A stretch of DNA of 64,000 nucleotides from Anaeramoeba ignava BMAN (taxonomy: Eukaryota > Protista > Anaeramoebae): NCBI GenBank assembly GCA_028826165.1, contig JAPDFW010000070.1, forward strand, positions 744,001-808,000. Direction: 5' to 3'. This document shows, one piece after another, positions 1 to 64,000 of this stretch. The position numbers and the translations under genes are program-made. The notes under the pieces are model-generated. The model saw only the letters and a list, made by a program, of their open reading frames with translations. It made no database searches and was not told the origin of the DNA. How positions within the stretch are numbered: position 1 is the stretch's first letter; the number at the start of each line of letters is the position of its first letter.

Positions 1-2
1 TA

Positions 3-3000
3 ACCAGAAATGAATTTATTCAATTTTATCAGAAACAAAAAGAAATTATCCAAAACATTTGTAAATTTGCAGATATTACAGAAGAGAAATTATTAGTTTC
101 ATATCATCCTGATTTATTACCTTCTTTAGCAACAAAACTTCAACAAATACTTTTTGGAAAAGAACAACAAGAAAAAGAAGATTATTTAAGACTTGAAGGA
201 GTAAATATGTGGATGAGAATTTGCAATTACGAATCAATGCTTTCAATTTATTTAAAAACAATCAAAAAAGATACAAACAAAAATACCAAAGAAATTTCAT
301 ATTTGAATAAGATTTGGCAAAGATATTCAGGTTTATATCACGATAGCTTGAATGATTTAATCCAAACAACATTAATCCCAAAACAAATTCAATGTTCAGT
401 TGTTCTTACTTCTTCATCAATTTCTCAAACAATCAAATCTGAACAAATTCAAAATTTTAAATTTAAAGAAATTGAACTTTTGAAAATTGAAAATGATACA
501 CAATTTGAAAAAGAAGTTAAAAAAAAACTTGGAATAGAACCAATAATTAAGAAAAATCCTTATAAAGATGATGAAAATTTTGTTTTGATAATTCGTTTCA
601 CTCCAACATCAATTTCTCCTGAAACAACATTCCATCAATCAAAATATATGATTGAAAATTTAATTAAAAAAAATGAAGAAATTAAGTGCAAGATAATTTT
701 CATTGTTCATCTTCCATCAACTCAACAATCCAAAACTCAATTCCATTTTGCATTTGAGAAAAATTGGGAATATTTTTATATTGATGATATTTTACCATCT
801 GAAATCAAATTTCCAATCATTTCAGAATCAAAAGATTCAGATTTAAATTTTCTTGAAAATATTTTGGATCAAGAATGGGAAAAATTATTTGAACCAATTT
901 TTAATTCTTCTATTCTTCAATTTATCAATCCTGAAAAAATCAAAGACACAAAACCATTCTTAGAAAAAATGAAAACTTTGAAAGATTTAATTTTCCCAAA
1001 ACTTAAATTTATGTTTGAAAAAGGAAAAAAAGAAAATATAAGTTTTTATCAATGGGATATTCAAGAATTAATAACACAAAAATTAAGAATGCAACAAAGT
1101 TATGAATCTTTTAATTCTTATCTTTATTCTCAATTAATTAAGAAGTTGGAAACAATTTTTGTAATTTTATTGAGTTATATTATGGTTAATGATAATTTCA
1201 AATTAATTTTAACAACAAGCAAAGAAAAGGAAAATTTTTGGAAACAAATTTTTGAATCAATCCAAATTCAACCTTATCATAAAATTCAGAAAGATCAATT
1301 TGATAAGTCCGAATTCCCATTTTTCCATTATTTTTATGAAGTTATAACAGAAGATTATCATCAAGAAAACAAAGATATTTTGAAAGATATTGTTGATGAA
1401 ACAATCGAAAATTGGTCAAAAAAAATTTCTAAACGGAAAAATATTTCTGAAAAATATCTGATAAATTTCTTGAATGATTTGATTGGAATTTCATTTAATG
1501 AATCTGAAAAAGAATTTTTCAAAGACTATATTCAAGATTTCCAAAAATTTATTTTACATTTTGAAGAATCAAAAATCAAATCATTAACCAAGTTTTCATT
1601 AAGAGAAATTTATCAAAAAATTAATTGGGAAATATTTCAACAAATTTATTCAATTTACAAATTAGTTAATGAATTTAATCAAAATCAAAACCAAAACAAA
1701 AATCAAAATCAATTTGGAGAATTTTCATTGAATAGATTTTTTGATTCTCAATTTGAAATTATTAAAAATTCACTTGATAAGAATAATTCTCCAAATGAAT
1801 TAATACCTATTGGAACTTGTATTGATAAAATTTATGATTTTTTGAATCAATTAACAAATTACACAAACTTTAAGCAATATATTCCAGAATTATTTAAGAA
1901 ATGGTTTAATATTTACTTTTTATTTCAAACTAAAACCAAAAATTTATCAAAAATATCCCAAACTCAAGAATTCAAAAGTATTCAAAATGAAATTTCAAAA
2001 AAAGAGTTCTTAAATTTCTTTTTGGATGAAAACAAAACAAAAGATATTTCTGATCAAGAATTAATCAATTTTTTTGAAATTTATTTCCAAATTTTGATTA
2101 AAATTTCAATTTTCCAAAAAAGTGACAAACAAATTATTAATTTTTTCAATAAGATCAACGAAAATTTAAATTCTAACAAACCAAATCAAAGATTACTTAA
2201 TTTTTTTGGAAAAGGGAATAATTCATTTAAATTCCAAAATTTATTTACAATTTTCTTTAATTACTTATTGATATTTACAAAATCCAATTTAGATTTTAGA
2301 AAAACAATTTTCAATAATTTGAAACAATATTTAAAATTTTCATCAAAAAATATTGAATGGATAGCTTTTACATTTTTACAAGCTCTTTTCCAATACACAA
2401 AAAATGATTTTTATTCACATTCCTTATTTTTACAATCAAAATTATATCCTGAAATTGATCAAACAAATGATATTTTCCAAGAATATAGCAATTCAATTCA
2501 ATATATTCATCATATTATTCAAAATCCAGAAGATCATCAAAAGAGCAAAGTTAATGGTGTTTCAGAAATTGTTTTTGAACAATTTTTCCAAGAATATGAT
2601 ATTTTTGCATCAAAAAGAATTTCTTCATTTAAAGAAGAATTTGAAGAGAAATTTTTACAAGTTTTTAGACAAAATGAAATTCTTGATGAAAGAGGATTTT
2701 TATATGGATTTTGTTTGGAATATTTGAAAGGAGAAATTCAAAGAAAACGAAAAGCAACTCGTTCTTACAAGAATAACTTCCTCATTTACCGAAAATCAAA
2801 ATCTTAATGAGAAACAAAATCAAATAAAAGAAACTATTAGCTATATTCTTAGCAAAGTTGATATAATAAAAGAAAATTTCCAAAAAATATTTGTTGTAGT
2901 TGTTGAAACAGGAGAAAAATATTTGAAAACAAAACATGTTGCTTCTCCACTTTTCAATGAAATAGATGTTGGATTTTTAAATAATAAATTATATGAGAAT

Positions 3001-4914
3001 ATTTTTGGAATTTCTGATTATGAAGAACCAAATCAAATGTTCAGTTTAAGAGATACTAAATTTATTATACCAACAAAAATTGCAAGAATTATTCATTTTT
3101 CATTGAAAACATTGGATATTATTGAAAAAAATTACGATTCAAACAAAGAAATTATTGAAGATATTTCCATTTTAATTTATAATGAAATGAAACATTTATC
3201 AAACCTTCTTAATTTAACATTATCAAATACGAAACTCTATTACATTCTTTTCTTATCAAAAATTTCCACTTTAAACACAAATGAACTTGATAATGGAACT
3301 ATAATGAATAAATTCCAGAAATGGGAAGATTTATTACAAAATATTTATATTAATTCTCATGAAGAAATTCTTAAACAAATTAATATTGAAAAAATTGGAG
3401 AATCATTTAAATTCAAAGATTTATTATTTATATCTCCATCATCTAATTTATTATTATCTCAATTTTTGAAACCTTCAAACATTAAAAACATCCAAAAATA
3501 TCCAATTACTCAATTCTTTTTGGATAATTTCATTAAATTCAAAATGATTGATTTATTACCATCCTTTCTCAAATTTATTAGTTTGATAAATTCCCAATAC
3601 AATAGTAAAATCAGTTTCCAAGAATCAAATCAAATCAAAATTACTGATTTCATTAAAATTATTAATGAAGAAAAAAAAGAAATGAAAGAAAACATTGATA
3701 ATTGGATAAAAGAATTTAAAGAATGTTGGAAACTTTGTTTGTGTGAAATGAATAATGATGAAATTACTCAGCTGAATAAAAACTTTATTGAAATAAAACA
3801 AGACTCACAAATAAATCAGATTGAAGAAGAAGTATCACAAAAAATCCAATTAATTTCAGAAGATTCACCAATTATCAAAGTTCTTTCATATCCTAAGAAT
3901 TCTCCAAATATTGATAATTTAGTTAATTATATTTGCAACGAATATCGGAAATTAAAAGAAATTTTCAATGAAACATTTTTGAATAAAAAAGATATTAAAA
4001 AGCAAAAAGAGAAAATGATTAAATTTCCAATAAAAATCCATAAATCTGATATTAATAACAGAACTATTGATGAAACATTTAATTTTGATTTCAAGGAAAT
4101 TAATGAATACATGCAATTCTATTATCCAGAAAACGATTTTGAGAAATTTGAAATGATTTTGAAACAAAAATTGGTTACACTTTTCAAGAAAGATAACATT
4201 TCAATTATTGTGAGTAATTTCCAATTTACAGATTTGATTTTATTAGATATTTCATTTTTGAATGATTCAAGATGGAATCAAATGGATATTCCACAAGAAA
4301 CATGGAATCAAATTCTTGATGAACTTATTGAAAAATTCTCAATTAGAAACTTCAAATTATTTTATGAAAATATTATCCATTTATGTTCAAACATTCAAAA
4401 AGTTGATTCATTGTTACCAGAACAAACACTTTTTGTATTTGCAAATCAATTTGGTATTGATATTCTTGGTTTGGAAAATGTTTCATTAATTCATTCATTA
4501 AAACTTAAACATTTAAGATTTATTAGCAATAATATTGATATGTATTCAGAAAATATTCTTAATAAAATTGATAAGAGTTATTTATCAAAAATTCCACCCG
4601 AATATGAAAAGAGTTTAGATTTATTTTGTCAGAAAATTGATTTGGATAAATTGATTATTATTTTTGAGAAGTTTTTATTTGAGAATCTTTTTATTGAAAA
4701 AACTCAAAACAAAGAAATTGAAAGACATTACAAAAGGAAGAATAGAAGAAATCAGAATAAAAGCAATTTAAAAGGATCTCTTCATAATATTTCAATATTA
4801 CTTCAATATGAAGGAGAAAGTGGAATTATTAAAGATCATTTTCCGCAAGAAATAACTAGTAAATATACAGGAGAAGCATATCGATATATTTTCAATAAAA
4901 GGAAACAACTTTAA
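3..4914 (+). CDS. C-terminal part of a giant RNF213-like protein (5' truncated by window; one frameshift near 2741)
   Basis: Frame 3 is open from base 3. Removing one A near 2741 (attcaaagaaaacg) joins ORF 207-2807 to ORF 2923-4914 via QENEKQLVLTRITSS. Motifs IIFIVHL..FHFAFEKNWEYFYIDDI and LPSFLKFISLINSQY..FKECW resemble RNF213-family C-terminal regions. Confidence 0.6.
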
Positions 4915-4919
4915 ATTTC

Positions 4920-5600
4920 AACTCTAAAATCAAAATCAAAATCAAAATTAAAATCAAAATTAAAATCAAAATCAATTTCAAAATCAAAATCAAAATCAAA
5001 ATCAAAATCAAAATCAAAATCAAAATCAAAATCAAAATCAAAATCAAAATCAAAATCAAAATCAAAATCAAAATCAAAATCAAAATCAAAATCAAAATCA
5101 AAATTAAAATCAAAATCAAAATCAAAATCAAAATCAAAATTAAAATCAAAATCAAATTAAAAATCAAAATCAAAATCAAAATCAAAATCAAAATCAAAAT
5201 CAAAATCAAAATTAAAATCAAAATTAAAATCAAAATCAAAATCAAAATCAAAATCAAAATCAAAATTAAAATCAAAATCAAATTCAATTTCAAAATCAAA
5301 ATCAAAATCAAAATCAAAATTAAAATCAAAATCAAAAATCAAAATCAAAATCAAAATCAAAATCAAAATCAAAATCAAAATTAAAATCAAAATCAAAATC
5401 AAAATCAAAATCAAAATTAAAATCAAAATTCAAAAATCAAAATCAAAATCAAAATCAAAATTAAAATCAAAATCAAAATCAAAATTAAAATCAAAATCAA
5501 AATCAAAATCAATTTCAAAATCAATTTCAAAATCAAAATCAAAATCAAAATCAAAATCAATTTCAAAATCAAAATCAAAATCAAAATCAAAATCAAAATC
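4920..5600. repeat. (AAAATC)n hexamer microsatellite
   Basis: About 110 near-perfect copies directly after the stop codon. Confidence 0.95.
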
Positions 5601-5882
5601 ATTATGAATTTTCAAATTCAATTTCGATTTTAAAATGAACGGAATTTTCTTTTCCCATTTCAATTCTTCTTTTTTACTTTCTTTTTTACTTTTTTTTCAA
5701 TTCAATTTTTCTTTTTTTTTTCAATTCCGTTTATTTTTTTTTACTTTTTTTTAATGGGAAAAAACAAAAAGAAAAAACAAAAAGAATAAAAAATAATCAA
5801 AAAAAAACTCTTTTCCTTTTAATTTTAATTTTTAATTTTTAATTTTAATTTTTTTATTCTCTTTTTTTTAATAAAAATTAAC

Positions 5883-6019
5883 TGACATCACATTACATCA
5901 TTTTTTAATCAATTAAAATTTTTTTCTTTTTAAATTTTAATGACATCATCTGACATCATTTTCTTATTTAAAATTTTTTTTTTATTTTTTCTTTTTCTTT
6001 TTAAATTTTAATGACATCA
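5883..6019 (+). promoter_or_regulatory. Cluster of TGACATCA motifs upstream of eEF2
   Basis: TGACATCA at 5883, 5941, 5951 and 6012 in otherwise poly-A/T sequence, 160-300 bp upstream of the ATG. Confidence 0.5.
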
Positions 6020-6176
6020 CACCTTCATCATCCAAAAAAAAAATTTTTTTCTTCTCCCTTTAAAAGAAATTCAGATCCATAATTTTCTTTTCATTCATTT
6101 TTATTTTTTATCTTTTATTTTTTATTTCTAACTAACAAAAAAAACAAAAAACAAAAAAAAAAAAAAAAACACAATA

Positions 6177-9100
6177 ATGGTCAATTTTACAGTTGAACAA
6201 ATGTAAGAAAAAGAAATCCAAACAAAATCAAAATTAAATCAAATCAATATTCAAATCAATATTCAAATCAATATTCAAATTAAATCAATAATCAAATTAA
6301 TATTCAAATCAATATTCAAATTAATATTCAAATTAAATCAAAATTAATATTCAAATCAATAAAATCAATATTCAAATCAATATTCAAATCAATATTCAAA
6401 TTCAAATTCAAAATATATTCAAATCAAATCAATAATTAAATCAATCAAATCAAATCAATAATCAAATCAATATTCAAATTAAATTAAATCAATAATTAAA
6501 TCAATATTCAAATCAATATTTAAATCAATATTCAAATCAAATCAATATTTAAATCAATATTTTAAATCAATCAAATTTAAATCAATATTCAAATCAATAT
6601 TTCAAAATTAAATCAAAATCAAATCAAATCAAATCAATATTTAATCAAATCAATATAATCAATCAAAATTCAAAAATTCAAATCAAAATCAATATTCAAA
6701 TCAATATTCAAATAAATCAATAATCAAATCAATATTCAAATCAAATCAATATTTAAATTAAATTAAATCAATAATTAAATCAATATTCAAATCAATATTT
6801 AAATCAATATTCAAATCAAATCAATATTCAAATCAATAATCAAATCAAATCAATAATCAAATCAATATTCAAATCAATATTCAAATTCAAATAATCAAAT
6901 TTAAATCAATATTCAAATCAATATTCAAATCAAATCAATATTTAAATAAATTTAAATCAATAATCAAATTAATATTCAAATCAATATTCAAATCAATATT
7001 CAAATCAATAATCAAATCAATATTCAAATCAATATTCAAATCAATATTCAAATCAATATTTAAATCAATAATCAAATCAATATTCAAATCAATATTCAAA
7101 TCAATATTCAAATTAAATCAATATTCAAATCATATTCAAATCAAATCAATATTCAAATCAATATTCAAATCAATATCCAATATTTAAATCAAATAAAAAT
7201 AGAAGAGGAATGATGAACAAGAAAAAGAATATCAGAAACATCTCAGTTATTGCTCATGTCGATCACGGTAAATCAACTTTAACAGACCACCTTGTCTCAA
7301 AAGCTGGAATCATTTCCAATTTTACAGCAGGAAAAGCAAGATACACTGACGGAAGAAAAGATGAGCAAGAAAGATGCATTACAATTAAAAGCACAGCAGT
7401 TTCTTTATATTATGAATTAGAAAATGTTGAAATTCCTGAAGGATTAGAAAACGCAGTAATTTTTCATTTTTCAAATTTTCATTTTTCAAATAACAAAATG
7501 ATTTAATTCTCATTCCACTTTTTTTCTTTCTTCAATATTTCTTTCTTTTTAGTTTTTAATCAACTTAATTGATTCACCAGGTCACGTTGATTTCTCTTCT
7601 GAAGTCACAGCTGCTTTAAGAATCACAGATGGAGCTGTCGTTGTTGTCGACTCAGTTGATGGAGTATGTGTTCAAACAGAAACAGTTCTCAGACAAGCAC
7701 TAGCAGAAAGAATAAAACCAATTCTTGTTATAAACAAATTCGATCGTGTTTTTCTTGAACTCAAAATGGATCCTGAAGAAATTTATCAAAAATGCGTCCA
7801 AATCATTGATGATGTCAACAGTATCATTTCAACTTATGATGATCATCTTCTTGGTGATGTTTCTGTTGATCCTCTTAAAGGAAACGTTGTTTTTGCAAGT
7901 GGATTCCAAGGTTGGGGATTTACTCTTGATACCTTCGCAAGAAAATATGCAGAAAAAAATCAATCAAAAGCAAAAAGTCTTTCAAAACACTTTTGGGGTG
8001 AAAACTACTTTGATCCAAAAACAAAAAAATGGACTTCAGCAAATGTCAATCAAGCAGGAACTCCTTTAAAAAGAGGATTTTGCCAATATATTTTGGAGCC
8101 AATTCAAGCAATCATCAAAACAATCTCTCAAAACAATTCTCAAAAAGTGGAAGATTTACTTAACAAAATGAATATCAAATTGAAAGACGAAAATGGTGAA
8201 AAAGATCAAGAAAATGGAAACGAAAAAGATCTTATTAAACGAGTTTTGAAGACTTATTTACCTGTTGCTGATGTACTTCTTGAAACAATAGTTCTTCATT
8301 TGCCCTCACCTGTTGAATCACAAAAATACCGAGTAGAGAATTTATATGAAGGACCTTTAGATGATGAAGTAATTATTTATATCAATTTTAAATCAATTTT
8401 AAATCAATTTTAAATCAATTTTATATCAATTTTAAATCAATTTTATATCAATTTTAAATCAATTTTATATTAATTTTAATTTAATTTTAAATCAATTTTA
8501 AATCAATATTAAATCAATTTTAAATCAATTTTAAATCAATTTTATATCAATTTTAAATCAATTTTAAATCAATTTTAAATCAATTTTAAATCAATTTTAA
8601 ATCAATTTTATATCAATATTATATTAATTTTAAATCAATTTTAAATCAATTTTAAATAAATTTTATATCAATATTAAATCAATATTAAATCAATTTTAAA
8701 TCAATTTTAAATCAATTTTAAATCAATTTTAAATCAATTTTATATCAATTTTAAATCAATTTTATATCAATTTTAAATCAATTTTAAATCAATTTTAAAT
8801 CAATTTTAAATCAATTTTAAATCAATTTTAAATCAATATTAAATCAATATCAATTTAAATTTATATTAATTTTAATTTAATTTTAATTTATATCAAATAA
8901 AAAATAGTGTGCAAACGCAATCAGAAATTGTGATGAAAATGGTCCACTAATGATTTACATCTCTAAAATGGTTCCCACAACAACAAGTGGCAAATTCTAT
9001 GCTCTGGGAAGAGTTTTCTCTGGAACAGTATCTACAGGTCAAAAAGTAAGAATAATGGGACCAAACTACACTATAGGAAAGAAAACAGATCTCTTTGAAA

Positions 9101-10344
9101 AACCAATCCAAAGAACAGTTCTCATGATGGGAAGAACAGTAAGCAAAATCAACGACTGTCCTTCAGGAAACATAGTAGGACTACTTGGAGTTGACAAATA
9201 CTTACTTAAATCAGGAACAATATCTACACACGAAGAGGCACACAACATCAAAGTTATGAAATTTAGTGTATCACCAGTTGTCAGAGTTGCAGTTAAACCA
9301 AAACAAACAAAAGATCTCACTAAATTTGTTGAAGGATTAAACAGACTCTCCAAATCAGATCCTTGCGTACAATGCTACACAGAAAAAACAGGCGAACACA
9401 TCATTGCTGGAGCAGGCGAACTGCACTTGGAAATCTGCTTAAAGGATCTCGAAGAGGAATTTTGCAACTTCCCAATTATAAAATCAACTCCAATCGTTTC
9501 CTTCTGCGAAACAGTCTCAATCAAATCAACAATCAACTGTCTAGCCAAATCACCCAATCACCACAATCGACTTTACGCTCAAGCTGACTGCCTAGGAGAG
9601 GAACTGAGCAAGGCCATTGAAGAAGGATTTGTTTCACCAAACATGCAATTCAAAGAAAGAGCAAAATATCTAACAGAAAATTTTGGATGGGATGCGACTC
9701 AAGCAAAGAAAATATGGAGCTTTGGACCTGATCAAAAAGGCCCTAATTTACTTGTTGATCTCACAAAAGGAATCCAATATTTAACGGAAATTAAGGACTC
9801 AGTTTCATCAGCTTTCCAAGTCGTTGCTCAAGAAGGTGTTCTTTGTGAAGAACCTTTAAGAGGAGTCAAATTTGAATTGAACGATGCAAAACTACATTCA
9901 GACTCAATCCACAGAGGAGATGGTCAAATCATTCCTGCTGCAAAGAACCTTTTGTACGGTGCTGAACTAACAGCTGAACCAAGACTTATGGAACCTATTT
10001 ATCTTGTCGAAATACAATGCTCTCAACTCGTTGTTGGTTCTGTTTACTCAATCCTGAACAAAAAAAGAGGAAAAGTTATTTCTGAAGAAGCTAAACAAGG
10101 CACAACTGATTCTATTGTTTCGGGTTATCTTCCTGTTATCGAGTCTTTCAATTTCACTTCAGAACTAAGAAGTGTTACAAAAGGTCAAGCTTTTCCTCAA
10201 AGTGTTTTTGACCATTGGGATCTTATTCACAGTTCTCCTTTTGAAGACAATTCTAAAGTTAATTTGATTGTTAAAGAAACAAGAAAAAGAAAAGGTTTGA
10301 AAGAAGAAATTCCAACAGTTGATAGATTCCTTGATAAATTATAA
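6177..10344 (+). CDS. EEF2: Elongation factor 2; exons 6177-6202, 7203-7455, 7553-8368, 8908-10344
   Basis: [55 protein letters not shown] and [14 protein letters not shown] introns restore the frame. Confidence 0.95.
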
Positions 10345-10624
10345 TTTAAAAAGAAAAGTTCCAAAAAAAATTTTTTTTTTTTTTGCTTTTTTGCTTTTTT
10401 TTTTTTAATTTTAAAAAAAGAATAATTTAGAAAAATTTGAAAATAAAAAGAATTTTTTTGCCAAGTTACATTTAATTTATTGATTTTTTTGTTTTTTTTT
10501 TTAATTTTAATTTTCTTATTTAAATTTTTAATTTTGGATTGATAAAAAGAATTTGTTTTGTTGTTTATTGAATTTAAATCAAAAAATTTAGGAAAATGAG
10601 AAATTTCGATTATTAAAAAGATGT

Positions 10625-13600
10625 TTATAAAACATCATATTTTTCAAAAATGGATTCAAGAACAGATCGAATATATTTTTGAAATCTTGAAGCAAAAATA
10701 CCAGAAGAAGTTGTTTGACGTTCTCCTATACAAGCTAATTAAATTAAATTAAATTTTTATTTTAATAAATTTTTTATTTTAATTTTTATTTTTAATTTTT
10801 TATAATTACCTTTAGCAAGTAAAAAGTCTCGAATATTACTTTTGTTAAATATTGGAGGTGATGGAGGAAATGGTCCAAATTCTTCTATAATATCTTTTTG
10901 TGCAACTTGAACTCTATTAATTAAATATTAAAATTGAATTATAAAATTTTTTCTTGTCTTGTTTTGATTAAATCTAAATAATTGATAATTTACATATAAT
11001 GTGTTTCTTTACTATTTTTTGGAATAAAAGGTCTTACAGCAATTACAATATCTAAAAATTAAATTTTATAAATAAATTTCATTTTAAATATAATTATAAA
11101 TTTTTACGAATTTGATGTGATAAAAAAAGATCTGGTTTCAATTTTTCATTTCCATCAACAAACAAAATTACAACAAGATCATTCCCAATATGCTTTTTTT
11201 TTTCAATCTAAATTTGATAAAAAAATAATTTAAAATATTAAAGAAAAAAATTTTTTTGATTTAAATTTACTCTTAAAATATCCTTATTTTTGTTTGTTGG
11301 CATAAGAGTTGCAACATGAAACATAATTTCCATTTCTTTCCAAACAGTATATAAACTTTGTGTACCATTTGTTCCGTCTAAAAAAGAAAATTTAAATGAA
11401 AAAATTTTGATAAAAAAACATGAAGAAATTTTGATAAATCTTTTTACGTTTAATATCTAAACCTCCTCGATATCCTTTAAACCCTTTAAGCTCAACTTTT
11501 TCACCTAAAATTTTAAGAAATTCGTCATATTCATGTGATCCATTTGCTGTTAAATTTGTTGATAAAGAAAAATTAATCATAAATTCAGATCATTTGATAA
11601 AATATAAGAAGAAGATAAGAGAAAAAATTTTTACCATAATCATAAATTTCTTCTTCAGAAGTAATTGTATCATCTATATAAACAACTCCAAATTTATATT
11701 TTTTGATATTCTATAATAATTTGAAAAATTAAAATTAAATTAAAATAAATTAAATTTAAAATTAAAATTCACTTTTGAATCTTCAATTTGAAGTAAAAGT
11801 CCTTCATCTTCTGTATTTCCAAATTCACATGTTAAAATTTCTAAGTTTTTAAAAGAAGGATCAAAACTGGAAAATATCTTATTCAAAGAAGGTCCCATAC
11901 AAAAAATACTACGAAATATGGGGATATCAATATCGGATTTACTCAAATGTAAAATTTCATTTCCATTTTCAGTCCAAATAAAAACTTGGAAACCGTCTTT
12001 ATCATTTTTTTTTGCTTCATAAACTGAAACAAGAACAATCCCTTTATCTGGATGTTTTGTGATATAATTTGCATATTCTAAAAAGAAGAAGAATTTCAAT
12101 TAGATTTCAAACCAAAAACTAAAATGAAAAAAAATTGAAATTAAACCTTTTCCTTTGTAATTATCTCTAAATGGATATTCTTCTTTAAGTTCAAAACTTG
12201 GAGCTTCTTCTGTTTTATTTTCAATAATCCAACCTTTTGTCTCTTGAAAAATTGGAAATAAATCTTCAAATTTTCTAAATTGTGGACCATGAAGAATTTG
12301 TTGCACTTCATTGGTTTCGATATGAATAAGAGGTGTATATTCATCACTGTCAACAAATTCACTATCACCAAATTCACTTCTTGTTTCTGTTGCTTCTAAA
12401 ATGGAATCTTTTAAATTAAAAATTAAAATTCATTTATAAAATTAAAATTAGATTTAAATTTAAAATTAAAATTAGATTTAAAATTAAAATTAAAATTAAA
12501 ATTAGATTTAAAATTAAAATTAAAATTAAAATTAGATTTAAAATTAGATTTAAAATTAGATTTAAAATTGAAATTAAAATTCATTTATAAAATTAAAATT
12601 AATATTAGATTTAAAATTAGAATTTAAAATTAAAAATTAAAATTAGATTTAAAATTAGATTTAAAAATTAGAATTCATTTATAAAATTGAAAATGAAATT
12701 AAAATTAAAATTAGATTTAGAATTAATATTAGATTTAAAATTAATATTAAAATTAAAATTAAAATTAAAATTAAAATTAAATTTAATATTAAAATTAAAA
12801 ATTAGATTTAAAATTAAAATTAAAATTAAAATTAAATTTAAATTTAAAATTAAAATTAATATTAAAATTAAATTTAAAATTAAAATTAAAATTAGATTTA
12901 AAATTAAATTTAATATTAAAATTAAAATTTAAATTAGATTTAAAATTGAAATTAGATTTAAAATTAGATTTAAAAATTAGATTTAAAATTAGATTTAAAA
13001 TTAGATTTAAAATTAGATTTAAAATTAAAATTAAAATTAAAATTGAAATTAGATTTAAAATTGAAATTAGATTTAAAATTAGATTTAAAATTAGATTTAA
13101 AATTAGATTTAAAATTAGATTTAAAATTAAAATTAAAATTAAATTTAAAATTAGATTTAAAATTAATATTAAAATTCATTTATAAAATTAAAATTAAAAT
13201 TAAAACTAAAATTCATTTATAAATTAAAATTAAAATAAAAATTCATTTATAAATTTAAAATTCATTTATAAATTAAAATTAAAATTAAAATTAAAATTAA
13301 AATTAAAATTAAAATTAAAATTAAAATTAAAATTAAAATTAAAATTAAAATTAAAATTCATTTATAAAATTAAAATTAAAATTAAAATTTAAAATAAACC
13401 TTTTGATATATCTTTTCTAAAATAATGTCTTGTTGGCGACTTTTCTTCATTATCTTTGTTTTGTTGATCATCAAAATCAGTGACATTAATTGAAACTTGT
13501 TGAGTGTGATCTTTGTGATTTTCAATAACTTGTTTTTTTTTTTGTTCATCACTTATATTTTCTTTGTTGTGATTGTCATTATTCTTTGATAAAAATTGAT

Positions 13601-13694
13601 CAGTATTTTTTTCTGTTTCATTTTTTTTGTTCTTGTTTAATTTTTCTTGATTTATTTTTAAATTGTTTGAGAAATCAGAATCTTTTTGAGTCAT
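10625..13694 (-). CDS. Rap/Ran-GAP domain protein, about 10 exons
   Basis: YKFGVVY, YDEFLKILGEKVELKGFKGYRGGLD, EIMFHVATLMP and KKKHIGNDLVVILF (Asn thumb). The first intron, 12408-13399, is satellite-filled. Confidence 0.85.
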
Positions 13695-14056
13695 TATTTG
13701 TAATTTTTTTATTTGTTTATTTTTATTAAATGTTAAATGTTAAATGTTTTTTTTTTTTATTATTATTATTATTGATAAAAAAAAAAAAAGAAAAGAAAAA
13801 AAAATGAAAAAATAAAAAACAAAAAAAAAATTTTGATCTTTTGTTTTTTTAAATAAAATTAAAGGAGAATTTTTTTTTCTCCTTTAAAATTAATTTTAAA
13901 TTAAATTTTTTTATTAATTCTTTTAATTTTTTTTATTAATTCTTTTAAATTTTTTTAATCAAAATTTGGAATCAAAATGAAAAAAAAAAAAAAAATTTTT
14001 CCAAAAGAAATTTTTCGCTTTTTTTTTTTTTTTTATCAATAATTTTCTTCAATTAT

Positions 14057-16354
14057 TTAATTTGCAATTCTTTCTCTTTTTGGAGTATATTTTTTAGGAG
14101 TTTGAATTTGTTTATATTTAAGATTTCTATTTCTAATTGATTTTTTTAGATTTGGAATAAATTTATTTGAATCATTTTCTTTTAAATCAATTTCATTATT
14201 TGAATCATTTTCATTTAAATCAATTTCATTATTTAAATCATTTTCATTATTTAAATCAATTTCATAATTTGAATCATTTTCTTTTAAATCAATTTCATCA
14301 TTTGAATCATTTTCATTTAAATCAATTTCATCATTTGAATCATTTTCATTTAAATCAATTTCATAATTTGAATCATTTTCATTTAAATCAATTTCATTAT
14401 TTAAATCAATTTCATTATTTTCTTTTAAATCAATTTCATCGTTTGAATCAATTTCATAATTTTCTTTTAAATCATTTTCATCGTTTTCTTTAAAATCAAA
14501 CTCTTGAATTAATGGTTCGTTTATTATTTTTGCTGTTTTTTCAATCTCTTTTGATCTATAAAGTATTTTTTTGTTTTCAGACTCATTTTCTTCTTCATCT
14601 GAAGATATTGAAAAATTTTCATCTGAAAATATAAGATCTAAATCATCTTCTTTCATTTCTATCTCTCTTGACTCTGTTTGAATAATTTTCGATTTTGGTT
14701 TAATTGGTGATTTTATCTGAGGATTATAATTTTGAGAGTGATACGTTATTCTTTTATTTACAAAAACTGATACACATTCCTTTGGATATTCATCAAGAAT
14801 AATCTTCAATTTTCTGATGTCTTTTGGATTTATAAATTTAAACTTCCTCTCCTTTAATTCTGAAATTGATAAAGACATCAGTTCATTTAATTCTGCCATT
14901 TCAAGAGCTAAACGGATATTGTCTTGAATCAATCGAAAATAAATCAAATAAATCTCAATTTCTTGTGATTGGAAACTTGACAAAAAATTTGATAAATAAA
15001 AAATTTCGGTTTGCGATAATTTCAATTTGAATAGTTTTTTCAATTGATTTGAATTCAGAATTGAATCGAAATATGTGTAAAAAATTATCTTCTCTTCTTC
15101 ATTAGTCAATCCTTCTACATTTTCTAGAAAAACCCTTATAGAGTGAAAAGCATCCAAAAATAAATTCTTTTTGAGAAAGATATCCGTTTTGATTTGGATA
15201 TGACCCATATATTTTGCTTGAGGTTCAATTACACTCATCATTTTAAATGCAAAATCAATATTGTTCTGATTAACAATCCTTGCGATTATTTCCCATTGAA
15301 AATTGTCCACATCAACACGATCAAAAAAATTAAAAAAACTCTTTCTTAATTCATCCCATAATTGCGACGATAATAAAGGAATATAGAACCTTGTATTTTG
15401 TTGTTCTTCTTTCTTTCCAATATCAAGATGTCTTAAAATGCTCAAAAATTGCTGAATTGGTTTAGATATGCTAAAATGAAAAGCAAAATTTTGTGCAATA
15501 TTTTTGTTTTGCCAAAATTCATTCTGTGACTTAAAAAGTGGGAAATCGAGTAGTATGTAGTATAGAATCCATATTTTGCTTTCTGGTTTTATTGTTTCAT
15601 AATTTAAAATTGAGAGTAAAAAATTTTCATCTTTTCTGATGTTATTGATTCGATCTCCAATTAAAATTTCAATTAATAGTTTTGGATCCTCTTTTTCTTC
15701 AAAACTATTTAATATTTGTTCCAAAATATTGAAACCAATTTGGCTTTTAAAAAGTAAATTATTTTCAATAAACCATAAGGAAAGTTGGATAAAATGAGAC
15801 ATTGTGTTCAAATTTTGAAATTGTTTTTCAGTCACTGATTGTGTTTTTTGTTTGAAAATATACTCATTTGAAATGGTTTTCAAAATGATTCTGATTGAAT
15901 TTATTTTCCAAAGAAGGAAATTTAATTGATCAATTACATTTTTGATAATTTTTTGATTTTGATTTTGATTTCCAAAAATTTCAATTAACGATGAATTGTT
16001 TGGGATTTGGTTTATAATCCAATTATGAATTAAAAAAACTATTTTGGGAACTTGTTTCTGTTTTAATGATTTTTTGAGTGATTTTTTGATTGAAATGATA
16101 TATTGAGTTATAAAAGGAATAAAATTGTTTTTGAACAAAATTGATAACAAAATTAATATTTGTTCTTGTCTTTCATTCATTTCGATTGAGCTTTTAAATT
16201 GTTCTTTAAAACCAGAAATTTCATTTTGTAAAGTTGAATTTGTTTTGAATTTAGTATAAAATTTTGTGAGATTTTTAAAAATTTTTATTCCATTTAAAGA
16301 AATTTCTTGTAAGATTTCTTTATTTTTTTGAGGAGAATTAATTTCAGAATTCAT
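14057..16354 (-). CDS. ELYS/AHCTF1-like nucleoporin with acidic repeat tail
   Basis: 765-aa ORF. ILYYILLD, FAFHFSISKPIQQFLSILRHLD and LFKLKLSQTEIFYLSNFL match the ELYS helical-domain pattern. (NEIDLNENDS)n repeats lie at about 14170-14490. Confidence 0.55.
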   Translation of the reverse strand: MNSEINSPQKNKEILQEISLNGIKIFKNLTKFYTKFKTNSTLQNEISGFKEQFKSSIEMNERQEQILILLSILFKNNFIPFITQYIISIKKSLKKSLKQKQVPKIVFLIHNWIINQIPNNSSLIEIFGNQNQNQKIIKNVIDQLNFLLWKINSIRIILKTISNEYIFKQKTQSVTEKQFQNLNTMSHFIQLSLWFIENNLLFKSQIGFNILEQILNSFEEKEDPKLLIEILIGDRINNIRKDENFLLSILNYETIKPESKIWILYYILLDFPLFKSQNEFWQNKNIAQNFAFHFSISKPIQQFLSILRHLDIGKKEEQQNTRFYIPLLSSQLWDELRKSFFNFFDRVDVDNFQWEIIARIVNQNNIDFAFKMMSVIEPQAKYMGHIQIKTDIFLKKNLFLDAFHSIRVFLENVEGLTNEEEKIIFYTYFDSILNSNQLKKLFKLKLSQTEIFYLSNFLSSFQSQEIEIYLIYFRLIQDNIRLALEMAELNELMSLSISELKERKFKFINPKDIRKLKIILDEYPKECVSVFVNKRITYHSQNYNPQIKSPIKPKSKIIQTESREIEMKEDDLDLIFSDENFSISSDEEENESENKKILYRSKEIEKTAKIINEPLIQEFDFKENDENDLKENYEIDSNDEIDLKENNEIDLNNEIDLNENDSNYEIDLNENDSNDEIDLNENDSNDEIDLKENDSNYEIDLNNENDLNNEIDLNENDSNNEIDLKENDSNKFIPNLKKSIRNRNLKYKQIQTPKKYTPKRERIAN

Positions 16355-17278
16355 TAATTTTTATTTAGACACAATAAAAACAAAAATGAAAAAAATGAAA
16401 AAAATGAAAAAAATTTTTTTCTTTTAATCTTTTTTTGGGTGTTTTTTGATTTATGTTTTTTTCTTCTTTTTTTGCTTTTTTCTATTTTTTGAGGTTCTTC
16501 ATTTTGATCATAATCTATTAATTCTTCAGGAACTTTTGGGAATTTATAATTTTTTACGTGATCAACTTGAAGAACTCGATCTAGTAAACGAGCTCCATTA
16601 AAATTATCAACAGCCAAAATTGTACTTCTTTGATCTTCATAAGCAAGAAATGCAAAACCTCTTGATTTTTCAGTTTCTAAATCTTTAATTAAATTTATAT
16701 CAGTAATTGTTCCAAATCTAATTTTAATTTTAATTTTAATTTCAATTTTAATTTCAATTTTAATTTTAATTTTGATTTTGATTTTAATTTTAATTTTAAT
16801 TTTAATTTTAATTTTAATTTTAATTTTAATTTTAATTTTAATTTTAATTTTAATAATAATTTTAATAATAATTTTAATTTTATAAATGAATTTTAATTTT
16901 AATTTTTATTTTAATTTTAATTTTAATTTTAATTTTAATTTTAATTTTAATTTTAATTTTAATTTTAATTTTAATTTTAATTTTAATTTTAATTTTAATT
17001 TTAATTTTAATTTTAATAATAATTTTAATAATAATTTTAATTTTATAAATGAATTTTAATTTTAATTTTTATTTTAATTTTAATTTTAATTTTAATAATA
17101 ATTTTAATTTTAACTGAGAAAAAACTGTTAAAATATCTCCTTCAGTTAAATCTTCATCTAAACCTCCAACATAAATATATTTAGAATCTTTATATTCCAT
17201 ATGCCAAGAAGCTTCTGGTTTTATTCCTAAACGAAGTTCTTCTTCATTAATTTTACCAATTTCTCTTATTACATTCAT
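16354..17278 (-). CDS. RBMX2: RBMX2/Snu17 (RES complex RRM protein); intron 16718-17114; true stop probably near 16425
   Basis: SWHMEYKDSKYIYVGGL..LTEGDILTVFSQ|FG..KSRGFAFLAYEDQRSTILAVDNFNG..VDHV. Confidence 0.92.
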
Positions 17279-17489
17279 TTAAGAAAAATGAAAAATGAAA
17301 AATGAAAAATGAAAAATGAAAAATGTTTTTTTTTTAAATTTTTTTTCATTTTTTTTGTTGAAATTTCAAATAAAAAAATCAAAAAAAAACAAAACAAAAA
17401 ACAACAAAAAAAAAGGAAACAAAAACAATCCAAATTTTTTTTTAGATAAAAAGTGTCAAAATATAAATGAGAAGAAATGATAAAAAGTT

Positions 17490-18831
17490 TTAACAACGTT
17501 TCTTTTTTTTCTTTCCTTTTTTCAAATCAATTCTTGATGAAGGTTTTTTATTTTGAATTGGAGTTGGATTTTGAGTTTGTAAAGTTGATTCATAAGAAAT
17601 TCCTATTTTTTTCCAAAGTTCTTGAACATTTTCTCCAGTTTTTGAAGAAACTTCAAAAAACATTGATTTTAAAGTTTTTGCTTTTTGGTTTGCTTCTTCT
17701 GTTGTTACTTTCCTTAAATTTGGATCGCTTTCTACTAAATCTAATTTAGATCCAATTATAACTAAAATTGCTTCTGGATTAGTTACTGTTAATTTACTCA
17801 AAAATCGAGAGAGTCCATCATAACTTTTTCGATTTGTTATATCTATTTCAATTATTGATATTTATATTTATATTTATATTTATATTGATATTTATATTTA
17901 TATTTATTTTGATTTATATTGATATTTATATATTAATATTTATTTCAATTATTGATATTTATATTTAAATTGATATTTATATTGATATTGATATTTATGA
18001 TATTTATTTTGATATTTATATTTATATTTAAATTGATATTTATTTTAATATTTATTTTGATATTGATATTTATTTTGATATTGATATTTATATTTAAATT
18101 GATTTTAATATTGAATTTGAATTTGGAAATTTCATTTGAAATGTATTTGAAATGTATTTGCAATTCTAAAAGAATAAAAATATACCATAAACAAGTAAAG
18201 CACATCCAGCTCCTCGATAATAAAAAGTTGAAATAGAATCAAATTCCTCTAAATTTTATTGAAATAATAAATTAATAAAATATAATAATAATAATAATAA
18301 AATAAAAAAATACCTTCGCCTTAAATAATAAAATTAAAAGAAATTAAATTAAAAAAGATCAAAAAGAAAAACCAATTTTGAGAAAAAAATTTTTAAAAGG
18401 GGGTTTTTTAAAAATTAAAAAAAATTAAAGAGAATTTTAAATTAAATTAAAAAGAATTTCAAATACCAGCCGTATCCCAAATACCAAAGCTATATTTTTT
18501 TCCGTCTTTTGACTCGTATTGTTTTGCTAAATAAAGAAAAAATAAAAATAAAAATAAAAATAAAAAAGAAATAATTTTCAATTTAAAATTTGGATTATTT
18601 AGAAAATTTCAATTAAAAAAAAACCAAATTTAAATAATTTTTTAATTTGAAAAAAAAAAAACACAAATTTGCTTCTTCAATTAAATTAAAATTTTTTACT
18701 ATTAAAACATAGATTTGTTGGTTTAGTTCGATCTTCAAACTCATCAAATGTGTCAGAAACTAATCTTTTCATTAAACAAGTTTTCCTGCTTGTGATTCAC
18801 CTAAAAAAATTATTTTTAAATCCACATCCAT
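17490..18831 (-). CDS. Rab-family GTPase; exons 18700-18831, 18467-18526, 18314-18319, 18186-18248, 17490-17842
   Basis: Reconstructed MDVDLKIIFLGESQAGKTCL (one A missing near 18781), FGIWDTAGEEEFDSISTFYYRGA, GSKLDL, EVSSK and C-terminal KKKKKRC. Confidence 0.85.
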
Positions 18832-18916
18832 TTTTTATGTAAAAACCAAAAAGAAAAAAATAAAAAGAAAAAAAAAAGAAAAATGATCATTTTATTTTTT
18901 TCATTTTTTTTTTAAA

Positions 18917-19399
18917 ATGGAATTGTAATTTAATTTCAATTTAATTTCAATTTAATTTCTATTTAATTTCTATTTAATTTCAATTTAATTTTTATTTAAT
19001 TTCTATTTCAATTTTTATTTCAATTTAGACAGTAAAATTTCTTTTTTTTTTTATTTAAAATAATAAAATAATAAATAATAATAAATAATAAAAAGTGCTA
19101 TTTTTCTTTCATTTCCTTTAATTGTAAAAATTTTTGATAATTATTTCAGTTGGGAAGCTAATGATCCAGATAGAAATAGAAGATTAACAAATGATGAAAT
19201 TGAAATTATTGAAAAAAAAGGTCCAAATGAATTACAAAAAATTATTAATGAAAGACATGATAAAGCTCAATTAAAAGGTGAAAAAATGTATGTTGATCCA
19301 AAAACTGGTTTGTTTGTTATGACTAGAGATGCTTTATTAGAAAGAGGAACTTGTTGTGGAAATAAATGTAGACACTGCCCTTATAATAAATGGAATTAA
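18917..19399 (+). CDS. Small DUF5522/C1orf53-like Cys-rich protein (absent from ORF track; 5' exons uncertain)
   Basis: Exon to 19399 reads HDKAQLKGEKMYVDPKTGLFVMTRDALLERGTCCGNKCRHCPY. ATG GAA TT|gt at 18917 splices in frame. Confidence 0.8.
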
Positions 19400-19469
19400 A
19401 ATAGAAGATTTTCTAATAAACATTAAAAACACAAAAAAAAATAATTCTTTTTCATTTTCATTTTTAAAT

Positions 19470-21495
19470 AATTAAAAAAGTGGAATAAAATATATTTTGA
19501 AATAATAATATTTAAATAATAAAAATATTAATAAAATCTAATTAATTATAATTAAAAATTTAATATAAATTAAATAAAATATTTTAAATAAAAATAAAAT
19601 TTAATAAAATTAAATAAATATATTTATTTTTAAAATAAAAATATAGAAATAATAATATATTTTAAAAGAATAATATTTAAATAATAAAAATATTGATAAA
19701 ATCTAATTAATTATTAATTAAAAAATTTAATATAAATTAAATTAATCAAAAAGTGGAATAAATAAAATTAAATTAAATTAGATTAAATTAAAAAGTGGAA
19801 TAAAATATATTTTGAAATAATAATATTTGAATAATAAAAATATTAATAATATCTAATTAATTATAATTAAAAATTTAATATAAATTAAATAAAATATTTT
19901 AAATAAAAATAAAATTTAATAAAATTTAAATAAATATATTAATTTTTTAAAAATAAAAAATATAGAAATAATAATATATTTTGAAATAATAATATTTAAA
20001 TAATAAAAATATTAATAATATCTAATTAATTATTATTAAAAAATTTAATATAAATTAAATTAATCAAAAATGGAATAAAACAAAATAAATTAAATTAAAT
20101 TAAAAAGTGGAATAAAATATATTTTAAAAAGAATAATATTTAAATAATAAAAATATTAATAATATAATTTAAAAGAATTTAATATAAATTAAATAAAATA
20201 TTTTAAATAAAAATAAAATTTAATAAAATTTAAATAAATATATTAATTTTTAAAATAAAAATATGTAAAATAATTAATTTTAAAAGAATAATATTTAAAT
20301 AATAAAAATCTAATTAATTATAATTAAAAATTTTAATATAAATTAAATAAAATATTTTAAAAAAAATTTAATAAAATTTAAATAAATATATTAATTTTTA
20401 AAAATAAAAATATGTAAATAATAATATATTTTTAAAAATAATATTTAAATAATAAAAATATTAATAAAATCTTTAAATATAATTAAAAATTTAATAAAAT
20501 TTAAATCAAAAATGGAATAAAAAAAAAAATAAAAATATTAAATTAAAAAGAATAAAATATATTTTAAAAGAATAATATTTAAATAATAAAAATATTAATA
20601 ATATCTAATTAATTATAATTAAAAATTTAATATAAATTAAATAAAATATTTTAAATAAAAATAAAATTTAATAAAATTTAAATAAATATATTAATTTTTT
20701 AAAATAAAAAATATGTAAATAATAATATATTTTAAAAGAATAATATTTAAATAATAAAAATATTAATAATATCTAATTAATTATAATTAAAAATTTTAAT
20801 ATAAATTAAATAAAATATTTTAAATAAAATTTAATAAACAAAAATAAATATATTAATTTTTTAAAATAAAAAAATGTAAATAAAATATATTTTAAAATAA
20901 TATTATTTAAATAATAAAAATATTAATAAAATCTAATTAATTATAATTAAAAATTTAATATAAATTAAATAAATCAAAAAGTGGAATAAATAAAATAAAA
21001 TAAATTAAATTAAATTAAAAAGTGGAATAAAATATATTTTGAAATAATAATATTTGAATAATAAAAATATTGATAAAATCTAATTAATTATAATTAAAAA
21101 TTTAATATAAATTAAATAAAATATTTTAAATAAAAATTTAATAAAATTTAAATAAATATATTAATTTTTAAAAATAAAAATATGTAAAATAATATATTTT
21201 AAAATAATAATATTTAAATAATAAAAATATTAATAAAATCTAATTAATTATAATTAAAAAATTTAATATAAATTAAATAAATCAAAAAAAAGTGGAATAA
21301 ACAAAATAAATTAAATAAGATTAAATTAAAAAGTGGAATAAAATATATTTTAAAAAGAATAATATTTAAATAATTTTTCTTTTTATTTATTTTTAAAAAT
21401 TTTGATATAAATTAAATAAAATATTTTAAATAAAATTAAAATTTAATAAAATTTAAATAAATATATTAATTTTTTAAAAATAAAAATAAGAAAAA
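19470..21495. repeat. AT-rich complex satellite (about 110-150 bp units), copy A
   Basis: Recurrent AAAAGTGGAATAAA, AATAATATTTAAATAATAAAAATATTAATAA and TAATTAATTATAATTAAAAA blocks. Confidence 0.9.
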
Positions 21496-21497
21496 TA

Positions 21498-21567
21498 ATT
21501 TTATTTAATTAGTGGTAGTATTTAAACTTTCCATTTAATGGTCGGGGTTCGATTCCCCGTCTATATA
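21498..21567 (+). pseudogene. Degenerate tRNA-Gly(TCC) copy
   Basis: AGTGGTAGTA, CTTTCCAT and the exact T-arm GGTCGGGGTTCGATTCCCCGTCTAT match the tRNA at 46961. The 5' acceptor strand is destroyed. Confidence 0.75.
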
Positions 21568-22048
21568 ATTTTTTTTTTAAATTAATTTTTCTTTTTTATT
21601 TATTTTTATTCCACTTTTTTATTTAATTATTTAAATATTTAATTCTTTATTTATTTATATTTTTATTATTATTTATTTTTTATTCCACTTTTATATTTAA
21701 TTATTTTCTTTATTTATTATTTTTCCTTTTTTTATTTATTATTTTTCCTTTTTATTTATTTTTCCTTTTTTTATTTATTATTTTTCCTTTTTTTATTTAT
21801 TTTTTAACTGTCTACTTTTTTGTTTATTTTTTTTATTTTGTTTATTTTGTTTATTTTTTAATTTTTAATTGTCTACTTTTTTGTTTGGATAGTTGAAAAT
21901 TTTGATTTAAAAGAATCCAAAAATTGGATATTTTATTATTTTCAATCCTCTTTTTTTTATTTTATTTTATTATTTTCAATCCTCTTTTTTTTTATTTTAT
22001 TTTATTATTTTCAATCCTCTTTTTTTTTATTTTATTTTATTATTTTCA

Positions 22049-23185
22049 ATGATTGGTTCTTTTCTTCAAAAATCTTTTCCTTATTGGGAACTAAATCAAT
22101 TAGCAAAATTTATTCCTTGTGGAAGAATATTAGTTGCTTTAAAAGAAGAAAAATTTTATCCAAGTTGCAGTGTTCTTCCTTCCAAAGAAAAAACTTTGAT
22201 GAAAAAAATGATCGAACAAGGAACAGGAATTGGAGTAAATCATAACTTTTCAAAAAGAGTAGTTGAAGAAGTTTTAGAAATCAATGATCTTGTTGTAAAA
22301 ACAAAAGATGGTCGTCTTCCTGGAATCATGCATACTATTCATTGGAAGGATCCGAATATTTGGGCATTTTTGGAATTGAAAAATTCAACAAGTTTGAAAA
22401 ATCCAATTCTTTCGCGTTCAAATCATTCTGTTGTTGTTAACAATTTTGAAGAGTTCATTTCTTCTCCAGTTTCACTTTCTGTAGCTGAAGCCGCACATGC
22501 TCGTGGAGATCCTGGGATTATATTTTCCAACAATGACACTCAAGCAGCAGCACCTTGTGGTGAATTATGGTTAGATCCTTATGAAGCTTGTCTTTTAGGA
22601 AACATTAATCTTTTGGCACACATTTCTTACTCGCAAATTGATTGGGATGAACTAGCAAATACAGCAAGAAAAAGCGCAATTTTCCTGGATTCTATGATTG
22701 AGAAGATGATTGTTCCAGAACAAATGATTGATGTGATTATGAAAAATAGGAGACTAGGATTAGGAGTTATGGGATTTGCGAGTGTTCTTGAAATACTAGG
22801 CATTCCTTATGAATCTGATGAAGCAGTCGAGATTGCAGAAAAGATGAGCAGAATAATTTCATCAGAAGCTAGAAATGTTTTGCCTGATAGTATTGGGATA
22901 ACAGCTCTTGCCCCCACAGGAAGAACTGCTTTGAAAGTTGGTGTCTCTCATTCTATTGAACCTCTTTCTCCTCTGGAAGTTTCTCCAGAAGGTCATTTAA
23001 AGATTTTGGCTGCTTGGCAAAAATATGTTGATGGAGCCATCTCAAAAACAGTTATTATCCCTTTTGAAACTGATTCTAAAGAAATTCTCACAATTATCAA
23101 AAAAGCTTATCAACTTGGTTGTAAAAGTGTAACTTTATACAGAGAAGGAAGTGCTGGACATAAATGTGAAAGGTGTTTGAATTGA
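22049..23185 (+). CDS. nrdJ: Miniature class II (adenosylcobalamin) ribonucleotide reductase-like protein
   Basis: Intronless, 378 aa. FIPCGRIL, SCSV, GDPGIIF, APCGE..EACLLGNINL, RRLGLGVMG, APTG, WQKYVDGAISKTV, GCKSVTLYREGS and a C-terminal CERC. Confidence 0.85.
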   Translation: MIGSFLQKSFPYWELNQLAKFIPCGRILVALKEEKFYPSCSVLPSKEKTLMKKMIEQGTGIGVNHNFSKRVVEEVLEINDLVVKTKDGRLPGIMHTIHWKDPNIWAFLELKNSTSLKNPILSRSNHSVVVNNFEEFISSPVSLSVAEAAHARGDPGIIFSNNDTQAAAPCGELWLDPYEACLLGNINLLAHISYSQIDWDELANTARKSAIFLDSMIEKMIVPEQMIDVIMKNRRLGLGVMGFASVLEILGIPYESDEAVEIAEKMSRIISSEARNVLPDSIGITALAPTGRTALKVGVSHSIEPLSPLEVSPEGHLKILAAWQKYVDGAISKTVIIPFETDSKEILTIIKKAYQLGCKSVTLYREGSAGHKCERCLN

Positions 23186-23247
23186 TTTTTTTTTAATTTT
23201 GATTTTAATTTTATTTTTTGATTAAAAAATGAAAAAAAATTTTAATT

Positions 23248-25035
23248 TTAATTTTGGAATTTGATTTTAATTTTGATTATTAAATTTTTAATTAATAAAT
23301 CAAATAAATTTGGATTTGTTTGATTTAATTGAAAATAATCAATTCCAATTTGAATTTCATTAATTATTTCTTGTGTAATTTGAATTCCTTCTTTAATTTG
23401 ATTTGAATAAATCCAATATTCAAATATTTGAAATGATTTATTACTTAATTCACTATAATCTGTAACTTTATTTGATTTATCATTTGTTACAGATAAAAAC
23501 ATTCCTCGATATAATTCACTTCTCATTATTAATATTAATTTTGGAAATTTATATTGTTTTTCTTTTCTTTCAATTATAAAATCTTTTTCATTTTCATTTT
23601 CATTTAAATAAATTCTTTTAATTGTTTCTTCAATTTTTTCATTTGAATTTATAATTTCTTTAATTTCAGAATATAATTTTGGATTTATTTTGGAATTATT
23701 TGAATAAATCATTTCAAATATTTGATTTGATTCTTTAATTGATTTTTTTGAAATAATTTCTTTAAGTTTTTCAATTTGATTTTGATTTTGATTTAATCTA
23801 TATTTCAATATTAATTTATGAGCTTCAATTATTTCTCCATTTTCTGGTTTTAAATGAAATATCACAAAATTCTTTTCTTCTAAATAATTTTATCAAATCT
23901 TCTTCAAGATTGGAAAAGGAAAGAAAGGAGAATAATAAAGAAATGATCTGTTAGAACCACAAGAAATATGATAATTGGAAATATTTTCATTAAATCTTAA
24001 TTTAGGAAGTTCAATTTGAATTGGAATTGATTGATTTTTGTATCTTCAGTTCCTAATTGACCATTATAATTATCTCCAAATCCTATTAATTTTGGTTTGG
24101 AAGTTAAAATCAAAGTATGAGTATTTCCAACAGAAAAATCAAGAATATTATCATCATTTTCAAATAAAGATGATTTGATTTCAGTAAATTCATAAGTATG
24201 CTTATATTTGCCAAGTCCATTATATTGAAATATCCACATGAATAAAGTTTTCTTTTTGGATTTTCATTTTCATCTTCAATCAACATTATTGAATGATCAA
24301 ATCCAAATTGAATATCAATTATTTTACCTTTTGGAATATTTTGGATTTTGGTTAATTTATGGATTTTTGTTTCTTTTCTTGATTCTCCTAATCCAAGTTG
24401 TCCATAAAGATTATATCCGCATCCAAATAATTCTTGATTTGAATTTAAAAGAAGAACAGAATCTGAAGAATTTCCTGAAAATATTTTAGAAACATTTTTC
24501 ATCATTAAAATTGGTTTTTCTGTTTTTGGAAGTATTAAAGAATCTAAACCAAGTTGACCATATTTATTTAAACCAATTCCATAAGCATTTTGATTTGAAG
24601 TTAATAAGTAAATTGAATTTCTTCCAGAAACAATATCTTGAATTATTCTATCATTTGTATCTTCAATTAATGATGAAATATTGATAAATTCTTTTGGATT
24701 TTCTGGATTAATATCTTCTCCTTTGGCAAATACATTTCCTTCTATTGTTAAAATAGCTTCATTTCCAACACCAACAGTTACTTTTTGAATATTTTCAATT
24801 TGAATTTTTGAGGATTTTGTTTTGAATTTTGTAAATATTCTATTGCTTTTCCATTTTTAAAAAGGAAAATTGTTGAAAAATAACCTGATGAAATTTGTTT
24901 AATTTGTTTTTCATTTTCATTTTCATTTTCATTTTCATTTTCAAATTTAAATTGAATTGGTTTTTTGATTTTATTTGATTTATTTTTGATAAGTTTTGGA
25001 TATTTATTTAAACCAAAAAATATAATTTCATTCAT
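23248..25035 (-). CDS. RCC1-repeat plus BTB protein (several frameshifts)
   Basis: GLNKYGQLG, CGYNLYGQLG and FGDNYNGQLG RCC1 repeats; AHKLIL and ILIMRSELYRGMF BTB motifs. Fragments lie in different frames. Confidence 0.8.
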
Positions 25036-25111
25036 TTTTAAAAAGAAAAAAAATGAAAAAAATGAAAAAAGAAAAATTTTGATTTTTTGATTTGATTTTT
25101 TTAATTTTTAA

Positions 25112-28100
25112 TCATAATCTCGAAAATGAACTTGTTTTGAATTTGAATTTGAATTTGAATTTGAATTTGAATTTGAATTTGAATTTGAATTTGATCTTGA
25201 ATTTGATTCTTGAATTTGAATTTGAATTTGAATTTGATTTTGAATTTGAATTTGAATTTGATCTTGAATTTGATCTTGAATTTGATCTTGAATTTGATCT
25301 TGAATTTGATCTTGAATTTGAATTTGGAGAAATATTTGAAATTTGTTCATTTTGAGTATTTTTTTGATCTAAGTTTCTAAAAAGTAGAGATTGCTTTTCA
25401 TCTCTTGAATTTTTTAAACGCGAATTTGGGAATGAATTTGTTTTTGAATTCTGAACATTAATTGAATTATTAATTTGAGATGAATTCCCAGAAAATTGTG
25501 AAAAGAATGGTGTCATTTTAGATGAAGTTCGTGAATTTGGTGAATAAACTATTCCATTCGAATCTTCCATGTCTGATTCATTTAAAGTTTGTAAATTATT
25601 TTGATTTTGATTTTGATTTAAATTTAAATTTGGATTTGATTTGGATTTGAATTTGGATTTGAATTTGGATTTGAATTTGGATTTGAATTTGAATTTGAAT
25701 TTGGATTTGAATTTGGATTTGAATTTGAAATTTGGATTTGAATTTGAACTTCTTTGTCTTGAATTCGAATTTGAACTTCTGTGTCTTGAATTTGGACTTG
25801 AACTTCTTTGTCTTGAATTTGAATTTGAACTTCTTTGTCTTGAATTTGGACTTGAACTTCTTTGTCTTGAATTTGAATTTAAATTTAAATTTGGATTTGG
25901 ATTTGAATTTGAATTTGAATTTGAATTTGAATTTGGATTTGGATTTGGATTTGGATTTGAATTTGAATTTGAATTTGAATTTGAATTTGAATTTGGATTT
26001 GAATTTGAATTTAAATTTGAATTTGAATTTGAATTTGAATTTGGATTTGGATTTGAATTTGAATTTGAATTTGAATTTGAATTTGAATTTGGATTTGAAC
26101 TTGAATTTGAATTTGAATTTAAATTTGGAATTCTTTGTTTTGAATTTGGACTTGAACTTCTTTGTCTTGAATTTGGACTTGAACTTCTTTGTCTTGAATT
26201 TGAATTTGGATTTGAATTTGAATTTGAATTTGAATTTGAATTTGAATTTGAATTTGAATTTGGATTTAAATTTGAATTTGGATTTGAATTTGGATTTTTA
26301 TTCGAATTTGAATTTAAAATTTGATTTTGATTTGAATTTTGATTTGAATTTTGATTTATTGTTTTGAGATTTGGACTTCGAGGTGATGATAAATTTTTTA
26401 TATCTGGAATAATTAAATGTCTTGAATTTAAATTCCTGGAATTATTCAAATTATTCAAATTATTCAAATTATTCAAATTATTAGAATTATTAGAATTATT
26501 AGAATTATTCAAATTATTAGAATTATTCAAATTATTAGAATTATTCAAATTATTCAAATTATTAGAATTATTCAATTTATTAGAATTATTCAAATTATTC
26601 AAATTATTCAAATTATTAGAATTATTCAAATTATTCAAATTATTCAAATTATTCAAATTATTCAAATTATTAGAATTATTCAAATTATTAGAATTATTAG
26701 AATTATTCAAATTATTCAAATTATTAGAATTATTCAAATTATTCAAATTATTAGAATTATTAGAATTATTAGAATTATTCAAATTATTCAAATTATTCAA
26801 ATTATTCAATTTATTGAAATTATTATTCAAATTATTAAAATTATTGGAATTATTCAAATTATTCAAATTATTGGAATTATTAGAATTATTAGAATTATTC
26901 AAATTATTCAAATTATTCAAATTATTGGAATTATTCAAATTATTCAAATTATTCAAATTATTCAAATTATTCAAATTATTCAAATTATTCAAATTATTCA
27001 AATTATTGGAATTATTCAAATTATTGGAATTATTCAAATTATTGGAATTATTAAAATTATTCAAATTATTCAAATTATTAAAATTATTCAAATTATTGGA
27101 ATTATTAGAATTATTAGAATTATTAGAGGTTGAATTTGAATTAGTATTTGAAATGGATATAGTAATTGATTTTGAATCAGTTTTATTTGCTATCATATTC
27201 TTTTCATTTGAAACTTGATTGAATATATTTATTAAGTTCCGTTGATTTAAATTTTGATTTAAATTTTGATTTAAATTTTGATTTAAATTTTGATTTGAAT
27301 TTTGATTCTTTTGATTTGAAATTCGATTTAAATTTTGATTTGAAATTGATTTAAATTTTGATTTAAATTTTGATTTAAATTTTGATTTGAATTTTGATTT
27401 GAAATTCGATTTAAATTTTGATTTGAATTTTGATTTGAATTTTGATTTGAAATTTGATTTAAATTTTGATTTAAATTTTGATTTAAATTTTGATTTAAAT
27501 TTTGGTTTAAATTTTGATTTGAATTTTGATTTAAATTTTGATTTGAAATTCGATTTAAATTTTGATTTGAATTTTGATTTGAATTTTGATTTGAAATTCG
27601 ATTTAAATTTTGATTTGAATTTTGATTTAAATTTTGATTTAAATTTTGATTTGAAATTCGATTTAAATTTTGATTCTTTTCTGAATCAGACCAATTTTCG
27701 AGATCAATCTCTTTTGAATTATTTTTGGATTCAACTTTTGGTTCTAATTCCATTTTTGATTCCAATTCAATTTTCTCATCATAAACATTATCTTTTTCCA
27801 AAAAAACTTGTTTGAGTAGTCGAAACTGCTCAATATTTGATTCTTTTTGTTCGTTTTTCTTCACAATATACTCTTTATAACTTACATCCTTAACACTAAC
27901 CAGCTCAAAAACCTTTTCAATAAATTGATGATTTTTAGTGAATAATATTAATTGAAATGGGATCCAATGTTTGTAATCCTTTTTTGAAACAATTTCAGCA
28001 CACAAATTGGCAAACCTATTAATATTATCATGATCCAAATTCTTTGTTGGGTCTTCGATTACAAGAAAAGGGTTTGAAGAGCAAAAACACTCACAAAGAA

Positions 28101-30783
28101 CAATTCTTAAGATTATTGAGGCAATTTTTCTTTCTGATTTACTTGTTTCAAAAAGAAAACTTACTGGTTTTTGGTCGCGAAAAGCTATAAATTCAAACTC
28201 AAATAAATCTTTAATATCCTCAAATCTTTCTTCTTCATTTTTGAGTTGGGTTGGTATGTTATTACTCATTTTACTTTGTTTATTCCTTACTCTTATTGAG
28301 CTGATCTTTGATCTTGATGAAAACATGCTCCAATAAAATTGTAGCAAGTCATTAATTCTGTCCAAATTTTTATTTGTTATTTTTTTGATTTCTTCAATTA
28401 CGATATCCTTTAATTTTCGTAGTTTTTCAATCGATTTTCCAATATTAGACATTTCCTTTCGAATGTGATTTTTGCCTTTTCGTTGGTTTATTTGCTCTAA
28501 ATCTTCAACTTCCTTTTTGGTATTTTCAATAGCCACTTTTAATTTTGTAATTACTAGTGGGTTTACTGGTTGTTTTTCAAAGCGTTCTTTATTCCTATTT
28601 TCAATTAGATTCTTTTCTCGTTCAAATGCTAATTTCTCTTGACTAAATTGTTCAATGATGTTTCTAATTTCTTCAATTCGTTTTCCAATACTTGAAATTT
28701 GGGAATCCAATTCATTGATTTTCTTAATTTTCTCTTCATTAACTTGATTTAAATAATTTTCTTTTTCTTCGTGATTTTTTTGTATCAACCCCATTTGTTT
28801 TTCAATTTCAATCTGATTTTCCAGTTTTTCTTTTAGTTCAATCAGATGAAATGGAGCCTTGTCTAGCAACCTCTGCTCTTTTTCTATCTCAATTTTTAAA
28901 GATGTTAAAGTAGTTTCCTTGATTTTTTTCTTTACTTCGTTCAATTTCTCTAAACTCTTTTGCTCTTTTGTTTTTTCTTGGGGTAAATCAGTTTGTTGTT
29001 TCAAAAGAGATGCTTTTGCCAAATAATCCCTGACATTTTGATGGATTTGCAGAAAAGAATTTAAAAGATCCAAATTTTTCTCGATGAGTGTTTCTTGTTC
29101 ATCATTCCCTATGTTTGCCTTGTGAATATCCTTATAAATGGACTGAATTTCCAATCTTGGATAAATATTGAATTGTTGTGATTGTAATTTTTGAAATCTC
29201 AGCAAATTTTGGTAATTCTCTCTTAATTTTTGAATAAGTTCTTTATTTTGTTCTTGATTTTTGACTAATCCCAAAAATTGTTTTTGTGCAAAACAAATTT
29301 TCCTTAAAGCTTCTAAATGCAGTGTTAATATCTCATCTCCAATATTAAATGGGAGTAAACTTTCGTGTTTTTTTCTAAATTCAACGCAGTATTGATTTAA
29401 ATCAAATTCAGAAAAATGAATTTTCCAAATTGTGAATAAACCACAAATAACAGAAACATGATTTTTTGCTTGATTTGCTAATTTGGTTTTATATAGATTT
29501 AAAGTGAAATTCTTTTCTTGAAATGCTTTTGGAGAATATAAAATTTTGGTTTTGTAATAATTTTTCTTCCTCACGTTTGTTTCTAAATAAGCCTCTTTTT
29601 CTTCTAATGATTGGATTTTTTGTTCAATTTCCTTTTTTTTCTCTTTCATTTTTTGCTTCATTTCAATTGTTTTTTCTTTAATAAAAACTGAAATCTGAGA
29701 TGAATTTTTTTTATTGATCAATTCTTGAGGAATGTCCACTTTTTTGGAATATTTTTCAACTTGAACAAAATTTTCTCTTAATTGGACACCCTTTTCTTCA
29801 AATACTTTTTTCATTTGCATCAATTCATTTTGAATTTCTTTCATTTTTGTGTCGTAGAAAAATTTCACTTTGTTTATTTCGCTCAAGATATTATTTTTCT
29901 CATCCATTAATTGTTCTGTATTTCTCATTGATCCTTGAATACTTTCGTTGCTTTGAGCTATTTTTTGCTCCAAAATATGGATTTTTGAAATGTTTTCTTC
30001 ATTTTCCATTGATTCTTGATAAAGTGTTTCCCAGGTTTTCAATATCTCTCTCTTTCTTTCAATTTCCTCTGAAACATGTTTTTTGTGATATGCTTTTTGA
30101 TTCTTTTTTGAATTCTGAGATTTTGATTTTAGTTTTGAATTTGATTTTGATTTTGATTTTGATTTTGATTTATTTTGAATTAAATCTTGTTTTTGAGTAT
30201 TTAATTCATCAATCTTCTCATAAATCTTTTGAATCCGTATTTTTGAAATTTCAAATCCTAATATTTTGGTCATCATTGTTGAAAAAGTTGGCTTATTGTC
30301 TTTCCTTAAATATGAAAACACATTACAAGTTTTAGTTGGAAAAACAACCATTTGGAAAAAAAGTGGATCAACATTAAAATATTTGGCAATTTCTTCTTTG
30401 CATTGATTCTGAGTTTTTTCAGATGAATTAAGGGGCATACTTTGATTGAAATACACAGGCAAAGAAGTAGTATCCATAAAAACTTTCCAATTAATCCTAA
30501 AACAATAACCACCTTTTTGGTAAAATGAATAATCAATTCCTCCAGGTTCATTTTTTTCCTCAATTTTCTTTGTGTGAAGGATGTGATATTTTGCATTATC
30601 TGGATATCCCGAAAATGTTAATCCTATTCTCATAATTTCTTGGATTGTTCTTACTCCGGATGAGTTCTCTCCGTTTATAATGGTTAATCCTTCTGAAAAT
30701 TGGATTTCTTGTTTTTTATCAGTTGAAAAATTTCTAAATCCAGAAAATTGAAAATTTTTGAAATATTTTCTGTTTTGGATCAT
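25112..30783 (-). CDS. Degenerate Rad50/SbcC-like protein with long Asn/Ser-rich tail
   Basis: N-terminal GFRNF..IQFSEGLTIINGENSSGVRT, a coiled coil, then C-terminal SKSERKIASIILRIVLCECF..LVIEDPTKNLD..FQLILFTK. A single indel near 27345 joins it to ORF 25112-27196. Confidence 0.75.
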
Positions 30784-30951
30784 GTTTAAAATAAAAATAA
30801 AAACAAAAACAAAAATAAAAATAAGAATAAAAAGTGAAAAAAAAAATGAAAAAAAAACTTTTAACGATTGTTTGTTTTTTTTATAAAACCAAAAATATCC
30901 ACTTTTTTTTAACGATTGTTTTTTTTTTTTTTTAAACAAACAATTTTAAAT

Positions 30952-31545
30952 TTAAAATATAAAACAATTTGAATTATTTTTTTTTGGAATTTGAATATTT
31001 GAATTTGAATTTGGATTTGGATTTAAATCTAAATCAAAAGGATATTTTCTAATTTCTCTTAAAAGTGTAAAAATAGTTTCTTCAATATTATATCTTGTTT
31101 TAGCAGATGTTTCATAAAAAGGACATCCATGTTTAATTGCAAATTCTTCTCCTTCTTCTTTTTTTATTACTCTTCTATCTTCAAGATCATTTTTGTTTCC
31201 AATAATAATAATAGGAAATTCTTCAACTTCTCTATATTTATAAATTTCATTCAAAAAATTTTCTAATTTATCAAAAGAATATTCATCAGTTATTGAATAA
31301 ACAACAATAAATCCATGTATTCTTTTGTAGAATTCATATTTAAAATAATTCCCCCAATCAAAGTAATAATTATCAAAAATTTCAATATCTATAATTTCAT
31401 TATCAATTTCAACTTGTTTTCTATAAGAATCTTCTATTGTTGGATCATATTCTTCAATAAATTTTGAATAACAGAATTGAATTGTAAATGTTGATTTACC
31501 AACTCCTCCTGCACCAGTTGTTGCAATTTTTACAAAAGGATCCAT
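30952..31545 (-). CDS. Ras-like GTPase, array copy 1
   Basis: [33 protein letters not shown]3 reads DNYYFDW. Confidence 0.92.
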   Translation of the reverse strand: MDPFVKIATTGAGGVGKSTFTIQFCYSKFIEEYDPTIEDSYRKQVEIDNEIIDIEIFDNYYFDWGNYFKYEFYKRIHGFIVVYSITDEYSFDKLENFLNEIYKYREVEEFPIIIIGNKNDLEDRRVIKKEEGEEFAIKHGCPFYETSAKTRYNIEETIFTLLREIRKYPFDLDLNPNPNSNSNIQIPKKNNSNCFIF

Positions 31546-31599
31546 TCCAAATTTTTTTGAAAAATGAAAAAAAAAATGAAAAAATAAAAAAATGAAAAA

Positions 31600-32990
31600 A
31601 TATTAATTTTTTAAAACTAAAAAATATAAAAAGAATAATATATTTTAAAAGAATAATATTTAAATAATAAAAATATTAATAATCTCTAATTAATTATAAT
31701 TAAAAAATTTAATATAAATTAAATAAATTAAAAAAGTGGAATAAACAAAATAAGTAAAAAATAAAATTAAATTGAAAATAAAAAATATAAAAATAATAAT
31801 ATATTTTGAAAGAATAATATTTAAATAATAAAAATATTAATAATATTTAATTAATTATAATTAAAAAATTTAATATAAATTAAAATAAATAAAAATTGGA
31901 ATAAATATTTTAAGTAAAAATAAAATTAAATAAATATAAAAATATGTAAATAATAATATATTTTTGGAAAGAATGATATCTAAATAATAAAAATATTAAT
32001 AATATTTAATTAATTATAATTAAAAATTTTGATATAAATTAAATAAATTAAAAAGTGGAATAAATAAAATAAGTAAAAATAAAATTAAATAAATATAAAA
32101 AATATGTAAATAATAATATATTTTGAAAGAATAATATTTGAATAATAAAAATATTAATAATATTTAATTAATTATAATTAAAAATTTTAATATAAATTAA
32201 ATAAATTAAAAAAGTGGAATAAATAAAATAAGTAAAAAATAAAATTAAATTGAAAATAAAAATATAGAAAGAATAATATATTTTGAAAGAATAATATTTA
32301 AATAATAAAAATATTAATAATATTTAATTAATTATAATTAAAAATTTGATATAAATTAAATAAAAATAAATTTAATAAAATTTAAATAAATATATTAAAT
32401 TAAATATAAAAAATATAAAAGAATAATATATTTTAAAAGAATAATATCTAAATAATAAAAATATTAATAAAATCTCTAATTAATTATAATTAAAAAATTT
32501 TGATATAAATTAAATAAATTAAAAAGTGGAAAAAATGAAAAATAAAAAAAAAAATATTAAATTTTTAAAAATAAAAATATAAAAATAATAATATATTTTG
32601 AAAGAATAATATTTAAATAATAAAAAAATATTAATAATATTTAATTAATTATAATTAAAAAATTTAATATAAATTAAATAAAATATTTTAAATAAAAATA
32701 AAATTTAATAAAATTTAAATAAATATATTAATTTTTTAAAATATAAAAAATATGTAAATAATAATATATTTTAAAAGAATAATATCTGAATAATAAAAAT
32801 ATTAATAATATTTAATTAATTATAATTAAAAATTTTAATATAAATTAAATAAAATATTTTAAATAAAAATAAAATTTAATAAAATTTAAATAAATATATT
32901 AATTTTTTTAAAAAAAAAATAAGAAATAATAATAATTTTAAAAAAATAATATCTAAAAAAATTAAAAATATTAATAATAATACATAATTA
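31600..32990. repeat. AT-rich complex satellite, copy B
   Basis: Same blocks as 19470-21495. Confidence 0.9.
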
Positions 32991-32991
32991 A

Positions 32992-33063
32992 AAATTAAAA
33001 ATTTATATAAATTAAACTAATTAAAAATGTTTGTAAACGGGGTTAAATAAAAATAAAAATGCA
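32992..33063 (+). pseudogene. tRNA-Gly remnant
   Basis: GTTTGT..CGGGGTT..ATGCATAA at the same spacing as the 3' half of the tRNA at 46961, in the same satellite context. Confidence 0.45.
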
Positions 33064-33391
33064 TAAATTTAAAAATTAATTTTTCTTTTTATTTTGAAAG
33101 AATAATATTTGAATAATAAAAATTTAATTATTTAATTATTTATTAATTAAAAATTTTTATTTTAAATTTTATAAATAAAACTTTTTTTAAATAAAATATT
33201 AAAAATTAAATTAAATTCTTTATAATTTATTCATAGAAAGAATTTATTTATTTATTTTTTAAATAATTTTTATTTATTTAATAAAATTTAATTTAATTCT
33301 TTATTTTATTTATTTATTTTATTAAATTAAATTTATTTTTATTCAAATAAATCAATTTAATTTCAAAAACAAAAATAATAAATAAAATCAA

Positions 33392-34010
33392 TTTAAAATA
33401 TTAAGCAATTTGATTTGGAATTTGATTTGGAATTTGAATTTGAATTTGAATTTAATCAAAAATTTGAATTTGAATTTGATTTGTGGAATTTAAATTTAAA
33501 TCAAAAGGATATTAAAATAATTTCTTTTGAAAAATAGTAAAAATAAATTCTTCAACATTATATCTTGTTTTAAAGATGTTTCATAAAAGGACATCCATGT
33601 TTAATTGCAAATTCTTCTCCTTCTTCTTTTAAAATTTAAATAAATATTAATTTTTAAAAATAAAAATAAGAAAAATAATTTAAACTTTTTATATTTATAA
33701 ATTTCTTTCAAAAATTTTCTAATTCATTAAAAGAATTTTTATCATTTATTGAATAAACAACAATAAATCCATAATTTTTCAAATTCATTTTTTTTATTAT
33801 TTTCAGTCCAATTTTCATTTAAATAATAAATTAATTTAAAATATCATTTATTTAAAGCATCTTCAATTGTTACAACTTGTTTTCTAAAAGAATCTTGTAT
33901 TGTTGGATCATAATTTTCATCTATTTATTGAATAACAAATTTGAATTATAAATTTTGATTTTCCACTTTTATATTTAAATATTAAATTAATTTAATTCTT
34001 TATTTATTTA
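33392..34010 (-). pseudogene. Degenerate Ras-like copy interleaved with satellite sequence
   Basis: Patches nearly identical to copy 34112-34729 ([24 protein letters not shown]), broken by stops and satellite patches. Confidence 0.7.
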
Positions 34011-34111
34011 TATTTTTTTTTATTTTTAAAATTTAAAAAAATGAAAAATGAAAAAATGAAAAATAAATTTTTAATTCAAATAAATCAATCTAATTTCAAA
34101 ACAAAATCAAT

Positions 34112-34729
34112 TTAAAATATTAAACAATTTGATTTGGAATTTGAATTTGAATTTGATTTTGAATTTGAATTTGAATTTGAATTTGAATTTGAATTTGGAT
34201 TTGAATTTAAATTTAAATCAAAAGGATATTTTCTAATTTCTCTTAAAAGAGTAAAAATAGATTCTTCAACATTATATCTTGTTTTAGCAGATGTTTCATA
34301 AAAAGGACATCCATGTTTAATTGCAAATTCTTCTCCTTCTTCTTTTTTTATTTGTCTTTGATCTTCAAGATCGTTTTTATTTCCAATAATAATAATAGGA
34401 AATTCATAAACTTTTTTATATTTATAAATTTCGTTCAAAAAATTTTCTAATTCATTAAAAGAATTTTTATCATTTATTGAATAAACAACAATAAATCCAT
34501 GAGTTTTTTCATAACTCATTTGCTTATAAAAATCAGTCCAATCTTCACAATAATAATAATCTAAAATATCAAGTGTTAAAGCATCTTCATCAATTACAAC
34601 TTGTTTTCTAAAAGAATCTTGTATTGTTGGATCATATTCCTCAATAAAATGTGAATAACAAAATTGATGAATAAATGTTGATTTACCAACTCCTCCATTT
34701 CCAATTATTGAAATTATTATTAAATCCAT
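34112..34729 (-). CDS. Ras-like GTPase, array copy
   Basis: GNGGVGKS, YDPTIQD, G3 DYYYCEDW, CLIF. Confidence 0.92.
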   Translation of the reverse strand: MDLIIISIIGNGGVGKSTFIHQFCYSHFIEEYDPTIQDSFRKQVVIDEDALTLDILDYYYCEDWTDFYKQMSYEKTHGFIVVYSINDKNSFNELENFLNEIYKYKKVYEFPIIIIGNKNDLEDQRQIKKEEGEEFAIKHGCPFYETSAKTRYNVEESIFTLLREIRKYPFDLNLNSNPNSNSNSNSNSNSKSNSNSNSKSNCLIF

Positions 34730-34840
34730 TTTATTTTTAAAATTTAAAAAAATGAAAAATGAAAAATGAAAAATGAAAAATAAATTTTAATTCAAATAAA
34801 TAAATCAAATATCAAAACAAAATAATAAATAAAAATCAAT

Positions 34841-35469
34841 TTAAAATATTAAACAATTTGATTTTGAATTTGATTTGAATTTGATTTTGAATTTGATTTG
34901 GAATTTGAATTTGAATTTGAATTTGAATTTGAATTTGATTTTGGATTTAATTCTGAATCAAAAGGATATTTTCTAATTTCTCTTAAAAGTGTAAAAATAG
35001 TTTCATCAATATTATATCTTGTTTTAGCAGATGTTTCAAAAAAAGGACAAAAATATTTAATTGCAAATTCTTCTCCTTCTTCTTTTGTTATTACTCTTTG
35101 GTCTTCAAGATCATTTTTATTTCCAATAATAATAATAGGAAAATCATCAGTTTTTTTAAATTTATAAATTTCTTTCAAATAATTTTCTAATTCATTAAAA
35201 GAATATTTATCATTCATTGAATAAACAACAATAAATCCATCTGTTTTTTCATAATTTCCTCTTTTGTAATAATCATTCCAATCATCATAATAATAATAAT
35301 CTAAAATTTCTATAATTAAAATTTCATCATCAATTTCAATTTGTTTTCTATAAATATCTTCTATTGTTGGATCATATTCCTCAATAAAATGTGAATAACA
35401 AAATTGTTCAATAACTGATTTTTTACCAACTCCTCCATTTCCAATTAATAAAATTTTTATTGGATTCAT
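34841..35469 (-). CDS. Ras-like GTPase, array copy (tail frameshift)
   Basis: GNGGVGKKS, G3 DYYYYDDW. CLIF-stop at 34841 is in another frame. Confidence 0.88.
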
Positions 35470-35555
35470 TTTATTTTTAAAATTTAAAAAAATGAAAAAA
35501 TGAAAAAATGAAAAATCAATTTAATATCAAAACAAAATAATAAATAAAAATCAAT

Positions 35556-36211
35556 TTAAAATATTAAACAATTTGATTTGAAAAAATTTGAATTTGAATT
35601 TGGAATTTGAATTTGAATTTGAATTTGATTTTGATTTTGAATTTGAATTTGAATTTGAATTTGAATTTGAATTTGAATTTGAATTTAAATCAAAAGGATA
35701 TTTTCTAATTTCTCTTAAAAGTGTAAAAATAGTTTCATCAATATTATATCTTGTTTTAGCAGATGTTTCATAAAAAGGGCATCCATGTTTAATTGCAAAT
35801 TCTTCTCCTTCTTCTTTTTTTTATTTGTCTTTGGTCTTCAAGATCATTTTTATTTCCAATAATAATAATAGGAAAATCATCAGTTTTTTTATATTTATAA
35901 ATTTTATTCAAATAATTTTCTAATTCATCAAAAGAATATTTATCAATTATTGAATAAACAACAATAAATCCATGTGATTTTTCATAATTTTCTTGTTGGA
36001 AGTTATAATTCCATTCACTATCATAACAAGATCCAAAATCTAAAATTTCAATAAATTAAAATTTCATTATCAATTTCAAAACTTGTTTTCTATAAGAATC
36101 TTCTATTGTTGGATCATAATATTGAATAACATTTGGACAACAAAATTGAGTTGTAAATGTTGTTTTCCCAACTCCTCCATTTCCAATTATTGAAATTATT
36201 ATTAAATCCAT
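35556..36211 (-). CDS. Ras-like GTPase, array copy (multiple frameshifts; may be a pseudogene)
   Basis: [11 protein letters not shown]3 DFGSCYDSEW, CLIF. Indels fall in homopolymers. Confidence 0.7.
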
Positions 36212-36325
36212 TTTATTTTTAAAATTTAAAAAAATGAAAAAATGAAAAAATGAAAAAATAAAAAATAAATTTTTAATTCAAATAAATCAATCAAATTTCA
36301 AAATAAAATAATAAATAAAATCAAT

Positions 36326-36913
36326 TTAAAATATTAAACAATTTGATTTGGAATTTGATTTGGAATTTGAATTTGAATTTGAATTTGAATTTAAATTTAA
36401 ATCAAAAGGATATTTTCTAATTTCTCTTAAAAGTGTAAAAACAGTTTCTTCAACATTACTTCTTGTTTTAGCAGATGTTTCAAAAAAAGGACAAAAATAT
36501 TTATTTGCAAATTCTTCTCCTTCTTCTTTTGTTATTACTCTTTGGTCTTCAAGATCATTTTTATTTCCAATAATAATAATAGGAAATTCCTCAACTTCTC
36601 TATATTTATAAATTTCATTCAAATAATTTTCTAATTCATTAAAAGAATATTTATCATTTATTGAATAAACAACAATAAATCCATGTGGTTCTTGATAAAT
36701 TCTTTGTTTCATATAATCAAGATCACCCCAATAATCCATATAATTCGCAAATTCAATAATTAAAATTTCATTATCAATTACAACTTGTTTTCTATAAGAA
36801 TCTTCTATTCCTCGATCATAATATTGAATAAATTGTGAATAACAGAATTGTTCAATAACTGATTTTTTTCCAACTCCTCCATTTCCAATTATTAAAATTT
36901 TTATTGGATTCAT
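36326..36913 (-). CDS. Ras-like GTPase, array copy
   Basis: GKKS, YDRGIED, G3 ANYMDYWGD, CLIF. Confidence 0.92.
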   Translation of the reverse strand: MNPIKILIIGNGGVGKKSVIEQFCYSQFIQYYDRGIEDSYRKQVVIDNEILIIEFANYMDYWGDLDYMKQRIYQEPHGFIVVYSINDKYSFNELENYLNEIYKYREVEEFPIIIIGNKNDLEDQRVITKEEGEEFANKYFCPFFETSAKTRSNVEETVFTLLREIRKYPFDLNLNSNSNSNSNSKSNSKSNCLIF

Positions 36914-37020
36914 TTTATTTTTAAAATTTAAAAAAATGAAAAAATGAAAAAATGAAAAAATAAATTTTTAATTCAAATAAATAAATCAAATATCAAAACA
37001 AAATAATAAATAAAATCAAT

Positions 37021-37611
37021 TTAAAATATTAAACAATTTGATTTGGAATTTGAATTTGAATTTGAATTTGAATTTGATTTTGGATTTAATTCTAAATCAA
37101 AAGGATATTTTCTAATTTCTCTTAAAAGTGTAAAAAAAGTTTCATCAATATTATTTCTTGTTTTAGCAGATGTTTCATAAAAAGGACATCCATGCTTAAT
37201 TGCAAATTCATTTCCCTCTTCTTTTTTTATTTGTCTTTTTCTTCAAGATCATTTTTATTTCCAATAATAATAATAGGAAATTCATTAAACTTTTTTATAT
37301 TTATAAATTTTATTCAAATAATTTTCTAATTCATTAAAAGAATTTTTATCATTTATTGAATAAACAACAATAAATCCATGTGATTTTTCATAATTTTCTT
37401 GTTGGAAGTTATAATTCCATTCACTATCATAATAATAATCTAAAATTTCTATAATTAAAATTTCATCATCAATTACAATTTGTTTTCTAAAAGATTCTTC
37501 TATTGTTGGATCATAATATTGAATAAATTTTGAATAACAAAATTGAGTTGTAAATGTTGATTTACCAACTCCTCCATTTCCAATTATTGAAATTATTATT
37601 ATTTTATCCAT
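37021..37611 (-). CDS. Ras-like GTPase, array copy (frameshifted)
   Basis: GKSTF, G3 DYYYDSEW, CLIF. Confidence 0.75.
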
Positions 37612-37725
37612 TTTATTTTTATTTTTAAAATTTAAAAAAATGAAAAAATGAAAAAATGAAAAAATAAATTTTTTATTCAAATAAATCAATCTAATTTCAA
37701 AACAAAATAATAAATAAAAATCAAT

Positions 37726-38325
37726 TTAAAATATTAAACAATTTGATTTGGAATTTGAATTTGAATTTGATTTGAAATTTGATTTTGAATTTGATTTTGA
37801 ATTTGAATTTAAATCAAAAGGATATTTTCTAATTTCTCTTAAAAGTGTAAAAACAGTTTCTTCAATATTATTTCTTGTTTTAGCAGATGTTTCAAAAAAA
37901 GGACAAAAATATTTATTCGCAAATTCTTCTCCTTCTTCTTTTGATATTACTCTTTGTTCTTCAAGATCATTTTTATTTCCAATAATAATAATAGGAAATT
38001 CATTAACTTTTTTAAATTTATAAATTTCTTTCAAATAATTTTCTAATTCATTAAAAGAATATTTATCATTTATTGAATAAACAACAATAAATCCATCTGT
38101 TTTTTCATAATTTCCTCTTTTGTAATAATCAGTACAATCATTATCATAATAATAATCTAAAATTTCTATAATTAAAATTTCATCATCAATTACAACTTGT
38201 TTTCTAAAAGATTCTTCTATTGTTGGATCATAATCTTCAATAAATTTTGAATAACAAAATTGAATTATAAATGTTGATTTACCAACTCCTCCATTTCCAA
38301 TTATTGAAATTTTTATTGGATTCAT
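37726..38325 (-). CDS. Ras-like GTPase, array copy
   Basis: Start MNPIKI at 38325, G3 DYYYDNDC, CLIF. Confidence 0.92.
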   Translation of the reverse strand: MNPIKISIIGNGGVGKSTFIIQFCYSKFIEDYDPTIEESFRKQVVIDDEILIIEILDYYYDNDCTDYYKRGNYEKTDGFIVVYSINDKYSFNELENYLKEIYKFKKVNEFPIIIIGNKNDLEEQRVISKEEGEEFANKYFCPFFETSAKTRNNIEETVFTLLREIRKYPFDLNSNSKSNSKSNFKSNSNSNSKSNCLIF

Positions 38326-38438
38326 TTTATTTTTATTTTTAAAATTTAAAAAAATGAAAAAATGAAAAAATGAAAAAATAAATTTTAATTCAAATAAATC
38401 AATCAAATTTCAAAACAAAATAATAAATAAAAATCAAT

Positions 38439-39026
38439 TTAAAATATTAAACAATTTGATTTGGAATTTGAATTTGAATTTGAATTTGAATTTGATTTGG
38501 AATTTGAATCTAAATCAAAAGGATATTTTCTAATTTCTCTTAAAAGTGTAAAAAAAGTTTCATCAATATTATTTCTTGTTTTAGCAGATGTTTCAAAAAA
38601 AGGACAAAAATATTTAATTGCAAATTCTTCTCCTTCTTCTTTTGTTATTACTCTTTGGTCTTCAAGATCATTTTTATTTCCAATAATAATAATAGGAAAA
38701 TCATCAGTTTTTTTAAATTTATAAATTTCTTTCAAATAATTTTCTAATTTATTAAAAGAATATTTATCATTTATTGAATAAACAACAATAAATCCATCTG
38801 TTTTTTCATATATTCGTTGTTTTATTCTATTATTCCATTCATCATCATAATAATAATCCAAAATTTCTATAATTAAAATTTCATCATCAATTACAACTTG
38901 TTTTCTAAAAGAATCTTCCATTACTGGATCATATTCCTCAATAAAATATGAATAACAAAATTGAAAAGAAAATGCTTTTTTTCCAACTCCTCCATTTCCA
39001 ATTATTGAAATTTTTATTGGATTCAT
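38439..39026 (-). CDS. Ras-like GTPase, array copy
   Basis: GKKA, YDPVMED, G3 DYYYDDEW, CLIF. Confidence 0.92.
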   Translation of the reverse strand: MNPIKISIIGNGGVGKKAFSFQFCYSYFIEEYDPVMEDSFRKQVVIDDEILIIEILDYYYDDEWNNRIKQRIYEKTDGFIVVYSINDKYSFNKLENYLKEIYKFKKTDDFPIIIIGNKNDLEDQRVITKEEGEEFAIKYFCPFFETSAKTRNNIDETFFTLLREIRKYPFDLDSNSKSNSNSNSNSNSKSNCLIF

Positions 39027-39127
39027 TTTATTTTTAAAATTTAAAAAAATGAAAAAATGAAAAAATGAAAAAATAAAAAATAAATTTTAATTCAAATAAA
39101 TCAATTTAATATCAAAACAAAATTAAT

Positions 39128-39708
39128 TTAAAATATTAAACAATTTGATTTGGAATTTGATTTGGAATTTGAATTTAAATTTGAATTTGAATCAAAAGAA
39201 TATTTTCTAATTTCTCTTAAAAGAGTAAAAATAGTTTCTTCAACATTATATCTTGTTTTAGCAGATGTTTCATAAAAAGGACATCCATGTTTAATTGCAA
39301 ATTCTTCTCCTTCTTCTTTTTGTTATTACTCTTTGGTCTTCAAGATCATTTTTATTTCCAATAATAATAATAGGAAAATCATCAACTTTTTTAAATTCAT
39401 AAATTTCTTTCAAATAATTTTGTAATTCATTAAAAGAATTTTTATCATTTATTGAATAAACAACAATAAATCCATCTGTTTTTTCATAATTTCCTCTTTT
39501 GTAATAATCATTCCAATCTTCATAATAATAATAATCGTAAAATTTCTATAATTAAAATTTCATCATCAATTTCAATTTGTTTTCTATAAGAATCTTCTAT
39601 TGTTGGATCATAATCTTCAACGAATTGTGAATAACAAAATTGAATTGTAAATGTTGTTTTCCCAACTCCTCCATTTCCAATTATTGAAATTATTATTATT
39701 TTATCCAT
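39128..39708 (-). CDS. Ras-like GTPase, array copy (frameshifted, including a non-homopolymer insertion near 39537)
   Basis: GKTTF, corrected G3 [12 protein letters not shown]. Confidence 0.7.
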
Positions 39709-39818
39709 TTTATTTTTATTTTTAAAATTTAAAAAAATGAAAAATGAAAAAATGAAAAATAAATTTTAATTCAAATAAATCAATCTAATTTCAAAACAAA
39801 ATAATAAATAAAATCAAT

Positions 39819-40405
39819 TTAAAATATTAAACAATTTGATTTGGAATTTGAATTGAATTTGAATTTGAATTTGAATTTGATTTTGAATCAAAAGGATATT
39901 TTCTAATTTCTCTTAAAAGTGTAAAAACAGTTTCTTCAATATTATATCTTGTTTTAGCAGATGTTTCATAAAAAGGGCATCCATGTTTAATTGCAAATTC
40001 ATTTCCTTCTTCTTTTGATATTTGTCTTTCATCTTCAAGATCGTTTTTGTTTCCAATAATAATAATAATAGGAAAATCATTAACTTTTTTATATTTATAA
40101 ATTTCATTCAAATAATTTTCTAATTCATTAAAAGAATATTTATCATTTATTGAATAAACAACAATAAATCCTTGTGTTTTTTCATATATTTTTTGCTTTA
40201 TTCTATTATTCCATTCATCATAATAATGATAATCTAAAATTTCTATAATTAAAATTTCATTATCAATTTCAATTTGTTTTCTAAAAGATTCTTCTATCAT
40301 TGAATCATATTCCTCAACGAATTGTGAATAACAAAATTGAATTGTAAATGATGTTTTCCCAACTCCTCCATTTCCAATTATTGAAATTATTGGATTTTTA
40401 TCCAT
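39819..40405 (-). CDS. Ras-like GTPase, array copy (tail frameshift)
   Basis: GKTSF, YDSMIEE, G3 DYHYYDEW. Confidence 0.88.
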
Positions 40406-40496
40406 TTTATTTTTATTTTTAAAATTTAAAAAAATGAAAAAATGAAAAATAAATTTTAATTCAAATAAATCAATTTAATTTTAAAACAAAATTAAT

Positions 40497-41078
40497 TTAA
40501 AATATTAAACAATTTGATTTGGAATTTGAATTTGATTTGGAATTTAAATTTGAATTTGAATCTAAATCAAAAGGATATTTTCTAATTTCTCTTAAAAGTG
40601 TAAAAACAGTTTCTTCAATATTATATCTTGTTTTAGCAGATGTTTCATAAAAAGGGCATCCATTTTTAATTGCAAATTCATTTCCTTCTTCTTTTGATAT
40701 TTGTCTTTCATCTTCAAGATCGTTTTTATTTCCAATAATAATAATAGGAAAATCATTAACTTTTTTATATTTATAAATTTCATTCAAATAATTTTCTAAT
40801 TCATTAAAAGAATATTTATCATTTATTGAATAAACAACAATAAATCCTTGTGTTTTTTCATATATTTTTTGCTTTATTCTATTATTCCATTCATCATAAT
40901 AATGATAATCTAAAATTTCTATATTTAAAGTTTCATTATCAATTTCAATTTGTTTTCTAAAAGAATCTTCTATTGTTGGATCATAATATTCAATAAATTG
41001 TGAATAACATAATTGAATTGTAAATGTTGATTTACCAACTCCTCCATTTCCAATTATTGAAATTGTTGTTAAATTCAT
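40497..41078 (-). CDS. Ras-like GTPase, array copy
   Basis: GKSTF, G3 DYHYYDEW, CLIF. Confidence 0.92.
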   Translation of the reverse strand: MNLTTISIIGNGGVGKSTFTIQLCYSQFIEYYDPTIEDSFRKQIEIDNETLNIEILDYHYYDEWNNRIKQKIYEKTQGFIVVYSINDKYSFNELENYLNEIYKYKKVNDFPIIIIGNKNDLEDERQISKEEGNEFAIKNGCPFYETSAKTRYNIEETVFTLLREIRKYPFDLDSNSNLNSKSNSNSKSNCLIF

Positions 41079-41186
41079 TTTATTTTTATTTTTAAAATTT
41101 AAAAAAAATGAAAAAATGAAAAAATGAAAAAATGAAAAATAAATTTTAATTCAAACAAATCAATTTAATTTCAAAACAAAATTAAT

Positions 41187-41765
41187 TTAAAATATTAAAC
41201 AATTTGATTTGGAATTTGAATTTGATTTTGATTTGGAATTTGAATTGGAATCAAAAGGATATTTTCTAATTTCTCTTAAAAGAGTAAAAATAGTTTCTTC
41301 AACATTATATCTTGTTTTAGCAGATGTTTCATAAAAAGGGCATCCATGTTTAATTGCAAATTCGTTTCCTTCTTCTTTTGATATTTGTCTTTCATCTTCA
41401 AGATCGTTTTTATTTCCAATAATAATAATAGGAAAATCATTAACTTTTTTATATTTATAAATTTCATTCAAATAATTTTCTAATTCATCAAAAGAATTTT
41501 TATCAGTTATTGAATAAACAAAAATAAATCCATGTGTTTTTTCATAATTTCCTTGTTTGAAGTTATAATTCCATTCATCACCATAAAAACAATCTAAAAT
41601 TTCTATATTTAAAGTTTCTTCATCAAGTTCAATTTGTTTTCTAAAAATATCTTCTATTGCTGAATCATAATATTCAATAAATTGTGAATAACAAAATTGA
41701 GTTGTAAATGATGTTTTACCAACTCCCCCATTTCCAATTATTGAAATTATTGGATTTTTATCCAT
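41187..41765 (-). CDS. Ras-like GTPase, array copy
   Basis: YDSAIED, G3 DCFYGDEW, CLIF. Confidence 0.92.
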   Translation of the reverse strand: MDKNPIISIIGNGGVGKTSFTTQFCYSQFIEYYDSAIEDIFRKQIELDEETLNIEILDCFYGDEWNYNFKQGNYEKTHGFIFVYSITDKNSFDELENYLNEIYKYKKVNDFPIIIIGNKNDLEDERQISKEEGNEFAIKHGCPFYETSAKTRYNVEETIFTLLREIRKYPFDSNSNSKSKSNSNSKSNCLIF

Positions 41766-41878
41766 TTTATTTTTATTTTTAAAAATTTAAAAATTGGAAA
41801 AATTGAAAAAATGAAAATATAATTTTTTTAATTCAAATAAATCAATCAAATTTCAAAACAAAATAAATAAAAATCAAT

Positions 41879-42035
41879 TTAAAATATTAAACAATTTGAA
41901 TTTAAATTTTGAATCAAAAGGATATTTTCTAATTTCTCTTAAAAGTGTAAAAATAGTTTCATCAATATTATTTCTTGTTTTAGCAGATGTTTCATAAAAA
42001 GAACAAAAATATTTTATTTGTAAATTCATTTCCTT
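41879..42035 (-). pseudogene. 3' fragment of a Ras-like copy
   Basis: Only [33 protein letters not shown] is present, about 50 bp from the kelch-BTB stop. Confidence 0.8.
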
Positions 42036-42086
42036 TTCCTTCTTTATTTTAAAGTTTCTAAAAAAAATGAAATTTGGATTAAACAA

Positions 42087-45000
42087 TTATTTCTTTTTTC
42101 CCGCTTTTTTCTCTTGTTTTTTTGCTTTTTCCTTTTCTTTCTTGGAATTCTTAATTTCTTTTTCATCAAAAAATTGGAATAATAAATTTTTTTCTTTTCG
42201 GGAAAATGAACCAAAATTTTCAACAATAAAAGATTGAAAAAATTCAAAAAGATCTGGATAAGCATTAAATTGAAGAGATTGAATATATTGAAGAAATAAA
42301 TCCTTTGACAAGTTTTTGGAGATGTAAGAAATTAATTGTTTTCTAAAAGGAGATGATTGCGACAATCCATAAAACTCAATAGCATCAATTAATTGGAAAG
42401 CAATATCAATATTTGGAATGGATGATTCAATTGAGTTTGTATACAAAAATTTAACAAACAATTCCACTGCCTCAAAACTTCTCCCAGATAAATCGGGTGC
42501 CTCACAACTATCATCTTGTGTAGATATAAACATTCCTCTGTATAAATTTGATCGAGCTGCAAGAATAAATTGGTGAGTCGGTATTCTTTTTTGATCCACT
42601 TTGATATAGAAATCAAAAGGATAACTTTGATTTGTTTCTTTATCAAGAAGAAATGCGAAATTGGATTTTTCTTGGTTAGTTTTTTCTTGTGACAAAATTG
42701 AATCAAGTAATTTAACAAACTTTGACAAATCAAGAGGAATTTGAATCATTGATGTTGAACTTTGATTTTTTTGGATGCATTCTTGAATTTCTGAGACAAA
42801 TTGCTTAAGTTGAGAAAATTCCAAGTGAAATTGCTCCAAAAACATTTTATTAAGAAATCCACCACAATAAATCCAATTGAGTAAATTTAAAATGATATTT
42901 TTGGGTGTTACTCTGCATTTCTGAAGAAATATTTTTTCAAATTGGGGAGGAATTGCTAAGTTAATGAATTGTTTATGTGCTTTTATTATTGATCTATCCA
43001 AGCATTCAATTTCGAAATTGGTTAATTCTTCTCTTTTCAAAAAGTCTTCCATGTCCATCAAAAAAGAATTTGATTTTTTGAAAGTGAGCTTATTAATTTC
43101 TTTTGAAAAATTCCAACCAATCTCTTGAACTCCTCCATAAAATTGATAAAGAGTATTATCACGAAGAACAATAGATTGTCCAAATTTTGGTTTATATATT
43201 TGTTCTCCTGAAACAACAAATTCCCAAGAAACTGGGTTTAATAAATTAAGACGATTTAAATCATTAAAATAAATATCATCTGAGAGACCATTTAAGATAT
43301 AAAGGTAGTTATTATAAACAAAAGAGGAATGGCCACATCTTTTAAGCGTGATTTAAATTTAATATTATATTTAATATTTATTTTATATTTAATATTTATT
43401 TTATATTTAATATTTATTTTATATTTAATATTTATTTTATATTTAATATTTATTTTATATTTAATATTTATTTTATATTTAATATTTATTTTATATTTAA
43501 TATTTATTTTATATTTAATATTTATTTTATATTTAATATTTATTTTATATTTAATATTTATTTTATATTTAATATTTATTTTGAATTTAATATTTATTTT
43601 ATATTTAATATTTATTTTATATTTAATATTTATTTTATATTTAATATTTATTTTGTATTTAATATTTATTTTATATTTAATATTTATTTTATATTTAATA
43701 TTTATTTTATATTTAATATTTATTTTATATTTATTTTTAATTTTATTTATTTTATATTTAATATTTATTTTATATTTAATTTTATTTTATATATTTTTTA
43801 TCATTTATTTTATATTTTAATATTTTATTTTATATTTTTAATATTGTATTTAATATTTATTTTATTAATTTTGTTTTTTTATTTTATATTTAATTTTATT
43901 TTATATTTTAATATTTTATTTTTTTATTTTATTTTTAATATTTTATTTTTTTTTTAATATTTTTTTTTTTTATTTTATATTTATTTTTAATATTTTTTAT
44001 TTATTTTTTTTTTTTATTTTATATTTTATTTATTTTTATTTAATATTTATTTTATATTTAATATTTATTTTATATTTATTTTATTTAATATTTATTTTAT
44101 ATTTAATATTTATTTTAATTTTTTTATTTTGAATTTAATATTTATTTTGAATTTAATATTTATTTTGAATTTGACATTTATTTTATATTTAATATTTTAT
44201 TTTTTTTTGTTAATATTTATTTTAATATTTTATTTATTTTTTTTTTTTATATTTAATATTTTATTTTTAATTTTATTTATTTTTGTATTTTTATTTTATA
44301 TTTAATATTTATTTTTTATTTTATTTTAATTTAATATTTATTTTGATTTAATATTTATTTTATATTTAATATTTATTTTTATATTTAATTTAATATTTAT
44401 TTTGTATTTAATATTTATTTTATATTTTATTTATTTTATATTTCAATATTTTTTTATTTTAATTTTATATATTTATATATTTTATTTTTAATATTTAATT
44501 TATTTTACATTTAATATTTAATTTTATATTTAATATTTTATATTTAATATTTATTTTTATATTTTATTTTAATATTTTATTTTAATTTAATATTTATTTT
44601 ATATTTAATATTTATTTTATATTTAATATTTATTTTATATTTAATATTTATTTTATATTTAATATTTATTTTATATTTAATATTTATTTTATATTTAATA
44701 TTTATTTTATATTTAATATTTATTTTTATATTTAATATTTATTTTGAATTTAATATTTATTTTATATTTAATATTTTAAATATTTATTTTTTTTAGTTTA
44801 TTTTTATATTTAATATTTATTTTATATTTAATATTTATTTTATATTTAATATTTATTTTATATTTTAATATTTTATTTTATATTTATGTTTAATATTTAT
44901 TTTATATTTAATATTTATTTTATATTTAATATTTATTTTATATTTAATATTTATTTTATATTTAATATTTATTTTGAATTTAATATTTATTTTATATTTA

Positions 45001-45851
45001 ATATTTATTTTATATTTAATATTTATTTTATATTTAATATTTATTTTATATTTAATATTTATTTTATATTTAATATTTATTTTAGATTTAATATTTATTT
45101 TGGATTTAATATTTATTTTGAATTTCTTTACCTTTCTTGTGGAGCATTTTCTGTATTTATAAGTGAACATTCAAAATTATCTAAATTAACCTTATATAAT
45201 GATTTTACTGTTTTATAAGATGAATTTGAACCACCATAAATATATAAATTATTATTAAAAATTTCAGAAGTATGACGAAACAAAGGGGTTAATTTAGTAT
45301 TTTTAATAGGAAGTTGAGTAAAAGTAAAAGTATTTAAATCAAGACAAAGAAATTTATCAAGAACAACATCAGACTTAGAAATTCCTCCGAAAATATAAAC
45401 TTTATCATTGTAAAGAGAACCTGAATGATAACACATTGGAGGAACTATTTCTTGATTTGAATAATTGATTTGGCTCCATTTTCTAGTAGCTAAATTGAGT
45501 TTCCATAAATCATTTAAATCATTACCATCAGATCCTCCAAAAATATATAATATGTCTTTAAAAAAAAAGGCAAGTTGACCACAACGTGGACTTGGTTTAA
45601 CTGAGTTTGTTTGAACTAAATCCCAAGTTTTTTTTTCTTTTAAAATTTTGAATTAAAATTAAAATTCGTTTTAAAATTAAAATTATAATTGATTTACTGA
45701 TATCAAAAACGTGAAGATCATTATATCTAATTTGAGTATCATATCCTCCAAAAAAATATATTTTATCTTCATGTAATAATGTTGCTTGTCCATATCTTTC
45801 TCTTGGTTTATTTTTTTCTGAGTCTTTAATTGCTTTCCAAGATAATTGCAT
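42087..45851 (-). CDS. LZTR1-like kelch-repeat plus BTB-BTB protein; exons 45698-45851, 45132-45636, 42087-43338
   Basis: Kelch repeats RYGQ..IYFFGG, RCGQ..LYIFGG, CYHS..VYIFGG, FRHT..LYIYGG and RCGHS; BTB motifs IKAHKQF and THQFILAARSNLYRGMF. GT-AG junctions are in frame. Confidence 0.85.
43350..45120. repeat. Intronic 18-bp tandem repeat (TATATTTAATATTTATTT)n
   Basis: Fills the 1.8-kb intron 43339-45131; degenerate in the middle. Confidence 0.9.
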
Positions 45852-45914
45852 TTTTTTTTAATGAAAAATGAAAAAATGAAAAAATGAAAAAATGAAAAAA
45901 TGAAAAAATGAAAA

Positions 45915-46945
45915 TTTAAATAAAAAAGTGGAATAAAATATATTTTGAAAGAATAATATTTAAATAATAAAAATATTAATAATATTTAATTAATTATAAT
46001 TAAAAATTTTAATATAAATTAAATAAAAAATTTTAAATAAAAAAAAATTTAATAAAAATTAAATAAATATATTAATTTTTTAAATATAAAAAATATATAA
46101 AGAATAATATATTTTGAAAGAATAATATTTAAATAATAAAAATATTAATAATATTTAATTAATTATAATTAAAAATTTTAATATAAATTAAATAAAAAAT
46201 TTTAAATAAAAAAAAATTTAATAAAAATTAAATAAATATATTAATTTTTAAAAATAAAAATATAAAAATAATAATATATTTTGAAAGAATGATATTTGAA
46301 TAATAAAAATATTGATAATATTTAATTAATTATAATTAAAAATTTTGATATAAATTAAATAAAATTTTAAATAAAAATAAAAATTTAATAAAATTTAAAT
46401 AAATATATTAATTTTTTAAAAATAAAAAATATAGAAATAATAATATATTTTGGAAAGAATAATATTTAAATAATAAAAATATTAATAATATCTAATTAAT
46501 TATAATTAAAAATTTTTAATATAAATTAAATTAATCAAAATTTGGAATAAAATAAAATAAGTAAAAATAAAATTAAATAAATATAAAAATATATAAAGAA
46601 TAATATATTTTGAAAGAATGATATTTAAATAATAAAAATATTGATAATATCTAATTAATTATAATTAAAAAATTTAATATAAATTAAATAAAATATTTTA
46701 AATAAAAATAAAATTTAATAAAATTTAAATAAATATATTAATTTTTTAAAAATAAAAAATAAGTAAATAATAATATATTTTGAAAGAATGATATTTAAAT
46801 AATAAAAATATTGATAATATTTAATTAATTATAATTAAAAATTTTGATATAAATTAAATAAAATATTTTAAATAAAAAAATAAATTTAATAAAATTTAAA
46901 TAAATATATTAATTTTTTAAAAATAAAAAATAAGAAAAAAAAAAT
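45915..46945. repeat. AT-rich complex satellite, copy C
   Basis: Same blocks as copies A and B. Confidence 0.9.
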
Positions 46946-46960
46946 AATTTAAATTAAAAA

Positions 46961-47031
46961 GCATAGATAGTACAGTGGTAGTATACAAGCTTTCCATGTT
47001 TGTGGTCGGGGTTCGATTCCCCGTCTATGCA
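46961..47031 (+). tRNA. tRNA-Gly (TCC)
   Basis: Acceptor GCATAGA/TCTATGC, D-arm GTAC-AGTGGTA-GTAT, anticodon stem CAAGC/GTTTG with loop TTTCCAT, T-arm CGGGG-TTCGATT-CCCCG, followed by a poly-T terminator. Confidence 0.95.
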
Positions 47032-47306
47032 TAATTTTTTTTTTAAATTAATTTTTATTTTTTTTTATTTAATTATTTAAATTAATTTGATTCTTTATCT
47101 ATTTATTTATATTTTTATTATTATTTATTATATTCCACTTTTTTATTTAATTATTAAATTAATTTAATTCTTTATCTATTTATTTTATTATTTTTATTAT
47201 TTATTTTTTATATTCCACTTTTTTATTTAATTATTAAATTAATTTAATTCTTTATTTATTTATTCATTGCTCCATTTTATTTATTCTTTTTGATTTTGAA
47301 TTTCAT

Positions 47307-47904
47307 TTAAAAAATAAAACAATTTTCATTTGAATTTGAATTTGATTTGAAATTTGATTTTGATTTTGATTTTGAATTTGATTTTGAGTCAAAAGGATAT
47401 TTTCTAATTTCTCTTAAAAGAGTAAAAAAAATTTTATCAGCATCATCTTTTGTTTTACCAGTTATTTCATAAAAAGAACACCCATTTTTAATTGCAAATT
47501 CATTTCCTTCTTCTTTTGATATTTACTCTTTGATCTTCAAGATCATTTTTATTTCCAATAATAATAATAGGAAAATCATTAACTTTTTTATATTTATAAA
47601 TTTCATTCAAATAATTTTCTAAATCATTAAACGAATCTCTATCAGTTATTGAATAAATTAAAATAAATCCTTGAGTTTTTTCATATTCCACTTTTTGGGC
47701 TTCACGGTTCCATTTATGATAACAACAAGAATCAAAAATTTCCAGATATAAAATTTCGTCATCAATTTTACAAGACATTTTATAAGAAGCTTCTGTTTGT
47801 GGTGGATCATAAATTGGATCATAACTTGGACAACAAAATCTAGTTGTAAAAGTTGTTTTTCCAACTTCTTTATTTCCAATAACTGAAATTGTTATTTTAT
47901 CCAT
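47307..47904 (-). CDS. Ras-like GTPase, second sub-array (frameshift near 47522)
   Basis: GNKEVGKT, YDPPQTE, G3 DSCCYHKW, G5 EITGK, CFIF. Confidence 0.8.
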
Positions 47905-48009
47905 TTTTTTAAAATTGAGAAAATGAAAAATGAAAAAATGAAAAATAAATTTTTATTCAAATAAATCAATCAATTTAATTTCAAAATAAAATAATAAATA
48001 AAAACCAAT

Positions 48010-48748
48010 TTAAAATATTAAACAATTTGAATTTGAATTTGAATTAGAATTTGATTTTGATTTTGATTTTGATTTTGATTTTGATTTTGATTTTGAATTT
48101 GATTTTGAATTTGATTTTGAATTTGAATTTGAATTTGAATTTGAATTTGAATTTGATTTAGAATTTGAATTTGATTTTGAATTTGATTTTGAATTTGAAT
48201 TTGAATTTGATTTTTGAATTTGAATTTGATTTTGAATCAAAAGGATATTTTCGAATTTCTCTTAAAAGAGTTATAATTGTCTCATCAATATTATATCTTG
48301 CTTTAGTAGATATTTCAAAAAAAGGACAACCATTTTTAAATGCAAATTCTTCTCCTTCTTCTTTTTTTACTTGTCTTAGATTTTCAACATCATTTTTATT
48401 TCCAACAATAATAATAGGAAAATCATCAGAATTTTTAATAAGATAAATTTCTTTCAAATAATCTTGCAATCTATTAAAAGAATTTCTATCAATAATTGAA
48501 TAAATTAATACAAAACCATGTGATTGTTTATAAACTTCTTTTGTGAAACCATAAATGAGATAATCATTTTGATAAAAATCATAAAGTTCAACAATTAAAA
48601 TTTCATTATCAATTTCAATTTGTTTTCTATAACTTTCTATTGTTGGATCATATTCTTCAATAAATTGTGAAAAGATAAATTGAGTTGTAAATGTTGATTT
48701 TCCAACTTCTTTTGGACCAATAATTGGAATTAATAAAGGATTATTCAT
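48010..48748 (-). CDS. Ras-like GTPase, second sub-array (tail frameshift)
   Basis: GPKEVGKS, G3 DFYQNDY, long NS/KS tail, CLIF. Confidence 0.85.
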
Positions 48749-48865
48749 TATTTATTTTTTTTTTCAATTTTTTAAATGAAAGAAAAAAAATGAAAATTGG
48801 GAAAGGAAGAATAAAATCTCTAAAAAAAGTTTTTTTATTCCACTTTTTTATTAATCCAAAATAAG

Positions 48866-49486
48866 TTAAAATATTAAACAATTTGGATTTGAATTTGATT
48901 TTGAATTTAATTTTGAATTTGAATTTGAATTTGATTTTGAATTTGATTTTGAATTTGATTTTGAATCAAAAGGATATTTTCGAATTTCTCTTAAAAGAGT
49001 TAAAAAAGATTCATCAACATTATTTCTTCTACCAGAGGAAGCTTCATAAAAAGAACATCCATTTTTAAATGCAAATTCTTCTCCTTCTTCTTTTTTTACT
49101 TGTCTTAGATTTTCAACATCATTTTTATTTCCAATAATAACAATAGGAAAATCATCACAATTTTTGATAAGATAAATTTCATTCAAATAATTTTGCAATT
49201 CATCAAAAGAATTTCTATCAATAATTGAATAAACAACAATAAAACCTTGTGATTTTCGATAATTTTCTTTTTTTAAATTTTGGATCTCATCTGAATCAGT
49301 AAAAAAATAATCATAATCCAAAATTTCAACAATTAAAATTTCATTATCAATTTCAATTTGTTTTCTATAACTTTCTATTGTTGGATCATATTCTTCAATA
49401 ATGCGTGAATAACAAAATTGAGTTGACAAGGCTGATTTTCCAACTTCTTTTGCACCAATAATTGAAATTGTTATCATTTCTTGCAT
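48866..49486 (-). CDS. Ras-like GTPase, second sub-array
   Basis: GAKEVGKS, G3 DYDYFFTD, G5 EASSG, CLIF. Confidence 0.92.
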   Translation of the reverse strand: MQEMITISIIGAKEVGKSALSTQFCYSRIIEEYDPTIESYRKQIEIDNEILIVEILDYDYFFTDSDEIQNLKKENYRKSQGFIVVYSIIDRNSFDELQNYLNEIYLIKNCDDFPIVIIGNKNDVENLRQVKKEEGEEFAFKNGCSFYEASSGRRNNVDESFLTLLREIRKYPFDSKSNSKSNSKSNSNSNSKLNSKSNSNPNCLIF

Positions 49487-49624
49487 TTGTTAAAAAAAAT
49501 GAAAGAAAAAAATGAAAGTATCATTTCGAAAATAATATTTTTTTAATAATATTACTAAACAATAAAGTATTTGGGAATTAAATGGAAAAAACAAAACACG
49601 AATAAAACTGAAATTTTTAATCAA

Positions 49625-50230
49625 TTAAAATAAGAAACAGTTTGAATTGTTTGAATTGTTTGAATTGTTTGAATTGTTTGAATTGTTTGAATTGTTTGAA
49701 TTTGATTGAAATGAATCAAAAGGATATTTTCTAATTTCTCTTAAAAGAGTAGAAATTGTATCATCAATTTTATCTCTTGTTTTAGTAGAAATTTCAAAAA
49801 AAGGACAAAAATGGTTAATTGCAAATTCTTTTCCTTCTTCAGTTGAAATAATTCTTTGATTTTCAAGATCATTTTTATTTCCAACAATAATAATAGGAAA
49901 ATCATCAGAATTTTTAATACGATAAATTTCATTCAAATAATTTTGCAATTCATCAAAAGAATTTCTATCAATAATTGAATAAATTAAAACAAAACCATGT
50001 GATTTTTTATAAGTTTCCTTTCTAATATAATCATCAATCCATGGATCATAATAAACTGTATCAATAATTTCGAGAATAAGCAATTCATTATCAATTTCAA
50101 TTTGTTTTCTATAAGATTCTTCTATTGATTGATAATAATCTTGAACAAAAAATGATCGAATAAATTGAATTGTAAATGAGGATTTTCCAACAGCTCCACT
50201 TCCAATTACTGCAATAGTAGGTTTTTGCAT
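49625..50230 (-). CDS. Ras-like GTPase, second sub-array
   Basis: GSGAVGKS, YYQSIEE, G3 DTVYYDPW, CFLF. Confidence 0.92.
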   Translation of the reverse strand: MQKPTIAVIGSGAVGKSSFTIQFIRSFFVQDYYQSIEESYRKQIEIDNELLILEIIDTVYYDPWIDDYIRKETYKKSHGFVLIYSIIDRNSFDELQNYLNEIYRIKNSDDFPIIIVGNKNDLENQRIISTEEGKEFAINHFCPFFEISTKTRDKIDDTISTLLREIRKYPFDSFQSNSNNSNNSNNSNNSNNSNNSNCFLF

Positions 50231-50378
50231 ATAAATGAAAACAAAAATAATATTTCTTGATATTTTATATATTTATTTTTTTTAAATTAAAAAAAAATGA
50301 AAAAAAAATGAAAAAATTTTTTAATATTTTTTTTTTTGGATCTTCAATAAAAATCATTTTTTTCCACTCATCAAAACA

Positions 50379-52609
50379 ATGTCTTTTGATTTGTGTTTCC
50401 ATGATGCTTTAACTGAAGATGTTTTTTTTGATTCTGATTCAGGTTTTACAATGAATTATTATGGAGCAAAACTTTTAAATAAAAAAAAGGTTTTTAATGA
50501 ATTTCGATACAATGTAAAACATGCTTTAGAGTACATAAAAAGAATAGAAAATGGCGAACTTGTTAATTCAACTGGTGTTCTTGAGGAATCTGAGAATCGA
50601 GCTGTTGACCATTTTAATTTAAGAATGGAAGAAGAAGTTGTCAAAGGAAAATCTCTTCAAAAAAGTATTGAAGTTTATAATGATATACAAGAAAAAGTTG
50701 AGGAGATACTTTCTGGGAAAAAAACCACTTCAAAAGGTTTAAAGTAAGTTTTTTTATCAATACAATTTAAATTAAAAATTCAATTATAAAATTCATTTAT
50801 AAAATTCAATTTAAAATTAAAATTAAATATAAAATTCATTTATAAAATTAAAATCAAAATCATTTATAAATTTAAAATTAAAATCAAAATTAAAATTAAA
50901 ATTTAAATTTAAAATCATTTATGAAATTAAAATTAATATTTAAAATTAAAATTAATTATAAAATTCATTTATAAATTTAAAATTAAAATTAAAATTTAAA
51001 ATCAAATTTAAAATCAATATTAAATCCAATTATAATATTTAAATCAAAATTAAAATTAAAATTAAATTCATTTATGAAATCAAAATTGAAATTAATATAA
51101 AATCAAATTCAAAATAAAAATCAAAACCAAAATTAAAATTAAAATTAAAATCAAAATTAAAATCAAAATAAAATCAAAATTAATTATAATATTCAAAATT
51201 AATTATAAAATCAAATTTAAAATTAAAATTAAAATCAAAATCAAAATCAAAATGAATACAAAAAAAGATACACAGATATAGTCTTCAATGGAATAGGAGG
51301 ATCATTTCTTGGACCTTACATGATGATAGTATCACAATATGGAGCAGATTTCAATTTCACATCGAATTTACCAGTTAAATTACATTTTATATCAAACACA
51401 GATCCAACATCATTTGCATTACTTCTCTCTGAATTAAAAATAGAAACAACAATACTAGTTTCAATATCGAAATCCGGAACAACAGCAGAAACAGTAGGAA
51501 ACATGTTTGCATTCAATAAAGAATTAGAAAAAAAAAACTTAGAAATTGGAGAACACAATATCGGCATCACTACTCGCGATTCATGGCTCCACAAGTATGG
51601 ACTGGCTAACAAATACCTGTATACATTTCATGTTGAAAACGAAACTGGCGGGCGAGTGTCTGTTTGTAGTGCTGTGGGAATGGTACCAATGGCATTCGCA
51701 AGAATCAACTTCATAGAGTTCATAAAAGGCCAGTCTCACATGGACAAACTCACTCGCATGGAAGATCCCGAAAAGAACCCTGCAATGATTGTGGCGATTA
51801 TTCTTCAAAAAATCACACTTGAATCAAATCACCAAAATGTGGTTGTTCTTTCTTACACAGATTTTCTTCGTGAATACTCACACTATTTACAGCAGCTGTA
51901 CTGCGAATCACTCGGCAAAGAATATGACATCAACGGACTCTTGATTAACCATGGACAAACCGTTTACGGGGGAGTGGGGACGAGTGAGCAACACTCTTTT
52001 ATTCAGCAAATCCAAAAAGGAATTCATAACGTAATTGCTCGCTTTATTTACTGCAGAAAAAGAACAACCGACTATGAAAACCAAAAGGCAGGAACAATGG
52101 GAAGACAATTACTCGGCTTTCTCAAGGGTACAGAGTCGGCGTTGATCAGAAACAACAGGCCGTTCATCACATGCACTGTGGAGTCCAATAGTCCGTTCAA
52201 TATGGGAATGCTGATTGCTCTTGAAGAGCGTGTTGTTGCGTTTCTTGGCGCGTTCAGAAACCTCAATCCGTTTGACCAGCCCGGTGTGCAAGACGGAAAG
52301 CTTGCTTCGGATTTTTTCAATAAATTTTCAAAAGAGTTGATTGAAAGCATCGCAAAATTTTTTGCTGATCCAAAGGCTGAATCTTTTACTGGAGGTGCTA
52401 ATGAGGCATTGATTCAGTTCATGAAAATTGATACAGTTCAATCAAGCGATATTTTGAACCAGCAACTTATTATTGCTGATACAATTTTATCTGATATTGA
52501 AGCTAATTTGTTTGTTAGTTATCCTCAATTAAAGGATTTGATTTCCGTTTCTCGTTCTTTTGATAATTCAAGATTCGTTTATGTTATTCATCATAAGGAT
52601 CAAAATTAA
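50379..52609 (+). CDS. GPI: Glucose-6-phosphate isomerase; intron 50744-51267
   Basis: ENRAVDH, GIGGSFLG, SISKSGTTAET, GGRVSVCS, QQLYCESLGK, QHSFIQ, PFDQPGVQDGK. Confidence 0.93.
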
Positions 52610-53545
52610 AATTCAAAATCAAAATTGAAATGAAAATCAAAATCAAAATCAAAATTAAAATTAAAATGAAAATCAAAATTTAAAATCAAAATTGAAATGA
52701 AAATCAAAATTCAAATTCAAAATGAAAATCAAAATTGAAATTCAAAATCAAAATTGAAATTCAAAATCAAAATTGAAATTGAAATTCAAATTAAAATCAA
52801 ATTCAAATGAAAATTAAAATCAAAATCAAATTTAAAATCAAATTAAAATCAAATTCAAATTCAAAATCAAAATCAAATTCAAATTTAAAATCAAAATTGA
52901 AATAAAAATCAAAATCAAAATTCAAATTCAAAATCAAATTCAAAATCAAATCAAATAAAAATCAAAATCAAATTCAAAATTTAAATCCAAATTAAATAAA
53001 AATCAAAATCAAAATTCAAATTCAAATTAAAATAAAAATCAAATTGAAATTCAAAATCAAATTCAAAATCAAAATCAAAATCAAATTCAAAATCAAATTA
53101 AAATCAAAATCAAATTCAAAATCAAAATTCAAATTCAAATTAAAATAAAAATCAAATTCAAATTCAAATTCAAAATCAAATTAAAATTTAAATTCAAATT
53201 CAAATTCAAATTCAAATTCAAATTCAAATTAAAATTAAAATTAAAATCAAAATGAAAATTCAAATTCAAACAAAATTCAAAATAAAAATGAAAATTCAAA
53301 TTAAAATTAAAATTCAAAATCAAATTCAAAATCAAAATTGAAATGAAAATCAAAATTCAAATTTAAATTTAAATTAAAATTAAAATCAAAATGAAAATTC
53401 AAATTCAAACAAAATTCAAATTGAAAATTCAAATTCAAATTCAAATTCAAATTCAAAATCAAAATTTAAATTCAAAATCAAAATCAAATTCAAAATCAAA
53501 ATTGAAATTTAAATTGAAAATCAATTTGAAATTCAAAATAAAAAT
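52610..53545. repeat. AAAATC/AAATTC degenerate microsatellite
   Basis: Intergenic hexamer repeats. Confidence 0.9.
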
Positions 53546-53615
53546 CAAAATAATTTGGAAAAATATTTTTTCATTTTTTTTCTTTCTTTTTAATTTTTGG
53601 ATCATATTTTTAAAA

Positions 53616-56061
53616 ATGTCTCTTTCTCGTTATCAAGCCTCAATGGTTCTTGCTGGTGTTGGTTTGTTTTATTAAATTTTATTTGGTTTACTTTTCATTT
53701 ATTCAAAAAAAAACAAAACAAATTAAATTAAAAAGGTGATTCAATGGGTTATTTTCATGGAAAATGGGAATTTAATTTTCAAACAGAAAAAATTCATAAA
53801 GAACTTTATGAATTAACAAATGGTGAAGGAATTAAAGCTTTACATTTAAAAGGAAAAGATTGGCTTGTTAGTGATGATACTGTAATTTATTTATATTTCA
53901 AAAAAAAAGGAAAACAAATAATTTGAAAGATTTTTTTCGTTTTCTTTTTCTTTCTTTCTTTCTTTCTTTCTCAAAAAAAGGTTATGATGATGGCAACTGC
54001 AATAGCTTTATTATCATTAACAAAAAAAAGAGAAAAAATTAAAAAAGAAAAATTTTCTATAAATCAAATGAAAAAAAAGATGAAAATGAAAATTCAAAAG
54101 GAAAAATCAAATAAAGAATCAAATAAAGAACCAAATAAAGAATCAAATCAAAAATCAAATAAAGAATTAAATAAAGAATCAAACAAAAATCAAATCAAAA
54201 ATCAAATCAAAAATCAAATAAAGAATCAAATCAAAAATCAAATCAAAAATCAAATCAAAAATCAAATCAAAAATCAAATCAAAAATCAAATCAAAAATCA
54301 AATAAAGAATCAAATCAAGAATCAAATCAAAAATCAAATCAAAAATCAAATCAAAAATCAAATAAAGAATCAAATCAAAAATCAAATAAAGAATCAAATC
54401 AAAAATCAAATAAAGAATTAAATCAAAAATCAAATCAAAAATCAAATCAAAAATTAAATCAAAAATCAAATAAAGAATCAAATCAAAAATCAAATCAAAA
54501 ATCAAATCAAAAATCAAATCAAAAATCAAATCAAAAATCAAATCAAAAATCAAATCAAAAATCAAATAAAGAATTAAATCAAAAATCAAATCAAAAATCA
54601 AATAAAGAATTAAATCAAAAATCAAATCAAAAATCAAATCAAAAATCAAATCAAAAATCAAATAAAGAACCAAATAAAGAATTAAATAAAGAATCAAATC
54701 AAAAATCAAATCAAAAATCAAATAAAGAACCAAATAAAGAATTAAATCAAAAATCAAATCAAAAATCAAATCAAAAATCAAATAAAGAATCAAATAAAGA
54801 ATCAAATCAAAAATCAAATCAAAAATCAAATCAAAAATCAAATCAAAAATCAAATCAAAAATCAAATCAACATTCAAATCAAAAATCAAATCAACAAAAT
54901 TTTGATTATCTTCCAATTAATAAAAATCTTTATGTTAATATTGCAAGAGAATATGTTCGTTCATTTGGTAATATGAGAGGAAGATCACCAGGTTTAAAAT
55001 CTAAAGCTTCATTAAAAAGAATAGCAACACTTCCAGGAAAATACTGGTGTATTATTCCATTTGATTCAAAAGCAGGAGGTTGTGGAGCTGCGTGAGTTAT
55101 ATAAATTAAATCAAATATTTATATATAAATTAAATCAAATTAAAATAAATCAAATCAAATTAAATATTTATATATAAATTAAATCAAATTAAATATTTAT
55201 ATATAAATTAAATTAAATTAAATATTTATATATAAATTAAAATAAATCAAAATAAATCAAATTAAATATTTATATATAAATTAAATCAAATTAAATATTT
55301 ATATATAAATTAAATTAAATTAAATATTTATATATAAATTAAATTAAATATTTATATATAAATTTTCAATGAATAGAATGAGAGCAACTCCTATTGGATT
55401 AGCTTTTCCAAATCTTGAAACTCAAATTGAAAAATTAATATCAATCTCAATAGAATCAGGAAGAATAACGCACCATCATCCATCAGGATATTTAGGTGCA
55501 TTAGCAGCAGCACTTTTCACATCATATGCAATAAATGATATTCCAATATATGAATGGGGAAGGAAATTAATCAATGAAATAATACCTAAAGCGAAAGAAT
55601 ATTTAGAAAAAAGTGGAAGAGAAGTGGAAAAAAATTTATTAACAATGGAATATTTTATAAGAATTTGGAAGACTTATTTAGAAGAAAGAAACTTACTTGA
55701 AGGTGAAATAGGATTTGAGAAAATCAACTGGCCAAAAAAATATCATGAAGATCATAAAATTCGGGACAATTGGATCAAATCAGTTTCATATTCAGGATGG
55801 GGAGGATCTTCTGGTCATGATTCAACTTTGATTGCTTGGGATTGTTTATTAGCAGCTCAATCTGATTGGGAAAATCTTTGTTTAAGGTTTCTTTGTGGTG
55901 GAGATTCTGATTCAATTGGTGTTCTTGCTGGTGCTTGGTATGGTGCTGTTTATGGTTTTGATGAAAATGTTCCTAAATTAAATTATGAAGATTTAGAATA
56001 TTTTGATAAGTTAATGGAAATTGGTTCTGATTTATTTGATTTATCTCAAAAACAGTTTTAA
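53616..56061 (+). CDS. ADPRH: ADP-ribosylarginine hydrolase (ARH1-like); exons 53616-53661, 53736-53881, 53981-55092, 55377-56061
   Basis: [76 protein letters not shown]. Confidence 0.9.
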
Positions 56062-56064
56062 AAA

Positions 56065-58925
56065 TTAATAAAATAAAAAGAGGAATAAAAAGGAAATTAT
56101 TTTATTTTTGAATTATTAATTTAAATTAGGGATAAAAGGCAATTAGGAACGAAGCAAATTATTATTTATTTAGTTTTAAAATTAATTAAATAAAAAGAGG
56201 AATAAAAGCAAATTATTATTTATTTAGTTTAAAATTAATAAAATTAAAAGAGGAATAAAAGCAAATTATTATTTATTTTGTTTTAAATTAATAAAATAAA
56301 AAGAGGAATAAAAGTAAATTATTATTTATTTTGGTTTTAAATTAATAAAATTAAAAAGAGGAATAGAAGCAAATTATTATTTATTTTAGTTTTAAATTAA
56401 TAAAATAAAAAGAGGAATAAAAGCAAATTATTAATTATTTTGTTTTAAATTAATTAAATAAAAAAGAGGAATAAAAGTAAATTATTATTTATTTTGTTTT
56501 AAAATTAATAAAATAAAAATTGGAATAAAAGCAAATTATTATTTATTTTGTTTAAAATTAATAAAATAAAATTGGATCAGAAGCAAATTATTATTTATTT
56601 AGTTTTAAAATTAATTAAATAAAAAAGAGGAATAAAAGCAAATTATTATTTATTTTGTTTTAAATTAATTAAATAAAAAAGAGGAATAAAAGCAAATTAT
56701 TATTTGTTTTAAATTAATAAAATAAAAAGAGGAATAAAAGCAAATTATAATTTATTTTGGTTTAAAATTAATTAAATTAAAAGAGGAATAAAAACAAATT
56801 ATTATTTATTTAGTTTTAAATTAATTAATTTAAAAAGAGGAATAAAAGTAAATTATAATTTATTTTGTTTTAAATTAATTAAATTAAAAAGAGGAATAAA
56901 AACAAATTATTATTTATTTTGTTTAAAATTAATTAATTTAAAAAGAGGAATAAAAGTAAATTATTATTTATTTTGTTTAAAATTAATAAAATAAAAAGAG
57001 GAATAAAAGCAAATTATTATTTATTTTGTTTTAAATTAATTAAATTAAAAAGAGGAATAAAAGCAAATTATTATTTATTTTGTTTTAAATTAATTAAATA
57101 AAAAAGAGGAATAAAAGCAAATTATTATTTATTTAGTTTTAAATTAATTAATTTAAATTAGGAATAAAAGTAAATTATTATTTATTTGGTTTTAAATTAA
57201 TTAAATAAAAAAGAGGAATAAAAGCAAATTATTATTTATTTAGTTTAAAATTAATTAAATTAAAAAGAGGAATAAAAGCAAATTATTATTTATTTTGTTT
57301 AAAATTAATAAAATAAAAAGAGGAATAAAAGCAAATTATTATTTATTTAGTTTAAAATTAATTAAATAAAAAGAGGAATAAAAGCAAATTATTATTTATT
57401 TTGGTTTAAAATTAATTAAATAAAAAAGAGGAATAAAAACAAATTATTATTTATTTTTGTTTAAAATTAATTAAATAAAAAGAGGAATAAAAGCAAATTA
57501 TTATTTATTTAGTTTTAAATTAATTAAAGAAAAAGAGGAATAAAAAGGAAATTATTTTATTTTTGAATTATTAATTTAAATTAGGGATAAAAGGCAATTA
57601 GGAACGAAGCAAATTATTATTTATTTTGGTTTTAAATTAATAAAATAAAAAGAGGAATAAAAGCAAATTATTATTTATTTAGTTTTAAATTAATTAAATT
57701 AAAAAAGGGATAAAAGCAAATTATTATTTATTTTTGTTTAAAATTAATAAAATAAAAAGAGGAATAAAAGCAAATTATTATTTATTTAGTTTTAAATTAA
57801 TTAAATTAAAATTGGAATAAAAGCAAATTATTATTTATTTAGTTTAAAATTAATTAATTTAAATTAGGAACGAAGCAAATTATTATTTATTTTGTTTTAA
57901 ATTAATAAAATAAAAAGAGGAATAGAAGCAAATTATTATTTATTTTGTTTTAAATTAATTAAATTAAAAAGAGGAATAAAAGCAAATTATTATTTATTTT
58001 GTTTAAAATTAATAAAATAAAAAGAGGAATAAAAGCAAATTATTATTTATTTGGTTTAAAATTAATTAAAATAAAAATTGGAATAAAAGCAAATTATTAT
58101 TTATTTAGTTTTAAATTAATTAAAGAAAAAGAGGAATAAAAGCAAATTATTATTTATTTTGTTTAAAATTAATTAAATAAAAAAGAGGAATAAAAGCAAA
58201 TTATTATTTATTTAGTTTTAAATTAATTAAATAAAAAGAGGAATAAAAGCAAATTATTATTTATTTTGTTTAAAATTAATAAAATAAAAAGAGGAATAAA
58301 AGCAAATTATTATTTATTTTGTTTAAAATTAATTAAATAAAAAGAGGAATAAAAGCAAATTATTATTTATTTAGTTTAAAATTAATTAAATAAAAAAGAG
58401 GATCAAAGCAAATTATTTATTTATTTAGTTTAAAATAAATAAAATAAAAAGAGGATCAAAGCAAATTATTATTTATTTAGTTTAAAATTAATAAAAGAAA
58501 AAGTGGAATAAAAGCAAATTATTATTTATTTTATTTAAAATTAATAAAATAAAAAGAGGAATAAAAGCAAATTATTAATTTAGTTTAAAATTAATTAAAT
58601 AAAAAGAGGAATAAAAACAAATTATTATTTATTTGGTTTAAAATTAATTAAATAAAAAGAGGAATAAAAGCAAATTAGTATTTATTTTGGTTTAAAATTA
58701 ATAAAATAAAAAAGAGGAATAAAAGCAAATTATTATTTATTTTGTTTTAAATTAATAAAATAAAAAGAGGAATAAAAGCAAATTATTATTTATTTAGTTT
58801 AAAATTAATTAAAGAAAAAGAGGAATAAAAACAAATTATTATTTATTTAGTTTAAAATTAATTAAATTGGAATTGGATCAAAAGCAAATTATTATTTATT
58901 TAGTTTAAAATTAATTAAATTGGAA
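56065..58925. repeat. About 50-bp minisatellite, roughly 55 copies
   Basis: Unit AAAAGAGGAATAAAAGCAAATTATTATTTATTTTGTTTTAAATTAATTAAAT. Confidence 0.95.
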
Positions 58926-59002
58926 AAAGCAAATTTTTTTGCTTTTTTTTTAAATAAAAAAAATTTTTTGGTTTTTTAAAATTTCATTTTTCTCCAAACA
59001 AA

Positions 59003-60760
59003 ATGGAAAAAATTAAAACAGAATATGTTATGAAAAAGTTATTAAACAACCCACAAAACGTAGTTCACGAAATGGTAGAAGGATTTCAAAAAATCTACAA
59101 TTCCGCAGTAAAACGACTAGCAGATCCTTACAGCGCAGTATGTGTACGAGCGGACACAACGGAAGTACGGGACAAGAAGGTATCATTAATAAGCGGAGGA
59201 GGAAGCGGACATGAACCAGCACACTCAGGATTTATCGGAAAAGGAATGTTAACGGCAGCCGTTGCCGGGAATGTTTTCACTTCACCAACTTCAGATCTTG
59301 TTCTAGCAGCAATTAAAGCAACTTCTGGCAAGCCAGGAACTCTTTTGATTGTTAAAAATTACACTGGAGATCGACTAACTTTTGGAATTGCAAGAGAAAT
59401 GGCAAAATCACTTGGTTACAAAGTCGAAATGGTTGTTGTTGCTGATGATGTCGCTATCGAAGATGTCCAAGGCAGACGTGGGATTGCTGGTACTGTATTC
59501 GTCCATAAAATTGCCGGCGCTATGGCTGAAAAAGGCGCCACTTTGGAAGAGATAGTTGCCAAAGTCAAAGCTATAACGCCAAAAATTAAATCAATGGGTG
59601 TGGCATTGACACCTTGTACTAATCCTCTTGTTGGTCATCCTTCCTTCGAAATTGAGTCCGACCAGATCGAATTCGGCCTCGGAATCCACGGCGAAAAGGG
59701 TGTTCTACGAACAAAGATCCAAACCGTTGACGATATTGTTCGAAAAATTATAACGGAAAATTTGGTTCTTAAAAAAAATTACGATCCAAAAACTCCCCCC
59801 AAAAAAACAGTCCTTCTTGTAAACAACTTGGGAAGTACCACAACCATGGAGATGATGGTTGTTGCTCGCTCAGCGTTGCAAGTTCTCGAGGAATACAAGG
59901 ACATCCATATTTCAAGAGTGCTCTGCGGACACTACATGACTTCCCTCGACATGCAAGGAATCTCATTGTCACTTCTCGAGGATGTTGATGAGGAAACTCT
60001 TAGCTTACTCGATGCACCAACAAACGCCCCTGCTTGGCCTTCCGATGCCGTCTTTAAACTTACTGAAAGATCCAAAGATGACCAACAAATCAAAGTTGAT
60101 CTTGAAACTAAAGTAGATGAGAAAATCATCAAATTCCCTGAAATTGTTCAAAATCCTAAAATCAAACTTGCCACTCAATTTGTCACAAAGAAAATGCTTG
60201 AGAACATCGATGAGTTTACAGAATTGGACAGAATCACTGGAGACGGCGATTTCGGCATTAATATCCAAAACGGATGCAATTCGGTTGACAATTTTTTTGC
60301 AGAACAAAAAACTCCATCCAAAAATTTCTTTTTCGACATTTCTTTGGCTATAAAGAAATCCATGGGAGGAGCATCAGGAGGGATCTTCTCAATCTTCTTC
60401 TTGAGACTTGCTCAAGTACTTGCTGAACGCGGCAACTATTATGAAGGGCTTCTGGAAGGATGTAAAAACATCATCCAAATTGGAGGTGCTGATGTTGGTG
60501 ATCGAACTTTAATTGATTCTCTTTATCCAGCCGTTGAAGCTATGGCTAAATTGGCTAATGAAAAGAAAGGCTCGTTTTTGGATATCCTCAAAGCTGGTGC
60601 TGCTGAAGCTCAAAAAGGTTCTGATTCGACTAAGAAAATGAAAGGCAAAAAAGGAAGATCTGGTTATCTTGGTGACAGAGTTTTGAATTATGCTGACCCT
60701 GGTTCAGTTGCTATTGCTAAGATTTTTGCTGCTTTAGTTGAGTTTTTCGAAAAGAATTAA
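59003..60760 (+). CDS. DAK: Dihydroxyacetone kinase / triokinase-FMN cyclase (fused DhaK-DhaL)
   Basis: SGGGSGHEPAH, VKNYTGDRLTFG, GLGIHGE, GDGDFG, MGGASG, GDRTLID, DPG. Intronless. Confidence 0.95.
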   Translation: MEKIKTEYVMKKLLNNPQNVVHEMVEGFQKIYNSAVKRLADPYSAVCVRADTTEVRDKKVSLISGGGSGHEPAHSGFIGKGMLTAAVAGNVFTSPTSDLVLAAIKATSGKPGTLLIVKNYTGDRLTFGIAREMAKSLGYKVEMVVVADDVAIEDVQGRRGIAGTVFVHKIAGAMAEKGATLEEIVAKVKAITPKIKSMGVALTPCTNPLVGHPSFEIESDQIEFGLGIHGEKGVLRTKIQTVDDIVRKIITENLVLKKNYDPKTPPKKTVLLVNNLGSTTTMEMMVVARSALQVLEEYKDIHISRVLCGHYMTSLDMQGISLSLLEDVDEETLSLLDAPTNAPAWPSDAVFKLTERSKDDQQIKVDLETKVDEKIIKFPEIVQNPKIKLATQFVTKKMLENIDEFTELDRITGDGDFGINIQNGCNSVDNFFAEQKTPSKNFFFDISLAIKKSMGGASGGIFSIFFLRLAQVLAERGNYYEGLLEGCKNIIQIGGADVGDRTLIDSLYPAVEAMAKLANEKKGSFLDILKAGAAEAQKGSDSTKKMKGKKGRSGYLGDRVLNYADPGSVAIAKIFAALVEFFEKN

Positions 60761-60839
60761 AACCGTTTTTTTTTTTTCCATTTTTTTTTTCCATTTTTTT
60801 TTTCCATTTTAAATTTCAGTTCAAAAAGTGGAACCAAAC

Positions 60840-61212
60840 AAATTAAAACAAAATCAAAATTAAATCCAAATTAAAATTAAATTAAAATTAAAATTAAAAT
60901 TAAATCAAAATCAAAATTAAAATCAAAATTAAATCAAAATCAAAATTAAATCAAAATTAAATTAAATCAAAATTAAATCAAAATTAAAATTAAATTAAAT
61001 CAAAATTAAAATTAAATCAAAATTAAATCAAAATTAAAATTAAATTAAAATTAAAATTAAAATTAAATCAAAATTAAAATTAAAATTAAAATTAAATTAA
61101 AATTAAAATCAAAATTAAAATTAAAATTAAAATTAAAATTAAAATTAAAACAAAATAAAATCAAAATTAAAATTAAAATCAAAATTAAATCCAAATTAAA
61201 ATTAAATCAAAA
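60840..61212. repeat. AAAATT/AAAATC microsatellite
   Basis: Intergenic hexamer repeats. Confidence 0.9.
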
Positions 61213-61262
61213 TTTTTTTTTCATTTTTCATTTTTCATTTTTCATTTTTCATTTTTCTTTAA

Positions 61263-64000
61263 ATGTTACTTTCTTTCAAAATTTATTTTCTTTTCATTTT
61301 CTTTTCTTTTTCTTTGATTATTCAAGTTTTTAATTATGGACTTGATAATTCAAATAATCCATTTTATAGTTTTCAAGGTCAAACATTAGAAACAAACAGA
61401 CATTGGGAAATGGGAGAAAATGCAATGATTTTCGATAAATATATTAGATTAACAGGTGATGAAAGAAATTCAAAAGGATGGCTTTGGAATAAAAATGTAT
61501 TTATTTATAAAATTAAATATAAAATTATTTATAAAATTAATTATAAAATTAATTATAAATTTATTTATTAAATTATTTATAAAATTATTTATTAAATTAT
61601 TTATTAAATTAAATATAAAATTAAATATAAAATTAATTATAAAATTAATTATAAATTTATTTATTAAATTATTTATAAAATTATTTATAAAATTATTTAT
61701 TAAATTATTTATTAAATTATTAATAAAATTATTTATAAAATTATTTATAAAATTATATATAAAATTAATTATTAAATTATTTATTAAATTAAATATAAAA
61801 TTATTTATAAAATTAAATATAAAATTATTAATAAAATTATTTATAAAATTATTAATAAAATTATTTATAAAATTATTTATAAATTTATTTATAAAATTAA
61901 ATATAAAATTATTTATAAAATTATTTATAAAATTATTTATAAAATTAAATATAAAATTATTTATAAAATTATTTATAAAATTATTTATAAAATTATTTAT
62001 AAAATTATTTATAAATTTATTTATAAAATTATTTATAAAATTAAATATAAAATTATTTATTAAATTATTTATTAAATTATTTATAAAATTATTTATAAAA
62101 TTATTTATAAAATCATTTATAAAATCATTTATAAAATTATTTATAAAATTATATATAAAATTATTTATAAATTATTTATAAAATTATATATAAAATTAAT
62201 TATAAATTATTTATAAAATTATTTATAAAATTAATTATAAAATTATTTATAAAATTATATATAAAATTATTTATAAAATTATTTATAAAATTATTTATAA
62301 AATTATTTATAAAATTATTTATAAAATTATTTATAAAATTATTTATAAAATTATTTATAAAATTAAATATAAAATTATTTATAAAATTCTTTTATTAAAT
62401 TATTTATAAAATTATTTATAAAATTATTTATAAAATTAAATATAAAATTATTTATTAAATTATTTATTAAATTATTTATTAAATTATTTATAAAATTATT
62501 TATAAAATTAAATATAAAATTATTTATAAAATTATTTATAAAATTAAATATAAAATTATTTATTAAATTATTTATTAAATTAAATATAAAATTAAATATA
62601 AAATTATTTATTAAATTATTTATTAAATTAAATATAAAATTATTTATAAAATTCTTTTATTAAATTATTTATTAAATTATTTATAAAATTATTTATAAAA
62701 TTATTTATTAAATTATTTATAAAATTATTTATAAAATTATTTATAAAATTATTTATAAAATTAAATATAAAATTAAATATAAAATTAAATATAAAATTAT
62801 TTATAAAATTAATTATAAAATTAATTATAAAATTAAATATAAAATTATTTATAAAAATATATTTTAATAGCCAAATACAATGAAATATTGGTCTTCAATC
62901 ATTACATTTCGAATTTCAAGTAGTAATAAAAGAATTGGAGCAGATGGATTTGTATTTTGGTATACAGAAAAACGAGCAATAACTGGAGAAACTTTTGGAA
63001 ACCAAGAAAATTTTAAAGGAATGGGAGTTTTTCTAGATACATTTGATAATGATAATAGTGTATAATAACAAGATTATAAAATATACAAATTTAAGAATAA
63101 TTGATTTATTCTTTTTTTTTTTGTTTATTTAAAAGGGAGATGCTCCTTTACTTCAACTTATGATTAATGATGGAACTCTTTTTTATGATAATTTAGTTGA
63201 TGGTAAATCATCTGTTGTTGCAAAATGTACTTTTAAATGCAGAAATTTACAAGATACATCAAAAATTAAAATTACTTATTTTAATGATGAAATTATTGTG
63301 TGTTTTTTATTATAAAATTTCAATTTAAATCAAAATTTCAATTCAAATTAAATCAAAATTTCAATTCAAATTAAATCAAAATTTCAATTTAAATCAAAAT
63401 TTCAATTTAAATCAAAATTTTTAAATTAAATCAAAATTTTCAAATTAAATCAAAATTTTTAAATCAAAATTTCAATTTAAATCAAAATTTTTAAATTAAA
63501 TCAAAATTTCAATTCAAACCAAAATTTTTAAATTAAATTAAAGGTTGAAACTTCACTTCAACCAAATGAACCTTGGCAAGAATGCTTTACATTCAAAGGT
63601 GTTGATCTTTCTCTTGGATATTATTTTGGAGTTTCTGCTCAAACTGGAGGAGTTTCAGGTTTGATTACTTATTTACTTATTTACTTATTAAATTTATTAA
63701 ATTTATTAAATTTATTAAATTTATTTATTTTATAAAATTTAAAAAGATAATCATGATATTTACAGCATTAATACACAAGATTTAACCAACAAAGAAGATT
63801 CTTTAGCTCAAAAACAAAAAGAAAAACAAAAAGAAAAACAAAAAGAAAAACAAATAATAGAGGAAAAAGAAAATGAAAAGGATTTATTACAAGATATTGA
63901 AAAATTAACACAAGAAATTGTTGATGAAATTCAATCAAAACGAAAAGAAATCCAACAAGAAATGTCAAGTCTTGAAAAAAATGAAGATTTTCATTTAACA
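61263..64000 (+). CDS. L-type lectin cargo receptor (ERGIC-53/VIP36-like), 3' truncated; exons 61263-61496, 62871-63059, 63136-63297, 63544-63658, 63747 onward
   Basis: Signal peptide, YIRLT..KGWLWN, GADGFVFWYT, FKGMGVFLDTFDND, GYYFGVSAQTGGVSDNHDI, then a coiled coil. Confidence 0.88.

Follow-up and report, generated by a model that had tools for sequence, protein, structure and literature searches.

A species-specific tandem family of Ras-fold proteins with an altered and highly variable switch II region in Anaeramoeba ignava

The array and its copies

We analysed a window of 64,000 nucleotides from Anaeramoeba ignava contig C60, in which positions 30952-50230 carry Ras-family genes that all lie on the minus strand. 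A tblastn search with one copy, combined with the list of open reading frames (ORFs), gave 18 loci (Table 1), where a sequence-only reading of the same DNA had estimated about 16. The G-domain ORF was uninterrupted in 12 of the 18 loci (c01, c03, c04, c06, c08, c09, c11, c12, c13, c16, c17 and c18), and the other six (c02, c05, c07, c10, c14 and c15) were broken or partial. A CAAX box (CLIF, CFIF or CFLF), which the earlier reading had ascribed to the copies in general, was in frame in nine of the open copies. The remaining three, c04, c11 and c16, have an intact SNCLIF-stop in another frame, the shift falling within the Asn/Ser/Lys tail. Since the DNA is rich in homopolymers, some of the frameshifts may have arisen during assembly. 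The switch II loops quoted in the sequence-only reading were all found at the locus, two of them in broken copies (c05 and c15).

The array is interrupted by a co-directional gene with Kelch and BTB parts, itself broken up by long stretches of AT-rich simple repeats. This gene is a neighbour of the array and is not shown to belong to the same system.

Table 1. Features of the array, by position in the window.
Feature	Position	Strand	Description
c01	30952..31545	-	Open Ras-like ORF, 197 aa, in-frame CFIF; loop NYYFDWGNYFKYEF, one residue shorter than the others
c02	33485..33918	-	Heavily decayed, several stops and frame changes; family-type Trp-containing switch II remains
c03	34112..34729	-	Open ORF, 205 aa, in-frame CLIF; full G1, T35, D57, G4, G5
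c04	34849..35469	-	Open G domain, S17K; SNCLIF-stop out of frame, shift in low-complexity tail
c05	35686..36211	-	Broken: in-frame stop in beta3, frameshift after NKND; loop FGSCYDSEWNYNFQQEN
c06	36326..36913	-	Open ORF, in-frame CLIF; S17K, T35G, D57N, the most degenerate of the open copies
c07	37087..37611	-	Two frame changes flank the NKND region; N-terminal 109 residues open, including the loop
c08	37726..38325	-	Open ORF, in-frame CLIF; mosaic, N-terminus c12-like, c04-like from codon ~48 on
c09	38439..39026	-	Open ORF, in-frame CLIF, S17K and T35V; mosaic, upstream spacer and loop c12-like, 3' half c04-like
c10	39191..39708	-	Broken across three frames; loop almost identical to that of c04
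c11	39827..40405	-	Open G domain, T35M; CAAX out of frame, tail shift
c12	40497..41078	-	Open ORF, 193 aa, in-frame CLIF; full G1/T35/D57/G4/G5; copy used for folding
c13	41187..41765	-	Open ORF, in-frame CLIF, T35A
c14	41913..42050	-	C-terminal fragment only (G5 to KYPFD); starts right after the BTB ORF stop codon
Kelch/BTB gene	42087..45851	-	Kelch (N-terminal) and BTB (C-terminal); interrupts the array
c15	47388..47904	-	Frameshift after NKND; P-loop GNKEVGKT; loop SCCYHKWNREAQKVE
c16	48158..48748	-	Open G domain; G12G13 to KE; switch I one residue shorter; CAAX in another frame (ORF 48010-48240)
c17	48866..49486	-	Open ORF, in-frame CLIF; G12G13 to KE; loop three residues longer; degenerate G5 (ASSG)
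c18	49625..50230	-	Open ORF, in-frame CFLF; earliest-branching; switch II starts DTVYYDPW, the sole copy with T58

Ras identity, motif losses and origin

All tested copies matched the Pfam Ras profile PF00071 with E values of 1e-38 to 1e-45, covering 161 of the 162 profile positions, and the scaffold motifs listed in the sequence-only reading (GxxxxGK, YDxxIE, GF[IV]xxYS and GNKND) were present as quoted. GNKND is invariant in every copy that includes that region, and the family-specific KYPFD after alpha5 is also invariant. The AF2 model of c12 (pLDDT 85.8) has a Ras fold with a helix at residues 63-75 in the switch II position, and the top Foldseek matches of this model were Ras, KRAS, RIT1 and also Ral, with TM-scores by target of 0.87-0.96.

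DTAGQE was absent from all 17 array loci that include the switch II region, and both G60 and Q61 were lost in every copy, in agreement with the sequence-only reading. DTAGQEE was present in each of the 14 Ras paralogs examined elsewhere in the A. ignava genome, as well as in the best matches from A. flamelloides. To our knowledge, the DxxG glycine is almost never lost in Ras-subfamily proteins. Furthermore, S17 is changed to Lys in three copies (c04, c06 and c09), and position 35, a Thr in Ras, holds G in c06, V in c09, M in c11, A in c13 and S in c18. About half of the copies retain the Ras effector loop YDPTIEDS[YF]: YDPTIEDSY is exact or carries Y40F/D38E in c01, c04, c08 and c12, while c03, c16 and c17 depart from this by one more change or by the loss of one residue. 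The switch I residues Y32, D33 and R41, targets of known toxins, are conserved.

A per-copy table of G motifs showed that the nucleotide pocket is mostly kept (P-loop, F28, NKND and mostly SAK), so that most copies should still bind nucleotide as a structural cofactor; S17K suggests impaired Mg-nucleotide binding in the three copies that carry it, and some copies may not bind Mg-nucleotide at all. With these motif losses on a Ras scaffold, the copies are most likely non-cycling pseudoGTPases, and the CAAX box predicts that they are prenylated. The term "prenylated pseudo-GTPase" used in the earlier reading is thus the natural description as far as sequence can tell.

In the tree, the array formed one clade (100/100) inside the Ras group, on a long stem (0.76) within an unresolved polytomy. 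It was found at one locus only in the 42.8 Mb A. ignava genome, and a search of 1.84 billion representatives gave no sequence above 50% identity other than those of the array itself. An old split within the array separates c16-c18 from the core nine, and the architecture is common to both groups. A second Ras-like array of A. ignava (contig C101, 161.5-178.8 kb) is likewise restricted to this species and arranged in tandem; its genes encode a CAAX box (CLLM) and are strongly conserved in their 3' half, and they form a clade independent of the C60 array. None of the 10 recorded C60 array proteins comes from the EukProt A. ignava transcriptome-derived set, whereas canonical Ras paralogs do; no member of the C101 array was found in that set either.

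Variability, recombination and selection in switch II

Residues 58-72 are the most variable segment of the array (entropy 1.92 vs 0.67 bits), and the most variable 15-residue stretch in the whole alignment begins at residue 58. Nucleotide identity was 64% in the loop, 82% in the non-coding spacers and 92-93% in the middle and C-terminal gene parts, the loops being twice as diverged as the spacers; copy pairs with spacers at least 90% identical often carry loops that are only 51-69% identical. Entropy, identity and site-wise analysis all placed the variability hot spot in switch II, as the sequence-only reading had proposed, but switch I, for which it had also expected dN/dS above 1, was not hypervariable in the site-wise analysis. 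Its description of the loops as CDR-like was overstated. Loop length is nearly constant (15 residues in 12 of 16 loops), W64, K69 and Y58 are semi-conserved within a loop that reads D-Y-Y-Y-x-[DE]-[DE]-W, and about 10 loop types, which are exchanged between copies as whole blocks, account for all 16 loops. Structure prediction, suggested in the earlier reading as a check, returned the Ras fold for c12, but the variable segment is predicted to form a short loop followed by helix alpha2, the arrangement found in Ras, and not a long free loop. On the other hand, the Tyr/Trp enrichment noticed earlier is real and non-neutral: Tyr makes up 22% of the loop residues and Trp 5.3%, 16 times the neutral expectation, with Asp at 5.7 times and Ile and Leu at 0.1-0.2 times expectation. 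This Tyr/Trp/Asp-rich composition is far from what mutation bias alone gives.

The scaffold omega was 0.27 under GY94+F3X4, a model-dependent value that became 0.65 with F1X4 and about 1 by uncorrected Nei-Gojobori counts (pN ~ pS). From the F3X4 value, and from the greater conservation of the scaffold than of the spacers, we conclude that the scaffold is under purifying selection. The loop omega was 1.92 on the scaffold tree (LRT 24.3 vs omega = 1 and 195.6 vs the scaffold value), which presumes that the loops follow the scaffold tree and the scaffold synonymous clock; sites individually above 1 numbered four in the loop and one elsewhere. These values favour adaptive diversification, in which selection would have made switch II a variable surface for recognition while the Ras scaffold stayed constant, with loops that bind varied partners or act as decoys for bacterial effectors attacking Ras, and that change by point mutation and cassette-like gene conversion. 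The excess divergence of loops over spacers, also in pairs with closely similar spacers, the non-neutral composition, the shifting of loops between scaffolds as blocks and the conservation of the toxin-targeted switch I residues point the same way. The host, moreover, lives with symbionts and feeds on bacteria (PMC11550330). However, the array copies are recombination mosaics (permutation p <= 1/200), which disproves the shared genealogy of loop and scaffold that the omega value presumes. In addition, the loop shows elevated synonymous divergence where the encoded amino acid is identical (13.6% vs 6.8%; 67 differing pairs vs 19 expected), and the loop omega is not identifiable once the synonymous scale is free. 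Because the copies are mosaics and omega is inestimable with a free clock, the case for diversifying selection on the loop is not secure; the loop dN/dS above 1 anticipated in the sequence-only reading was obtained on the scaffold tree alone. The scarcity of length variation, the small number of loop types and the lack of array members in the transcriptome-derived set also speak against adaptive diversification, which we regard as unlikely.

The array could alternatively be decaying and functionless, the product of a recent burst of Ras duplication in which the switch was lost early and the copies, redundant or silent, drift to pseudogenes, with conserved parts that only appear conserved since gene conversion homogenises them. 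Such decay would fit the six broken loci and the three further copies with an out-of-frame CAAX, the scattered lesions (S17K, T35X, D57N and a degenerate G5), the absence of both arrays from the transcriptome-derived set, the uncorrected pN ~ pS and the demonstrable gene conversion. It is opposed by the codon-model omega of the scaffold, and by scaffold identity well above that of the adjacent spacers. In this DNA a random codon is a stop 10.7% of the time, yet 12 G domains of about 170 codons are open and none of the 16 aligned loops contains a stop. The invariance of GNKND, a loop composition far from mutational equilibrium and the architecture kept across the old split between c16-c18 and the core nine are further points against decay, and we consider this explanation doubtful.

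We lean, with slightly better than even confidence, towards a species-specific tandem family of putative geranylgeranyl-type (CAAX ending in F) Ras-fold proteins that would no longer be GTP/GDP switches. The loss of G60/Q61 in all copies, and of T35, S17 or G12/G13 in many, would abolish gamma-phosphate sensing as well as intrinsic and GAP-assisted hydrolysis. Switch II, that is loop L4 and helix alpha2, on which RasGEF, RasGAP and some effectors normally dock, would thereby be released from the GTPase cycle and evolve very fast, under a compositional constraint that favours Tyr, Trp, Asp and Asn and avoids aliphatics; this constraint is in keeping with a surface that is exposed and may bind partners. 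The array would turn over through duplication, decay of copies into pseudogenes and gene conversion, the last probably homogenising the 3' two thirds of each gene and shifting loops between copies as blocks. The broken loci, the copies that have lost the CAAX frame and the absence of array proteins from the transcriptome-derived set count against this reading. The proteins may be tethered to the membrane and act constitutively in Ras signalling, either as adaptors or as competitors.

A more far-reaching proposal is that the A. ignava Ras fold is a constant membrane-anchored scaffold for a Tyr/Trp-rich switch II repertoire, diversified by mutation and shuffled by gene conversion, for intracellular recognition of, or decoy against, prey, pathogen or symbiont proteins, with the C101 array as a second, younger repertoire. 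We hold this to be very unlikely, and a decoy or recognition function is speculation. Should the variation be adaptive, a protist noted for its elaborate symbiosis with bacteria would possess a variable family of intracellular binding proteins of a new kind. If it is neutral, the array would be a clean case of gene conversion and relaxed constraint mimicking a hypervariable loop, and a caution before similar arrays are read as immune-like.

Comparison with known Ras-family systems

A whole Ras family here lacks the DxxG glycine yet keeps the nucleotide pocket and the lipid anchor. Canonical Ras proteins (the RasD-like paralogs of A. ignava and human KRAS, HRAS and NRAS) are about 40-48% identical to the array, with a TM-score of about 0.9 and the same numbering to residue 63, and both groups have the P-loop, F28, NKxD, SAK and CAAX. 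In the array, by contrast, Tyr/His/Asp-rich residues stand in place of T58-A59-G60-Q61-E62, alpha2 has a changed surface and is one residue longer, the linker is Asn/Ser-rich where that of canonical Ras is polybasic, KYPFD follows alpha5, and T35, S17 or G12/G13 are lost in subsets.

The atypical, constitutively GTP-bound small GTPases Rnd1-3 and RhoH have lost the catalytic Gln and/or Gly12-type residues but kept the nucleotide pocket and lipid anchor, and they are controlled by expression and turnover, not by cycling. These proteins and nucleotide-binding pseudoGTPases keep the G60 of DxxG and a conserved switch II, whereas the array has lost G60 and its switch II differs from copy to copy. 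Under the pseudoGTPase concept (PMC12490416, PMC5593906), the array copies would be classed as such, the residues for hydrolysis and switching being lost and the fold apparently retained (AF2, Foldseek). Within this class, nucleotide binding separates nucleotide-free from constitutively bound members, and the intact G1, F28, NKND and G5 suggest binding in most copies.

RGK GTPases (Rad, Rem, Rem2 and Gem/Kir) have DxWE instead of DxxG at G3 and a conserved Trp in the switch II region, keep G4 and G5, and are thought to act outside the canonical GDP/GTP switch (PMC4081519). The array resembles them in being of the Ras family, with a G3 off DxxG, a Trp in the switch II region and G4/G5 kept. Membership in the RGK group was rejected: the array lacks DxWE and the long N- and C-terminal extensions, and it has a CAAX box, which RGK proteins are not known to carry. 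Its Trp lies seven residues after D57, unlike that of the RGK DxWE. RGK proteins are single conserved metazoan genes whereas the array is a variable tandem family, and no phylogenetic link between the two was seen.

Variability also peaks in switch II in the C101 array, the most variable 15-column stretch beginning at G60. Unlike the C60 array it has no Tyr-run loop, and its switch II still starts DT- and is decayed to different degrees: of the 18 copies, 6 retain G60, 4 retain Q61 and 1 retains both. The C101 array shows intermediate steps, and the two arrays form a natural series for the fate of a non-switching Ras fold and for the evolution of the GEF/GAP docking face off-cycle. In diversified recognition families variation is concentrated in a surface segment, a pattern that is also seen in the C60 array at residues 58-72.

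Array anatomy and neighbouring genes

We counted 18 Ras-like loci (c01 to c18), all on the minus strand, by searching the window with one copy (tblastn) and consulting the ORF list, so that the figure of about 16 in the sequence-only reading was too low. The array was divided by a Kelch plus BTB gene running in the same direction, which separates the core copies from an older group (see table). The G+C content was approximately 19% for the window and approximately 16% across the array, and some of the frameshifts that make broken copies look like pseudogenes may be either real or assembly errors in homopolymer-rich DNA. The open copies matched the Pfam Ras family with E values of 1e-38 to 1e-45, and the best solved relative was human KRAS, with approximately 40% identity and residue numbering shared to position 63. 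The AlphaFold model of c12 had a mean pLDDT of 85.8 and Ras topology, and its Foldseek matches were Ras, KRAS, RIT1 and Ral (TM-scores by target, 0.87-0.96).

LZTR1 acts as a CUL3 adaptor specific for Ras. It was the best PDB match of the Kelch ORF in the array (9mey_B, E 7.5e-13), making this neighbour a candidate LZTR1 orthologue on sequence similarity. However, approximately 180 Kelch-propeller matches were found in the genome, many of them far stronger, the BTB part was generic, and the putative gene was interrupted by approximately 1.9 kb of simple repeats. The locus c14, a C-terminal Ras fragment, starts right behind the BTB stop codon, an arrangement suggestive of a deletion junction or of a fusion that has decayed. 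Directly upstream of c01 lies the NQNLNQ-type repeat that ends an ORF of 1203 aa, which has an AAA_23 (Rad50/SMC-like) N-terminus and a long coiled-coil-like stretch. Elsewhere in the A. ignava genome (G000), further tandem clusters at C59:153700-167900 and C81:344600-351100 matched the Ras query over its C-terminal half only (residues ~66-175), within ORFs of 340-415 aa, and may encode multidomain proteins with partial G domains.

Features of the Ras-like array, its flanks and odd switch II sequences in other protists (positions are those of the window)
Feature	Position, copies or protein	Strand	Observation
Ras-like loci	30952-50230	minus	core c01-c14, older group c15-c18
Uninterrupted G domain	c01, c03, c04, c06, c08, c09, c11, c12, c13, c16, c17, c18	minus	12/18 loci
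Broken loci	c02, c05, c07, c10, c14, c15	minus	6/18 loci
Heavily decayed copy	c02
Copies with stops or frameshifts	c05, c07, c10, c15
C-terminal Ras fragment	c14, 41874-42086	minus
Kelch (N-terminal) plus BTB (C-terminal) gene	42087-45851	minus	inside array, same orientation
Kelch ORF	45128-45436
Long tandem simple repeats	43329-45218	ILYLIF plus, KINIKY minus	G+C near 10%, between BTB and Kelch ORFs
ORF of 1203 aa	27328-30939	minus
Out-of-frame SNCLIF-stop, shift in Asn/Ser/Lys-coding simple repeat	c04, c11, c16: 34849-34942, 39827-39887, 48010-48240	minus
Upstream spacer, 110 nt	nine core copies		mean identity 82%
Codons 1-57	nine core copies		mean identity 84%
Loop	nine core copies		mean identity 64%
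Middle	nine core copies		mean identity 92%
C-terminal part	nine core copies		mean identity 93%
Odd switch II of unrelated proteins	P0228 (EukProt), P0136 (NCBI/Logan), P0194 (Paradermamoeba levis)		e.g. DTTGYDECW, DTAADEPW, DTVRDENSW

Nucleotide-binding motifs and the predicted lipid anchor

The P-loop GxxxxGK was retained in the array, F28 was present in 11 of the 12 open copies, and NKND was found in every copy having that region, while TSAK was kept in nine core copies and degenerate in c16-c18. D57 was retained in all copies except c06. In line with the lack of DTAGQE noted in the sequence-only reading, both G60 and Q61 were missing from every copy, whereas DTAGQEE was intact in 14 of 14 other A. 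ignava Ras paralogs examined and in the best A. flamelloides matches. Further changes affected individual copies: T35 was replaced in c06, c09, c11 and c13 and is Ser in c18, the Mg-binding S17 was changed to Lys in c04, c06 and c09, and G12-G13 became Lys-Glu in c15-c17, such that only c01, c03, c08 and c12 carry the complete motif set apart from G3. Judging from these motifs, most of the array proteins at least should still hold nucleotide, but they are predicted to lack both gamma-phosphate sensing and Ras-like GTP hydrolysis, which defines a pseudoGTPase. A partly degenerate switch II, DTACSEE (G60C, Q61S), was also seen in P0046, an A. flamelloides protein annotated as ras gtpase-related, which clusters with the canonical RasD-like genes of that species and apart from the array.

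After alpha5, the copies share an invariant family-specific stretch of 11 residues. A CAAX box (CLIF, CFIF or CFLF) was in frame in nine open copies, and in c04, c11 and c16 a perfect SNCLIF-stop was found in another frame, downstream of a shift in the Asn/Ser/Lys tail; these shifts are either very recent events or assembly errors in low-complexity, homopolymer-rich DNA.

Variability, selection and recombination in the loop

The segment at switch II (residues 58-72, hereafter the loop) was the most variable part of the proteins. Among 16 loops (12 from open copies and 4 from broken ones), mean column entropy was 1.92 bits at residues 58-72 and 0.67 bits in the rest, and the maximum of 15-residue variability over the whole alignment begins at residue 58. 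Mean pairwise nucleotide identities over nine core copies (see table) indicate that divergence in the loop is double that in the neighbouring non-coding spacer and that the scaffold, that is, the coding sequence outside the loop, is less diverged than this DNA. The loop was 15 residues long in 12 of the 16 copies, Y58, W64 and K69 were semi-conserved, and the c12 model has a short loop at 58-62 followed by a helix at 63-75, as in Ras. The earlier description of a hypervariable, CDR-like loop thus agrees with the entropy peak but overstates the freedom of the segment, which is not a free loop and is nearly constant in length. An unspliced mini-intron was rejected as its origin, as the segment substitutes Ras residues 58-72 almost one for one and is predicted to form L4 plus alpha2. 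All loop-like DNA in the window belonged to the 16 copies whose loop could be aligned, and no donor cassettes or template repeat of the kind used by diversity-generating systems were found there.

The Tyr/Trp richness noted earlier was borne out, with Tyr at 22% and Trp at 5.3%, the latter 16 times as high as base composition would predict; Asp (11%) was 5.7 times the expectation, and Ile and Leu were at 0.1-0.2 times. None of the 245 loop codons was a stop, against an expectation of 10.7% for random codons. Together, these values place the loop away from mutational equilibrium. This non-neutral composition argues against pure drift, and is no proof of adaptive diversification.

A GY94+F3X4 codon model was fitted, and our own implementation of it matched the IQ-TREE likelihood exactly. 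Omega was 0.27 for the scaffold and, with the scaffold tree and synonymous clock fixed, 1.92 for the loop, with likelihood-ratio statistics of 24.3 for the comparison with omega = 1 and 195.6 for that with the scaffold value. Four sites in the loop and one elsewhere individually exceeded 1, and none of them was in switch I, so that, on this tree, the pattern anticipated from the sequence was recovered for the scaffold and switch II only. The value of 1.92 is, however, weakened on three counts. First, synonymous divergence at amino-acid-identical codons was also raised in the loop (13.6% vs 6.8%; 67 differing pairs observed vs 19 expected). Second, the copies are mosaics (permutation p at most 1/200), c09 having a c12-like spacer and loop and a c04-like 3' half, and c08 being c12-like at the N-terminus and c04-like thereafter, so that the scaffold tree is the wrong genealogy for the loops. 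Third, a joint fit with a free synonymous scale ran to infinite scale, preferring saturation, and omega was therefore not estimable. A free IQ-TREE codon fit restricted to the loop (omega 0.05-0.32) was discarded as saturated and over-fitted, with branch lengths at the upper bound. Uncorrected Nei-Gojobori ratios were near 1 everywhere and were set aside as misleading, because at approximately 16% G+C the A/T changes at third positions are mostly nonsynonymous. The data are compatible either with selection keeping the loops different, or with an old, weakly constrained segment that is spared the homogenising gene conversion of its flanks. An adaptive repertoire of recognition molecules or decoys, as proposed earlier, would accord with the first of these, and we consider it unlikely.

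Distribution, expression and comparison with atypical GTPases

A whole-genome search confined the family to one locus in the 42.8 Mb A. ignava assembly, and searches of public proteins, both word-indexed and exhaustive, gave no orthologue above 50% identity outside the array. In the tree, the array was monophyletic (100/100), with a long stem (0.76), and lay within the Ras group without a clearly supported sister. Three unrelated protist Ras-like proteins had an odd, Trp-containing switch II (see table). One of them, P0228, was placed as sister to the array with weak support, on long branches (SH-aLRT 88; 83 without switch II columns), and was not counted as a member. An independent tandem array with CLLM/CFLM ends (C101:161.5-178.8 kb, loci L031 and L032), in which 18 open copies were read, is also specific to A. 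ignava and formed a separate clade; its variability likewise peaked at switch II, with intermediate forms that lead from DTAGQEE through DTAxxEE to further departures (G60 in 6/18, Q61 in 4/18).

The ten array proteins on record all derive from the NCBI genome annotation, whereas two canonical A. ignava Ras paralogs are also in the transcriptome-derived EukProt set. No member of either array was found in that set, which represents one transcriptome in which paralog families assemble badly, and this absence is weak evidence against expression of the array, although it bears on one of the refuting conditions (no expression) named in the sequence-only reading. It would suit a functionless, decaying array, as would the broken loci; given the scaffold omega and the loop composition, we regard this explanation as rather unlikely. 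The leading reading, which we think somewhat probable from the motifs and the loop, is that the array encodes Ras-fold proteins that are lipid-anchored and do not cycle, with a former GEF/GAP/effector face that is evolving fast under compositional constraint. Duplication, decay and gene conversion would drive turnover of the array, and since the Ras effector loop is kept in about half of the copies, its proteins could plausibly compete with canonical Ras for switch I partners.

We found no mention of these genes in the published literature; the A. ignava genome paper deals with Rab and trafficking expansions and does not treat Ras. Judged by sequence features, the array belongs neither to the RGK nor to the Rnd/RhoH-type atypical GTPases, whose defining features it lacks. 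Both groups are nevertheless its closest known analogues; the RGK GTPases carry DxWE as their G3 motif and switch non-canonically (PMC4081519).
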